This document shows positions 1 through 64,000 of a DNA stretch of 64,000 nucleotides, piece by piece. The translations under genes and the position numbers were made by a program. The stretch covers positions 1 to 64,000 of the forward strand of contig NW_021833019.1 in the NCBI RefSeq assembly GCF_006345805.1. The letters run 5' to 3'. The DNA comes from Octopus sinensis. Its lineage: Eukaryota. The stretch's first letter is position 1, and the number at the start of each line of letters is the position of its first letter. The notes beneath the pieces are model-generated. The model saw only the letters and a list, made by a program, of their open reading frames with translations, did not search any database and was not told where the DNA came from.

Positions 1-59
1 GAAGTGAGCTCATTGTAAATACTTCTCACAATTTTTATGCTACATTCATGATAAGTGTT

Positions 60-1550
60 GTAGTTAATGTTACAATTGCAGGCCTTCCACTATAAGGGTG
101 AACCTCTTACCAATATCTTTTTTCCAGATAATTTAAAGAGATTTGAAGGAATTCTTATATTCTTATCTATATTTTCAGATTGTTCTTCTTCTGAGGGCAT
201 CAGTTCTTCATTAAATATACTTTCTCCATGGTACCCTAGCAACTCAGCTCCGTCATCTTCTTTGACATCATAAAATCCTATATTACATGCAAGTGTCAAA
301 ACATCTTTCCAAACTTGATATAGGCCTTCTGCTTGTGGAAATCTTATAAAGTCACAGATGCAGTCTGGTCATATATTTTTTCAATCACCATTCAAATTTT
401 AGGGTTTCACTTTGTCCCATCACTCGTCTACATTATCCACAGCTCCCATTATGCTTAACTTCTTCCAGATGTCTCTAAATATAAGTTTCTTTCCTGTCAA
501 TTGTTTTCATAAGCTGTTTGGAAGTTCTCAAATGAAATGACTTAATGTTTGCTGTCACACACTGTTCTATTGACTGGAAGAAGAAAGTTTTTGCTCTACT
601 TTTACACTAACAGAAACTTCATTTAAGTTCACTAGGTAGCTTTGTGTATTGTTTGTTGAAAATATTGGGTGACACTACCCTTCTATAGGATGAAAAATAT
701 TTGTAAAACAATTTTTGAAAGGACTTAATAGTCCTTTTATTCATATTTGAACAAAAATTCAGTGGTAGATGAAACTTTGTGTGTTGCCTTGAAAATCCCA
801 GGATTTTCAGGGCGATGCTCAAGTAGGAATTTTAATTTCATATCACCATATCACCAGCAGCATTTGTTCCCAGAGTGTCAGATGAATTTTGGAAGATTTA
901 AATCCTGGTGTTGATTTTTCTCCTTGAGAAATTATAGTTATAGCAAAAAAGTTTAGTTTCATCAACATTGTATACTTGCTGTCAGCAATGGTTGTCATCA
1001 ACTACTCAGGATAATTAGATGCAGTCTCTCTGTCTGCATTGGCAGCTTCACAATCCTTTTTATGTTGTACGAATTCAAGCACTTCTTAAACCCTTCAAAT
1101 CATTCTTTTGTAGATAGGAATAGATATTCACTACAAGTTTCACCTTCCTTTTTCTGCAACTCCTCAATCAAACTATTGCTTTTTTCTCTCTTTAATTTTT
1201 TTATATTTACCATTATGCTTTTCTGTATGCTCCAATGAGTCTGATCCCCAACCCATACATTCAAGACCCATTCCGTTTTAGGATTCACATCAGATTTACA
1301 AAAATGATAATGTCCAGATAGTTTTGTTTTGTTCATTTACAAAATCCTTCTATTGTTCAGTTAGACGCTAATGGTTGTTATTTTTTCTCTGTTTCATAAG
1401 GTTCTATTTGAATCCTAGAAAGGATGCTTTGATCTTATGTTTGCATGATACAATTACTTCTGAATGCCTATTAATTACATAGTTTCTGAATGTAATGATC
1501 TTCAGAGTTTCTTCTAGGTATATGTTACACACCCACAGTGTTCTATTGTA
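60..1550 (-). mobile_element. Degraded Tigger/pogo (TIGD1-like) DNA transposase remnant
   Basis: Broken minus-strand frames give pogo DDE_1 motifs in order: GEAANADRETASNYPE, (F)NVDETKLF...TPGFK, GDMKLKFLLEHRPENPGIFK, HLPLNFCSNMNKRTIKSFQKLFY (cf. FLPPNTTSLIQPMDQGVI..FK), and C-terminal TLACNIGFYDVKEDDGAELLGYHGESIFNEELM. Many stops and frameshifts; no TIRs located. Confidence 0.85.
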
Positions 1551-1944
1551 TGGCCTAACGTTTTTTTATTCTAGACCAGTTAGTTGTATGTTCTACTCCA
1601 GTTCGTTATTTCATTGACAATTTTTCGTGGTATTTCCAGTTACACCAATGTACACATATTTTAGTGCATATCTCATCACTTCACATTTGTAAATTACATT
1701 CTTTACAATGCAGTTGTTATTAAATTTGCATTCATTTTCTCATCTGCAGTTACATACTACATTACCGTTTCTGGTTTGGCTGTTTTCCTGCTCCTCATCT
1801 GATTTATGTTGTGCACATCAGTGTTTGTGTGTGCCATATTTCCTGAAGAAATGCATGAACAGAGACCCACCAGATATACATGGGTATTACAGATTATATT
1901 GTAATCATCACATGAATGTAAACTATGGTCCCAAAACACCTCCC

Positions 1945-1981
<37 letters not shown>

Positions 1982-1982
1982 A

Positions 1983-3601
1983 CAGTGGGGGGAAATAAAT
2001 ATTCGTATATGTCAAAATTCTTTATTTATTTAATTTCTAATGAACATAAATAGGATATACCAATACTCTATTTGCATACACATGCATAAACTAAGAATAT
2101 GCAAAAGAAACTAATAAATTATAGTAACTAAGGAATTTATATACAATTATAAATATTTAGGGGTGAAAAAAGTATTCGTACAGAACATAAATAACTGATA
2201 ATTCTGATTTAATACTTCGTAGCATAACCATTATTCAGTTCCACTTCAACCAATCTCTTCTTGTAGTTCTTAATCAATGACTTGCATGTTTCTTTAGGAA
2301 TTTTTTCCCATTCTTCTTGACAAATTTTCTTCAAATCTGCAATGCACGTTGGGGCTCTTGAATGAATCTTAATTTTCAAATAACACCACATATTTTCAAT
2401 GAGGTTCAAGTCAAGTGACAGGCTTGGCCATTCTAATAATTTTATATTGTGATCGACTATCCATGTTTTGGTAGACTTCGCTGTGTGCTTAGGGTCGTTA
2501 TCCTGTAGTAAAACTCACCCTTCACAAAGCTGGAGTTTTTCTACAGGGTCCCATAAATTATTGTTCAAAATATTTTGGTACATCTCTGCATTCATTCCAC
2601 CATCTATCACATGTAAATTGCCAGTATCATTTGCAGAGAAACACCCCCACACCATGATGTTGCAACCTCCAAACTTTATGGTAGGAATTGTGTTTTTCGG
2701 CGAATAGGCAGTACTATCTTTCCTCCAAACATGGCTACGCGAAATTTCATCCAAACAATTCAATTTTCGACTTGTCTGTCCATAGAACTTTTTCCCAGAA
2801 TGTGTCAGATTTATCTTTATGTTCATAAACAAATTTTAAATGGGCATCTCTATGCCTTTTAGTCAACAGCGGAGTTTTTCTAGGAGAGCGTGACTTCAGT
2901 TCATTCCTATGAAGTTCATTGCTGATTGTTTGTAGTGTAACACTAGTCCCTGAAGCTAACAAATCTTCTTGCAACTCCTTTCTGGTGATCATTGCATTTT
3001 TTTTTTTTTTTGATTCTTCGCTTCATTTTTCTTAAAGCTCTAGGGGAAATCTTGCGTGATGCACCAGATCTTATTCTGTTTTCAACAGTTCCCAATATTT
3101 TATATCTTTGAATAAATGAAGATATGGTAGAAAATGGAATACAAAGGGTCTCTGATATTTTCCTGTAACTTTTACCTCCTTTCCACTGTTCAATAATTAA
3201 GTTTTTCACTGTATTTAGGAGTTCTTTACTCTTCGCCATTATTACGATACTACTTTATGTTGTCTCACTGCTGAATGAAGAAGATAGCGTTTTGATACTT
3301 AAAAATGACAACTGATAAGATTATTGGAACAAACAAGAAAGTTCTATTAAAAATAAATATTATAACAGTATTTTGTGGCATAGAAAATCAAAAATTTATT
3401 CTGTACGAATACTTTTTCCAACCCTAAATATTTATAATTGTCTATAAATTCCTTAGTTACTATAATTTATTAGTTTCTTTTGCATATTCTTAGTTTATGC
3501 ATGTGTATGCAAATATAGTATTGGTATATTCCATTTATGTTCATTAGAAATTAAATAGATAAAGAATTTTGACATATACGAATATTGATTTCCCCCCACT
3601 G
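1983..3601 (-). mobile_element. Tc1-family DNA transposon, IR/DR type, complete with both TIRs
   Basis: TIRs of about 203 bp at 1983-2185 and 3399-3601 (CAGTGGGGGGAAAT...), about 8 mismatches by eye. TA on both flanks. Each TIR carries two related direct repeats (aatattcgtata / agtattcgtaca). Confidence 0.97.
2209..3239 (-). pseudogene. Tc1 transposase (DD34E), disrupted by two frameshifts and one nonsense codon
   Basis: ORFs 2943-3239, 2747-2992, 2515-2832 and 2209-2409 join into MAKSKEL..HTH..WTDKSKIELFG..GGCNIMVWGCFS..LQDNDPKHTAK..WPSLSLDLNLIENMW..GYATKY*. Frameshifts at the poly-A run (~3005) and at ~2745; in-frame TGA at 2515-2517. Confidence 0.95.
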
Positions 3602-3762
3602 TATATATATATATATATATATACGTACACTTACACAACATTAGAGCATTTTAGCTCATATTTCTAGCAATGTATGTGTTTCTAACACACTAGTCACATT
3701 TAGTGACAATTATAGTTTTCCTTTTTGGTGAAACACTGCAAACTGCTGCCTTCATTAATTAT

Positions 3763-3782
3763 ATATATATATATATATATGC

Positions 3783-3837
<55 letters not shown>

Positions 3838-3864
3838 TATATATATATATATATATATCTATAT

Positions 3865-3917
<53 letters not shown>

Positions 3918-3965
3918 GCATATATATATATATAATATATATATATATATAATATATATATATAT

Positions 3966-4005
<40 letters not shown>

Positions 4006-4011
4006 TATATG
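3763..4011. repeat. (TA)n microsatellite
   Basis: Imperfect TA dinucleotide tract, followed by (CA)n at about 4158-4260. Confidence 0.97.
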
Positions 4012-4072
4012 TAATATGGTATAATTATAAACAAAGCAATTTTAGCCATTTCTCTGCAGACTGAAAAAAATA

Positions 4073-4137
4073 CAATCAACAACCTTAATCGATTTTCGAA
4101 CCTTATTGGGTTCTCATCGGAGACATTTATATCATTC
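4073..4137 (-). ncRNA. Minimal type I hammerhead ribozyme, degenerate (core U4>C)
   Basis: Minus strand reads aaugucu-CCGAUGA-gaacc caauaa gguuc-GAAA-AUCGAU-UA|agguuguu. Stem II 5 bp, palindromic stem III (AAUCGAUU), stem I pairs with wobbles. It lies at the 3' end of a putative minus-strand Penelope-like remnant. Confidence 0.7.
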
Positions 4138-4230
4138 TGACAGTCTCCAGAGAAGCATACATACACACACACACACCACACACACACACACATACACACA
4201 CACACACCACACACACACACACACATATAC

Positions 4231-4259
<29 letters not shown>

Positions 4260-4261
<2 letters not shown>

Positions 4262-5000
4262 TTCGTGCTGTCTACTTGACCTCCACTCACATATCTTTTT
4301 CCATTCTGTATTTATAGTGATGATACTTCAGAATCAGGGATGCTGGTGTGTAAGGTTGTAAGAGTTTGGGAGAAAAGGAGGTGAATACAAACCATGGAAT
4401 AAAACAGGTCAAATGAACATAGGAGATGTAATAAATCATGAACAGGGAAAGGATTTACGTATATAAGTGGACACAGTAAGAATAAGGAATAGATGCTGAC
4501 TGGAAATAGTACAAAGGAAAGGAAGTGGTAACTCACAGTACAGAGATGGCAATATGTATGGTATAAATGTATGGTGTATTCTGTTTTTGTTTCTTACAGC
4601 AGCAGAATAGCACTTTCGACAGGAGAATGATGGAGGGCTCATTATAGGGTCATGAGTTGTGGGGCTGGCAGTTGTGATTGGTGGGGAAATTGAGAAAGGG
4701 ATACCAATTTGAAGGGTGGAGGATCATTTGTGGTATGAACATGGAATGGCTGTCTGTTGGAAGTGGCAGCAGATGTAAGATGTGGTGAATAGTGGAAAAA
4801 GGGAAAATCAATAACAATAGTGGAGGTTAGCTCATTGATGGTAAGGATAAAGGACAAATGTCAATAGGTGAACCATACTTAGGAGTGGTTTTTAATGGCA
4901 TGAAGAGGAAATGTGAAGAAGAGAAAGATGCAGTTTAAAAGAGGTGATTTAGTTCGGTTTCTTGGGGTAGCATGTATGAAAACATTGTTGCATATAAAAT
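4260..5000 (-). mobile_element. Possible degraded Penelope-like retroelement (GIY-YIG region)
   Basis: Weak resemblance to the PLE endonuclease region (PSFSCRKCY..., YIRKSFPCS), plus a same-strand hammerhead just downstream at 4073-4137. Protein similarity alone is weak. Confidence 0.35.
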
Positions 5001-5585
5001 ATACACTATCTATATAATAATTTGCTTCTTTGTTCACCTGTTATACTTTCGTTTGTTAGAGAGGTGGAAGTGGAATGAGAGAGAGGGAGAAATATGGTTA
5101 GAGAAGCAAGAAGTGAGGAGTATAATAATACGCTAAGGTCAAATGCATCACGTAGTTAGTTGAAGTGGGAGGCAAAGAGCAAGACACAAATACGATGAGA
5201 GGAAAGTGGGAGAGAGAAGTGTTAATGACATACTGTAGGTTGGAAAGAGAAAGAGGGAAATGTTAAAGACATGAAGAGGGGAATTACATGGTTAAAATGT
5301 TTGTTGAAGAGGTAGAGAGAAAGAGAGAAATATAAGGTGCTTAGCAGAAGAAAATTTTAAAATCATATACTATTTTGCAACTGGAAGTGAAATCACTTAG
5401 CAAAATACAAATAACAATCATCCTTTCTTTCTTAAATAGCTTTGCTTAATCTCTTTCGTTCTGTGGAATTTCCACAGATCTCACTAGTATTTTATTTTTT
5501 TTAGTTACTTTTTGTACAATATCAAAATATTAAAACTATCCTCTCCAAACAATAAATGTGCACATCTTTATATAATTTTTTGAAG

Positions 5586-5645
5586 CTAATGAAGAGCAAT
5601 ATGCTGAAGCTAGTGGGCCCAGTTATTTAGAATTGAAACCAGCAG
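5586..5645 (+). CDS. Host-gene mini-exon A1 (60 nt, phase 1-1): xNEEQYAEASGPSYLELKPA
   Basis: Acceptor ttttttgaAG, donor GTAAGT, length a multiple of 3, open frame, paralogous to three other copies in the window. Confidence 0.7.
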
Positions 5646-5865
5646 GTAAGTATAAACAATATTGTTAGTACACAGCATGATCTTAAAAATTATCTTAAAC
5701 ATTAACAGAAAGCTAACAATCATGAAATGTATCATTCTCTAACTTTTATCTATTAATATGTGTGTATGAGTGTGTTTGAGTCTGTCTCATTAGCATTTAT
5801 TATTGTAGTATCAACACAATACTAACATAACGCTATTTATTGTTTTTATTTTTTATTTTTTAAAG

Positions 5866-5907
5866 ACATGAAGATTTCTTATGTTAATGTTTCAAGGAAA
5901 CCTGATG
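5866..5907 (+). CDS. Host-gene mini-exon B1 (42 nt, phase 1-1): DMKISYVNVSRKPD
   Basis: Long polypyrimidine tract + taaAG acceptor, donor GTAATT; in frame with A1; YVNV motif. Confidence 0.75.
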
Positions 5908-6009
5908 GTAATTATATAAGCAATCCAATAATAAAATTTCATTCATTAGAGCAAGAGTTAGCAAAATTTTGGTTCACTCTTTCTTTGAGTAGTATAGGCA
6001 GCTTAATGC

Positions 6010-6370
6010 ATGTCTTTTATTTGTTTCAGTCAATGGACTGCAGCCATGCTAAGGCACCACTTTCAAGGGTTTAGTCCAACAAATCCACCTGAGTACTTAT
6101 TATTTTTAAGCCTTTTACTTATTCTATTGGTTTCTTTTGCTAAACTGCTAAGTTTTGTGGATGTGAACAAATCAACACAATTGTCAAGTGGTGATGGGGA
6201 TCAAACGCAAAGGCACACACACTCCCTTATATATATACCAAATCCATTCACAAGATTTTGGTCAGCCCAGGATTATAGCAGAATACACTCGCCCAAGGTG
6301 CCTCATCATGTGACTAAACCCAGACCCATGTGTTTGGAAATTAAACTTCTTACCTCACAGCCACACCTAA
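6010..6370 (-). mobile_element. tRNA-derived SINE
   Basis: Minus strand starts AGGTGTGGCTGTGAGGTAAGAAG (A-box-like), then GGCACCTTGGGCGAGTG..GACCAAAATCTTGTGAATGGATTTGG. It interrupts the intron sequence shared with the other exon-cassette units. The same family recurs at ~29930-30220 and ~42560-42890. Confidence 0.75.
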
Positions 6371-6876
6371 AAACCTTTCAAAATATTAAAATTCCATTGC
6401 ATATACGATAAACTTCTTACAGATATTCCTATTTAACTCTAATATTTTACCTTTTTATCAATCCTTACCCTTAATGATGTAGTTCATAAACATTTACTTT
6501 GAAAGCTTTATTTGTACAAAAAAATCTAAATAATTAAGTAATGATGAATTCAGTAGATATTTGCTAAGGCATGAGATACAATGAATGGGAATAAATTTGC
6601 AATAGTAAATGTGATTAACTGTTCTCCTCTAGTATCCAAAATCACTCCTGTTTATTTATAACTCTAGCAAGATATTTATCTTAGAAAAACCCTTATTGCT
6701 CTAAACATATTTGTGAATAGCTTCCCTTAAAGTTAAATATCACAACCAAATATTGAAGTGATGGAAATAGTGCAAACTGTACTAAATATATATAGCTGCT
6801 ACTTTTTGTGTATCATCAAAATATTTAAATCACACCCTGAAAACAATAAATATGCCTTTTATTCTATTTCTTGAAG

Positions 6877-6936
6877 TTGTGGAAGAACAATATGCTGAAG
6901 TTAGCGAGCCCAAATATTTAGAAATGAAACAACCAC
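6877..6936 (+). pseudogene. Mini-exon A2 (VVEEQYAEVSEPKYLEMKQP) with mutated donor (ATAAGT)
   Basis: Clear paralogue of A1 with intact acceptor and open frame, but the +1 donor base is A rather than G. Confidence 0.55.
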
Positions 6937-7181
6937 ATAAGTACAATTGATATTGTTAGTACACAGCACGATCTTAGAACCTATCTTTAAAATAGACAGA
7001 CAGCTAACTATTATGAAGTATGTCACTCTCTAACTTTTGTGTATTAATATGCATGTATGTATATGTGACTGTGTTTGAGTGTATCTCATTAGTATTTATT
7101 ATGGTAGAATCAGTACACAGCTATCTTAATTTAAATATTATTTATAGCCATGCTATTTGTTCTTTTTCTAATTTCTTAAAG

Positions 7182-7223
7182 ACATGGTTGGTACTTACGT
7201 TAATGTTTCAAAGAAACCTACTG
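7182..7223 (+). CDS. Host-gene mini-exon B2 (42 nt): DMVGTYVNVSKKPT
   Basis: tttcttaaAG acceptor, GTAAGT donor, phase 1-1, YVNV retained. Confidence 0.75.
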
Positions 7224-7681
7224 GTAAGTATATAAGCAATTTATTAACAAAAATTATTAACAAAAAATTTAGTGTTAGTACATTCTGATATTATATCCCA
7301 GTGAAGTAAATTTTGTACAATCAGCCTCTCAATAAGTACTACTTTTACATAATCATTAGCATCTTTCTTGTAGAATAGAATTTTGGGTGCCACTTTACTG
7401 AGGAACCCTCTTTCCAAAGTCTAATTTTGAAATGTCATATTAACCAAAATTACTCCTTTTTTCCTTTTGTTCATACCAAATAAATTTATTAGACAATACT
7501 TTTCTTTTTAACAATATGTAAATGAGAGGATGAAGATCATATACTGTACATGGACTCTGGCTGGATTTAAATATTTTTTGTTTCTAAATACATGTATGTG
7601 TATATATATAATTATATTTGTAGAAAAAAGAATAGAAATGGCTTTTCTGATAATTTTTCTACTTCAATAGTTAGATGTTTA

Positions 7682-7910
7682 TAAGTTTACAAAAGGGTAA
7701 CTCCTGAATTCAGTTAGTCAAACAAGACATGGGTGAGGGCAGTTGTTGAGGCCATTGCTTCTGCTTTCCTTTTTTCTTGAAGGTCCTTCCACAGCAACAG
7801 GCCAGTGAAGAACTTTAGAAAAGGAAAGCAGAAGCAATGGCCTCAGCAACTGCCCTCACCCATGCCTTGGTTGACTATCTGAATTCAAGAGTTACCTTTT
7901 TCTAAACTTA
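7682..7910. repeat. Fold-back inverted repeat (MITE-like), arms ~93 bp, loop ~43 nt
   Basis: 7682-7774 is the reverse complement of 7818-7910 with about 7 mismatches. Confidence 0.9.
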
Positions 7911-8321
7911 TCCGCATCAGATCTTGTTTGTTTCATTCATAAAATCTGCATCTCTTAAAAGGAAGTAAAATATTTGAAAATCGGTTATATTGATGTAGTT
8001 TTACATGCTTATTCCTGTGAAGCCATGTACTTGTGGAGAAAGAATTTGATGAAAACTCGAAAAACTGTGTATTTTTAGCCAATAGTGAGACAGAAATTTT
8101 CTGCGTTGTAACATTCTCAACTTAGTGGTGTCAATTTTAATGTTTTACCCTGTGAAATTTATAGTTTAGCATCTGTGAAATGACCTGTTCATTGTAGGTT
8201 TCGAAATAAACAGAAATACCTGATGAAGTCAACATCTATCATCTTACTGTTTCTTTTCTCTCTTCATTGATTTCTGTATGTTTTGTATATTTTTTAAATT
8301 TTTATTTTTATTTGTTATATT

Positions 8322-9820
8322 AATATAAGTGAATAATTCTGGGTAGAAGTAAGGGTCCACCAAGGTTCAGCCCTCAGTCCCTTTTATTCATCATAGTCCT
8401 CCAGGCAATAACAGAGGAATTCAAGATGGGTTGCCCCTGGGAGTTCCTCTATACTGATGACCTGGCCCTCATAACAGAATCACTACCGGAACTAGAAAAG
8501 AAATTTTGGGTGTGGAAGTTAGGTTTAGAATCAAAAGGCCTTATAGTAAATGTTGCAAAGACCAAAGTTCTAGTAAGTAGGAAGGCAAACTCACCACACA
8601 CCCCTTCAGGTAGGTGGCCCTGCTCGATCTGTAGAAAAGGTGTAGGTAGAAACTCCATAAGATGTACCCACTGTAAGCTATGGACGCATAAGAGGTGCAG
8701 CAACATCAGAGGAAAACTAACTGAGAAGATAACTTTCGTGTGCAGCAGATGCACAGGGGCAATAGACACCACAGATACTCAGAAAGCAGATTCCATCACA
8801 CTCCAGGGAGAGAAACTAGAAGTACTTGATAGTTTCCACTACCTAGATGACCAAGTTAGTAGTGGAGGTGGATGCTCAGAGAGTGTCACCACTAGAATAC
8901 GAATAGCCTGGGCAAAGTTTAGAAAGTTTCTACCCTTACTGGTGACAAATGGTCTCTCGCTCAGAGTGAAAGGTAGATTATACGACACATGTGTGCGAAC
9001 TGTCATGCTTCAAGGTAGTGAGATATGGGCTGTGACAGCAGAGAACATGTGTAGGCTTGAAAGAAATGAAGCTAGTATGATCCGCTGGATGTGTAATGTC
9101 AGTGTGCACAGACGACAGAGTGTAAGTGCTCTGAGAGAAATGCTGGACACAAGAAGCATCAGATGTGGCATGCAAGAGAGATGTTTGCGCTGGTATGGTC
9201 ATGTACTATGGATGGATGAGGAGAGATGAGTGAAGAAGTGCCACACCCAAACAGTTGAAGGAATCTGGGGTAGAGGTAGACCCAGGAAGACATGGGATGA
9301 GGTGGTCAAGCATGACTTTTGATCATTGGGCCTCACAGAGACAATGACGAAAGACCGAGATCTCTGGAGATATGCTGTGACTGTGAAGACCTGACAAATA
9401 ACGTGAGTTCATGGCTGTTTCCTGCACCAGCTTCACATAGCAGCCCCAGCCCATCCAAAGTGCCATCGACTGCAGGACGGCTTGCTGTGCTTACCTTGGA
9501 TTGTAGGGCGACCTGCTGTGCTTAAGGAGACCTATTGAGTCAAGTACATCAACATCAAAATAAAAATCAAATGGAAATTGTAGTTGTGATACCTGTGCAT
9601 GTGGCACATAAAAAGCACCATCCGAACATGACCGATGGGTTCCGTACCGGTGGCACGTTAAAAGCACCCACTACACTCACGGAGTGGTTGGCTTTAGGAA
9701 GGGCATCCAGCTGTAGAAACACTGCCAGATCAGACTGGAGCCTGGTGTAGCCTCCTTGCTTCCCAGACCCTGGTCGAACCATCCAACTCATGCTAGCATC
9801 GTTAAATGATGATGATGATG
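8322..9820 (+). mobile_element. 5'-truncated RTE-clade LINE (RT C-terminal half with PHD-like finger, 3' UTR, (GAT)n tail)
   Basis: VGVHQGSALSPLLF, YTDDL, VNVAKTKV, C4HC3 finger, ARIRIAWAKFRKFLPLL, RWYGHV, GRPRKTWDEVV. 3' end ...CATGCTAGCATCGTTAAATGATGATGATGATG. Confidence 0.93.
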
Positions 9821-10014
9821 TATGTATGCGTTTGTTTCACATTAGTTGTTACAGTTGTACTTTATGAAGCCATTGATTTCTACACACAGGAATCAATATG
9901 GGTTGCTTATTTCAGTATTATATATACCTGTTATGTATTTGTGTACGTCACCAATATATATGTGCATGTGGATGTATGTATTCATATATAAGTTTATATG
10001 TACATTTATGCATT

Positions 10015-10055
<41 letters not shown>

Positions 10056-10129
10056 AAAGGGGGTGTCTGTCTCCAAAACTCTAAGTTTGAGTAATGTTTT
10101 CATGCTTGGATTTGGAAACTACAATAAGA

Positions 10130-10620
10130 ATAATCAATCCAATAGACTTTCTAAATTCAGCAGAGTTTATTTCTATTCACTTATCTTTATAGACCCAAGT
10201 TCCTTCAGCATTTGTCCATATTTGGATTTCCAGATTTGGCTTCATGAATAATATAAATGATGAAAGAGCTGAATCCTAAAATCTAGTTGCAAAAAGGGAA
10301 GGTCCAAGTCTGTTCATGTAAACATTGTAGGATGGAGTTCTTCTTGTGCCATTTCAATAGTGTTCTTCCTGAGTCCTTTCAGTTTCAGACTTATCCTTCA
10401 AATAATGTTGTACATGCATCATCGAAGGATTTGAAGAATCATTTTGTTGTCATCATATCCAATTCTGAATAGGCAATACTGGCATGATCATGTTCATTAT
10501 CATCTTCAGGAAAAGAAGATTCATCACAAATAATTTTTTCCCATTCTTTATGAAAGCTGGATAACAATTGTGAAATCTCTTCAAGGCTTAGCTTTTGATT
10601 CTTTCATATTGCGTGGAAGG
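10130..10620 (-). mobile_element. Possible piggyBac-like transposase N-terminal remnant
   Basis: Acidic N-terminal-like stretch (LSLEEISQLLSSFHKEWEKIICDESSFPEDDNEHD) and a weak 'IWTNAEG..W..I..EIN.AEFRK' match. No TIR or TTAA ends verified. Confidence 0.25.
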
Positions 10621-10809
10621 ATTACAAAGGACAAATGAATAGTTGGCAGGCTGTCAATGTTTTATACTTGTTGAATTATGATGCAATGTTTCATCATTCC
10701 TTCAAAGATGATGCAATACTAATTGTTTGTTTCATAAAAATGATGCACTAAATAGTAGTATTGCATCATCTTCAGATATCTTAGTAAATGCTATTAGAGA
10801 TCTTTGCCA

Positions 10810-10930
10810 ACAGTACGGGATGAGGTTGTGCAAACTGATCTCAAAATGCTGAGCCTTACAGAAGAGATGACAATGGATTGGGAGGGTTGGTGCCCTGCCA
10901 TGCTCAAGAAGACCTGCCCATAGCAAGCAG
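10810..10930 (+). mobile_element. Short RTE LINE ORF 3'-end fragment
   Basis: DEVVQTDLKMLSLTEEMTMDWEGWCPAMLKKTCP*, homologous to the ORF end at ~9295-9395. Confidence 0.6.
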
Positions 10931-11399
10931 AACACCTACCCAAAACCTGGTCACAGTATCTCACCATGCTGTATGCACTGAGGATACAACTTTTTTGTAA
11001 CTCTGTAGACCTATATCATATTCTGTCGAGTTTTTGCTAGAAGACTATGAAAATCAATGTTTTTTTTTTCTATTTGCTCAAAAAAGTTCACTCATGACTA
11101 ACTTTGAAATTTTTATACTTGGTTGCATTTGGGTGGGTTTCCAAAATCTAGAACCCTGATAGAATAATAAACAATAAAGGAAAAAAAGATCCATAACTGT
11201 TAAAAGAATTATATTCTACATTCCAGACCAATAAAAAGAAGGTAAGTCATATAAAGTCAAATTAGTCAATAGTCAAGTTGCGGCAAGTCTACAAGAGAGA
11301 ATGAAACTCAATGGCAGGTTAGCTTTGTTCTTGCATGTGGTGTGTAGTTCTTGCATGACCTTAATTGCTCACTCACAGCATTAATTGCTTCTGCTGATC

Positions 11400-12950
11400 T
11401 TTAGTTTAGAGGGCTCTTGTTTCCAGTGATTTGTCAAGCATATCAAAGAAGTCTTGTAGAGTAGTAAGGTTTGTGATAGCTCTGCATAATCTTCAGCTCT
11501 ATATACTTGGTCGCTGAAACAGTGGTCTGCCCAGTCATATGAGATGAACTAGCAGACCATCTGCAATCTCTCACAGTGACGTAAGTAAAAATATAAGAAG
11601 GGCTAGGATTGTTTGCAAATTTCATCTGGCATTACTGATGCTTGGAGTTTTCTGAAACATGATGAAAGGGATGTCTCTCTCTTTCCATGGAAGAACTTGA
11701 AGGCATGGATTAAGTGAAACAGAAACTTCATATCATCTCTCTAACCAGCTTGATCTACTATAACGATTTCCATTCTGGAAGGAGCCTTGGAGTTCTTCAT
11801 AACTTGTCATGAGTTCTTTGACAAGAAAATATCCGATGTTGAGTGAATTGCTTGCACTAGCTAGCTCCTCATCCATAAAAATATGCAGGATTCTGTCCAA
11901 GACATGGTGTTGGTTGCTCATGAATTGTGGCTCATCATAGCATTTGCTCAAGAAATTCTCTGCAGTCTAACCACTACCCAACTCTTTCATCCAGTATTCA
12001 CACTCGTCGTATCAGCAATAATCATTAAGATTTCACCCTAAAAGTGAAATTCACATCAAGATGCTTTTCAATCCTTCTGCAATGGTCTCGACCTTGTCAC
12101 CACACAGCTTCAGAGCAGCCAGCTTAATTCACTTGTTTTGTCTTGATGATTACCACTTGATATTCATTCCATCAATATGTTTACCATCAAAATGCAGGTC
12201 CCATTTCTGATTGCCTAGTGTATTGATCAAGTGTTTCTTCATTACACCATTGTAAAATGCCTTGCTGACTAGGAGCTGGGATATCAATGTCCTCCTCTGA
12301 CAATTCTTTGCAGATTTTCGCAGCTTTGTAGGTAGAGACATTTGTTTCAGTTACAAATCTCATACCAATTGCAGATTTATTGTTCCTTCTTGTGGAAGAA
12401 TAAGTGCCATCACTATCTATATCGCTTTGATCAACTCTGTCATTTTCACCATAATTGTACTCTTCAATCTCTTCTTCTTCAGAGTCACTGTCAGTACCAG
12501 GGTTGCTGAGTTTGATAAAGAATGGGAGGCTTCAGCATCCAAGCATCTTCTCTTGGAATTTACTTGTCGAATAACCCATTTTGCCCTGGCTTTGGAGTTG
12601 GATAGAGTAAAGCATTTTATCATCAGCATTGAGCCATTCATTGCAGACTTTGTTGATATTGAACAGTTCCTCTATAGGCTAAAATTGTCTTTTTTAGGTG
12701 CATTTGTCATACAAATGAAGCACATTTTTGAGCTTGGAAATGATTGGAAAATTCAGCTTATCTCTCCACAGTAGTGTCACCTCTTTCAATAATTCTGTCA
12801 CTCTCTTCATTCTGCCTTTAATTGATTTCCAAAAAAACTGGTACCAACCAGCACCCTTCTCCTTGAGTGGCATTTGAATTCTGCTGTTCAGTGAGGTTTC
12901 ATCTACAGACACACGACCTCTAGATGAATGGGACTGGAACAGCACCAGAT
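11400..12950 (-). mobile_element. Degraded hAT-related DNA transposase
   Basis: Minus-strand fragments WDLHFDGK, ILMIIADTTSVNTG and SNQHHVLDRIL match the HWDGK / FDTTASNTG / CRHHILEL motif series of hAT-like transposases. Confidence 0.6.
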
Positions 12951-12984
12951 GCAGTGTTTATGTAGGCAAATAAATACAAAAGCA

Positions 12985-13960
12985 CCTGGAAGCATCCCTG
13001 ATCTGGTCACTGATATATGTGGACTATGTTATAACTAAGAACAATGAATGCAGTGATTTCGGGTTCACCAGGACTCACATAACATCCAAGTGTTACTTGG
13101 ATCACAGAATGATTCACAGCAAGGTATTTGTTAATCCATATGGAAAGAGGCCACTAAAATCCAGTTTACATCCAAGAATAAACATTGCTTCTTTAAAAAA
13201 TCTAGAAATGATAAAAAATTTTGAAATACATTTAAATTCAAAGCTTACAGAAATAGAGGAATGCCTAAAAATGTGGTGGCACAAGATACATGACAGCATC
13301 AAATCATCTGCTGAAGTAGTTCTAGGATTTGTGAAGCACAAACACCAACAAGAATGATTCTCAAATTAAACCTCTCCTAGAAACTTTGCACAAGAGACAA
13401 AAGACATGGATCTCAGACAAATAATTGCCAACATCCAGATTCCTATACATCTCTAGAGAAAATCTATGCAGAAAACTGCATGAGATGAAAAGTTTGGTGG
13501 ACGAAACAAGCCCAAGAATTGGAACAGGCTGCTAACTCTCACAACTTGAGAACACTGTATAACATTCTGAAAAATGTGTTTGGTCCAAAAAAAGGTATAC
13601 AGAATATTCTCTCTAACGATGTAACACATCTCATAAGTAGGAAAGATGAAATTCTAAAAAGATTACCTGAACACTTTAAATCTGTATCAAATCAAGAATC
13701 CGCTAGCAATGCTGAAGAACTAGTGGAACATCCTTCCTTGGAAGAGACAAGTACTGTTATTGAAAAACTTTCCAATGGTAAAGATCTTGGACAAGACGAT
13801 ATCCCATAGAGGTGTACAAGCATGGTAGCAGACAAATAAATAAACTGTGCAAATTGATCTGTTTGATCTGGGAAACTGGATCTGTTCCCCAGCAGTTCAA
13901 AGATGCATGTATAATGCACCTGTACAAAAACAAAAGAAGAAGAGTCAATGTGATAATCCC
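12985..13960 (+). mobile_element. Degraded RTE LINE fragment (APE C-terminus, linker, RT start), a different family from 8322-9820
   Basis: WSLIYVDYVI..CYLDHRMI (APE end), EILKRLPEHFKSV, LSNGKDLGQDDIP, LIWETGSVPQQFKDACIMHLYKNK. Confidence 0.8.
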
Positions 13961-15791
13961 CTTTTCCAATAGAAGAATAAAGATAATCAAAAGAAAGGAG
14001 AAATGTGATGTTATTGGCAAGCTATTCTAGTATAATTTATTTTATTGATACCTGTTGGATTAAAGTTAAAGCTGACTTTTGTGAGATTTGAACTCAGAAT
14101 GCAGAGGAACATAACTAAATAGAACAAAGCATTTAGTCTGGCACTCCATTCTGGACATAATTTTTGGAACAACTGTCCTTCAAAGTTCCATACCTCATGG
14201 AAAAAGAAAAGTGAGATGGGCAGGTTTCCTTCATTTTGTTTTTAATCTTTTTATGTTTCATACAATGGAAAATTTCCTCACAATTTCTGTCTTTCACATC
14301 CCACCCCTCAATTCTATGCCCTTTTTTCCTTCCATATCATTTAGGAAATAATTTTGATTCTGGTTCATTCTGCCAGCTTCATTTCCATGGGGTTTATTAT
14401 TTCTACCTCAGCTGGATCCAAACACCTACCATTACATTACTTGCCCACCACGTGTACAGTTTTGCTTCTACACCTCTGACAGGTTTGTGGGAGGGGTACA
14501 CGACCAGGTGATTAATAAGTTCACATCATAATCCTGACATGTTAGTATTGAGTTCAATCTAACTCCATCACACCTTGAGCAAGAATCTTTCAGCCTAGTT
14601 TTGGTTTGATCTTTTTTTTATATTTTGTCTTCTACCTATGTTTGTTTGAAAAAGGGACATTGCCTATGCCCTTCACAGACCATCTGGATGAATGAGGTTA
14701 ATGATAAGGCCATTGATGTGCCTTGTGAACCTTCATAAACCAACATTTGTGGGAAAGATATGAGCAGGGAAGGATTTCTTGAGGGAAACCACCATTTTGG
14801 GGAGGAAAAACTGAGCATAGCCATAAGTATGAGGCCTTTTAGGTAGGGCTGGATGGGGTTGGACATAAGAGGGATGATGAGAAGAGAAGAGGCAAATGGG
14901 ATGGGAACGTTTGAGAGGAGGTGGGGTGAGCTCAGCTAGCTGCAAGGAGCAGAAGCCATATAGTACAGTAGAAATGACAGAGAGAGGGGACAGAAAATGT
15001 CTGGGCATCAGACAATGGAGCACATCTAGGAGTGACTTTATAATTTATTGCATCCACCTCTGTTTTCAAAATCTCCTTCAGAGTGGTACAATTAAATGGC
15101 TTGAATGTGGATGTGGCTATTCAAAGCAACAGTAAAAACAGAAAAACACAGAAAAATTTCATGAAATATATGTAAAATATATATGAAAAATATATAAAAG
15201 AATAAGTAAAATATTTAAAAAATTGGCGAAAAACATTTACAATAAAATTCTAATTGATAGATATAAATCTTCCAGAAAATTAAAAAAAAACAGTGATATA
15301 TACAAACAAAACATGTCGATGAAGTGAATCTCATTGTGTAAGAATCAGCACAATGTGTGTTTAACATGATAACTGGCTGTTAATGCCTCACTGTCTGTTG
15401 ATTGGCTAAAATTGATCAGATTTTCCCAACTTTAATTCCAAATAACATCAGGTTCTTTAATTTATGAGATAAAGTAATTAGTTGAGCATAATCAAAATTC
15501 AGAACAGTATCGATACACCAAAATTGAAAACAAGCTGAGCAAAGTTAAAGGGAGCTGATTTTGTGAATGAAACTAACTAGATCCTAGACATTTAATTGTT
15601 AAAGTGGAAAAATTATCAAAAACGCCATTTCTATTCAGATTTTCAAATATATAATACTGTACCAATGGCTTTCTGTTTCTTATTCTACTATATATATATA
15701 TATAACTGCTACATTCTGTGTATCATCAAAATATTTAAAATATCCTCTCCAAACAATAAATATGCCTATTTTTAAAATTAATTTCTTGATG

Positions 15792-15851
15792 CTGTGGAAG
15801 AACAATGTGCTGAGGTTAGCGAGCCAAAATATTTAGAAATGGGACAACGAA
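15792..15851 (+). pseudogene. Mini-exon A3 (xVEEQCAEVSEPKYLEMGQR), canonical acceptor lost
   Basis: The acceptor position reads gaTG instead of gaAG, first Tyr is now Cys, donor GTAAGT intact. An in-frame AG 9 nt downstream could give a 51-nt exon. Confidence 0.5.
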
Positions 15852-16106
15852 GTAAGTACAATCAATATTGTTAGTACACAGCATGATCTTAGAACCTATC
15901 TTTAAAATAGACAGACAGCTAACTATTACGAAATATGTCACTCTAACTTTTGTCTATTAATATGCATGTACATGCAATTTATGTTTGTGTGAGTGTGTTT
16001 GAGTCTATCACATTAGTATTTATCATGGTAGAATCAGTACACAGCTATCTTCATTTAAATATTATTTATAGCCATGCTATTTGTTCTTTTTTTTCATTTC
16101 TTAAAG

Positions 16107-16148
16107 GCACGGATGGTACTTACATTAACGCTTCAAATAAACCTGTTG
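16107..16148 (+). CDS. Host-gene mini-exon B3 (42 nt): GTDGTYINASNKPV
   Basis: tttcttaaAG acceptor, GTAAGT donor, phase 1-1, YxN retained. Confidence 0.7.
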
Positions 16149-16394
16149 GTAAGTATATAAGCAATTTATTAACAAAAAAATTACTTTCATTAGAGCAAGA
16201 TTAGCAAATAGTTTGGCTCATTCTTTCTTTGAGTAGAATACGCAGCTTAATATATATGTATGATTGAAATTAAAACTTTGAAGATGCTAAAATTTCATTG
16301 CATATATAATAAACTTCTGCTGATGATAAATATACATATTACATATATGTTTAAAAATCTCATCACGCAATCAAACCAATGAAAGAATCTTTAT

Positions 16395-17218
16395 CTGGTC
16401 GCTCAACATGCTAAAAATAGCAGCCAAAGTATCCCCCTTCCTAAATCACACGTGCAAATATTCTTTATTATATTCAAAACACTGATGCAAATTTAGAAAG
16501 GATTATTGGTGGAAGATTTAATGATAGAAGCCAACAATGTGCTCATGAATTTTGGAAAGAAATTTATCTTTATTTTCAAATGTAATTTCAACAAAAGTTT
16601 ACATTCATCAAATATGACACTGCTAGATGCATTAGATTGCATCAACATACTTGCAACATATTTATAAATATAATTTGCAACTGCAATACAGTTGTTTGTG
16701 GTAGACAATCACAACTACCTATTGATTTAAAAGAAGAATTGTTTCTGTAACCAATTAATGGTCCTCGACAATTTAAATTTTTGATTACTAAAATCACAAC
16801 ATATTCACTTACAAAAAATTGTGAAACATGTTCACTCAATACTGAACATGAAATTACTTCCAGAAATTGAATCCTCCTGAATTTAAATATCTTGTTATTC
16901 AAATTAATAGATTTTTATTAATCAAAATTTTAATATGGAAGAAAGAATTAAATGTGATATAATGAACTTCTGATCAAAAAGGCAGCAAATATTTGGCACA
17001 AATTTTCCTCTAAAAGCTGCTGTTATTCATAGAGGACCAACATCTAGAGCAGGCCACACTGATTAAAACTAGAGATGATATTTGGGATGAAATCAATGAC
17101 AACATCATTACAAAAAGACATACTAAATTTCCTCCCAAATTGCCTGACATTGTTTTATCATTTATGGAAAAAAAATGTAAACAAATTAAAAAACAAAATT
17201 CAGTGGAATTGTAACTAA
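16395..17218 (+). pseudogene. Intronless ubiquitin-specific protease (peptidase C19/UCH) pseudogene, copy 1
   Basis: Cys-box-like GRSTC(frameshift)NSS at ~16397-16422, QQCAHEF at 16532, CETC..P.FKYLVIQINRF, His box AAVIHRGPTSRAGH at ~17015-17057, then IKTRDDIWDEINDNII and VLSFMEK. Stops and frameshifts present. Confidence 0.8.
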
Positions 17219-17704
17219 AAATTAAATTTAAGACGAAGATTGTATGATTGATTAATGATTATTTAGGAACCAAATTCATAAATAGAAAAAAGTAACAACA
17301 AGAACATTTTCTTAAATTTGGAAATTAAAAATAGTTTTTTTGGTTTATAAAATGGTTTTAATTTATGAAAAACCAAATATTTGCATAAAATTGACAGTAC
17401 AATAGTAGTCATTTTTTATTGCAAAATTAGGTTACATAAGAGTGATCTGGTAACTGATGGTTTTGGGTCTTGTTGTTTGTAACATTTGGTGAGCCATTGT
17501 GCAACCAACAACATAGTAAAAATCCCAGCCATTAATTCAATCAAAACATATATTTAAATTAAACATGAAAAAATTGAAATATTATCATCACTTACATGGA
17601 AAAATTGAAATATTATCTTTGAGTATTTTATAAGGTAAAATCTTAAATTATTAACTGACACATTATTAATTAACTTATAACAGCAATGCATGGAAAAATC
17701 ATGG

Positions 17705-18224
17705 ATTACATGGAAAAATGCGAGCATGCAAAGTAATATTCTTAAGATTATAAACCTGGAAAAGTCCAGGACAAGTTATTACACATTTAAAAGTATAGGA
17801 CAAACTATTACTTCAAGTAAAGTAAAGAATAAGAAACTTTTTACTTAAAACATTGCCACTAAAATTAAAATTTGAGTATTAAAAATCATTTTTTATAGTT
17901 TACAAATAACACTATACCTATTTAAATAGAATTTGGCTAATTTACTACCTTAAATACAGAAAAAAGTGACTAATTAGACAAACTTATAAATTAGATCAAC
18001 AGTTTTGTACAATAAATTTAAAAGATGAAAACTGTGAAGAGTGATAAATTAGAAGAAATGACATTCTTTGCTACAATATTTTAAGGAAAAAGTTGCTTAT
18101 TCTTTACTTTACTTGAAGTAATAGTTTATCCTGTACTTTCACAGGTGTAATAACTTGTCCTATACTTTTCCAGGTTTATAATCTTAAGAATATTACTTTT
18201 CATGCTCACATTTTTCCATGTAAT
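17705..18224. mobile_element. MITE-like element with ~150-bp terminal inverted repeats
   Basis: 17705-17854 (attacatggaaaaatgcgagcatg...) is the inverted copy of 18074-18224. The CATGGAAAAAT end motif also recurs at ~17563, 17594 and 17689. Confidence 0.8.
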
Positions 18225-18322
18225 ATATGTATATATATATTTATATATATATATACACTGCTAACATATTTTAGATATTATTTATAGCCATGTTACATAT
18301 TTATTTTTTTAATTTCTTAAAG

Positions 18323-18364
18323 ACTTGGATGATGCTTATGTTAATGTTTTGAAGAAACCTAGTG
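18323..18364 (+). CDS. Host-gene mini-exon B4 (42 nt): DLDDAYVNVLKKPS
   Basis: tttcttaaAG acceptor, GTAAGT donor, phase 1-1, YVNV. Flanking intron is homologous to that of B1. Confidence 0.75.
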
Positions 18365-18853
18365 GTAAGTATATAAGCAATCCATTAATAAAATTATATT
18401 CATTTATCATCCCTGTCATTGGAATCAGTCCTGGTAAAGTTAGTAAAAAGTTTGGCTCATTCCTTGAGTGGAATATGCTGCTTAATAGTATATATATGCA
18501 TGTATTTAAAGAAAACCATTAAAATGTTAAAATTCAACTGCATATAAGCTGCATCTTCTAGACATTCATATTAATTCCATAATTGTGCACTTCTATTAAT
18601 CCTTACAATAGTATAGTTCATGTGTATATTTTTTGTAAGCTCTATTAAGCTCTACACAAATAAAGCAAATACTGATAAAACTAGTATTGAGATTACTAGA
18701 CATGAAGCATAATGTATAGAGCAAATTTGCAATGGTGAATGTTTCACATCTTGATCAGAAACTGTTTTGAGTACCCACAATCAGTCCTGCTCATGGACAC
18801 CACTGACATGAAAGTAACATTGGAAGATAGTGAATGACTTCTCTTAATGGTAA

Positions 18854-19410
18854 CATCATCATCATCGTTTAACGTCTGCTTTCCATGCTAGCATGGTTTC
18901 TACGATTTGACTGAGGACTGGCGAATCAGATGGCTACACTAGGCTCCAATCTGATCTGGCAAAGTTTCTACAGCTGGATGCCCTTCCTAATACCAACCAC
19001 TCTGAGAGTGTAGTGGGTGCTTTTATGTGCCACCGGCACGAGGGCCAGTCAGGCAGTAATGGCAATGGCCACTCTCAAATGGTGTTTTTTACATACCACC
19101 TGCACTGGGAACGACCTCCTCAAATGTTTTTTTCACATGCCACCAGCACAAGTGCCAGTAAGGCAACACTGGTAGCGATCACGCATGAATGGCACTTTTT
19201 ACATGCCACTGGCATGGAAGCCAGTTATGTACTCTGGTAACGATCATGCTCGGATGGTGCTCTTAGCAATCCACTAGCATGGATGCCAGTCATCGAATTT
19301 TATTTCAATTTCGATTTGCCTCAACAGGTCTTCACAAGCAGAGTTTAGTGTCCAATTAAGGGAAGGTACCATAAGTGAGCTGGTTACACCCCTGGCATAG
19401 GCCACGAGGT
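18854..19410 (-). mobile_element. RTE LINE 3' UTR fragment with (GAT)n tail
   Basis: Reverse complement of the 3' end at 9580-9820. A shorter duplicate lies at ~33537-33950. Confidence 0.88.
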
Positions 19411-20899
19411 TATTTAAACATTAATATGTTTAAATTATCAATAAAATATATTTGAATGACTGATATAGTAGAATACCATATTAAAACTTGAAATTTAGTC
19501 CCACTCTATTCTGAGCTCAAATACCACTGATGTCCGTTTTATCTTTCATCTTTTTCTGATCTACACAATAAATTTCAGTGATCTACTAGGTTGATTTTGC
19601 ATGCTAATTTTTATTCACTGAGAAAACTGATTATTTTTAATATTGATTATATAATTTCACTTTTTGTTTTTGTTGGGCTTTGTAATGTATTGCATATATT
19701 ATATACTCTGTATTTTATACCCAGCTGTTGTATTCTACACCTCTACAAACTAAAAGTTGCAACCCTATTGACATTTACGAAAACAACAAAGAAATGAGAT
19801 AAATCTGTAAGTTGTTAAATGAAGATATTGTCTTAAAACATATTTATTTTGAAATAAGTTTTTCTAATGACCATTCATGCTTTGTTTTCTTGAAAGCAGA
19901 TAGTGTCAGAATAGTTGAGGTATGATTAAGTTCTTCTTTCATTTTGTAAGTATTGTTATTCATGAATTTAATACTGCATTTAAAGTCAAGCTATTTTATT
20001 GGTTTTACTTCTTTCGTAATATTTCCTTAATGAAGATGTCATGTATTGAAAACCATCTCTCAAATATGTTCTGGAAGTATAACAGTACGTTCAAAAATAT
20101 CCTAAACTTATATTAACAGTTTCTTATATTCTCTTGAATTCTAACCTGATTATATCCATATGGAGAACATGGGTATATAAAATAATGCAAGTAATAGTAA
20201 ACTAAAATCTAAGCCTATGAAAGAAGAAACTATTTATACTTATATTTCTCTGAATTATATATAATAAATAAATTTGTCTCTTTTTATCTTTTTCTTAGTT
20301 ATGATTATATATATACAGGATTTGTGCACTATCATTTCATCCATATTCATTGGTGAAGCTTGGATTTTCTATATATTTCTAAAAATACTTATGGAATTAG
20401 AGGAATTAGATTTAATTTATTCTCATCATTTTATGTACCTAAATTTATCTTTAAGAAATAAGAATTTTTCATTCACTATATAGTTCTGATATTACATATA
20501 GATATTTAAGTTTTTATTAATTTGCTTAAATTCTTATTAAGTTTTTTGATATTATTTACTTAAATTCTCAGACACTCAGTTACTAAATTGGCTTGCTACC
20601 TGTCTTTGTTTAAACTCTGCATGAGTTTCTGAACTTACAAAATGGAAACATACAACCATGAATTCTTTCACCGCTAAGCATTCATATGTGTTTCAACTTG
20701 AAGTTCTTCAGAAATGGAAACCTGTAAAGCATCTTGCAATTAGAACCAATAACTTAATCTTGTTAAAGATCACCAAAACACAACACTGCACATCTCAAAA
20801 AAATATCTATTACACCTTTTTCTCTCATGAATATTAAAACTTTATGTAAATTCTAACACTCTTCATATATTTTTCACTGATACTCCAACTATCCAAACT

Positions 20900-21700
20900 T
20901 CAGTGCCAAACAACTGACAATAAACAACCATTACAAAGAAAATTTGCTCTCATCCCCACATCAGAATCGTACTCTAAACTCCCCTGACAGTTGCTGCAAA
21001 ATCTACCAAACCAGAAAATCATCTTGGAGAGAGCTGATAGTTATTGGTACAGAAAACACATGTTCTATAGGAAAACCCATGAAAAACTGTTCAAAGGAAC
21101 AATTAACACTGAAATTAATGTACTAGATTGACAGACAGTTGCACATACAACACTAGTTGCAAAACACGAGGAGCATATGACCAAAAACTACAAGCTCATA
21201 GCATACTTGGAGGTTATATATGAATTATATAGTTTTCTTGAATGCATTCCTTCACGTTCACTGTGGAATAAGCAATATGGTGGCTGAAGAGTGGGCAAGA
21301 GGAAAGAAAGGAGTCTTAGGCTGGGATGAACAGCTTCTTATAAACCTTCCTTAAGATAACAAAACAGCATTGCTAAAACTTATTGACTGTATGGCTAGAC
21401 TCTAAGAAGTTGTTTGATTCTGCTTATTACTTATGGATAAGAGAGTCACCTCATTTTGTTGAGGTTCTAAATGATATATTCATTGTTATTAAGGAACTGA
21501 CAACATCATGGTCCACAAGAACTATCAATAAGAACTGGAGCTACCACTAGAGTCACTAACAAAGTTATATTATCTACAGGAATATTTCAGGGTGACAGCT
21601 CATCTGTAATGCTTTTCATCCTAACAGCGAACCATTTGTCAGCCTTTAAAGGATTACATGATAGGATCTGCACCCACATCTTTTTTGTTTATAACCTTAC
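20900..21700 (+). mobile_element. Degraded R2/R4-group (RLE-type) non-LTR retrotransposon RT remnant
   Basis: G..GWDEQLLIN, WLDSKKLFDS (cf. WIDYKKAFDS), GIFQGDSSSVMLFILTANHLS. Duplicate at ~35300-36090. Confidence 0.7.
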
Positions 21701-21863
21701 TACTACTACTACTACTTCCAATCATTTTAGTATTTAAGTAAGCATACTCTAATATTCAATTATTTTTCTGCAAAGCATGTAATTACTTTCAAAATTACCA
21801 AGCATCAAATAACTGTTTAAGAGATCAGGATCTCATGTGCATTTTTATTCTTTCATTTTGTAG

Positions 21864-21874
21864 GTTACCAATGA
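21864..21874 (+). CDS. Candidate last coding exon of the Tyr-motif gene (phase 1: G-Y-Q-stop)
   Basis: Strong acceptor tttttattctttcattttgtAG|GTTACCAATGA. The duplicate at 36255 has a synonymous CAA>CAG. No donor follows, and AATAAA occurs at ~22846 and ~22897. Tentative. Confidence 0.3.
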
Positions 21875-23330
21875 AGGTCTATGTTCTACAGATGAACAAA
21901 AGGAACCTAGAACCTTCCAGAACTGAATGAAACCTTGTGAGCAACCAATCAGTCTCTTTGTCATCATTTCATGGACACTTTTGCAAGCACTGAAGATTTG
22001 AACTAAATATCTGATACTACCATAAAATTATTGATTTCTGTTATATGCTATAACTGCTTTGTTTTTGTATATAATTCATTGACAATTTCTTGATTTATCT
22101 TCAGTCTTTATAAATGTCTATCTATAACTAAACATTTGCATCAATGAAGTAAACCCAGTTAAATTTCAGTATTTCTTTCCTCTTATATGAGTCATCATCA
22201 TTTAAACACAGTATGGATATTTAGCAACATAGTTATGAATATCATTGATTTTTGGAACATATTTTAGAATAATCTCTTGAAAAAAAATTAAGAATTTGTA
22301 TTCATGCCAATTTTCTACAAATGACCAACAATTATGATTTGGGTTTTTCCACATTAAACATATTCTTGAAACCATTTACAACTTCATGATTAAAATTTGT
22401 GGTGTTCACTTTACAAAAGTTCATTATATACTTTGTTATTTTACTGCATTGAAATCAGTGTATTCAGATTTCATTCTGTCACATTTATACATACATAAAT
22501 TCAGAATTATAATCCTTGATATTATCAAGTTTTAAATTCAATCTTTTCAGCCCTTTTAAATCCAAGGTCATTTTTTTAAATACTAAAATTATGTGTACTA
22601 GAATTCATTTTTCTTCTTGGTGATTGTGAAACTATGTGTTTTTTATACCCACATTTAACCATTCTTTCTATAAAGAAATACTTATATGCTATACCATTAT
22701 AATATACTTACTAAAAGATCACTGTACATATATGGAATTCTTCCAACAATAATGCATGTTAGAGATGTTCCAATGTTAAGTCTGTCATTGCTTGTGAACA
22801 GTTATCACATTGTTCCTACAAAAGTGCTTGATTATTCTTGTCTTAAATAAATACCTTGAAATATTTAATTTCTTACCAATTCTATTTTTCTATTCAAATA
22901 AATATGGATTATTGTGCATTTTAATTAGTAATTTTATCACTATTTCAGCAAGTACTATCAAGGCTAGTCTTTGCTAATAAGGTCATAAATAAGCCAAAAT
23001 ATATTCAGAGCTGATAAAAATATCAAAATATTATCATTAATTAATATCATGATGTTTTTAGCTGCTTATTTATTTCTAGTTTATTTTCTAACTCTCTATG
23101 CATTAAATATGTTATAACTAGCTTTTCTTTGTTTTCGTACCTAAAAACTATCTCACAGACATCAAGCTAAGTTACGAGAAGTTAATAGAAGTCAAATGCA
23201 CTTATGAACAATTCGTATCATATCCTAAGACAGACAAAGATTTGTTCCTTTTTTAATAATATTACATAAGAATGTAAATACTGGCTTTTCAAGAACAGTT
23301 AATTTCCTTTTGTTATAATTTAGTCAATTC

Positions 23331-23388
<58 letters not shown>

Positions 23389-24324
23389 GTGCATGTGTGT
23401 GTGTGTGTGTGTAAAACAGGCTTAAAGTAAGGTATAAATTAAAAATACTAAATTTGTATTTTTTTGTAAGATACATAATTTTTCTTCTTGTGTATCTATT
23501 CAGGCGGTCTAAGGTTTATGTAATCTATTAGAAACTCTTACCCTTTCACACTGTCTCATTTTCTTATCTTTTCATTTTCATTTTCTTCATTGTTACTTTT
23601 TCATTTTCTCATGTCTTGTTCAATAAATGCTTTTGACTTCTATTAATTTCTCTTAATTTAGCTTAGTGTCCCCTATTTTTTCTTCAATTTTATGTACATT
23701 TTTTCATACATTGTTATGAGCCTTACTCATTGATATAACACAATGTCTGCAGTAAGATTTGAATTCATGACAAAGTGTTCACTACTTCAGTACTTTTACT
23801 TTTATATCTACTTTTCTTAACCCTAATTTTGCTAACCGCTTTTATTATCGCTATGATTTTAACTCAGTAAATAAAGATGAATTATACATTCTTTAAGTGT
23901 TATTTTATCTTTTCTATTAACCATTTCATTAGAATTTGATTTAACTTTCTTCTAAGAAGCAAGAACATTCAAATCCAAATTGTTAGAACGTGTATTTGTA
24001 AAAGAAACCGAACTTATAGTTTTATTCTCATAAAATTACTTCACTCTCTTTTACATAGGTAAATTGCATGTGCAAATATTTATTCAGATCCAGTATTATT
24101 CCTCTTATATCTTACTACAAAATGAATAAATGAATTGTTATAAGAATGATATTGTTTTTGTGCTTCAATTGGATGAAAGGGTGTGTTCCTGGCCTGTGTA
24201 GACTCTCAAAAGTTGTAAAATTGATGAGTTTATATGCAGCTTGTACATCAGTATGTCAATATATAAGATAGACAGGCATGAAAGAAATTCCAGAGTGTTG
24301 ACTTTCTAAGGAAGAAGGAGTGGG

Positions 24325-24349
24325 TGTATATATATATATTATATATATA

Positions 24350-24398
<49 letters not shown>

Positions 24399-24578
24399 CA
24401 TATATATAATATATATATATATATATTACATTTATATATATATATATATATATATACATATATATATACATTTATATATATATATATAATATATATATAT
24501 ATATATAATATATATATAACATATTATATATACATATATATATAATATATATAATATATATATACATATATATATACA
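24325..24578. repeat. (TA)n microsatellite
   Basis: Imperfect TA tract at the 5' flank of the CR1 LINE. Confidence 0.97.
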
Positions 24579-27500
24579 TCACCACCTCAATACTACTGCA
24601 GTAACAAAAACTTAAAGAAACATAGGAAGCAGAATGCGCCCCCCACGGCTCAAACAAGAAATCCCCAAATATGCCGCTATTCACTGCGCCAGAGACTCTG
24701 CACAAATAGTGACTGCATCTTCACGCATCTACCCGGCACTAGACGCACTACCAGCCAAGGCCAAAGCACGCATCCCACAATAACATCAACACCACCAAAT
24801 AGTAAATCGAAATTCAAAACACACACAACTCGGAGTCCCAAAATCTGCCGGTATTCCCAACGTGAGAGAACATGTCTACTGAGTGACTGTCCCTTCACTC
24901 ATCTTCCAGGGACCCGATGCACAAACAGAAACGGGGCCTCAAGCCAACACACAAACCTGAATAACAATAAAAATAGAAACACACCATGCTGCAGTAATGC
25001 TGGTCCAGTCTTTTCAGGAAGACACAAAACAACAACAACAAAAGTGGAAACTACAACCCTATCCAACAGTGCAACCACACCTCCAGCCAAAAACTGCTCC
25101 CTAAGCAGGAAAATTCTTTTTTAGCCATGTTGAACATGGCAAAAGAGATACACAAAAACATTCTAGCCATCACTCAACACCATCCTATGCTATTACCCCA
25201 GTGCACCAATTCCCCACATTGCTGCCACTAACACACACAAAAAATCCAAGCCCCCTGCAACAGTCAAAACCAGCCACTACACTAACCTCCACATTCCTAC
25301 TCAATGCACAAGGTGTCAGCCCTTCCATCAATGCACAAAAATGGAAGGTCCAATTCATTGAAGACTGGGTTGGTAACCATTCACACCACATCCCTTTCTT
25401 CATTCTCACTGAGACCCACCTTGACAACTCCCACTTGGAAGCCGAAGTGAGAGTGAAGAAGAATTTCACAACCATCCGCGCGGATCGTATCGGCAGGAGG
25501 AAGGGTGGAACTGCCATTTTCCTGCATGATTCATTTACGGCAGATGGAAATAGTATATTCTCCAACGGCTACTGTGAATCAGTCACCGTGCACAACAAAG
25601 CCAATGACCTGACAGTAATTGGGCTCTATAGGCCGCCCAAAAACCCCATACTGTGCTTTAAAGAATGCCTCACCAGCATTAAGTGCTTTATTCAACAGTG
25701 CCATTCTAGCAACATACTCATGATGGGAGACTTCAATCTACCCTGTGTTGACTGGACTACAAACTGTTTGAAACCAAGCACTCCCGCCTCAACCGCTGAC
25801 AAAGAAGCAGCAGAGTCACTTTTCGACTTTACGAATGAGTTTTTTCTTGTCCCAACTTGTCCTTGCACCAACAAGACATCAGAACATATTGGACCTAGTG
25901 TTTAGTAACCACACTAACACTATACATAACGTTACAGTGGAAAAAAACCTTCTTTCAGACCATGACATGGTTCTCTGTAACATGAAATTCCACCAGCCGA
26001 AAGCTAATCCTAGTGACCTTCCTCCAGCCCACCCATTTGACAACATGGATCTCCATAAAGCCAACTGGGATGCAATCAGGAACGAGCTATCAAATGTTGA
26101 CTGGTCCTTTACACATACACACATCTCACCAACCATAAAACATCTTGGCAGATCTTTGTAGACACCGTCACAGACATATGTGCAAAACACTCCCCACCAA
26201 GACCTGTGAACAAAAAGTGCAGAATCCCCCAAAACAGAAAAACCATTATCAGAAAAATAAAAGAACAAACAAAAAAATTAACAAACTAAAGTACTGCCAA
26301 CAGCAAAAACACACATTCGACGGCTATCGCACTGCTTGAATCCAAAAAATATAACCTCCAACATGCATGAAGACCCTCATCAATAACCAAAGATCAGCTG
26401 AGGAGAAGTGGGCCATTGAAAAAATCAAACTCAACCCCAAAGTGTTCTTTTCATTTGCGAGGAAACGCAGGGTCCCTGTCTCCACTGTAGGCCCTCTAAT
26501 TGACGAAACTGGCACTCTCCAAGATAATGCCAAATCCATGGCCGAGATACTGCAGAAACAATACTGCTCTGTTTTCAGCAATCCTGATATGGCCGATCTG
26601 GGCTGTATCAGTGATGTCAACCCCCAACACACTATATCGGACATAACGTTTAGTGCCCCTGATGTCTTAGCGGCGATAAACGAAATAAAACACAATTCAG
26701 CAGTAGGCCCCGATAGGTTCCCTGCTTGTGTCCTGAGGTGTGTGTGTCGACACCAACTTGCATCTCCCCTTGCTAATCTGTGGAGAAACTCACTGGATGC
26801 TGGCTATATTCCAAAAAAACCTTCTGTCCCAGTCTGTTGTCCCAGTTTTCAAAAAGGGAAACAAGTCCCTTGCAGTGAATTACCGTCCGATCTCACTCAC
26901 CTCTCATATCATCAAGGTATTTGAGAGGGTGGTGAGATCTCGAATAAACCAATTTCTGGAAAGCAACAGACGGCTGATCTCCAACCAACATGGGTTCCGT
27001 AATGGAAGGGACTGCCTAACGCAGCTCCTGCATCACTTTGAGGACATTTTGAGAGCTTTGGGAGAGGGCTCCAACACCGATGTCATCTACCTTGATTTCA
27101 GTAAGGCCTTCGACAGGGTCGATCACAAGATCCTATTGAAAAAACTATCCAACATTGGTGTCTCTGGAAAGTTACTGAAATGGATTAAGTGTTTCCTGAC
27201 AGACAGATCTCAACATGTTGTAGTTGAAGGGGTTAAAATCAAGCCCAGCCAAAGTCAGTAGTGGCGTTCCGCAAGGCACTGTTGCTGGGCCCACTTCTTT
27301 TCATCATTTACATTAATGACATTAATGACATCATCAAGCACAGCAACATAAAAATCTTTGCAGATGACTCCAAGCTACAGAAGGTCATAAATGAGGCGAG
27401 TGACCGGACATGCCTTCAGTCAGATCTACTGGCTGTTATCCAATGCGGCAGAAAAAACAATATGCTGCTGAACGAGGATAAATTTGAGCTAATCCACTTT

Positions 27501-28332
27501 GGAAAAGAGGATGCCCTGAAACTCCCATACTCCCTTCCTTCAGGTGAAACTCTCACGGCATCCAACAACATCAGAGACTTGGGAGTAATTGTGGACAACA
27601 ACGTAAGCTGGGCCACTCATATATAAACACCAAAGTTGACATGGCCCGCAGAATGTGTTCCTGGATTCTCAGAACTTTCCAGTCGAGAGATATCCACACC
27701 ATTATCCTTCTCTTCTCCACTTTTGCCCGACCCCACCTTGAATATGTTGTCCACTGTGGTCTCCCCACACAATACAAGGTATCATAAAAGTTGAAGCACC
27801 TCAAAGGGCAATCACAAAAAAGATAGATGGCATGACAGGCCTCGACTATTGGGGTCGACTAGAAAAGCTAAAACTCTATTCTCTCCAACGTCGTCGTGAG
27901 CGCTACATCATCTGCATGATGTGGAAAATGTTCCATCAGCATTGCCCAAATGATGTTGGCATCACCTTAAGGTACATCCAAGGCTTGGGCCCCGTGCCAT
28001 CGCCCCAAAACAAAAATCGCACTCTCATCTCATAACAACAATACGGCACAATTATTTCACCTCAATTGGCCCCGCTCTCTTAACATTACACCAAAACACA
28101 TTAAAACAGAAACTGACCCTATAGGGTTCAAGAAGTCTTGGACAGATTCCTTCAAGAAATCCCGGATAAACCCCCTACACCCGGATATGTCTCTGTAAAC
28201 AATAACTCTCTACTTGAGTGGGCCATAGTGCCCAATTCTGACTTCAAAGACTTCACCAGGTGGTGCTATTAAGTTAGACATGGCCTGGGCCAATAATGGC
28301 CGAAATATCAAAGTATCAAAGTATCAAAGTAT
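24578..28332 (+). mobile_element. Near-full-length CR1/Jockey-group LINE (ORF1 C-terminus, APE endonuclease, RT), multiply frameshifted
   Basis: Two CCCH fingers (ORF1 end). APE: FLLNAQG, ILTETHL, GLYRPP, LMMGDFNLP, LDLVFS, LSDHDMV. RT: VVPVFKKGNKSLAVNYRPISLTS, QHGFRNGR, IYLDFSKAFDRVDH, LGPLLFIIYIND, IFADDSK, RDLGVIVD, LKLYSLQRRRERY. Tail of (ATCAAAGT)x3 at 28307-28332. Confidence 0.95.
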
Positions 28333-28338
28333 ATATAC

Positions 28339-28381
<43 letters not shown>

Positions 28382-28624
28382 ATATATATATATATATATA
28401 TATCATATATATACATATATATATATACATATATATTATATATATATATATACATATAATACATATATATATTATATATACATACTATATAACATATAAT
28501 ATATATACATATATATACTATATACATACATATATATATAATATATTATATATTAATATATATATATATATATATACATATATATACATATATATATATA
28601 TACATATAATACATATATATAATA

Positions 28625-28657
<33 letters not shown>

Positions 28658-28792
28658 TATATATATACATATATAACATATATATATATATATACTATAT
28701 ATACATATATATATATAATACATATATTATATATATACTATATATATACCAATACATATACATATATATATAATATATATATATATATATAG

Positions 28793-28834
<42 letters not shown>

Positions 28835-28884
28835 ATATACATTACATATATATATATACATATACATATATAATATCTATATAC

Positions 28885-28917
<33 letters not shown>

Positions 28918-29229
28918 ATATATATATATACATTATAATATATACATAATCTATATATATATAGATATAAATATATATATATATATATTATATATAATAA
29001 TATAACATCTATATACATATATAATAATATATATAATATATATATATACATATATATAATATATAATATATATATCTATATATATATACATATATATACA
29101 TAATATATATACATATATATACTATATATAAATAAATATATATATATATATATTATATCATATATATACATATATATATATATATACCATATAATTACAT
29201 AACATATATATATATATATTATACTATAA

Positions 29230-29260
<31 letters not shown>

Positions 29261-29297
29261 AATATATATATACATTATATATATAATATATATATAC

Positions 29298-29330
<33 letters not shown>

Positions 29331-29632
29331 ATACTATATATATTATATATTATATACATATATATACATATATATATATACATATATATACATATATATA
29401 AATAATTATATATATATATATATATATACATATATATACATATATATATATATATACATATATATATACATATACATATATATATATACATATATATTAT
29501 ATATATACATATATATATATATATCAATATATATTATTATATATATTATATATTATATACATATATATACATATATATCTATATAATATATATTATACTA
29601 TACATATACATATATATATATACATATACATA

Positions 29633-29668
<36 letters not shown>

Positions 29669-29676
29669 GATATACA

Positions 29677-29740
<64 letters not shown>

Positions 29741-29817
29741 CATATATTATAATATATATATCATATATATATATACATATATATATATATAATATACATA
29801 TATTATATTATATATAT
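28333..29817. repeat. ~1.5 kb imperfect (TA)n/(TACA)n low-complexity tract
   Basis: Direct reading. Confidence 0.97.
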
Positions 29818-29890
29818 CAGCTTCACAGACCCCAGTTGACCCGTCCAACCCATGCTAGCATGGAAAGCGGACGCTAAACGATGATGATGA

Positions 29891-29893
<3 letters not shown>
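29818..29893 (+). mobile_element. Extremely 5'-truncated RTE 3' end
   Basis: ...CCGTCCAACCCATGCTAGCATGGAAAGCGGACGCTAAACGATGATGATGATGAT. Confidence 0.85.
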
Positions 29894-29929
<36 letters not shown>

Positions 29930-30583
29930 TTTTACTTGCCACAGTCATTGAACTGGAGCCATGATAAGGCACCATTTTGAGGGGTCAAGTCAGATACTTG
30001 TTCTAGCAATCTTTTTTACCAAACTGAGAATGTAGGCAAACCAACTCTGGTGATCAAGCAGTGTGAGGATGGACAAACATAAACATGAACACACACGCAC
30101 ACACACATGCAACAGGATTCCAGCCAGTTTTCATCAATCAAATTTATTCACTAATCATCGGTTGGTCCTGGATTACAATGGAAGACACATATGCAAAGTG
30201 CTGCACAGTTCATAGATGTGTATACATCTTTATACAGAGTTGATGTAAAAACATCAGATAATATATCTTTGGTATTTAAAGGCTTAATTATAATAAAAAA
30301 AAACATCATTAAACTTCACAAGTTTATTGTAATAAAATAAAAATGTAAGGAATATACTTGTTTGCTTATACAAAATTGGCTAAAATGATGGTTGAGTGAC
30401 ATATTTTCAACATATCATATCATATGTATGTATGTATGTATGTGCGTGCGTGCGTATTACCTTACTTGGAAACAAGAGGTTGGTACTAAAAAAAGTATCC
30501 ACCCATAGAAAACCTCAATGAATTCCATCTAGTCCATAAAGCGAAGAAACTTGGAAAAAGTGCCATGAAAATGATAATCATAT

Positions 30584-30584
30584 A

Positions 30585-30655
<71 letters not shown>
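30584..30655. repeat. (CGCA)n microsatellite at the duplication junction
   Basis: Pure tetranucleotide run abutting the first base of duplication unit 2. Confidence 0.95.
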
Positions 30656-30656
<1 letters not shown>

Positions 30657-30985
30657 TGAGATAAAGTAATTGGTTGAGCATAATCAAAATACAGAACAGT
30701 ATCAATACACCAAAATTGAAAACAAGCTGAGCAAAATTAAAGGGAGCTGATTTTATGTATGAAACTAACTAGATCCTAGACATCTAATCATTAAAGTGGA
30801 AAAATTATCAAAATCGCCATTTCTATTCAGATTTTCAAATATATAATACTGCACTAATGGCTTTCTATTTCTTATTCTACTATATATACATTTATATAAC
30901 TGCTACATTCTGTGTATCATCAAAATATTTATATCATCATCTCCAAACAATAAATATGCCTATTTTTTAAATTAATTTCTTGATG

Positions 30986-31045
30986 CTGTGGAAGAACAAT
31001 GTGCTGAGGTTAGCGAGCCGAAATATTTAGAAATGGGACAACGAA
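30986..31045 (+). pseudogene. Mini-exon A3' (duplicate of A3; same lost acceptor and Tyr>Cys)
   Basis: Differs from A3 by one synonymous base (CCA/CCG). Confidence 0.5.
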
Positions 31046-31293
31046 GTAAGTACAATCAATATTGTTAGTACACAGCATAATCTTAGAACCTATCTTTAAA
31101 ATAGACAGACAGCTAACTATTATGAAAAATGTCACTCTCTAACTTTTGTGTATTAATATGCATGTATGTATGTGTGAGTGTTTTTGAGTCTATCTCATTA
31201 GTATTTATTATGGTAGAATCAGTACACAACTATCTTATTTAATTAAATATTATTTATAGCCATGCTATTTGTTCTTTTTTTAATTTCTTATAG

Positions 31294-31335
31294 GCATGGA
31301 TGGTACTTACGTTAACGTTTCAAAGAAACCTACTA
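31294..31335 (+). CDS. Host-gene mini-exon B3' (42 nt): GMDGTYVNVSKKPT
   Basis: tttcttatAG acceptor, GTAAGT donor, phase 1-1, YVNV. Confidence 0.7.
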
Positions 31336-31574
31336 GTAAGTATATAAGCAATTATTAAGAAAAAAAATTACATTCATTAGAGCAAGATTAGCAAATAGTT
31401 TGGCTCATTCTTTCTTTGAGTAGAATATGCAGCTTAATATATATGTATGATTGAAATTAAAACTTTGAAGATGTTAAAATTTCATTGCATATATAATAAA
31501 CTTCTGCTGATGATAAATATACATTTTACATATATGTTTAAAAATCTCATCACGCAATCAAACCAATGAAAGAA

Positions 31575-32404
31575 TCTTTATCTGGTCGCTCAACATGCTA
31601 AAAATAGCAGCCAAAGTATCCCCCTTCCTAAATCACACGCGCAAATATTCTTTATTATATTCAAAACACTGATGCAAATTTAGAAAGGATTATTGGTGGA
31701 AGATTTAATGATAGAAGCCAACAATGTGCTCATGAATTTTGGAAAGAAATTTATCTTTATTTTCAAATGTAATTTCAACAAAAGTTTACATTAATCAAAT
31801 ATGACACTGCTAGATGCATTAGATTGCATCAACATACTTGCAACATCTTTATAAATATAATTTGCAACTGCAATACAATTGTTTGTGGTAGACAATCACA
31901 ACTACCTATTGATTTAAAAGAAGAATTGTTTCTGCAACCAACTAATGGTCCTCGACAATTTAAATTTTTGATTACTAAAACCACAACATATTCACTTACA
32001 AAAAATTGTGAAACATGTTCACTCAATACTGAACATGAAATTACTTCCAGAATTGAATTTCCTCCTGAATTTAAATATCTTGTTATTCAAATTAATAGAT
32101 TTTTAATTAATCAAAATTTTAATATGGAAGAAAGAATTAAATGTGATATAATGAACTTCTGATCAAAAAGGCAGCAAATATTTGGCACAAATTTTCCTCT
32201 AAAAGCTGCTGTTATTCATAGAGGACCAACATCTAGAGCAGGCCACACTGATTAAAACTAGAGATGATATTTGGGATGAAATCAATGACAACATCATTAC
32301 AAAAAGACAAACTAAATTTCCTCCCAAATTGCCTGATTTTGTTTTATTATTTATGGAAAAAAATTTAAACAAATTAAAAAACAAAATTCAGTGGAATTGT
32401 AACT
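31575..32404 (+). pseudogene. Intronless USP (peptidase C19) pseudogene, copy 2 (better preserved)
   Basis: One frame runs from ~31636 to 32255 with two stops: ..RFNDRSQQCAHEFWKEIY..KNCETCSLNTEHEITSRIEFPPEFKYLVIQINRF..FPLKAAVIHRGPTSRAGH. After a frameshift it continues IKTRDDIWDEINDNIITKR..DFVLLFMEK. Cys box TGC at 31596. Confidence 0.85.
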
Positions 32405-35400
32405 AAAAATTAAATTTAAGACGAAGATTGTATGATTGATTAATGATTATTTAGGAACCAAATTCATAAATAGAAAAAAGTAACAAGAACATTTTCTTAA
32501 ATTTGGAAATTAAAAATAGTTTTTTTGGTTTATAAAATGGTTTTAATTTATGAAAAACCAAATATCTACATAAAATTGACAGTACAATAGTAGTCATTTT
32601 TTATTGCAAAATTAGGTTACATAAGGTGAGCCTGGTAACTGATGGTTTTGGGGTTTTGTTGTTTGTAACATTTGGTGAGCTATTGTGCAACCAACAACAT
32701 AGTAAAAATCCCAGCCATTAATTCAATCAAAACATATATTTAAATTAAACATGAAAAAATTGAAATATTATCATCACTTACATGGAAAAATTGAAATATT
32801 ATCTTTGACTATTTTATAAGGTAAAATCTTAAATCATTAACTGACACATTATTAATTAACTTATAACAGCAATGCGTGGAAAAATCATGGATTACATGGA
32901 AAAATGTGAGCATGAAAAGTAATATTCTTAAGATTATAAATCTGGAAAAGTACAGAACAAGTTATTACACATTTAAAAGTATAGGACAAACTATTACTTC
33001 AAGTAAAGTAATGAATAAGAAACTTTTACTTAAAACATTGCCACTAAAATAAAATTTGAGTATTAAAATCATTTTATTATAGTTTACAAAATAGTTTACA
33101 AATAACACTATACTTATTTAAATAGAATTTGGCTAATTTAACCTTAAATACAGAAAAAAGTGACTTATTAGACAAACTTACAAATTGATGAACAGTTTTG
33201 TACAATAAATTTAAAAGATGAGAACTGTGAAGAATGATAAATTAGAGAAATGGCATTCTTTGCTGCAATATTTTAAGTAAAAAGTTGCTTATTCTTTACT
33301 TTACTTGAAGTAATAGTTTGTCCTGTACTTTTACAGGTGTAATAACTTCTCCTATACTTTTCTAGGTTTATTGAGATTACTAGACATGAAGCATAATGTA
33401 TAGAGCAGATTTGTAATGGTGAATGATTCACATCTTGATCAGAAACTGTTTTGAGTACCCACAATCAGTCCTGCTCATGGACACCACTGATATGAAAGTA
33501 ACATTGGAAGATAGTGAATGACTTCTCTTAATGGTAACATCATCATCATCATCGTTTAACGTCTGCTTTCCATGCTAGCATGGTTTCTACGATTTGACTG
33601 AGGACTGGCGAATCAGATGGCTACACCAGGCTCCAATCTGATCTGGCAAAGTTTCTACAGCTGTATGCCAACCACTCCGAGAGTGTAGTGGGTGCTTTTA
33701 CGTGCCACCGGCGCGAGGGCTAGTCAGGCAGTAATGGCAATGGCCACTCCAAATGGTGTTTTTTACATACCACCTGCACTGGCAACGACCTCGCTCGAAT
33801 GTTTTTTTCACATGCCACCAGCACAAGTGCCAGTAAGGCACACTGGTAACGATCACGCATTGAATGAATGGCGCTTTTTACATGCCACTGGCATGGAAGC
33901 CAGTAGTACTCTGGTACGATCATGCTCGGATGGTGCTTTAGCAATCACTAGTGCTAATTTTCATGCTAATTTTCTTCACTGAAAAACTCATTATTATAAT
34001 TTGACTATTAATTTCACTTTTTGTTTTTGTTGGGCTTTGTAATGTATTGCATATATTATATACTCTGTATTTTATACCCAGCTGTTGTATTCTACCTTGC
34101 ACAAACTAAAAGTTGCATCCTATTGACATTTACGAAAAACAACAAAGAAATGAGATAAATCCATAAGTGGTTATATGAAGATATTGTCTTAAAACATATT
34201 TATTTTGAAATAAGTTTTTCTAATGACCTTTCATGCTTTGTTTTCTTGAAAGTAGATAGTGTCAGAATAGTTGAGGTATGATTAAGTTCTTCTTTCATTT
34301 TGTAAGTATTGTTATTCATGAATTTAATACTGTATTTAAAGTCAAGCTATTTTACTGGTTTGACTTCTTTCATAATATTTCCTTAATGAAGATGTCATAT
34401 ATTGAAAACCATCTCTCAAATATGTTCTGGAAGTATAACTGTACATTCAAAAATATCCTGAACTCTAAACTTATATTAACAGTTTCTTACATTCTCTTGT
34501 ATTCTAACCTGATTATATCCATATGCAGAACATGGGTATATAAAATAATGCAAGTAATAGTAAACTAAAATCTAAGCCTATGAAAGAAGAAACTATTTAT
34601 ACTTATATTTCTCTGAATTATATATAATAAATAAATTTGTCTCTTTTTATCTTTTTCTTAGTTATGATTATATATATACAGGATTTGTGCACTATCATTT
34701 CATCCATATTCATTGGTGAAGCTTGGATTTTCTATATATTTCTAAAAATACTTATGGAATTAGAGGAATTAGATTTAATTTATTCTCATCATTTTATGTA
34801 TCTAAATTTATCTTTAAGAAACAAGAATTTTTCATTCACTATATAGTTCTGATATTTTTCTCATTTCACAGCAGTTTTAGTCTGAATTACATTTAGATAT
34901 TTAAGTTTTTATTAATTTGCTTAAATTCTTATTAAGTTTTTTGATATTAGTTACTTAAATTCTCAGACACTCAGTTACTAAATTAGCTTGCTACCTGTCT
35001 TTGTTTAAACTCAGCGTGAGTTTCTGAACTTACAAAATGGAAACATACAACCATGAATTCTTTCATTGCTAAGCATTCATATGTGTTTCAACTTGAAGTT
35101 CTTCAGAAATGGAAACCTGTAAAGCATCTTGCAATTAGAACCAATAACTTAATCTTGTTAAAGATCACCAAAACACAACACTGCACATCTCAAAAAAATA
35201 TCTATTACACCTTTTTCTCTCATGAATATTAAAACTTTATGTAAATTCTAACACTCTTCATATATTTTCCACTGATACTCCAACTATCCAAACTTCAGTG
35301 CCAAACAACTGACAATAAACAACCGTCACCAAGAAAATTTGCTCTCATCCCCACATCAGAATCGTACTGTAAACTCCCCTGACAGTTGCTGCAAAATCTA

Positions 35401-36254
35401 CCAAACCAGAAAATCATCTTGGAGAGAGCTGATAGTTATTGGTACAGAAAACACATGTTCTATAGGAAAATCCATGAAAAACTGTTCAAAGGAACAATTA
35501 ACACTGAAATTAATGTACTAGATTGACAGACAGTTGCACATACAACACTAGTTGCAAAACACGAGGAGCATATGACCAAAAACTACAAGCTCATAGCATA
35601 CTTGGAAGTTATATATGAATTATATACAGTTTTCTTGAATGCATTCCTCCACGTCCACTGTGGAATAAGCAATATGGTGGCTGAAGAGTGGGCAAGAGGA
35701 AAGAAAGGAGTCTTAGGCTGGGATGAACAGCTTCTTATAAACCTTCCTTAAGATAACAAAACAGCATTGCTAAAACTTATTGACTGTATGGTTAGACTCT
35801 AAGAAGTTGTTTGATTCTGCTTATTACTTATGGATAAGAGAGTCACCTCATTTTGTTGAGGTTCTAAATGATATATTCATTGTTATTAAGGGACTGACAA
35901 CATCATGGTCCACAAGAACTATCAATAAGAACTGGAGCTACCACTATAGTCACTAACAAAGTTATATTATCTACAGGAATATTTCAGGGTGACAGCTCAT
36001 CTGTAATGCTTTTCATCCTAACAGCGAACCATTTGTCAGCATTTAAAGGATTACATGATAGGATCTGCACCCACATCTTTTTTGTTTATAACCTTACTAC
36101 TACTACTTCCAATCATTTTAGTATTTAAGTAAGCATACTCTAATATTCAATTATTTTTCTGCAAAGCATGTAATTACTTTCAAAATTACCAAGCATCAAA
36201 TAACTGTTTAAGAGATCAGGATCTCATGTGCATTTTTATTCTTTCATTTTGTAG

Positions 36255-36265
36255 GTTACCAGTGA
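36255..36265 (+). CDS. Duplicate candidate last coding exon (G-Y-Q-stop)
   Basis: Same acceptor context as 21864. Confidence 0.3.
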
Positions 36266-37600
36266 AGGTCTATGTTCTACAGATGAACAAAAGGAACCTA
36301 GAATCTTCCAGAACTGAATGAAACCTTGTGAGCAACCAATCAGTCTCTTTGTCATCATTTCATGGACACTTTTGCAAGCACTGAAGATTTGAACTAAATA
36401 TCTGATACTACCATAAAATTATTGATTTCTGTTATATGCTATAACTGCTTTGTTTTATCTTCAGTCTTTATAAATGTCTATCTATAACTAAACATTTGCA
36501 TCAATGAAGTAAACCCAGTTAAATTTCAGTATTTCTTTCCTCTTATATGAGTCATCATCATTTAAACACAGTATGGATATTTAGCAACATAGTTATGAAT
36601 ATCATTGATTTTTGGAACATATTTTAGAATAATCTCTTGAAAAAAAATTAAGAATTTGAATTCATGCCAATTTTCTACAAATGACCAGCAATTATGATTG
36701 GGTTTTTTCCACATTAAACATATTCTTGAAACCATTTACAACTTCATGATTAAAATTTGTGATGTTCACTTTACAAAAGTTCATTATATACTTTGTTATT
36801 TTACTGCATTGAAATCAGCGTATTCAGATTTCATTCTGTCACATTTATACATACATAAATTCAGAATTATAATCCTTGATATTATCAAGTTTTAAATTCA
36901 ATCTTTTCAGCCCTTTTAAATCCAAGGTCATTTTTTTAAATACTAAAATTATGTGTACTAGAATTCATTTTTCTTCTTGGTGATTATGAAGCTATGTGTT
37001 TTTTATACCCACATTTAACCATTCTTTCTATAAAGAAATACTTCACCTTATATGCTATACCATTGTAATATATTTACTAAAAGGAAAAAGATCACTGTAC
37101 ATATATGGAATTCTTCCAACAATAATGCATGTTAGAGATGTTCCAATGTTAAGTTTGTCATTGCTTGTGAACAGTTATCACATTGTTCCTGCAAAAGTGC
37201 TTGATTATTCTTGTCTTAAATAAATACCTTGAAGTATTTAATTTCTTACCAATTCTATTTTTCTATTCAAATAAATATGGATTATTGCGCATTTTAATTA
37301 GTAATTTTATCACTATTTCAGCAAGTACTATCAAGGCTAGTCTTTGCTAATAAGGTCATAATAAAGCCAAAATATATTCAGAGCTGATAAAAATCAAAAT
37401 ATTATCATTAATTAATATCATGATGTTTTTAGCTGCTTATTTATTTCTAGTTTATTTTCTAACTCTCCATGCTTTAAATATGTTATAACTAGCTTTGCTT
37501 TGTTTTCTTACCTAAAAACTATCTCACAGACATCAAGCTAAATTAAGAGAAGTTAATAGAAGTCAAACGCACTTATGAACAAGACAGGAGAAAATGAAGA

Positions 37601-38218
37601 AGTAACAATTGAGAAAATGAAAACAAAAAGATGAAAAAATGAGTGTGTGAAAAGGTGAGTATTTAATAGATTACATAAACATCAAAACACTTAAAAAAGA
37701 TAGACCAGCAGAAAATTATGTATCTTACAACAAATACAAATTTAGAATTTTAAATCTATATCCTAGTTTAAGCCTGTTTTTTGTGTGTATGCACTCGCAC
37801 ACACACACACACACAGAGAAGAACTGACACAAAATTACCAAATTATAAGTCAATTTGCTTCCAATTAGCTTCATATCCTAAGACAGACAAAGATTTGTTC
37901 CTTTTTTAATAATATTACATAAGAATGTAAATACTGGCTTTTCAAGAACAGTTAATTTCCTTTTGTTATAATTTAGTCAATTCCCTTTTTTTTCTCTCTC
38001 TCTCTGTCTCTGTGCATGTGTGTATGTGTATGTAAAACAGGCTTAAACTAAGGTATAAATTGAAAATACTAAATTTGCATTTTTTTGTAAGATACATAAT
38101 TTTTCTTCTGGTTTATCTCTTCAGGCGTTTTAAGGTTTATGTAATCTATTAAAAACTCTTACCCTTTCACACTGTCTCATTTTCTTATCTTTTCATTTTC
38201 ATTTTCTTCATTGTTACT
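37601..38218. repeat. Diverged inverted repeat (arms ~37601-37818 and ~38005-38218)
   Basis: agtaacaat..gattacataaac..aaattatgtatcttaca..taagcctgtttt mirrors aaaacaggctta..tgtaagatacataatt..gtttatgtaatc..attgttact. The left arm is absent from duplication unit 1. Confidence 0.75.
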
Positions 38219-39470
38219 TTTTCATTTTCTCATGTGTTGCTCATAAATGCTTTTGACTTCTATTAATTTCTCTTAATTTAGCTTAGTGTCCCCTGTTTTT
38301 ATTTTGATACAATACTTCATTCTGCTCTTTCACCTTCCCAACTTCTCCTACTAATGGCATTCTATACTAGAACATAATTTTTCAGTATGAGTTTTCAGTT
38401 CATATTATAATCTATTTTGTATTGATTTCTCTGCTAGAAAATGACATTTTTTCCTTCAATTTTATGTACATTTTTTCATGCAGTGTTATGAGCCTTACTC
38501 ATTGATATAACACAATGTCTGCAGTAAGATTTGAATTCATGACAAAGTGTTCACTACTTCAGTACTTTTACTTTTATATCTACTTTTCTTAACCTTAATT
38601 TTGCTAAACGCTTTTATTATCGCTATAATTTTAACTCAGTAAATAAAGATGAATTATAGTTTCTTCAAGTATTATTTTATCTTTTCTATTAACCATTTCA
38701 TTAGAATTTGATTTAACTTTCTTCTAAGAAGCAAGAACATTCAAATCCAAATTGTTAGAATGTGTATTTGTAAAAGAAATCGAACTTATAGTTTTATTCT
38801 GATAAAATTACTTCACTCTTTTTTACATAGGTAAATTGCATGTGCAAATATTTATTCAGATCTAGTATTATTCCTCTTATATCTTACTACAAAATGAATA
38901 AATAAATTGTTATGAGAATGAAATTGTTTTTGTGCTTTAGTTGGATGAAAGGGTGTGTTCCTGGCCTGTGTAGACTCTCAAAAGTAGTAAAATTGATGAG
39001 TTTATATGCAGCTTGTACATCAGTATGTCAATATATACAGATAGACAGGCATGAAAGAAATTCCAGAGTGTTGACTTTCTAAGGAAGAAGGAGAGGGGTA
39101 TATTATAATGCAATGTGACACAATATGGGTGGCAAGAAGAGGAGCAACTCTTTAAGGTTGGCTTAGAAAGAGGATGGTATGTAACTAGCTATGTCAGAGG
39201 AGCAGAGATTCTATTCTAGTAGTTTTAGAAGAAGCAGTGAGAAGAGACATGTTTATAAACAAAAGGTTGTTAAGAGCAAATTGGTGAACGAATTTTGCTA
39301 ATAATTTGGAAGATCTTCTGGATATAATCCTAGGATGCGTGTGTAGCAGTACTTTTTCACATGTGGTAACAAGTAAGGGAATGAAGTATACCAAGTTAGA
39401 GCCAAATTTCATGTGTAAGAGTCACAAAATCATCAATAGATAAAGCCATGCCAAATTATTTGTTTAAACC

Positions 39471-39780
39471 AGTGTTTCTCAACCAGGGGCCATGTAGCCC
39501 CTAAGTGTCCATATAAGATTTTCGGGAGATCCATGCAACAAAATAGTAAACAGGGGATCCACAAAAGTATTTGAAGGGACCCTGAAAAACTTTGTTTTAG
39601 ATATATGTATTGGTATGTATTTCAAGAAACAGCTAAGTTTAAACTTTAAACAAATAATTTCGTGTGGGTTTGTCTGTTGATAGTTTTATGACCCTTGCAT
39701 AAATGTATTCTGGCTATGCCTCAGTATACTTCAATCTCTTCCTTGTTGCAAAATGGAAGGGTTAACACAGTTTAAACATC
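39471..39780. mobile_element. Possible hAT (Charlie-like) MITE remnant
   Basis: Starts CAGTGTTTCTCAACC, a typical hAT terminal motif. The opposite end was not confirmed. Confidence 0.4.
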
Positions 39781-39846
39781 TTGGTATTTTTCCTGAATCA
39801 AACTTCAAATTTTTCATTTTTAATTCACTTGAGAACAATTTTTTTT

Positions 39847-39910
39847 GTGTGTGATTGGTTTATTCATCAATAAAAGACACACCTGAAACAGCTGTATTGA
39901 ACCTTAACCT
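39847..39910 (+). ncRNA. 3' half of a type I hammerhead (5'-truncated)
   Basis: Partial long stem II (gtgtgt..tttatt catc aataaa..acacac), then GAAAC-AGCU-GUA with palindromic loop. The CUGAUGA half is missing. Confidence 0.4.
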
Positions 39911-39922
39911 ATTTGATTTCTT

Positions 39923-39924
39923 AT

Positions 39925-40007
<83 letters not shown>

Positions 40008-40011
40008 CACA

Positions 40012-40067
<56 letters not shown>

Positions 40068-40115
40068 ACATATATATGTATATATACATATATATGTATA
40101 TATATATATACATAC

Positions 40116-40146
<31 letters not shown>

Positions 40147-40156
40147 TATAACATAC

Positions 40157-40207
<51 letters not shown>
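39923..40207. repeat. (TA)n microsatellite
   Basis: Direct reading. Confidence 0.97.
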
Positions 40208-40210
<3 letters not shown>

Positions 40211-41611
40211 TACATATGTGGAAAATCGGTATGTGTTTGTTTGTGGCAATGTTAGCTAACTCCTCCTACATCGTTTTATTGATTCTAATGAAACTTGACA
40301 AGTGAGTAGAATTTATGTCTGGAAATCTCATGACATACTTAGATTGTTGAAAAAATGGTAATACGGCTCCTAGAAGGGAACTTTATATCTACCTTATATA
40401 ACTAAATTTTTTGAAACACCCAAGGGAAATGACCCATAGCACCTGCACAATGTCTTGTATAAACACTCAAGGAAAATAACCCATTTTATTGTTTATGTTC
40501 AATTACTTTGAATATTGAGTTCTTGTGTGTCCAACTTCTAATTTTGGCAGACAATATCACTTTTATACTTTATTCCATACGTGAGTAGAACTCATTTCTG
40601 GAAACCTGGTGACATACTTAGATTGTTGAAAAATATTGATAATAGGATCCTTCTATCTACTACATATTACTAATATTTTAGTTAAACAACCCAAGGGAAA
40701 TAACCCATACCACCTGCAGTTTTTAGCAAAGCGATCAATATTTGATTCTCACAATCAGCCGACCTAATTCTGCATTTCACTACTCACAATTTTGAACTGC
40801 TAAACATTATTATTGCACTTCCTTAATTTTAATCTTAAACCTTAAAGACTTCATTCATGCATTTCTATACATGCATACTTTTTTGAATGCCCATTACTCT
40901 TGATAATTCTGCATTTTTACAGTTACACTTTTTCCAGGAGAGTAGATAAATTTTTATTCCACAACATATTTGTAGTGGCAATTCTCGATTGCCAAATTTC
41001 ACTTAACACTTCAAAACACTTTTCTCACGGTAAAACAATAGTTTTTCTGTGAATGACAGCAGTTATACATTTCCCAGATGCCTTGACCCTTCTAACCTCT
41101 TCTAGGCCACCAAGGGCTGGAATGGAGATAACAGACCTCCAACGAAATCATTTATTCTCAATAATATACCTATCCTTCTGGTTGCTTTTCTTATAAAAAC
41201 AAGAACTTCATAAGCTAAAGGTAGTTACTAAGAGCAATCATGTGTGAATGTGAACGTTATTATTGCACTTTCTTCAAACAAACAATGAAATCATTTGTTC
41301 TCAACAGTGTGTCTGTCCTTGTGGCTGTTTTGCAATAGTTATAAAAACGAGAACTCCGTAAGCTAAAGGCAGTTACTGAGAGCAACCATTGGTGATTGTG
41401 AACATTATCATTGCACTTTCTTCAAACACTTCATTCATATGTTTGTATACATAAAATCTCTCCCCATCCAGCTGAGTTTTTTGTACATTTTCATGGTGGA
41501 AAGTATACCTTTGTGTGGCAGTTATAACGAAAGTGCTTTCTTATATCAGAGTAATAAGGCGTTTCAATAGAACATCTGTAACCCCTGGTATTACCGCGTA
41601 TGCCACCTAGT
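40208..41611 (+). mobile_element. Possible non-autonomous Helitron-like element with internal direct repeats
   Basis: 5' motif (GTATGTGTTTGTTTGT..AACTCCTCCTAC..GATTCTAATGAAACTTG), a GC-richer subterminal stretch followed by CTAG at the 3' end, and TA-repeat flanks. Internal repeats ~40300-40445/40580-40717 and ~41170-41280/41338-41428. Confidence 0.45.
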
Positions 41612-41675
41612 ATATACGTATGTATATAAAGATACTCATGTATGTATATGTGTATATATGTATAATATATATGTG

Positions 41676-41739
<64 letters not shown>

Positions 41740-42004
41740 ATATATATATGTATAAAATTTGCCAATATTCTGCATCATGAGGACCTAGGACTTGAGGTAT
41801 TTCATATTGTAAGACAGTGTGTGAGAGAGAATCGTGATGTCATAGGAGACAAAGGTGTCTGCATGGATGGTGGCTCACTTGTATTCAATAATGCTGCAAA
41901 GAGAGAGAGTGGAGAAGCCACTATGAAAGGGAGAAAAAGAGTCTGCCAAATGCCAATCCAAAAGATGGACCAGTTATTGAAACTGACAGTACTTTGGTAG
42001 ATAA

Positions 42005-42082
42005 AGCAATTAAGGGTATGAAAACAGGGACTCCGACGACTGCGAGTCTGCTGCCCTAACCAGTGGGCCATTGCACCTCCAC
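42005..42082 (-). mobile_element. tRNA-derived SINE head
   Basis: Minus strand GGAGGTGCAATGGCCCACTGGTTAGGGCAGCAGACTCGC (A-box-like). Confidence 0.55.
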
Positions 42083-42503
42083 ACATGCACACACACACAC
42101 ATATATATATATATACATATAGACTTATATATTTATATCTATATATATATATATATATATAAAAGAGGAAAGTTTGTACTCCGCAAAAATATATGTATAA
42201 AAAATATATAAAACATTCAAAACCGGATCATCCTTGCAATTTCAGCTGATTAATCTTGAGATTGCTCCGATCTGGCCAGCCCCAAGGAAAAACTAAGCTA
42301 CGAGCATTAGATTTCTTAGAAAAAGGATCGAATGTATACGGAACAAGGACAGAAAAATGGACGATGTTACACGAAAATAAGTACAAAAAACAAAAAGTAA
42401 TACGAATTTGCGAGGATGATCCGGTTCTTAACTGAAGATTAGAGGCTTCGAATGACCCATCCGTTTTCGTATTGTCTATTTGAATGTTTTGCGTTCTTGT
42501 CCT

Positions 42504-42546
<43 letters not shown>

Positions 42547-43093
42547 TATATATAAAACTTTTTACTTGTCACAGTCATTGAACTGGAGCCATGATAAGGC
42601 ACCATTTTGAGGGGTCTGGTTGAACAAATTACCCCAGTAGTTATGTCTTGTCAGATACTTGTTCTAGCAATCTTTTTTTACCAAACTGAGAATGTAGGCA
42701 AACCAACTCTGGTGATCAAGCAGTGTGAGGACGGACAAACATAAACATGAACACACACACACACATACACACACACACACACATGCAACAGGATTCCAGC
42801 CAGTTTTCGTCAATCAAATTTATTCACTAATCATCGGTTGATCTCGGATTACAATGGAAGACACATATGCAAAGTGCTGCACAGTTCATAGATGTTTATA
42901 CATCTTTATACAGAGTTGATGTATAAACATCATATAATATATCCTTGGTATTTAAGGGCTTAATTATAAAAAAAAAAACATCATTAAACTTCACAAGTTT
43001 ATTGTAATAAAATAAATATGTAAGGAATATACTTGTTTGCTTACACAAAATTGACTAAAATGATGGTTGAGAGTGACATATTTTCAGCATATC

Positions 43094-43095
<2 letters not shown>

Positions 43096-43124
<29 letters not shown>

Positions 43125-43190
43125 TGTATGTATGTATGTATGTATGTATGTATGTATGTATGTATGTATGTATGTATGTATGCTTGCATG
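43096..43190. repeat. (TATG)n microsatellite
   Basis: Direct reading. Confidence 0.96.
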
Positions 43191-43349
43191 TATGCATGTA
43201 TGAAAGCATGCATGCATGCATGTATCTGTGAGTGCATGTGCATATTTGTGTGTATGATTATCATTTTCAAGGCACTTTTTCCAAGTTTCTTGGCTTTATG
43301 GACTAGATGGAATTCCTTGAGATTTTCTATGGGTGGATACATAGAAGAT

Positions 43350-44545
43350 ACATGCCCTTATGGCAGCCAGACAGTGAACATGTACATTCTATCTCCCCTA
43401 ACTCTAACGATGAAAACTGCAAGCATCTTGGAATCCATGAGAATGTTGCACACATTGCATACGGAATAACAAAAGAGTACTTTGCAGGCTTCAGAAAATA
43501 TGGAACTCAGAGCTGTCTGCATTTAGCAAGATCATATCTCACCATGCCTATACAGTGATAGTGTTAATACTAACATTTGAGATACTGAACCGGAAACTTT
43601 ACAAGATCTGCAACCAGGACATCTAAACTAGAAAGGTACTGACCATCACTGTTAACTTCCTCAGTAGCAGTGACACACATAGGATCTATGTGGGACAAAA
43701 AATGTTGGTAGATGGATAATGTCAGTACAAACAGCCTTTGAATGTCACAGACAACATCTGCTGAATGGTAAAGAAAGAAATGGATACACTCCATGCATAC
43801 TCAAAAGTTAAAGAATCTTCAGTGCTGGAGAGAAACTGTGCAGCTACTCTGAGAATATTACTGTCTCATGCAACCCAAAGATTGGACTGACTATCTAAAC
43901 AGAAGCTTGGAGGTGAAGTAGGCATCATACTAGCAAAACCAATGAATGAGTACATAAAACTAGAGGATAATAGCAATAACATTAACAGTGACCTCTCTTG
44001 GACCTGTGATTTGATACATTACATTCCACCTGGAAGTGTATGCATTAGCTATTGAGGAACCTGCTAAAAAGAGAGACAAAAATACCACCAAATTTCTCTG
44101 TCCTGAGAGAAAATGTTGGCTTTGCTATACGAGTGTTGAAAATTTTACCTATATCAGCAGCAGCTACCCCAAAATATCTACAAAATATTACCTACCTTTG
44201 AGGTATGATATAGTGGCAAAGACTATTTACAATGCTACCTCTAGGAAGGATTGTCCGACATATACATCAAAGGCATGTCAGAACCAGTATGTATTCACGC
44301 CTTTAAAAACAAAGAATACTGGTGGAAAGCTCAAATAGAAACTGCAGTTCGGTGCAGACATAATAGACCTAGTGTGACAGGGAACAAAAGTCATGTCCTG
44401 CTGTAGAGATAACTTACCCAGCAGACGTAAATTTAGATCAAAAGTTCGGGGAAAAGTTAACATTTATGGTGTATTAAAGCAGAACTTACAGCTCTTGTAC
44501 ACTATGAATTTCCGTTTATACCTGTTACCATAGGTGCATTAGGTT
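43350..44545 (+). mobile_element. Degraded R2/R4-group LINE 3' part (zinc knuckle + restriction-like endonuclease)
   Basis: CWLCYTSVENFTYISSSYP..YYLPLRYDIVAKTIY (cf. CRLC..ET..HI.SGC..Y..RHD.VA), HNRP, and IPVTIGALG at the end. Confidence 0.75.
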
Positions 44546-44622
44546 ATGTACCTGCAAATTTACACAAAAACCTAAAAATACTAAGTTTCTTTTTTTCGGA
44601 ATGAGCAAAGGAAAGTGACATG

Positions 44623-45169
44623 TGTAGTGAATGTGTGTATAAATAAATAAATACATAAATTGTTTCATGATTAAAAAGGAATTTATTTACATGGATTATA
44701 AATACACTACATACAAATGTAAGCAAATGCTACACATTGCTTGTATAGAGCACATATTAAAGATGAATATGTTTGTGTGTGTGGGTGTGTGCATGAATCA
44801 TTCGAAACAGTAGCCTGTAGGCATTTCTCTGTCGTCTCCAAAACGCGGGGCGAGATACATCTGTCTGCTGGTGTGTCAGCTGCGATTGTGTTTCTTTCTC
44901 TGTTTTTCCCTTGTATTTATAATATTTGAAACAGCTAGAAAGATAGACATACTGCAACAGAGTTACTACTTAAGTAGGTCAGCGCTTGTCCAGTTGAACT
45001 TCGCCCGACATGGCTGAGGTCGCAGGTCAAAGGAGATGATCAATCACTTTTTGACAGAACAAAGAGATCTTTAAATTTCGCGCCTATACATGCATTGGTT
45101 TTCGACGACCGATGATTCTTGGATTCGATTTCGAATCTAGGCTTAGAGAAGGAAGTGCTAACTCTTACA
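44623..45169 (-). repeat. 3' LTR (547 bp)
   Basis: Direct repeat of 49923-50467; roughly 3% different by eye. Confidence 0.97.
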
Positions 45170-45182
45170 CTACCCCCCTTCT
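45170..45182 (-). other. Polypurine tract
   Basis: Minus strand AGAAGGGGGGTAG immediately before the 3' LTR. Confidence 0.9.
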
Positions 45183-48100
45183 AGTGAGAAAGCCACAGAG
45201 ATCGAACGATATTGGAAATGTTATTTTTGTGTGTATGCAGAAAAATTTACACATTGTAACAGACAAATGAACAATAAAAATATGAATCAAAGGTTTACTG
45301 TTTGTATGTGCTATATGGTGGGCAATATGTATATGTGCCCAGGCAGAAATATGTTGGCACGTTGAAAGAGATGTGCGTCTATTGATTACTCGACCCACTA
45401 GAGGTCTAATAGAGGCAAGGTGTCTTTCAGTGGCGAAAAAGATCGAGTGGTAGCACACATGAGAATATGACTTGCAAATGTGTGTGAACATACAGTTAGC
45501 AAAAATATATTTACAAGAAGGCAAAACATTTTAAGGAGAAAACAAAAAATATGTACATGCAAAAATGAAAGAAATGTTCATCGGCAAAGTTCGATTGTGA
45601 AATGTTCCGTAAATGTTCATACAGATAGTTCTTCGTTGATGTGGAACAACGTTTCTGTTTCATTTTTTTCCTCCTTATGTACACGAATGTTCCTTGACTT
45701 CTCTGGGCTTGTATGCGGGTGATGCAGTTATGTGAGTTATGTGTTGATGTATGTATTTCATTTAGGAAGATGGACAAGTTAAAAGTTCGGAACCTACCCG
45801 AAAAACTTGCACAAACCTTGCTGGCCATCGAACTGTTCTTCCTGATTTGGTGTGTCGGGGTTGTGCAGAATCTTGTGTTTGCTGGAGTTGTTGAGTCTTT
45901 TCGAGGAAAGGAGGGAACTGGATGTAAGTCCTCCTCGATGAAGGCTTTTTTTAAACGATCAATCGAGACTGTATTTCGTTTGCCTCCAATATCGAGGACG
46001 AGATACTTGGGTTCTCTTTTGATAACCTTGTAGGGCCGGAATATGGTGGCCGAAGTTGAGATGGTATCCCATCATTCCTCACGAAAACATGAGTCTAAGT
46101 GTTGATATCTTTGGGGACTCGTGAAACGACGTTCCGTAGTCTGGGGCCTGAAGGTGATAACTGCGACATGGATGCCCGTAATCGGTGCACATATTGTTGT
46201 GGGTCAGGAAAGTCTTGTGAAACAGTTTCGATCATCTGCCCAGGTAAGGTGAGTGCTGTGCCATAAACGAGTTCAGCCAGAGTATATCCCAGTTCTTCCT
46301 TAACCGTGGATCGAATTCCAAGGAGGATGAGAGGGAGATGTTCCAACCAATGAGAACTGTCTGGAGCTGCTTTGATAGATACTTTGAGTTGGCGGTGAAA
46401 GCGTTCGACCATGCCATTTGCTGCAGGGTGGTAAGCCGTAGTGCGGGTGTGTTTACACCCGAGGAGACGAGTCAGCTCGGTGAAAAGGTGGGAATCGAAC
46501 TGACGTCCTCTGTCGGTGGTGATTGTTGCGGGTGTGCCAAAATGCGAAACCCATTGTGATATCAGCGTTTTGGCGACCGTTTCTGCTGATATATCAGATA
46601 AGGGCCAGGCTTCGGGCCATCGCGAAAAACGATCTACGCAGGTAAGCAAATATGAATAGTTCTGCGAAGGTGGCAGGGGTCCGACGATATCAATGTGAAC
46701 GTGCTGAAATCGTGCGTCGGGTTGCGAAAATGAACCGATTGGTGATTTTATGTGCCGGTGGATTTTCGCTTTTTGGCACGCAACACAACACTTGGTTCAT
46801 TCTCTGATATCCTTGTTGATACTGGTCCACACAAAACGGGTCGATATCAGCTTTTGAGTGGAGCGAATACCAGGATGTGACAGAGAATGCAGAGCGGAGA
46901 AAACTTCTCGACGATGTTTCTGTGGTACATAAGGGCGTTGGTAACGAGTGGAGATATCACACCAAATATTGGCTGTGGATGATGGTAGCGGAACATGCTG
47001 AAATTTCAGAGATGACGAATTCCGGAGCTTTAGAAGTTCTTCGTCATTCTCCTGGTCAGCTGCTATACGTGCCAGATTAATTGTAGACGTGGTGTGGATA
47101 GCATTGATCTGCGTGCGTGAAAGTGCATCGGCTGCTAAGTTGGTCGTCCCTTTGATGTGGCGTATGTCCGTCGTGTACTGCGATATGAAGTCGAGGTGGC
47201 GGATTTCTCTCGGCGAGTGGCGATCCGGCTTGGTGTTAAATGCATATACTAATGGCTATATACTAATGGTCGGTGTATATGGCAAAATTGGTACCTTCTA
47301 GCATGTGACGGAAATGCTTAACGGCCAGGTATGCCGCTAATAATTCCCGACTGAATGTGCTGTATTTGGTTTCCGCGGGTTTTAACCGCTTAGAAAAGAA
47401 AGACAACGGTTGCCATATACCGTCAACAAGCTGCTGTAGTACACCTCCAACTCCGGAATCGGATGCATCAACGAGTAAACATCGTGGGGCGTCTGGTTTT
47501 GGATAAACCAACATGGTAGCGTTGGATAACGCTTTTTTCAGGGCAGCGAAAGAAGCGAGTTGATCTTCGGTCAGAGCTATATCTGCATTTTTGCAAGTTC
47601 GCTGACGTAGCAAATCCGTGAGCGGTTGCGCTATCTCAGCGAGGTGGGGTACGAACCGTCGATAGAAATTCGCTAGACCGATATATTCCTTTAATTTGCG
47701 GACAGATGTAGGTGGTGGAAAATCCACGATGGCCTTGACTTTCTCGAGAAGGGGACGAATTCCATCCTTATCGACGATGTGCCCGAGAAAATGAAGGGAA
47801 GCAACTCCGAACAAACATTTAGTAGGGTTGATAACAACACCAAATTGACGGAGGCGTTCGAATAGTAGGTGAAGGTGTTGGTTATGTTCTTCGTCCGAGT
47901 TACTGGCCACGAGTATGTCGTCTATGTAGGCATAGACGAAAGGCAAACCTCTAGTCACCATGTCGATAAACCTTTGGAATGTCTGTGCCGCGTTGCGTAA
48001 ACCGAAAGGCATACGCAGGAATTCAAACATTCCGAAAGGTGTAGTAACTGCTGTCTTTGAGATGTCCGCAGGTTCCACTGGGATTTGGTTGTATGCTCGC

Positions 48101-49909
48101 ACCAGGTCGATTTTGGAAAAGATGCGAGCTCCATGCAGCGAGCTCAAAAAGTCTTGAAGAAAAGGCACCGGATAGGCATCACTGATAGTGTTTTTATTCA
48201 GCGATCGATAATCGCCGCAAACCCGCCAATCGGTCGATGATTTTTTGGGACGCAGTGTATCGGCGAGGGCCAGTTGCTGCTGGAAGGGCGGATGATTCCG
48301 AGGTCGAGCATGTGCTGGAATTCCCGCTTGACGGCCTGGAGACGATCAGGTGGTAACCTTCTGGACCTTGCAGCAACAGGTGGACCGCTGTTTTGATTTT
48401 GTGGTGGGTAACGTCGTGTTTAATCGGCTGGTTGTGGAATACTGGTCGAGCGACGTCCGGATATTCCCTCAGGATGGAACTGTGACGAGTCGTTGTTGTA
48501 AGCAATACAGTTGGGCTGACTGTAGCCATACGAGCGGCTATACCGCGCACAGTAAGCTTGGTGGTGCTGTCGACAAGTCGTCTGTTCTTTATGTCTACCA
48601 GGAGACCGAAATGATGCAGGAAATCGGCTCCTAAGATAGGGGTCGACAGTTTAGCGACGACGAATACCCACTGAAAAGTGCGGCGCGTAGTCCTAAGTTC
48701 AGTGATAGGACTGTTCACCGTAGGTTGGGATGGGTGAATGGTTGACTGCCTGAAGACAGACTGATGTCTCTTTTCTTTTTCCAGAAGTGTTGGAGACAGG
48801 GATGATGCTGACTTCCGCACCGGTGTCAACCAGGAAACGCGTGCCTGTTACCCGATCGCAAACGAAAAACAGGCGACTGTGTGGGTGCGAGCCAGGAACT
48901 TCCGTCGCGTTCAATTCCTGGCTGTGCCGTTTCCCGAACTGGGTGAGAAAAACGAGCACGGTACCGTACATTTTTGTGCCTGTGTTCCGAATGTTCGGTG
49001 GTACCAACACGTGTGAGTTGCGGGTAACACTGGGGCCTCGAGACCGTCTGCCATCTCGTCGCGATCGGCTGGTGCTTCGACGCTGGGGACTAAGCTTTAG
49101 GGCCTGTATTTGGGTTGTGAGGATCTGTATTTGAGCAGCTTGCTGCGTCATTAATGCACGCAAGTCCGAAATCTCGGAAGAACTGGTTTGTGCACGGAAA
49201 GGATTGGTACTGGGAGCGGCTGGCGTCACCGTTGATACCGTTGGATATTTGTGCGGTACTTCGGCTATTTTGTCAGCTAGCTCCGCCAGTTCTTCAATGG
49301 ATGTATTTTCTCTGGTAGAAGCGAGAACAACCTGGGTATTGGAGGGCAGACGCTGGAGAAAAAGCTGCTTGAAAATTTTTTCTCGGAGGCTCTCATCTCC
49401 GAGAAGCTGCTTCATTCTATGAAGAAGCTAGGACGGCGTTTTGTCACCCAATTCTTCCGATATCAGAAGCTGGCGAAGTCGTTTCTGTTGCGATTCGGAG
49501 GTTCTGTTTATCAGCGTGGTTTTAAAAGTGTCGTACGACACAGAACCGGGTGGTGCCATGATAAGATCACGGACAACGTTTGTTATTTCTGGCGACAGAG
49601 AACCGATACAAACGAACATGCGAAGTCGAGACGAATCGCTCAGTATTCTGTGAGAGGAAAACTGTGCCTCTATATGGTAAAACCATAATGCAGGGTCGTG
49701 GGTCCAGAATGGTGGAATTTTCAAAGAAAGAAATCGCCGCTTGGAATGCCATGTCGATCGGAGGTATGATGTTGGCCGCTGGATTCTGTTCCGGGAGGGC
49801 CATTGTGTTCGTCGGAATTCTCAGGTGTTTCGTTGCGGGGTGATGTGCAAGCTGTAATTCTTCGACGCGGTTGATGAAGCTGGTTCCGGGGAAGGCGCAA
49901 TTCGTTTGA

Positions 49910-49920
49910 CGGGGTCACCA
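49910..49920 (-). other. Primer-binding site complementary to tRNA-Trp 3' end
   Basis: TGGTGACCCCG, 2 nt after the 5' LTR; eukaryotic tRNA-Trp ends in CGGGGTCACCA. Confidence 0.88.
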
Positions 49921-49922
49921 AA

Positions 49923-50467
49923 TGTACTGGATGTGTGTGTGTGTATAAATAAATACATAAATTGTTTCATGATTAAAAAGGGATTTATTTACATGTATTA
50001 TAAATACACTACATACAAATGTAAGCAAATGCTACGCATTGCTTGTATAGAGCACATATTAAAGATGAATATGTTTGTGTGTGGGTGTGTGCGTGAATCA
50101 TTCGAAACAGTAGCCTGTAGGCATTTCTCTGTCGTCTCCAAAACGCGGGGCGAGATACATCTGTCTGCTGGTGTGTCAGCTGCGATTGTGTTTTTTCTCT
50201 GTTTTTCCCTTGTATTTATAATATTTGAAACAGCTAGAAAGATAGACATACTGCAACATAGTTACTACTTAAGTAGGTCAGCGCTTGTCCAGTTGAACTT
50301 CGCCCGACATGGCTGAGGTCGCAGGTCAAAGGGAGATGATCAATCACTTTTTGACAACGAAGAGATCTTTAAATTTCGCGCCTATATATGCATTGGTTTT
50401 TGACGACCGATGATTCTTGGATTCGATTTCGAATCTAGGCTTAGAGAAGGAAGTGCTAACTCTTACA
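49923..50467 (-). repeat. 5' LTR (545 bp)
   Basis: Direct repeat of 44623-45169. Confidence 0.97.
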
Positions 50468-50829
50468 CATGGATTCTCTAAATTTAATCTATGAGCTGTA
50501 CAGTAAAGATTTATAAGACATTCCAAAGATTCTCCATCTGAGATTCTTTACACGAACAGATACACACACTTCAGTGTCTCCATCGAGAGTTTAACCGACA
50601 CATGCTTTCAACCACATATTTACTAATACTGGGAATTCTTTTCAATCAAAATTCTTTTTGTTCTGTTAGCGACCGGCTTCAACTTCCTTGAGATAAACTT
50701 AAATAAAACTCAAAGGAAAACAAACAGTCGGTCTTCCGTTAGTCGCATATTATTACGTAGACGAAGAGAGATCACTCCAACGGCAATGAAAATGCAAACG
50801 AAAAGAATGACGATCTAAGGGAAGTAATT

Positions 50830-51058
50830 CAAGGAAGTTGTACTCGGATTTTTCTACTCTTGGCACAAGGCACAAGGGGATGGAGCCAGTCGATTAGATC
50901 GGTTCCAGTATGCAACTGGTACTTAATTTATCGACCCCGAAGGGATGAAAGGCAAAGTCGACCTCGGAGAGATTTGAACTCAGAACATAAAGACAGACGA
51001 AATACTGCTATGCATTTCACCCGGCGTGCTAGCGTTTTCTGCCAGCTCGCCCCCTTAA
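50830..51058 (-). mobile_element. tRNA-derived SINE
   Basis: Minus strand GGCGAGCTGGCAGAA (A box) and GAGTTCAAATC (B box), then GGTCGACTTTGCCTTTCATCC..GGGGTCGATAAATTAAGTACCAG. Confidence 0.88.
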
Positions 51059-51392
51059 GATGTACCCGGATCGCAATATCTTTGTGCTCAGCTTCCTAGT
51101 TTGCAAAGATCTATCTATTATGTATTCACATACCTAGTTCACGTGTTAATCGTGTGGATTAAACAAAGTTCACTTGGATTAGTATGTATGGAAAGTGCAT
51201 ACTTGTCTTCAAAAACAATTGCTGGTAATATTGCTTACAGTAAAACTTGTAAATGATACGTAAAGAATAAATTATAGAAATGAAGAAAATAAATGAAAAT
51301 TTGTGTGCATCAGCGCTTGGGACCGCTACCTTTTATGGTAGCTTTCTTTCTCTCTTGAATATGTCCTAAGTTACAAAATCTACTACACTAAC

Positions 51393-52820
51393 TACCGTAA
51401 TCCGGGGAGAATAGGGACTAAGGGGTGAATAGGGACAATAACCGAGAAAAAATATTTTAGAACAATAAAGTTGAGATGACTCAAATTGTTCTCGTTTCTT
51501 TCTAGTTATTTCGTAGGTACATATATATGCCTTTCGGAACTTCCTTTTGTGTAGGAGAGGTTGTACCAGCGAGGGTGCTCCGACCCGCTCAGTTTCTTGC
51601 AGCAGGTTTCCAAACACTCAGTGCACGTGACTGATTTCCCGGAAAATCCATTGGTATCCTTACCACCGCCTATTTCTGCTTTCAGCCCTATTTTAGTGTT
51701 TGTAGTGATGAATACCATGCTGCGACAGTACAAACCAGTTCCTGGAAAGAAAAATACGCCAAAATAGATCCTGAGCGACTAGAGGTCGCCAACGGAACGA
51801 CACTCAGAAAAGCAGAAGAGGACTTCAAAATTCCTAAGAGTGTTCTTAATCGGCACATCAAGTTGGGGAAAATATCAAGAAACGTGGTAGACAGACTTTT
51901 ATTTTCAGGTGAAGAGGAAATTCTTGCTCAAAGGCTCGTGCTGTGCACCTCTTGGGGCTATCTGATGGACTCCTATGATTTGCGACTGATCGTTAAAGGA
52001 TACCTGGATCGTCGAGGTGTCGATGTGAAAAGATTCGAAGGGAATATGCCTGGTGTAGATTGGACTGAGTCATTTCTCCTGTGACATAAAGATAGTTTAA
52101 GAGAACGAATATGCCAAAATATCAAACGAGCAGTTGCTGCCGTCTCCCGACCTAAAATAAACTCAACAATTTAGCTGAGAGCTTAGATGGTATACCTGCA
52201 ACAATATTGTGAACTACGATGAAACAAACCTAACGGACGACCCGGACGGAAAAAGTCATCTACTTCTGTCATGTACGCTGCCGCGACTGATGGTACACTT
52301 CTCCCTCCTTACATTGTGTACAAGGCAGTTAACATATACGACACATGGACATTCGGTGGGCCAAAAGGTGCCCGATACAACTGAAGTAAGTCGGGCTGGT
52401 TTGATCTTCAAAGTTTCAGTGATTAGGTTACAACCATAGCCTTACCTTATCTCATATCATGTTGAAAATACCTAAATCGTGTTTATTCTGCCAATAATAA
52501 TCTGTTCATTTTGTGTCACTTTGTTTACCTGTAATACATCTAGTCTTTTTAATTCTGCCAATAATCTGTTCATTTCATATCACTCTGTTTACTTGTAATA
52601 CATGTAGTCAATAATCTATTCACTTCGTATCACTTTCTTTACCTGTAGTTTTATATTTGTCCGTATTGACCCTACAGCTAGTTGAATAGGTCCAATAATG
52701 TGTTGTATATAACTGTCCCTATTCACCCCCAAAAGACGGGGTGAATAGGGACAGTGTTTTTTTAGTGTGTGTGCCAACGAATTTTGATAAAGTTTCAATG
52801 CGCGTCGGTAGGTTACCGGT
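51393..52820 (+). mobile_element. pogo-superfamily DNA transposon, internally deleted and frameshifted
   Basis: 5' end TACCGTAATCCGGGGAGAATAGGGAC. HTH (TLRKAEEDFKIPKSVLNRH), CENP-B-like WGYLMDSYDLRLIV..PGVDWTESFL, VNYDETNL, VMYAAATDGTLLPPYIVYK, SKSGWFD; the rest of the DDE domain is absent. GGGGTGAATAGGGAC recurs in both orientations at ~52712-52752. The 3' boundary is uncertain. Confidence 0.8.
52487..52650 (+). repeat. Three diverged ~60-bp tandem repeats
   Basis: aataatctgttcattt..tcactttgtttacctgtaatacat..gtc repeated three times. Confidence 0.75.
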
Positions 52821-53457
52821 AGGGACATAAATCCCACTAAATTAATCAGTAAGTGCTATTGCAGTCGCTTAGTGACATGCAAATCTTCTACAGAATGACC
52901 CAGTTGCCACGTACAAATGGGCTGAAGAAAACAACATGCAATTTAATGCAGAAGGATTTCAAGCCATAACAAACATACTTTGGACGAAAAGAAACTGCAA
53001 TCCCTGAGTCAAACACACTGCATGATTTGGGGATTTATATGCGCATCTACACTTCGTTTCCTGTATAAAGCATCAAGATGCTGGTAATGTGTTAGCGAAG
53101 GACCAGAAGAGTATACATGTTCTATGGAGTAAACATGTTCTATGGAGTGAAGATGGAAAAGGTATGTAGTGATATACTTATGGAAACTTCTGGTATAACT
53201 ATTCTTTGGCATGAAGAGTTATACCAGCCCCCAACTGGATGTCACTGTTCCACAAGTGACACCCAACCCATCTAGAGTGAGGAACAGGAACTGCAATAAC
53301 TTGTAATTTAAATATCTTGCAAAAAAATCTGTGAAATCTACATGAGGTGGGGGGTAGATGTTTTCATGAAAAAACTTGACCCCTTTGCTGTCCAAGGTGC
53401 CAGATGAACCAACATCACAACAGGAAACTTGAAAGAGGGCAGTAATATGAAACTTCC
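52585..53457 (+). repeat. Left arm of a long inverted duplication (partner 63217-64000, continues past the window)
   Basis: Colinear reverse-complement match; inner boundary at GAGGGCAGTAAT / ATTACTGCCCTC. Includes the pogo 3' region and a CR1-like RT scrap (WAEENNMQFN). Confidence 0.92.
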
Positions 53458-53617
53458 TCCTTCACCAAAACCAATCAGAGAAGAATGGCCACTGAAAAGG
53501 TGATAATACTGGTAGGGCTCCAGCATAACTACAGCCTTTAGGCTGAAATGCATAAAAGAACATATATATATATATATATATAAATGAAAGAATGGAGTTG
53601 AACGACGATTTAACAAA

Positions 53618-53718
53618 ATTCCTTTATTCTCGACATATGTTTCGAAGACTGTATATTCCTAATTTCGAAGGAATAAGGGGTGCATTATGCCGCCTTCTCA
53701 TCAGGAAAGACAAGGAAC
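53618..53718 (-). ncRNA. Type I hammerhead ribozyme, intact core
   Basis: guuccuugucuuuc-CUGAUGA-gaaggc[...]gucuuc-GAAAC-AUAU-GUC|gagaauaaaggaau. Stem I is 4 bp + 3x3 loop + 7 bp; stem II is extended; the stem III loop is palindromic. Predicted cleavage between 53632 and 53631. Confidence 0.9.
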
Positions 53719-53803
53719 TTATGTCAGCATCATGATGATTATCACTATGGACTCTGTGTGGGCAGTCATCTAAAAGTTTTTGTTCATCATGATGCTGACA
53801 TAA

Positions 53804-53904
53804 GTTCCTTGTCTTTCCTGATGAGAAGGCGGCATAATGCACCCCTTATTCCTTCGAAATTAGGAATATGCAGTCTTCGAAACATATGTCAAGAATAAAG
53901 GAAT
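53804..53904 (+). ncRNA. Type I hammerhead ribozyme, intact core, one stem I mismatch
   Basis: CTGATGA 53818-53824, stem II 53825-53830/53873-53878, GAAAC 53879-53883, ATAT, GTC 53888-53890. The first base after the cleavage site is A, giving a C-A mismatch. Confidence 0.88.
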
Positions 53905-54844
53905 TTTGTTAAATCGTCGTTCAACTCCATTCTTTCATTTATTTGTATTAAAAAAAACACACAAATTTCCACACGAAAGCACGTGATCTCTGCCCTTGGT
54001 ATGTAGCTTCAACCATGTTTTTCTGACGTGAATTTGCTACCCGGGTATCGGTTAACCGAATTATCCATACTAGAATAATTCATTCAACTACTTATATATA
54101 TATATTATATATATATATATACGTGCATGAGTTGTCTAAGTGTTCATAAATCAGGGAAATGATGCACTTGTATATCTGTCAATAAAGTGGGTATGTTATG
54201 CAAAATGTACAGTATTATATACCCATTACAGTTGATCTTAAGAAGTGGTTTCATGCCAGGAATACAATGGAGTGTTAGTTAACAATCAGATTATAGAACC
54301 TTATGCTCGTCAGGGTTAGCCAAAATGGTTCTAGCTAGCTAATTAACACTCATATCTACATTCTGCTCTGTATTTGTCTACTGTCATAAAATTGAAAATC
54401 ATTTAAACCAAATAACAAAAAAGAAAGAAAAAATTAATAACAGCAGTGCCCAAGCAATACCACAGTCTTTGATCTGGAACATGTAAAAGACTGAAAATGT
54501 AACATTCACAGCTATTTGCTAATTAAGGTAATTTCACTTTAATTTAACTATCTATCAATATATCATTTAATGCATAAATTTATAGATCTTCATGGCGTTA
54601 TTTCACAGCCTTAGACATTTTGAGTGTGCCTATGATTTCAATACACAAATGCAGAATAATATAGCTCTTCTCTCCCTCTCTCTTTCTTTCTCTCTCTTCT
54701 CTCCTAGTTTTCCCTTCTCCCTTTTCTCTCTTCTTTGTCTCCAGTTAAGTTATTACCTCCCTTGGCATAAACATAACCCACAAACGGATCAGCCAGACTC
54801 AAGGAACACATAGAATAGTATCAAAGATAAGAATAGTTATAATA

Positions 54845-54908
54845 ACAGCAGCAACAGCAGCAGCAGCAGTAGTAGTAGTAGTAGCAGCAGCAGCAGCACC
54901 AGCAGCAA
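54845..54908. repeat. Compound (CAG)/(TAG) trinucleotide microsatellite
   Basis: Direct reading. Confidence 0.9.
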
Positions 54909-55054
54909 GAAGAAATAGCAATGGTGATTAACCTTGATAGCTCTAAAGATGATTACAAGCAAATTAATGTGCCCACAGGAGGCTTTTCACAAAAGAGCAA
55001 CAAAAAAAAAACAGGTATGAACAACTATCATGTGGTAAATGATAGCAATAATAT

Positions 55055-57720
55055 TGATAATAATAATAATCATTGTTTAACGTCCGCTTTCCATGCTGGT
55101 ATGGGTTGGATGGTTTGACTGAGGAATGGTAAGCCAGGCTCTAATCTCATCTGGCAAGGTTTCTACAGCTGGATGCCCTTCCTAACACCAATCATTCCAA
55201 GAGTGTAGTGGATGCTTTTTATGTGCCACCAGCACAGGGGCCAGTCAGGTGGTACTGGCATTGACCATGCTTGGATTGTGGCTTTTTATGTGCCACTGGC
55301 ATAGGAGCCAGTCAGTCGGTACTGGCATTGACCATGCTCAAAAGGTGCTTTTTATGTTCCACTGGCACGAGTGCCAGTAGGGGACACTGGCATTGGCTAC
55401 ACTTGAATAGTGATTTTTATGTGCCACCAGCATGGGTGCTAATCAGGCAGCACTGGCATTGGCCACAACTACGATTTCACTTGACTCAACAGGTCTTCTT
55501 AAGCACAGCATATTGCCCGACAATTGAAGGGTACTTTTAAATGAACCAGTTATGCAACACTTGCATCAGCCATGGCTATGATCTCACTTGGCTTGCCGGG
55601 TCTTCCCAAGCACAGCATAACTCCAAAGGTCTCGGTCACTTGTCATTGCCCCTGTTAGGCCTAACAATCTCACTTGGCTTGCCAGGTCTTCCCAAGCACA
55701 GCATAACTCCAAAGGTCTCAGTCACTTGTCACTCTGTTAGGCCTAACGTTCACAGGTCATGCTTCACTACACCATCTCATGTCTTCCTGTGTCTACCTCT
55801 TCCACAAGTTCCCTCCACTGTTAGGGTGTGATACTTCTTCACACAGCTGTCCTTATCCATACGCAACACATGACCATAGAAGAACAGTTGCCTCTCTTGC
55901 ACACCACATCTGATGTTTCTTATGTCCAACTTTTCTCTCAGGGTGCTTACACTCTGTCATGTATGCACACTGACATTACACATCCAGTGGATCTACTAGC
56001 TTCATTACTTTCAGATCTATGCATGTCATCAGCAGTCACAGCCCATGTTTCACTGCAATGTAGCATTGCTGTTTGCACACATGCATCATACAGTCTACCT
56101 TTCACTCTGAGCAAGAGGCCCCTTGTTACTAGAAGAGGTAGCAGCTCTCTGAACTTTGCCCAGGCTATTCTTATTCTAGCAGCTACACTTTCAGAGCATC
56201 CACCCCAGCTACAGACTTGGTTACCTAGGTAACGGTAGCTATCAACTACTTGTAGTTTTTCCCTCTGGCATGTGATGGAATCTGTTTTCTGTATATCTTG
56301 GGTGTTTATTGCCCCTGTGCAGCTACCACACACAAAAACTATTTTCCCAGTTAACCTTCCTTTGATAATGCTTCGCCTCTTATGTGTCCGTAGCTTACAC
56401 TGGGTACATCTCATGGAGTTTCTACCTAAGCCTTTTTTACAGGTCGAGCAGGGCCTGAAGGGAATTGTGATTTGTCTGTCTTCCTACTCACTAAGGCTTT
56501 GTTTTTTTGCTAGGTTGACTAAAGCCCTTCAATTTTAGACCTTGTTTCAACACTTGGAACTTCTCTAGTTCTGGTAATGACTCAACTATTAGAGCAAGAT
56601 CATCAGCATAGAGGAGCTGCCAGGGGCACCCTATCTTGAATATCTCTGTTATTGCTTGGAGGACACTGATGAATAAGAGGGGACTGAGGACTGATCCGTG
56701 GTGAATACCCTACTTCTACTCAGAATTCTTCACTATACTTGTTGCCAACCCTCACCTTACTGACAGCATCCCTGTACATGGCTTGTACAGTTCTCACCAA
56801 CCTCTCATCTATTCCTAGTTTCTGCATTGACTAGCAGATAAGGGATCAGAGGATCCTGTCAAAAGCTTTCTCCATGTCAACAAAAGGCAAGTACAGAGGC
56901 TAGGTGTTTCTCCTGCAACTGTCTTACTAGAAAATACAGCATCAGTGGTGCTTTTCCCTGGCACAAACTCACACTACATCTCGTCTAAACTAACTCTCTC
57001 CCTAATTAGTTGGGCTATGACCCTCTCTGTGACTTTCATCACCTGGTCCAACAATTTGATACTTTTGTAATTATTCCTATCTAACACATCACCTTTACCT
57101 TTGTAGTAGTTGACTATGATGTTGCTACACAAGTGATTGGGTATGACTTCATGTATCACCTGGTTGACTATATGGGTGACTAGACTATATTCTATACTAC
57201 CAGATATTTTAAGCATCTCAGCTGTGATTCCTGATGAGCCAGGGGTTTTCTCTGTTTTCATACCCTTAATTGCTTTACCAAAGTACTGTCAATTTGAATA
57301 GCTGATCCCTTTGTTGGGTCGACATTTGGCAGACTCTCTTTCTCCCATTCATTCTCTTCATTTAGCAATCTTTCACATTGGTGTCTCCAAGTCTCTCTCT
57401 TTGCAGCATCATTAAGTGCAAGTGAATCATCATATAAGCAGACACATTTCTCTCCTATGACATTACAATTCTCTCTCACACACTGTCTTACAATACGAAA
57501 CACTTCAAGGCTCTGGTCCTCACAATGTAAAACATTGGGAAATTTTTTTCTTATCTACTTCCCCTCTGGCTAAGTAAACCTGTCTCCTAGCTTCCCTTCT
57601 AGTGATCTGATGCAGTTCCCTGCTACCACCACACTTCCAGCCCTTCCATTCCTGTTTTTTTTCCCTAATGGCCCTATCAACTACACTGTTCCACCACCAC
57701 ATTACCTTAGGTTGAGAGGG
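55055..57720 (-). mobile_element. Degraded RTE LINE (~2.7 kb: linker, RT with PHD-like finger, 3' UTR)
   Basis: WRHQCERLLNEENEW, KTPGSSGITAEMLK, KGKGDVLDRNNYKSIKLLDQVMKVTERV, VGIHHGSVLSP, YADDL, finger, ARIRIAWAKFRELLPLL. Same 3' UTR as 9580-9820, with an internal ~85-bp duplication at 55580-55748. Confidence 0.92.
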
Positions 57721-57879
57721 GTCTTTGCACCACCCACAGATAATAATAATAATAATGACGATGATGATTTCTTTTATTTGTCACCAGGGCAAAGGATGAG
57801 GGGACAATACAAAGACATAATGTGTTGGGGTTTACATATAATGGAATGATAAAATAAAAAGTATACAGGGCATACATTA

Positions 57880-59470
57880 GAAGAAAGGAAGTATACATAG
57901 TATGTGACACTAGAAAAAGAGGAAAAAAAAAGAAAAAGGATCGTGATGGGGTATCCCCTGATTCAGGAGGACCTCTAGGATAATCAAGGAACCCCACCAT
58001 CCATGATCACCCTGAGTACTAAGGATGAGAACCCACTCCAACTTCTCTCTTCTGACTCATAGGTCTACACTGAGAATGGTACCATTCACTCTTGCCATTT
58101 TAGCAACTTTCACCCACCTCTTCATATAGATTCACTCGAGGACAGCACCTCCCTCTCCACCCTCACATGCCTTTCCAAGGGAAACTTGAAAAAGTCGATG
58201 AGAGCTTTACCAAAGAGGAATATTTATGTCCTCATTCCTTTCAGCCACATCCACCAGATAACCTCTTTTGCCACAGCCACCAGACAAAGGAAGACTGCCT
58301 TTCCAGCCTGATTAAAGGAGGGTGGCAGGGCAATCATCATTATGGACTTGGACAATAGACGGATCTGTCCTACATGCAACAGCAGCAGTTCAACATAACT
58401 CCACAAGTTAGCAATGCCCAAACACAGAACAAGTGCATGCAGAATGGTTTTGTCATTCTGCAAGCACCTCAGACAAGCCCATCTGACAACACATCCGTGC
58501 CTGTAGAGTTTATCTTGATCCAGTAGTGCCCCCCGGTAGCACTGCCAGGACAATGACATCTGGAAATTATCCATAACAGTCCCTGACCAGAAAGTCCTCT
58601 GGAACAGAGTTGCCAGTTCATCTTTGTCGATACCTATGGTCTTCCCCGAGGACGTCATCGCACTTCACTGCTGCTAATCCACTGTAAATATCTAGTGGAA
58701 CATCCATCGATCCTATTGCCTGACTTGTAGAGGACAGTGAGCTCTTGACAACATTCTAAGTGCCAGGCGCCCCATCTCAGCCTATACTTTACCCAATACT
58801 GCAGCTCCATCACGGAGATGAGCTTCAGAAAGGCATGCCTCACAAATGGAGCCCACAACACATTCACCTTCAAGAAATCACTGCAGGTGGCATGACCTGA
58901 GTGTGTGGCTGCGCATTAAAATCCATGGCATGCCTAAGCTGCTATGCAAAGGAAGTTGGCAGCAGACTGACCACCTGACCATTGAAATGCGCCCTTTCCA
59001 CAAGAAAATAAACAGGATATGCTCCAATCTACTCAAGCAGTAACTGGGACATAGGACAATGGTTAGACAATAAATAATGACAGAGATGATGTAGGCATTC
59101 GCCACCTCTGCTGACCTTTCAGGAACAACTTCTTCTCTGCCCATTTCTGGGTAAGAGAGGTCACCCTGTTTGTCACCTCTTCCCAATTCTTATCCACCTG
59201 GAGGTCGGGACCAAACCAGATCCTGAGCAATTTTACTGGTCCATCAGTCCAGCATCCAATGGCATTGATCTGCTTCTCCAGATGCCCAGTTGCAATCCCA
59301 CCAACTTGTTGGCATTGATTTTAGCCCCTACAACTCACCTCATATTCCTTCACAATGGAGCCAACCATCTCCACTTTGGAGGTTTCCGACACCATGACAA
59401 TGACATCGTCCACATATCCAGACAGTGCCCTCTTCTTATTGTTTATTTACCTTCGTCAAGAGTCACAGCA
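57880..59470 (-). mobile_element. Degraded L1/Tx1-clade LINE (RT C-terminus and zinc-binding region)
   Basis: WTDGPVKLLRIWFGP, AEVANAYIISVIIY, ILFIFLWKG..VRWSVCCQLP..LGMP, WQCYRGALL, CLRCLQNDKTILHALVLC. Confidence 0.8.
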
Positions 59471-59489
59471 ATCTATGTAAATTAATGAT

Positions 59490-60088
59490 AATAATAGAAG
59501 TCCTTTCCACTAAAGCCACGGGGCCTGAAATTTGTTGAGAGGGGACTAGTCAGTTACATCGACCCGGGTGTTATTTTATCGATCCTGAAAGGATGAAAGG
59601 CAAAGTCAACCTGAGCAGAATTTGAAATCAGAATGTGAAGAAATATCACTAAGCACATTAATAATAATGGCATGAATTTTGGCAGTAATTTCAGGGAGGG
59701 GTTTAATCTATTACATCGATCCCAGTACCCAACTGGTATCTCTTTTAATATCCCTGAAAGGATGAAAGACAAAGTTAACTTCAGCAGAATTTGAATTCAG
59801 AACATAAGGATGGATGAAATCCCACTAAGCATTATTCCCAGCATGCTAACAGTTCTAACTTAATAATAATAATAATCCTTTCTACTAAAGACACAAAGCC
59901 TGAAATTTGGGGAGAAGGGAATAGTCAATTTGATCAACCACAGTGTTTCACTGGTACTTATTTTATTGATCCTGAATGGATGAAAAGCAAAGTTGACATC
60001 AGCAGAATTTGAACTCAGAACGTAGCAATAGACAAAATACCACTAAGCATTTTGTGCAGCATACTAACAGTTCTACCAGCTTACTGCC
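59490..60088 (-). mobile_element. Three same-orientation SINE copies in tandem (family of 50830-51058)
   Basis: GATCC(T/C)GAAAGGATGAAAG.CAAAGT..AC.T.AGCAGAATTTGAA.TCAGAA occurs at ~59580, ~59752 and ~59968, with (TAA)n tails between copies. Confidence 0.85.
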
Positions 60089-60099
60089 TTAAAAGAGCA

Positions 60100-60330
60100 G
60101 TTTGTAGGGGCATAGAATTGCCAAATGGAAAGAGAATGGAAGACCCCAGATGATGAGGGGTACAAGTACCTTGGGATCCTAGTGTTGGACAATATCTTGC
60201 ATGGAGAAATGAAAGACAATGTCATCATAGCATATTTGAAGTGCCTTAAACTCCTTGAAATCAAAGTGCAACTCAAGCAACCTTGTGACTGCCATCAACA
60301 TATGGGCTGTTACTGCAGTGCACTAATCAA
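60100..60330 (+). mobile_element. R2/R4-group LINE RT C-terminal fragment
   Basis: GIELPNGKRM..DEGYKYLGIL..EMKDNVIIAYLKCLK..KSKCNSSNLVTAINIWAV. Confidence 0.75.
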
Positions 60331-60429
60331 CAATGCTTCGGTACTGGACAAGTGCAGGCAGGATGGTTTCATGCTTCTGAATGCATCTCAGACATGCTTG
60401 GCTTATGGCACTTCCATGCCTGTAGGGTT

Positions 60430-61870
60430 TATCTTGAACCAGTAATGCTCTCCAGTAGCACTGCCATGCCAGAGATTTCTAGAAATTATCTGTCTGCTTT
60501 GGGCTGAAATTTCTCTGAGAGAGCAGTTTGTTGATGGTCTTCACTGCCCAAGTCTCCCTAAGAATATCATCACTTTTACCCACCACTAATCCTCTATAGA
60601 ATGCTGAAGTGAATTTTCCACCTATCACCATACGTGACGGGCTGAGGGTTATGAGTGCTTGAAGACATTCTATATTTCAAGTGCTCTCTCTCACAATCTT
60701 GTCAACAAGACAAGCAAGGCCAACACATGTCTGGCAAACGTCAACCATATCTGTTCACTGGAGATATTGGAGATGCATAGCATCAGTGCATGTTTGCACA
60801 TCATAAGCCATGGCATGCCCAGTCCAACCATGCAGTGGATGTGGACAGTAGATGGATTGCCTGACCATGGGAATGCATCCCTTTCACAAAATGTGAAAGA
60901 GTATATGCTTTAGTGCAGCCAGGTGGGGATCATGACATAGCATGATGATCAGGTGGTAATAGATAATGAACAAGATGTACACATTAGCCACTTCAGCCCA
61001 ACCCTTCAAGGATAGCTGCCATGTAGCATGGCTGTTTGTACACATGCATCAAACAGTCTACCTTTTACTTTGAGCGAGAGGTCATTTGTCACCAGCAGAG
61101 GTAGGAGCTCTCAGAACTTTGCCCAGGCTATTCTTATTCTAGCAGCTACGCTTTCAGAGCATCCATCCCTACTACTAACTTGGTCCCCTAGCTAATGGAC
61201 GCTAGACTTCTTTCAAACTGAAAGTATTCACACATTACAATAGTAATACTGAAATAATGTAAGAGATAAGAGATTGCTCTAGGCTTGCATTAGGCAAGAA
61301 GTTGAAACTTTTTTTGGCCCATGACACTGCATAGACCCTAAGTAAGGCATGTGTAAAATTTGAGTGAAATCGGTTGTGTAGTTCTCAAATTTTAGGGATT
61401 CACGCAGACAGACAGATAGACACACATTCTTATTTTTATACATTAGCCACTTCTGCCCAACCCTTCAAGGAAAGCTTCTTCTCAGGACATTTCTGGATGA
61501 GAGTAGTCACCTCGCTCATCACTCCATCCCAGTTTTATTTTTTGTCAATCTGGAGGTCAATATAAAACCAGACCCTAAGCAATTTAGCCAATCTGTCCAT
61601 CCAGCACTCAACAATGCTGTTGAATAGCATAGACTTTTCTTTCCAGGTGCCAAGCTGCAAGCCCTCTGACTTTACCTGGTTAATTTTCACTCCTTTATAC
61701 TCCCTAAGTGCAGTCCCAATCATCTCAATGATTTTGGTTTTTGACATCATCAGCAAATGCTCACACAGTATTCCCCACAGTGTATCCAGATGGTACACTA
61801 GTTGTTTGAGAGTCAATAAATACAACAGAGATGAGAGTAGAGGAGACAAACTGGCAGACCAAGTGTATGA
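60430..61870 (-). mobile_element. Second degraded L1/Tx1 LINE copy, interrupted at 61013-61439
   Basis: KSEGLQLGTWKEK, AKLLRVWF, LSLKGWAEVA; homologous to 57880-59470. Confidence 0.7.
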
Positions 61871-62264
61871 CGTTGAACAGTTCCAAGAGGTGACTGCTCA
61901 CTCTCACTATTGAACAGGTGTTACTGTACATTGGAGTGATCCATACCTTGAATATGGGCCCAAAACTGGCTGTCTTGAGGACTGCTACCAGGTACCAGTG
62001 GTCAACCCTATTGAAAACTTTGGATTGACCTTAATTGATCAGCGCCCCACCAATTTCTGGTTTTTGAGCCATTTTCGTAGATGGATCTTTTGGGGATGGT
62101 GTATGTCTGTACCTCCCCTTACCAGGCCACTGATGACATGCACCAACCTCATAGCTGACTGACCATCTGAAAATGATGGCTTCATATGTAGTTGATGCAT
62201 TGTAGCTCATACTAGCACTCTAGAAACTGAGCCACTTAAATGCCAAGGCAATTCACTATAAGTA

Positions 62265-62830
62265 ATTGATGGCTTTTCTTACATGGGAGATGTGATTAGC
62301 AAGATTACTCTGAAAGCATAGTACTCAGAGTAAGAATGGGCTGGAAAAGCTCAGGGATTTACTAGCACTGCTGAAAACAAAGGTCTTTTCCTCCATAAGG
62401 AAAGGCAGAATATATGTTACATGTGTTAGAACTGCAATGCTGCACGCCAGTGAGACATGGGCCTTGAATGCAGAGAACATAATAGGTTGGAAAGAAATAA
62501 AGTTAGCATGCTCCTTTGGATGTGCAAGGTAAGAATGCATGAACATTACAATATAAATGACCTGAGAAAAAGACATTTATACTAAGAGGAATCAATGTAA
62601 TGTGATGTACTAAGAGGAATCATGTAATGTGCAAGAGAAAAGACTATTCTGGTATGAGAATGTGATGTAAATGGATGAGGACAGCTGTATAAAATGTGAT
62701 GATCACTAAATATAGCTAGAGCCTGTAAATGATGAAGATCCAGGAAGATACAGAATAAAGTAATCGAGGTTGACCTCAGGACTCTGAACATCACAGACGA
62801 AAATAACAAACGATTGGCATATTTGGTGAT
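62265..62830 (+). mobile_element. Degraded RTE LINE RT C-terminal fragment
   Basis: DGFSYMGDVIS, RLERNKVSMLLWMC, and a GRSRKIQNKVIEVDLRTLNIT-type end. Confidence 0.7.
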
Positions 62831-63216
62831 ATGAAGTTCTTATGAAAACTTGCTCACTATGATAAAAATGTTTTCTAGAAGCACTGCATGGGGATATATT
62901 ATATACTAGCAGCGATACTTGGCATTACTCAAGATGAAAATGGCATAGTTTGTATATAATATATTACAGTTATGTTGAAACAGACGATATGGGAAAGTAC
63001 AGCATTGACAACAAAACATTTGTGGAGTAAATGATGGCTAATTCGACTAAGCAACATGCTATGTGTCCATTTAGAGTATCTCATGAAAAATTGGAGTATG
63101 TCATGGAAAATTGCGGGCAGCGGTTATGTGATTTTTGAAGACACCAAAAAGCTGTCAGTGGATATACTCTCTTTTGCAGCAGTCGGTGCTGTGTCTAAAA
63201 CGACCCATCATCTGAA

Positions 63217-64000
63217 ATTACTGCCCTCTTTCAAGTTTCCTGTTGTGATGTTGGTTCATCTGGCACCTTGGACAGCAAGGGGGTCAAGTTTTTTCATGAA
63301 AACATCTACCCCACCACCTCATGTACATTTCACAGATCTTTTGCAAGATATTTAAATTACAAGTTATTGCAGTTCCTGTTCCTCACTCTAGATGGGTTGG
63401 GTGGCACTTGTGGAACAGTGACATCCAGTTGGGGGCTGGTATAACTCTTCATGCCAAAGAATAGTTATACCAGAAGTTCCCATAACTATATCACTACACA
63501 CCTTTTCCATCTTCACTCCATAGAACATGTATACTCTTCTGGTCCTTCACTAGCCATCTTGATCCTTTATACATGAACGATGCGCATATAAATCCCCAAA
63601 TCATGCAGTGTGTTTGACTCAGGGACTGCAGTTTCTTTTCGTCCAAAGAATATTTGTTATGGCTAACTGGCTGATAGCAGAGGGCTTGAAATTAATCAGT
63701 AAATGCTATTGCGACTGCAATAGAATTTACTGATTAATTTAGTGGGGTTTATGTCCCTACTGGTAACCTACCGACGCGCATTGAAACTTTATCAAAATTC
63801 GTTGGCATACACATTTTTTTAAAATCAAAAACCACTGTCCCTATTTACCCCGTCTTTTGGGGTGAATAGGGACAGTTATCCACAACACACTATTGGACCT
63901 ATTCAACTAGCTGTAGGGTCAATACGGACAAATAAAAAAACTATGGGTAAAGAAAGTGATACGAAGTGAATAGAATATTGACTACATGTATTACAAGTAA
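63217..64000 (-). repeat. Right arm of the long inverted duplication (partner 52585-53457)
   Basis: Reverse-complement match up to the last base of the window. Confidence 0.92.

What the first reader, a model, noticed from the sequence alone, without database searches (positions are those of the whole stretch)
5586..31335. Hidden array of symmetric mini-exon cassettes building a multi-phosphotyrosine signalling tail
Seen: an intron-A(60 nt)-intron-B(42 nt) module is repeated, giving four A exons (5586, 6877, 15792, 30986) and five B exons (5866, 7182, 16107, 18323, 31294). All are phase 1-1 and multiples of 3, so any subset splices in frame. Across the B exons Tyr (TAT/TAC), Asn (AAT/AAC) and Lys-Pro are invariant, with synonymous variation, while neighbouring codons change, and all five keep AG/GT. 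Known: pY-V-N-V is the classic Grb2 SH2 ligand (as in Shc and LAT), YxxM binds PI3K p85, and acidic residues before Tyr favour Src/Syk-type kinases. ISYVNV in B1 also fits the ITIM consensus. Inference: this is the cytoplasmic tail of a receptor or adaptor whose 5' part lies upstream of the window, expanding its docking sites by exon duplication and possibly tuning them by alternative splicing. Standard ORF calling misses it.
Basis: partly seen in the sequence, partly recalled or inferred. Interest (0 to 1): 0.82.

Follow-up and report, generated by a model that had tools for sequence, protein, structure and literature searches.

The report
Octopus receptor tail built from mini-exons
The repeated 60- and 42-base mini-exons are real and form the cytoplasmic-tail end of an octopus-specific immunoglobulin-type receptor gene, each carrying one tyrosine docking motif; public annotation already lists the gene as "uncharacterized protein", but nobody has studied it.

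Summary
There are four 60-nt A units and five 42-nt B units at the stated coordinates. Only the claimed phase-1 frame is open, and all five B units have AG/GT. Only A1 has canonical splice sites (A2 donor AT; A3/A4 acceptor TG and Tyr->Cys). A shared stop exon (GYQ*) lies at 21864. The last module (30986/31294) sits in a window-specific 8.7-kb tandem duplicate beyond that stop.

The window is Octopus DNA, 96-99% identical to O. vulgaris chromosome OX597818.1. The peptides match RefSeq "uncharacterized" proteins of O. sinensis, O. bimaculoides and O. vulgaris. The same tail ends large multi-Ig, single-pass membrane proteins. In a paralogous locus, Ig exons, an intact TM exon and the A/B array lie collinear on one strand. 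Annotated isoforms of three family genes differ only by whole 14-aa or 20-aa cassettes.

Exons are no better conserved than introns (0.83 vs 0.87), and substitutions are even across codon positions. However, exons avoid indels (1 of 29) and in-frame stops. YxN[VI] and YxxM persist across deep paralogs.

Best reading: an SH2-docking tail (Grb2-type YxN, p85-type YxxM) grown by unit duplication and varied by cassette splicing. Phosphorylation and binding are inferred, not shown.

The parts
5586..5645 (+). A1 exon, 60 nt, phase 1-1: NEEQYAEASGPSYLELKPA (YAEA and YLEL). AG/GT canonical.
   Evidence: 100% identical peptide in O. sinensis P0001/P0002/P0039 and O. vulgaris P0007.
5866..5907 (+). B1 exon, 42 nt: (D)MKISYVNVSRKPD. 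YVNV is a YxN motif and ISYVNV also fits the ITIM pattern. AG/GT, but the donor is GTAATT here.
   Evidence: It is a cassette skipped in O. sinensis isoform X3.
6877..6936 (+). A2 unit, 60 nt: VEEQYAEVSEPKYLEMKQP (YLEM is YxxM). Acceptor AG, but donor AT, so probably a dead or non-canonical exon.
   Evidence: O. vulgaris L002 has the same AT. The O. vulgaris model P0007 skips it.
7182..7223 (+). B2 exon, 42 nt: MVGTYVNVSKKPT. AG/GT.
   Evidence: Included in O. vulgaris model P0007.
15792..15851 (+). A3 unit, 60 nt: VEEQCAEVSEPKYLEMGQR. Acceptor TG instead of AG, first Tyr replaced by Cys, donor GT. The next AG lies 9 nt inside the unit and would keep the frame.
   Evidence: Units with the same TG acceptor are nevertheless included in O. 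sinensis models P0004 and P0039.
16107..16148 (+). B3 exon, 42 nt: TDGTYINASNKPV (YINA). AG/GT.
   Evidence: It differs from B5 at 7 of 42 nt, while the surrounding duplicate is ~95% identical.
18323..18364 (+). B4 exon, 42 nt: LDDAYVNVLKKPS. AG/GT. It is the last cassette before the terminal exon.
   Evidence: Its orthologue is the last cassette of O. bimaculoides P0003. The 505-bp segment holding it (18180-18684) is missing from window copy 2 and from O. sinensis L003; L004 lacks a larger span, window 17750-20763, that includes it.
21864..21874 (+). Start of the terminal exon: ag|GT TAC CAA TGA, which in phase 1 reads (G)YQ-stop.
   Evidence: The ending GYQ* occurs in P0003, P0004, P0008 and P0039. 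GDYQ* or SYQ* occurs in P0010, P0011 and P0033.
30986..31045 (+). A4 unit, a duplicate of A3 (59/60 identical). Acceptor TG, Cys in place of the first Tyr.
31294..31335 (+). B5 exon, 42 nt: MDGTYVNVSKKPT. AG/GT.
   Evidence: Same type as O. vulgaris L002_21217.
36255..36265 (+). Duplicate terminal exon start: ag|GT TAC CAG TGA, reading (S/G)YQ-stop.
15464..24336 (.). First copy of a tandem segmental duplication that carries A3, B3, B4 and the terminal exon.
   Evidence: Present once only in O. vulgaris L002/L006 and O. sinensis L003/L004.
30656..39107 (.). Second copy, ~95% identical, carrying A4, B5 and the second terminal exon. It lacks the B4 segment.

Best explanation
Window 5586-21874 is the 3' cytoplasmic-tail part of a gene from an Octopus-restricted, clustered family of type-I membrane receptors. 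These receptors have several Ig domains, one TM helix and a long, probably disordered tail. The tail is encoded by an array of symmetric phase-1 mini-exons. The 60-nt A cassettes carry E-E-Q-Y-A-E and P-K-Y-L-E-M/L (YxxM/L). The 42-nt B cassettes carry D-x-x-Y-V-N-V-S-K-K-P (YxN). The array closes with a short exon reading GYQ-stop. It grew by tandem duplication of a ~500-bp A-intron-B unit, and it keeps changing by unit loss, replacement and larger duplications; window 30656-39107 is one such recent copy. Shown here: the anatomy, the frame, the splice sites, the link to Ig+TM receptors, and annotated isoforms that differ by whole cassettes. Inferred: after tyrosine phosphorylation, for example by Src-type kinases, each B cassette binds a Grb2/Drk-type SH2 domain and each A cassette a PI3K-p85-type SH2 domain. 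On that view the number and mix of cassettes, set in the genome and by cassette splicing, sets signalling strength and quality.
For: Anatomy and frame. Real proteins contain the peptides: (nine Octopus proteins; A1+B1 100% identical). Receptor context: the HMMER scan of 1.84 billion representatives finds the tail on P0010, P0011 and P0013, which carry Ig_3, I-set and C2-set_2 Pfam domains and a TM helix followed by R/K-rich juxtamembrane sequence. P0039 joins Ig domains to the window's exact tail. L005 holds Ig exons, an intact TM exon (14805-14915) and the C/D/A/B exons on one strand. Upstream tail exons lie upstream of window base 1 in collinear L004. Cassette use: all isoform differences in LOC106869178, LOC106874069 and LOC115229375 are 14-aa or 20-aa blocks. 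Selection for coding: 1 of 29 distinct indels falls in exons, which make up 22% of the length (P=0.007). No in-frame stop occurs in 40 exons, although 5-10% of random substitutions would create one (P about 0.01 by a conservative count, 0.0008 by Fitch counts). Motifs across deep paralogs: Asn at Y+2 in 32 of 36 distinct B repeats, a position the extraction did not constrain; Tyr-x-x-Met in most A repeats. Motif meaning: YxN binds Grb2 and YxxM binds p85 (PMC3342071 and PMC2193818, found, abstracts only; otherwise established knowledge).
Against: Exons are not more conserved than introns: mean pairwise identity is A 0.827, B 0.825, intron 0.872. Substitutions are spread evenly over codon positions (A 14/18/15, B 16/15/16), so there is no overall purifying signal. 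Three of four A units lack canonical splice sites. This locus may be decaying: the O. sinensis model P0039 reads the TM exon in a +1 frame and lacks a signal peptide. The short RefSeq models have non-homologous N-termini that are probably spurious. I saw no RNA reads, and RefSeq isoforms are only indirect evidence. No phosphorylation or binding data exist. One family B repeat has YVKV and four have YVSV.
Confidence: 0.72

Rival explanations
1. This copy is a decaying duplicate, a pseudogene tail, in a fast-turnover receptor cluster. The motifs and open frame are inherited from functional paralogs and have not yet had time to erode.
For: Substitution rate is neutral-like and there is no third-position excess. 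A2, A3 and A4 have broken splice sites. Retrotransposon pieces sit inside the array (8426-9229, 13574-14005, 25201-27626). The related O. sinensis model P0039 has a frameshifted TM exon. A 1-nt deletion occurs in one O. sinensis B exon (L004_76319).
Against: All five B units, A1 and both terminal exons keep canonical sites and the frame. Indels and stops are depleted in exons. The exons are retained and open in O. bimaculoides, about 10% diverged. RefSeq models several isoforms for the O. sinensis counterpart. The O. sinensis frameshifts lie in homopolymers or at unknown positions and could be assembly errors.
Confidence: 0.2
2. The gene encodes a small, ectodomain-less transmembrane adaptor of the LAT/NTAL type, as the 155-187-aa RefSeq models with hydrophobic N-termini suggest.
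For: P0002 and P0003 are short, start with hydrophobic stretches and consist otherwise only of the Tyr-rich tail. YVNVS also occurs in human LAT (my own recollection, not tested).
Against: The O. sinensis N-terminus is the translated polypyrimidine tract and AG that precede the juxtamembrane mini-exon (GVKRNKE), which in paralogs follows a true TM exon. The O. bimaculoides and O. sinensis N-termini are unrelated. In O. bimaculoides the O. sinensis one lies on the opposite strand with a frameshift. No Pfam family matches P0002, P0003 or P0005 at E<=1; P0004 gives only sub-threshold matches to unrelated families, none of them LAT. Paralogs and P0039 carry Ig ectodomains.
Confidence: 0.06
3. The units are non-coding tandem repeats or transposon-derived pseudo-exons that gene predictors string together by chance.
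For: The introns are as similar as the exons. O. vulgaris ab initio models P0007-P0009 and P0012 do fuse these exons with transposon pieces or with a neighbouring adhesion-GPCR-like gene.
Against: Copies are confined to a few loci of one Ig-receptor cluster: only 9-11 protein hits, all from Octopus. A single frame is open in all 40 copies. Lengths are fixed at 60 and 42 nt. The units are collinear with Ig and TM exons. Motifs are kept across paralogs whose best local BLASTP identity to P0010 is 45-76%.
Confidence: 0.02

Closest known systems
Chicken BG (B-G) genes of the MHC, a butyrophilin-like family
   Same: An IgSF ectodomain exon, a TM exon, and then a cytoplasmic tail encoded by an array of many tiny symmetric exons whose boundary codons are split between neighbours. 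Exon number varies between paralogs. It is a multigene cluster with rapid expansion and contraction, and alternative exon use is possible (PMC4046983).
   Different: BG exons are 21 (or 24) nt and encode heptad repeats of a coiled coil, not tyrosine docking motifs. There is no sequence similarity. The octopus units come in two alternating sizes, 60 and 42 nt, duplicated together with their intron.
PECAM-1/CD31 and other ITIM-bearing Ig receptors (Siglecs/CD22, CEACAM1-L)
   Same: Multi-Ig type-I receptors. Their signalling tyrosines lie in a tail encoded by several small, alternatively spliced exons (PECAM-1 exons 9-16; from my own knowledge, not read here). B1 (ISYVNV) fits the ITIM pattern.
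   Different: They have one or two ITIM/ITSM motifs, not a tandem array of near-identical cassettes. The other octopus B cassettes have Gly, Asp or Ile at Y-2, of which only B1's Ile fits. There was no detectable sequence match to any solved structure.
Multi-YxN / YxxM scaffolds: LAT, NTAL/LAB, Gab, CD28 (YMNM), DAP10 (YINM)
   Same: Several pYxN sites recruit Grb2-family adaptors and pYxxM sites recruit PI3K p85. The number of sites sets signal strength (PMC3342071, PMC2193818). The YVNV core is the same as in LAT and Shc.
   Different: Those are adaptors without ectodomains or receptors with a single motif. They are not built from duplicated cassette exons, and there is no homology (Pfam shows no related family).

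Membership tests
Octopus clustered IgSF receptors with A/B-cassette tails (RefSeq LOC115212116, LOC115212249, LOC106869178, LOC106874069 and others; unnamed family) | Tail made of 20-aa A repeats (VEEQYAE.SEPKYLEM-like) and 14-aa B repeats (MDG.YVN.SKKP-like), ending in G/S-(D)-Y-Q-stop | tested here: met
   Window exons translate to these repeats and to GYQ*. phmmer E-values are 2e-56 to 5e-16 against the tails of P0010, P0011 and P0013.
Octopus clustered IgSF receptors with A/B-cassette tails | Ig-domain ectodomain and a single TM helix encoded upstream on the same strand | not testable with these tools
   Not present in the window, and expected upstream of base 1. Shown for paralog L005 and in model P0039 for the O. 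sinensis counterpart, where the TM exon is read out of frame.
Octopus clustered IgSF receptors with A/B-cassette tails | Each repeat is a separate 60-nt or 42-nt phase-1 exon with AG/GT | tested here: met
   Met for A1 and B1-B5 in the window and for all units of paralog L005. A2 (donor AT) and A3/A4 (acceptor TG) are exceptions.
Grb2/Drk-type SH2 docking site (pY-x-N) | Tyr with Asn at +2 | tested here: met
   5 of 5 window B exons. 32 of 36 distinct B repeats across the family.
Grb2/Drk-type SH2 docking site (pY-x-N) | The tyrosine is phosphorylated and binds the SH2 domain | not testable with these tools
   There are no phosphoproteomic or binding data. This is inference only.
PI3K p85 SH2 docking site (pY-x-x-M) | Tyr with Met at +3 | tested here: met
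   YLEM in A2-A4; A1 has YLEL. Met at +3 in 20 of 35 extracted family A-type strings, a few of which are mis-registered. Binding was not tested.
ITIM-bearing inhibitory receptor | (I/V/L/S)-x-Y-x-x-(L/V/I) in the tail | tested here: inconclusive
   Only B1 (ISYVNV) fits. B2-B5 have Gly or Asp at Y-2. SHP-type phosphatase recruitment cannot be tested here.
LAT/NTAL-type transmembrane adaptor (TRAP) | Very short ectodomain, TM helix, juxtamembrane palmitoylated CxxC, and no Ig domains | tested here: not met
   The apparent short N-termini are spurious. Family members carry large Ig ectodomains. No LAT Pfam match.
Chicken BG / butyrophilin-like | 21-nt exons encoding heptad coiled-coil repeats, with an IgV ectodomain | tested here: not met
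   The exons here are 60 and 42 nt and encode Tyr motifs, not heptads. The resemblance is one of gene architecture only.

The most novel reading that the evidence does not exclude
Octopuses have a lineage-specific cluster of about 1 Mb of fast-evolving multi-Ig receptors. Their signalling output is programmed combinatorially: each 42-nt or 60-nt cassette exon adds one SH2 docking site. Cassettes are gained, lost and exchanged between paralogs and haplotypes. The residues around the Tyr in B cassettes evolve faster than the introns, suggesting diversifying selection. That would make the cluster a cephalopod counterpart of vertebrate immune-receptor clusters (LRC, FcRL, chicken BG), serving immunity or cell-cell recognition. 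A more speculative addition: A-to-I editing could restore A2's AT donor to a GT-like site.
Probability: 0.3. Interest if true: 0.75.

Novelty: new variant of a known kind. Interest (0 to 1): 0.55.

Why it matters
Cephalopods lack antibody-type adaptive immunity and their cell-surface recognition receptors are poorly known. This octopus-restricted Ig-receptor cluster encodes signalling tails as arrays of one-motif cassette exons. It would show how a lineage can build and tune phosphotyrosine signalling platforms independently, by exon duplication and cassette splicing. It also offers a tractable case of short linear motifs evolving at the exon level: the motif core is conserved while the flanks evolve at or above the neutral rate. 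On the practical side, several public gene models at these loci are fragmented or chimeric and could be corrected. Examples are tail-only "proteins" whose N-termini come from intron sequence, and fusions with transposons or with a neighbouring adhesion-GPCR-like gene.

Tried and rejected
1. Bacterial-style ORF listing shows only transposon ORFs and low-complexity frames.

2. Upstream tail exons, a TM exon and Ig exons were searched for in the window and none was found. A weak match at 52101-52136 (ENEYAKISNEQL) has no splice sites and lies in transposase-like sequence, so I rejected it.

3. Pfam on the short models found nothing above threshold. PDB sequence search with full-length paralog P0060 found nothing.

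4. A protein search with paralog P0005 returned only itself because of the word-index limit, so that search was wasted.

5. Bacterial hits in the representative search (P0014, P0015 and others; repeats such as SGSYTDLxNKP) are compositional or repeat artefacts in unrelated DUF1566 and fibre-like proteins.

6. DNA for the large receptor genes (P0010, P0011, P0039) could not be fetched because the gene ranges exceed 100 kb, and the isoform ids P0032 and P0038 are not indexed. The exon structure of a complete receptor was therefore read from L005 instead.

7. Literature searches for the LOC identifiers, and for octopus Ig receptors with ITIM or tyrosine tails, found nothing relevant.

8. A codon-level purifying-selection test on whole exons was negative. 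Support for constraint rests on indels, stops, splice sites and motif positions only.


Full report
**1. What the window is**

The sequence is AT-rich eukaryotic DNA full of retrotransposons. It aligns at 96-99% identity with two nearly identical stretches of Octopus vulgaris chromosome OX597818.1 (L002 and L006). It aligns at about 95% with two O. sinensis loci (L003 on chromosome CM016863.1, and L004 on an unplaced scaffold), and at 82-93% with O. bimaculoides (L001).

**2. Check of the observation**

- A low-stringency tblastn and a degenerate DNA pattern find these copies and no others in the 64 kb.
- Only the claimed reading frame is free of stops. This holds for all 19 A and 21 B copies collected from the window and five related loci; the other two frames carry stops in most or all copies.
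- All five B units have a pyrimidine tract, AG and GT.
- Tyr (TAT/TAC), Asn (AAT/AAC) and Lys-Pro are invariant in the window.
- No ordered subset of exons produces a stop at a split junction codon.

- A2's donor is AT. A3 and A4 have TG instead of the acceptor AG and have Cys in place of the first Tyr. Only A1 is a canonical A exon.
- A terminal exon follows B4 at 21864. It reads ag|GT TAC CAA TGA, which in phase 1 gives Gly-Tyr-Gln-stop. This is the C-terminus of several Octopus proteins.
- 15464-24336 is repeated at 30656-39107 at ~95% identity. A4 and B5 therefore lie beyond the stop exon in a second partial copy with its own terminal exon at 36255.
- That duplication is absent from O. vulgaris L002/L006 and from O. 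sinensis L003/L004. It is either a polymorphism or an assembly artefact of the window's genome.

**3. Are these exons of a real gene?**

A protein search with the concatenated peptide returned nine proteins, all from Octopus.
- O. sinensis LOC115229375 isoforms X1-X3 and O. vulgaris P0007 contain A1+B1 at 100% identity.
- O. bimaculoides LOC106880794 (P0003) has the same architecture and ends in GYQ.

A scan of 1.84 billion representative proteins with P0003 then found the same tail at the C-terminus of much larger Octopus proteins (P0010 1220 aa, P0011 709 aa, P0013 464 aa).
- These carry Ig_3, I-set and C2-set_2 domains.
- They have a hydrophobic TM segment followed by a basic juxtamembrane stretch (for example ...GTIIGCFVGIVLLITLVLLIYNSHKIRAVKCKKD-ISSAKG...).
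- They then carry up to about twenty A/B repeats ending in GDYQ.
- O. sinensis LOC115212249 (P0039) joins Ig domains to exactly NEEQYAEASGPSYLELKPA-D-MKISYVNVSRKPD...GYQ.

The paralogous O. vulgaris locus L005 lies about 750 kb away on the same chromosome. There, Ig exons (538-13868), an intact TM exon (14805-14915) and the tail exons (49795-73027, all 42 or 60 nt with AG/GT) lie on one strand.

The family was found only in Octopus species. It matched no solved structure by sequence and appeared in none of my literature searches.

**4. The 5' part**

In the collinear O. sinensis scaffold L004, window base 1 corresponds to position 58102. Further tail exons lie upstream of that point:
- a juxtamembrane mini-exon (GVKRNKE) at about 9.7 kb;
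- two 42-nt "C" cassettes (GTEDNYATISDEAL-like) at 25232 and 30100;
- a "D" exon at 45680.

None of these is inside the window.

The hydrophobic N-terminus of the short O. sinensis models is not a TM segment. It is the translated pyrimidine tract (…CACTTTTTACTTTTTTTTAG|GT…) in front of the juxtamembrane mini-exon. The O. bimaculoides N-terminus is unrelated to it. The "small adaptor" reading of those models is therefore rejected.

**5. Evolutionary tests**

I aligned seventeen A-intron-B units from six loci.
- Mean pairwise identity is 0.827 for A, 0.825 for B and 0.872 for the intron between them.
- On a tree built from the non-exon columns, A changes at 0.73 steps per site, introns at 0.70, and B at 0.98. 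B exceeds samples of intron sites with P about 0.02.
- Substitutions are spread evenly over the three codon positions.

There is no global purifying signal.

Three other signals do point to coding constraint.
- Only 1 of 29 distinct indel events falls in the exons, which make up 22% of the aligned length (P = 0.007). That one is a 1-nt homopolymer deletion in an O. sinensis scaffold.
- No copy has an in-frame stop, although 5-10% of random substitutions, using the intron-derived spectrum, would create one. P is about 0.01 with a minimal event count and 0.0008 with Fitch counts.
- The motif cores persist in deep paralogs. Among 36 distinct B-type repeats, Asn at Y+2 occurs in 32, Asp at Y-3 in 32, and V/I/L at Y+3 in 33. 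The extraction pattern did not constrain these three positions. Most A repeats keep P-[KR]-Y-[LV]-x-M.

This pattern is what one expects of short linear motifs in a disordered tail: fixed length and frame, conserved motif cores, and free or fast-evolving flanks. It does not by itself exclude that this particular copy is drifting.

**6. Cassette use**

Every difference among the RefSeq isoforms examined is a whole 14-aa or 20-aa block of the tail, plus one alternative C-terminus. The isoforms were seven of O. bimaculoides LOC106869178, eight of LOC106874069, and three of O. sinensis LOC115229375. In LOC115229375, isoform X3 skips B1 itself.

This is indirect evidence, because I could not see the underlying reads. 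It does match the prediction that any subset splices in frame.

One point stays unexplained. O. sinensis models P0004 and P0039 include A units whose acceptor is TG. Either non-canonical sites are used or the models were forced.

**7. Genomic dynamics**

- The B4-bearing 505-bp segment is present in O. vulgaris, in window copy 1 and in O. bimaculoides. It is missing, with the same boundaries, from window copy 2 and O. sinensis L003; L004 lacks a larger span (window 17750-20763) that includes it.
- Unit 2 of the window and O. vulgaris is replaced in O. sinensis by a unit more like unit 3.
- B3 and B5 differ at 7 of 42 nt, mostly non-synonymous, inside an otherwise ~95% identical duplicate. Both types also exist in O. 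sinensis.
- O. vulgaris has two 99.3%-identical copies of the locus about 170-190 kb apart.

The array is thus being remodelled by unit gain, loss and exchange.

**8. Mechanism (inferred)**

pY-x-N is the Grb2-family SH2 ligand and pY-x-x-M is the p85 ligand. This is established knowledge; see for example PMC3342071 and PMC2193818, found and read as abstracts only. Acidic residues precede most of the tyrosines.

The likely function is a ligand-engaged Ig receptor whose tail, once phosphorylated, recruits several Grb2/Drk and PI3K molecules. Valency would be set by how many cassettes the gene holds and how many are spliced in. B1 additionally fits the ITIM pattern. None of this has been tested biochemically.

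**9. Comparison with known systems**

- The closest match in gene architecture is the chicken BG family: an Ig exon, a TM exon, then 13-36 exons of 21 nt with split boundary codons, in a rapidly expanding and contracting cluster (PMC4046983). Those exons encode heptads, not docking motifs.
- PECAM-1 is a functional analogue: several small alternatively spliced tail exons bearing ITIMs (from my own knowledge).
- LAT, NTAL, Gab, CD28 and DAP10 are analogues at the motif level.
- There is no sequence homology to any of these.

**10. Verdict**

- It is not "hidden", because RefSeq already models these exons as uncharacterized proteins.
- Only six of the nine units plus the terminal exon form a canonical tail.
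- The function is inferred.

I rate it a new variant of a known kind and of moderate interest. It is an uncharacterised, octopus-specific Ig-receptor family with an unusually modular tail of one motif per exon.

Noticed in passing
window 44632-50468 (minus strand): A Ty3/gypsy-type LTR retrotransposon. The two LTRs (44632-45170 and 49934-50468) are 96.9% identical. Internal ORFs have RT plus RNase H (47263-48168) and integrase (46095-46649) domains, and there is a gag/protease-like ORF (48699-49415) with no Pfam hit. The pol region is split over several ORFs, so it is probably not intact. The 5'-most ~1.7 kb of the element (up to window 46342) is also present in O. vulgaris L006, which ends there.
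   Followed up: partly
window 25201-27626 (+), 8426-9229 (+), 55947-56414 (-): Non-LTR retrotransposon pieces. 25201-27626 has an endonuclease (Exo_endo_phos) and RT split over several frames. 8426-9229 has a PHD-finger-containing C-terminal part, and there is a related fragment at 55947-56414. The 25-27.6 kb element sits between the two copies of the tandem duplication.
   Followed up: partly
window 13574-14005 (+): A transposon-derived ORF fragment (…ESASNAEELVEHPSLEETSTVIEKLSNGKDLGQDDIP…). In O. vulgaris ab initio models P0007, P0008, P0009 and P0012 it is fused to the tail exons, so those public models are chimeric.
   Followed up: partly
window 28001-30000: A stretch with extremely low GC (0.15) and strong negative GC skew, probably simple or low-complexity repeats. 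It lies just upstream of the second duplicate copy.
   Followed up: no
window 16107-16148 vs 31294-31335: B3 and B5 differ at 7 of 42 nt, five of them amino-acid changes and one in the junction codon. The surrounding 8.7-kb duplicate differs by only ~5%. Both exon types also occur at the equivalent position in different O. sinensis and O. vulgaris assemblies. This suggests old alleles, exchange between paralogs, or diversifying selection.
   Followed up: partly
L004 9620-9742 (O. sinensis scaffold VCDQ01000858.1); L001 8876-9000 minus strand: The first coding exon of RefSeq LOC115229375 X1-X3 is intron sequence plus a juxtamembrane mini-exon. In O. bimaculoides the same sequence lies in inverted orientation upstream of LOC106880794 and carries a frameshift. 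This is either an inversion or a misassembly; the locus has many N gaps.
   Followed up: partly
P0012 (O. vulgaris CAJ1099246.1, 12-Mb contig): A model named adhesion GPCR G6-like joins LRR, GPS and a partial 7TM region to the C/A1/B1 tail exons and transposon sequence. It is probably a fusion of neighbouring genes. It also shows that a further copy of the tail array exists on another contig.
   Followed up: no
window 51960-52260 (+): Transposase-like sequence with many stops. It gave a spurious weak match to the C-type cassette and is not an exon.
   Followed up: partly

What the first reader, a model, noticed from the sequence alone, without database searches (positions are those of the whole stretch)
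16319..17218. Intronless, AT-rich deubiquitinase (USP/C19) gene captured inside the exon-array intron
Seen: homology to the other cassette units stops abruptly at ~16318 (after AAACTTCT). The sequence that follows encodes, in order, a Cys-box remnant, QQCAHEF, CxxC, P..LVIQINRF, VIHRG....GH, W.EIND and a VLLFME end, spanning about 270 codons without introns. A cleaner copy lies at 31575-32404. Known: these are the Cys, Gln and His boxes of USP deubiquitinases. Cellular USPs are usually longer and spliced, whereas compact intronless ones occur in large DNA viruses and in tandem arrays such as mammalian USP17. Inference: cargo of a mobile element or endogenised virus, or a retrocopy. It may mark an unannotated DUB-carrying transposon or viral family in this lineage.
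Basis: partly seen in the sequence, partly recalled or inferred. Interest (0 to 1): 0.75.

Follow-up and report, generated by a model that had tools for sequence, protein, structure and literature searches.

The report
Dead Helitron fragment carrying truncated deubiquitinase
This is a broken piece of a repeated DNA element, likely a rolling-circle jumping gene, that carries a ubiquitin-removing (USP) domain whose catalytic cysteine region is deleted; the pairing of such transposons with USP domains was already listed in a 2024 survey, so the finding is largely ordinary.

Summary
The USP remnant is real but spans 16457-17172, not 16319-17218. The 'Cys-box remnant' is not one: the true Cys box is deleted in every same-family copy found. 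The remnant lies in a dispersed non-autonomous repeat (116 copies of one end) with a 5' TC plus 10-bp hairpin, a 12-bp subterminal inverted repeat and a GTAA|T 3' end. A sister family in this genome has similar ends and encodes OTU, Rep, PIF1 and then this USP, with PIF1 and USP in one frame. In trees the window's USP groups with that transposase-fused USP (100/95), apart from 30 giant-virus and 6 cellular USPs. Best reading: a dead deletion derivative of a Helitron-like (HLE2) element, cut again at a 7-bp microhomology and copied by segmental duplication of the host exon array. It is not a virus or retrocopy. No autonomous copy with these exact ends and no empty target site were found. UCH-bearing HLE2s are in print (HELIANO 2024), and this scan noted the fusion before, once elsewhere in this genome. 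The one possibly new point is proto-Helentron-like ends in an animal.

The parts
16107..16148 (+). Host 42-nt micro-exon candidate of the array unit upstream of the element
   Evidence: AG/GT sites in the sequence; splicing not shown
16312..16318 (+). 7-bp microhomology AACTTCT joining the host unit to the interior of the element (deletion junction that removed about 1.1 kb of the element's 5' arm, with its hairpin end)
   Evidence: Present in 3 element-free host paralogues and in 2 dispersed element copies shown; dispersed copies run about 1.1 kb further 5'
16319..16455 (+).
   Evidence: Kept in USP-less derivatives; no Pfam hit; no match to the Cys box of P0002 or P0011
16457..17172 (+). USP (C19, PF00443) domain remnant: Gln box, Cys-rich fingers, CxxC, His box, W.EIND; Cys box missing; 3 stops, 3 frameshifts
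17173..18223 (+). Non-coding 3' arm of the element, ending CATTTTTCCATGTAA before a T
   Evidence: Shared end with unrelated flanks in dispersed copies
17705..17855 (.). Inner arm of a 151-bp inverted repeat (inverted copy of the 3' end, 92% identical to 18074-18224)
   Evidence: also in dispersed copies
18183..18194 (+). 3' subterminal inverted repeat CTTAAGAATATT, about 30 bp from the end; its partner lies next to the 5' hairpin in complete copies
31499..33371 (+). Second copy of the same truncated element, made by segmental duplication with the host unit; USP at 31644-32361 (2 stops, 1 frameshift); last about 45 bp of the element lost
   Evidence: 2.0% divergence from the first copy over the USP

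Best explanation
The stretch is a dead, twice-truncated piece of a dispersed repeat, likely a non-autonomous Helitron-like (HLE2) rolling-circle transposon, whose USP remnant lacks its Cys box. Shown: the repeat family, its ends, the two deletion junctions, neutral decay, later segmental duplication, and a sister family in which the related USP follows OTU, Rep and PIF1. Inferred history: an autonomous RepHel-USP element lost Rep, helicase and the Cys box by internal deletion; the derivative kept both ends and was moved in trans by RepHel (nick at the 5' TC, helicase unwinding, strand transfer into an A^T site without duplication). One copy landed in the host micro-exon array, lost its 5' end at a 7-bp microhomology and was copied passively with more than 10 kb of host DNA. 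Inferred role in the intact ancestor: the C-terminal USP removed ubiquitin from the transposase or its partners to protect them from degradation. The window copy is predicted to be catalytically dead and has no sign of function.
For: Repeat: 65 matches in the own genome (40 of 615 candidates scored), 9 near-full copies in the duplicated array and the rest dispersed. The hairpin end has 116 matches against 0 for the reversed control; hairpin z -4.6, 0 of 200 shuffles as good. 5' end A|TC: A 30 of 30, T 29 of 30, C 27 of 30. 5 of 5 copies with both ends in hand stop at CCATGTAA|T. Sister family B: OTU 36.5 bits and Helitron_like_N 48 bits, both over cut-off; PIF1 C-terminal hits below cut-off; PIF1 runs into the Cys box and USP; XP_052827946.1 (P0003) is one ORF from PIF1 motif VI into USP. 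Family B ends: A before the start in 8 of 9, TC start in 8 of 9; CTAG|T in 5 of 6 end motifs and CTAA|T in 1. A further locus has RepHel fragments upstream of a USP with 69-79% DNA patches to the window. Trees: 98/94 (19 rows) and 100/95 (47 rows). Differences by codon position show no third-position excess (52/44/42). Segmental blocks over 10 kb at 93-98%. UCH in HLE2 is in PMC11417382; Helitron-borne VTD deubiquitinases are active in vitro (PMC9741609).
Against: No copy with the window family's own ends plus Rep or helicase was found, so the link to RepHel is by homology and similar ends. Window and family B USPs are only 33-40% identical. No empty target site was found, so A^T without duplication is not proven. 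The family B subterminal repeat is weak (best 10 of 12). DUF6570, the HLE2 marker, hit 5 loci, none of family B, and family B Rep/helicase fragments were about equally far from HLE1 and DUF6570 loci. Two searches for long fused proteins found none (weak by the tool's own note). Language-model neighbours were giant-virus USP clusters.
Confidence: 0.88

Rival explanations
1. Endogenised large DNA virus gene (compact intronless viral USP).
For: Compact, intronless. Atlas feature search ranks Nucleocytoviricota UCH clusters first (0.92-0.94, but 127-160 shared features, under the 170 typical of same-family hits).
Against: No relative in IMG/VR for P0002, P0008 or P0003. Best blastp to 72 viral USPs: E 0.03 for the window protein. 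Not nested among 30 viral USPs. No polB, capsid or integrase seen among the long ORFs of the flanks read. Neighbours are Rep and PIF1.
Confidence: 0.03
2. Processed pseudogene (retrocopy) of a host USP.
For: Intronless and disabled; sits in a gene.
Against: None of 11 top PF00443 loci of the genome matched at E under 0.5 (11 of 109 hits tested). The matches of P0002 that were followed up are repeat-family or RepHel-linked. Copies share fixed hairpin and CATGTAA ends, with no poly(A) or duplication seen.
Confidence: 0.02
3. A non-autonomous element of another class (foldback/MITE-like cut-and-paste) that picked up a USP piece from a Helitron.
For: 151-bp inverted repeat in the 3' arm; the AT at both ends could be read as a 2-bp duplication; no Rep or helicase inside any family member examined.
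Against: No terminal inverted repeats, only an asymmetric 12-bp subterminal one. Both ends resemble those of the RepHel-coding family B. An inner inverted repeat is a described DINE-1 feature (PMC4067079).
Confidence: 0.06
4. The remnant has been co-opted by the host gene (exon or regulatory role), which is why it recurs in the array.
For: 9 copies sit in the same position of the duplicated host locus.
Against: All 9 share one junction and ride in blocks over 10 kb; they carry stops and frameshifts and show no third-position excess (41/48/25); several lose parts of the element.
Confidence: 0.02

Closest known systems
UCH (PF00443)-bearing HLE2 Helitron-like elements, subgroups c and d (HELIANO, PMC11417382; read: passages, sections 22-24, supplement rows of Tables S3, S10, S11)
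   Same: USP domain carried by a RepHel element; OTU upstream of Rep; non-autonomous derivatives that keep both ends.
   Different: The paper counts UCH among domains in separate ORFs, while family B has it in frame after PIF1. The canonical HLE2 has a 3' stem-loop and a T^T target; here the hairpin is at the 5' end and ends read TC..GTAA/CTAG in an A|T context. The window copy has no transposase.
Proto-Helentron of Phytophthora and HLE2-reverse/FoHeli3-5 (PMC4067079 sections 11, 16; PMC11417382 section 24; PMC5148889 passages)
   Same: No endonuclease after the helicase; 5' stem-loop upstream of a short left inverted repeat; 3' repeat 20-40 bp from the end; CTAG end and A^T insertion (proto-Helentron).
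   Different: Those are from an oomycete and fungi and carry SET/TIR or no cargo; here an animal, with USP after the helicase; target not proven by an empty site.
DINE-1/HINE non-autonomous Helentrons (PMC4067079, passages)
   Same: Deletion derivatives with 12-15-bp subterminal repeats, an inner inverted repeat and one terminal hairpin.
   Different: No T-rich target; inner inverted repeat is 151 bp; hairpin lies upstream of the coding strand.
VTD- and OTU-bearing Helentrons (PMC9741609, passages)
   Same: Deubiquitinase domain as part of a rolling-circle transposon.
   Different: Different DUB class; those have a C-terminal AP endonuclease and tested activity; this USP is untested and the window copy lacks its Cys box.

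Membership tests
USP / peptidase C19 | PF00443 score over the curated cut-off | tested here: inconclusive
   Window read-through 17.7-18.3 bits, cut-off 23.9; relatives P0002 33.9 and P0003 30.6; one dispersed copy 29 bits
USP / peptidase C19 | USP fold | tested here: met
   Model of P0002 (pLDDT 64.9) hits USP14/USP2 at E 2e-6, TM 0.46-0.51; the window sequence itself was not folded
USP / peptidase C19 | Catalytic Cys box | tested here: not met
   Missing in the window and in all same-family matches; present in P0002, P0011 and family B
USP / peptidase C19 | His box and following Asn/Asp | tested here: met
   VIHRG....GH and W.EIND align with P0008, across a frameshift
USP / peptidase C19 | Ubiquitin-cleaving activity | not testable with these tools
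   needs an assay
Helitron-like elements (HLE) | Rep plus PIF1 transposase in the element or its autonomous partner | tested here: inconclusive
   Met for sister family B and a C3 locus; no partner with the window family's own ends found
Helitron-like elements (HLE) | Fixed asymmetric ends with a hairpin, dispersed copies with unrelated flanks | tested here: met
Helitron-like elements (HLE) | No target-site duplication, shown by an empty site | tested here: inconclusive
   Flanks fit WA^TW, but no empty site in fetched loci or 4 laid runs
HLE2 | Short (11-18 bp) subterminal inverted repeats | tested here: met
   11 of 12 in the window family; 10 of 12 at best in family B
HLE2 | DUF6570 marker or placement in the HLE2 transposase clade | tested here: inconclusive
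   DUF6570 not detected in decayed family B copies; fragments equidistant from HLE1 and DUF6570 loci; no reference HLE2 set was at hand for a tree
Canonical Helentron (subgroup b) | AP endonuclease after the helicase; 3' stem-loop; T^T target | tested here: not met
   USP follows PIF1 directly; hairpin at the 5' end; A|T context
Endogenous large DNA virus | Viral core genes nearby or nesting among viral USPs | tested here: not met
Processed pseudogene | Close spliced host parent | tested here: not met
   (11 of 109 host USP hits compared)

The most novel reading that the evidence does not exclude
USP-bearing HLE2 elements of animals use proto-Helentron-type ends (5' TC with a 5' stem-loop, short subterminal repeats, 3' CTRR, A^T target), a structure reported so far only in Phytophthora and Fusarium, with a transposon-specific USP in the slot where Helentrons carry their endonuclease. 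Annotators that expect canonical HLE2 ends would then miss hundreds of non-autonomous copies per genome, and deubiquitination would be a built-in part of rolling-circle transposition.
Probability: 0.4. Interest if true: 0.45.

Novelty: new member of a known kind. Interest (0 to 1): 0.2.

Why it matters
The locus itself is a dead passenger. Its value is in annotation: it defines a non-autonomous repeat family with at least 116 copies of one end and ties it to USP-bearing Helitron-like elements. It adds the end structure of such elements, which the sections of HELIANO read here do not describe for subgroups c and d. It also adds one more case of rolling-circle transposons carrying deubiquitinases (OTU, VTD, USP), which points to host ubiquitin control of the transposase as a testable idea.

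Tried and rejected
PDB sequence search with the read-through protein: one chance hit. Three searches for longer fused homologues: none (weak). IMG/VR scans with P0002, P0008, P0003: none. Metagenome scan with P0008: one locus, an ordinary cellular USP. Searches for an autonomous partner: PF14214 gave 150 scored hits that were not followed one by one (2 fetched, both HLE1-type); PIF1 tail and DUF6570 searches gave no locus with the window family's ends. Empty-site searches: none in fetched loci; in 4 laid runs the C3 insertion is present, with contigs of two runs bridging both junctions. Sequencing runs: no RNA holder listed, which says nothing on expression; splicing across the element stays untested. 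The idea that the element's 3' end transduced the host exons was rejected: duplicated blocks run past both ends for over 10 kb. The 17705-18224 palindrome as a separate MITE was rejected: it is the constant 3' arm of dispersed copies. Literature: 6 searches found no paper on the ends or activity of USP-bearing HLE2s; HELIANO figures and supplementary figures S17-S19 could not be seen and may bear on the novelty of the end structure; subscription papers and Repbase are not covered.

Full report
Observation. The second copy read through with X scores 17.7-18.3 bits against Pfam UCH (E 0.002-0.003), under the cut-off of 23.9. A search of 1.84 billion proteins gave 16 hits. The best, P0002 (75% identical), passes UCH at 33.9 bits, and its model matches solved USP14 and USP2. 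So the USP identity is real. Its limits are 16457-17172, with 3 stops and 3 frameshifts; the second copy, 31644-32361, has 2 stops and 1 frameshift.

The Cys box is missing. P0002 and P0011 carry the Cys box about 35 residues before the point where the window's homology begins. Searching the genome with P0002 gave 34 matches; every same-family match starts at residue 61 or later. Two other copies (L068, L070) share a different upstream sequence that matches P0011, so window 16455/16456 is an internal deletion junction. The 16319-16455 stretch has no Pfam hit and survives in derivatives without any USP. The region is no more AT-rich than the adjacent intron (72% against 71%).

The repeat family. 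The stretch has 65 matches in the own genome (40 of 615 candidates scored). Nine near-full copies share the host flank; the others have unrelated flanks. Dispersed copies extend about 1.1 kb further 5' to an end with a perfect 10-bp hairpin (z -4.6). That end has 116 matches with at most one mismatch, against 0 for the control. In 30 of those, the bases before the hairpin read A 30, T 29, C 27, preceded by T 23 or A 6. The other end is CATTTTTCCATGTAA followed by T (window 18223). Five copies with both ends in hand are 0.5-2.0 kb long. A 12-bp subterminal inverted repeat lies next to the hairpin and about 30 bp from the far end, and a 151-bp inverted copy of the 3' end lies inside the 3' arm. 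The window copy lost its 5' end at a 7-bp microhomology, AACTTCT, found both in element-free host units and inside the element.

The link to Helitron-like transposases. Weaker protein matches led to a sister family, B. Its copies carry OTU (36.5 bits), Helitron_like_N (48 bits), PIF1 C-terminal motifs (below cut-off) and then a USP with its Cys box, with PIF1 and USP in one frame. P0003, annotated in Octopus bimaculoides, runs from PIF1 motif VI into the USP in one ORF; this also marks the host as octopus-like. Family B starts A|TC (A in 8 of 9, TC in 8 of 9) and its end motif reads CATTTTTCAATTCTAG|T (CTAG 5, CTAA 1 of 6), close to the window family's end. Its 5' fold-back is weaker (z -1.7) and its subterminal repeat 10 of 12 at best. 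A locus on C3 has RepHel fragments upstream of a USP with 69-79% DNA patches to the window. No copy with the window family's own ends and a transposase was found, so this step is inferred.

Against virus and retrocopy. In a 19-row tree the window USP, P0002, P0004 and the family B USPs form one side of a branch at 98/94, apart from 7 cellular USPs. With 30 viral USPs (dereplicated from 72 full domains among the 80 loci fetched of 120 listed) support is 100/95, and the group is not nested among viral rows (long branches make the deep order unsure). IMG/VR scans found no relative. The Atlas does rank giant-virus USP clusters first, at feature counts typical of distant kin, so a remote viral origin of the domain is open. 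None of 11 top host USP loci matched at E under 0.5.

Age and selection. Copies in the duplicated array differ by 0.3-5.8%, independent insertions by 7-15%, and one subfamily by about 19%. Differences show no third-position excess. The nine array copies ride in blocks of over 10 kb, so they are segmental duplicates and not new jumps. One dispersed insertion is also present in runs of related organisms.

How it likely worked. From established Helitron biology (recalled): the HUH Rep domain nicks the 5' end, PIF1 unwinds one strand, and the strand is joined into a new site without duplication; non-autonomous derivatives need only the ends. The flanks fit a WA^TW target, but without an empty site a duplicated AT cannot be excluded. 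For the USP in the intact ancestor, the best analogy is the VTD domains of zebrafish Helitrons, which cleave K48/K63 chains and were proposed to protect transposition proteins from degradation (PMC9741609, passages). This is inference. The window copy cannot do it, as it has no catalytic cysteine.

What is known. HELIANO (PMC11417382; sections 22-24 and supplement rows) lists UCH as almost exclusive to HLE2 and enriched in subgroups c and d, in separate ORFs by its account. It describes a 5' stem-loop for HLE2-reverse and proto-Helentron and says no proto-Helentron-like sequence was found in its 404 species. The proto-Helentron lacks the endonuclease, ends in CTAG and inserts between A and T (PMC4067079, sections 11 and 16); FoHeli3-5 have a 5' hairpin only (PMC5148889, passages). 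Earlier notes of this scan report the same fusion in other genomes and once in this one; one pointed me to subgroups c and d. Placement of family B in HLE2 was not settled here.

Verdict. A real but ordinary fossil: a new, dead member of a known kind. Interest 0.2. The only point that may be new is the proto-Helentron-like end structure in an animal USP-bearing element (probability 0.4, interest 0.45 if true).

Noticed in passing
window 15790-16148, 18323-18364, 30985-31336 and two units before 7300: Host micro-exon pairs encode tyrosine motifs (EEQYAEV, KYLEM, TYVNV), likely the cytoplasmic tail of a receptor (motif reading recalled, not searched). The locus is duplicated in blocks over 10 kb at 93-98% on C5 (3 places) and 4 small contigs; some may be haplotypes.
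   Followed up: partly
protein P0024: 684-aa protein with a reverse transcriptase (RVT_1, 21.5 bits, below cut-off; looks Penelope-like from recall) followed by an intact USP (94.8 bits): a possible retroelement-USP fusion, on a separate branch from the Helitron USPs.
   Followed up: no
L061/L142/L076 (G000 C22:4.13 Mb, C9:31.05 Mb, C9:22.20 Mb): Family B carries two deubiquitinase domains, OTU before Rep and USP after PIF1, in an element of about 6.7 kb; all copies seen are decayed.
   Followed up: yes
L385:9101 and L389:8749: Two family B copies hold an inverted 3'-end motif 300-500 bp inside their 5' end, reminiscent of the inner inverted repeat of the window family.
   Followed up: no
L075 (C13:55.59 Mb), L074 (C7:99.93 Mb), L367 (C30:12.13 Mb): Further divergent USP remnants of the same kind, two with a PIF1 fragment on the same locus: at least three or four RepHel-USP lineages in this genome.
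   Followed up: partly
L111, L112 (C4:90.26 Mb, C6:35.17 Mb): Two host USP genes with very long single-exon frames (3775 and 885 aa), so intronless USPs are not only viral in this genome.
   Followed up: no
L113-L124 (small contigs): Several USP hits on small unplaced contigs read with in-frame stops that look like short introns; possibly from another organism in the assembly.
   Followed up: no
L070 (C2:156.62 Mb): An older subfamily (about 19% diverged) has two tandem 5' hairpin ends, as described for some FoHeli elements.
   Followed up: no
window 45165-49914: A Gypsy-like LTR retrotransposon (gag, protease, RT, integrase ORFs on the minus strand) between 540-bp direct repeats at 44632-45170 and 49934-50468, 97% identical.
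   Followed up: no
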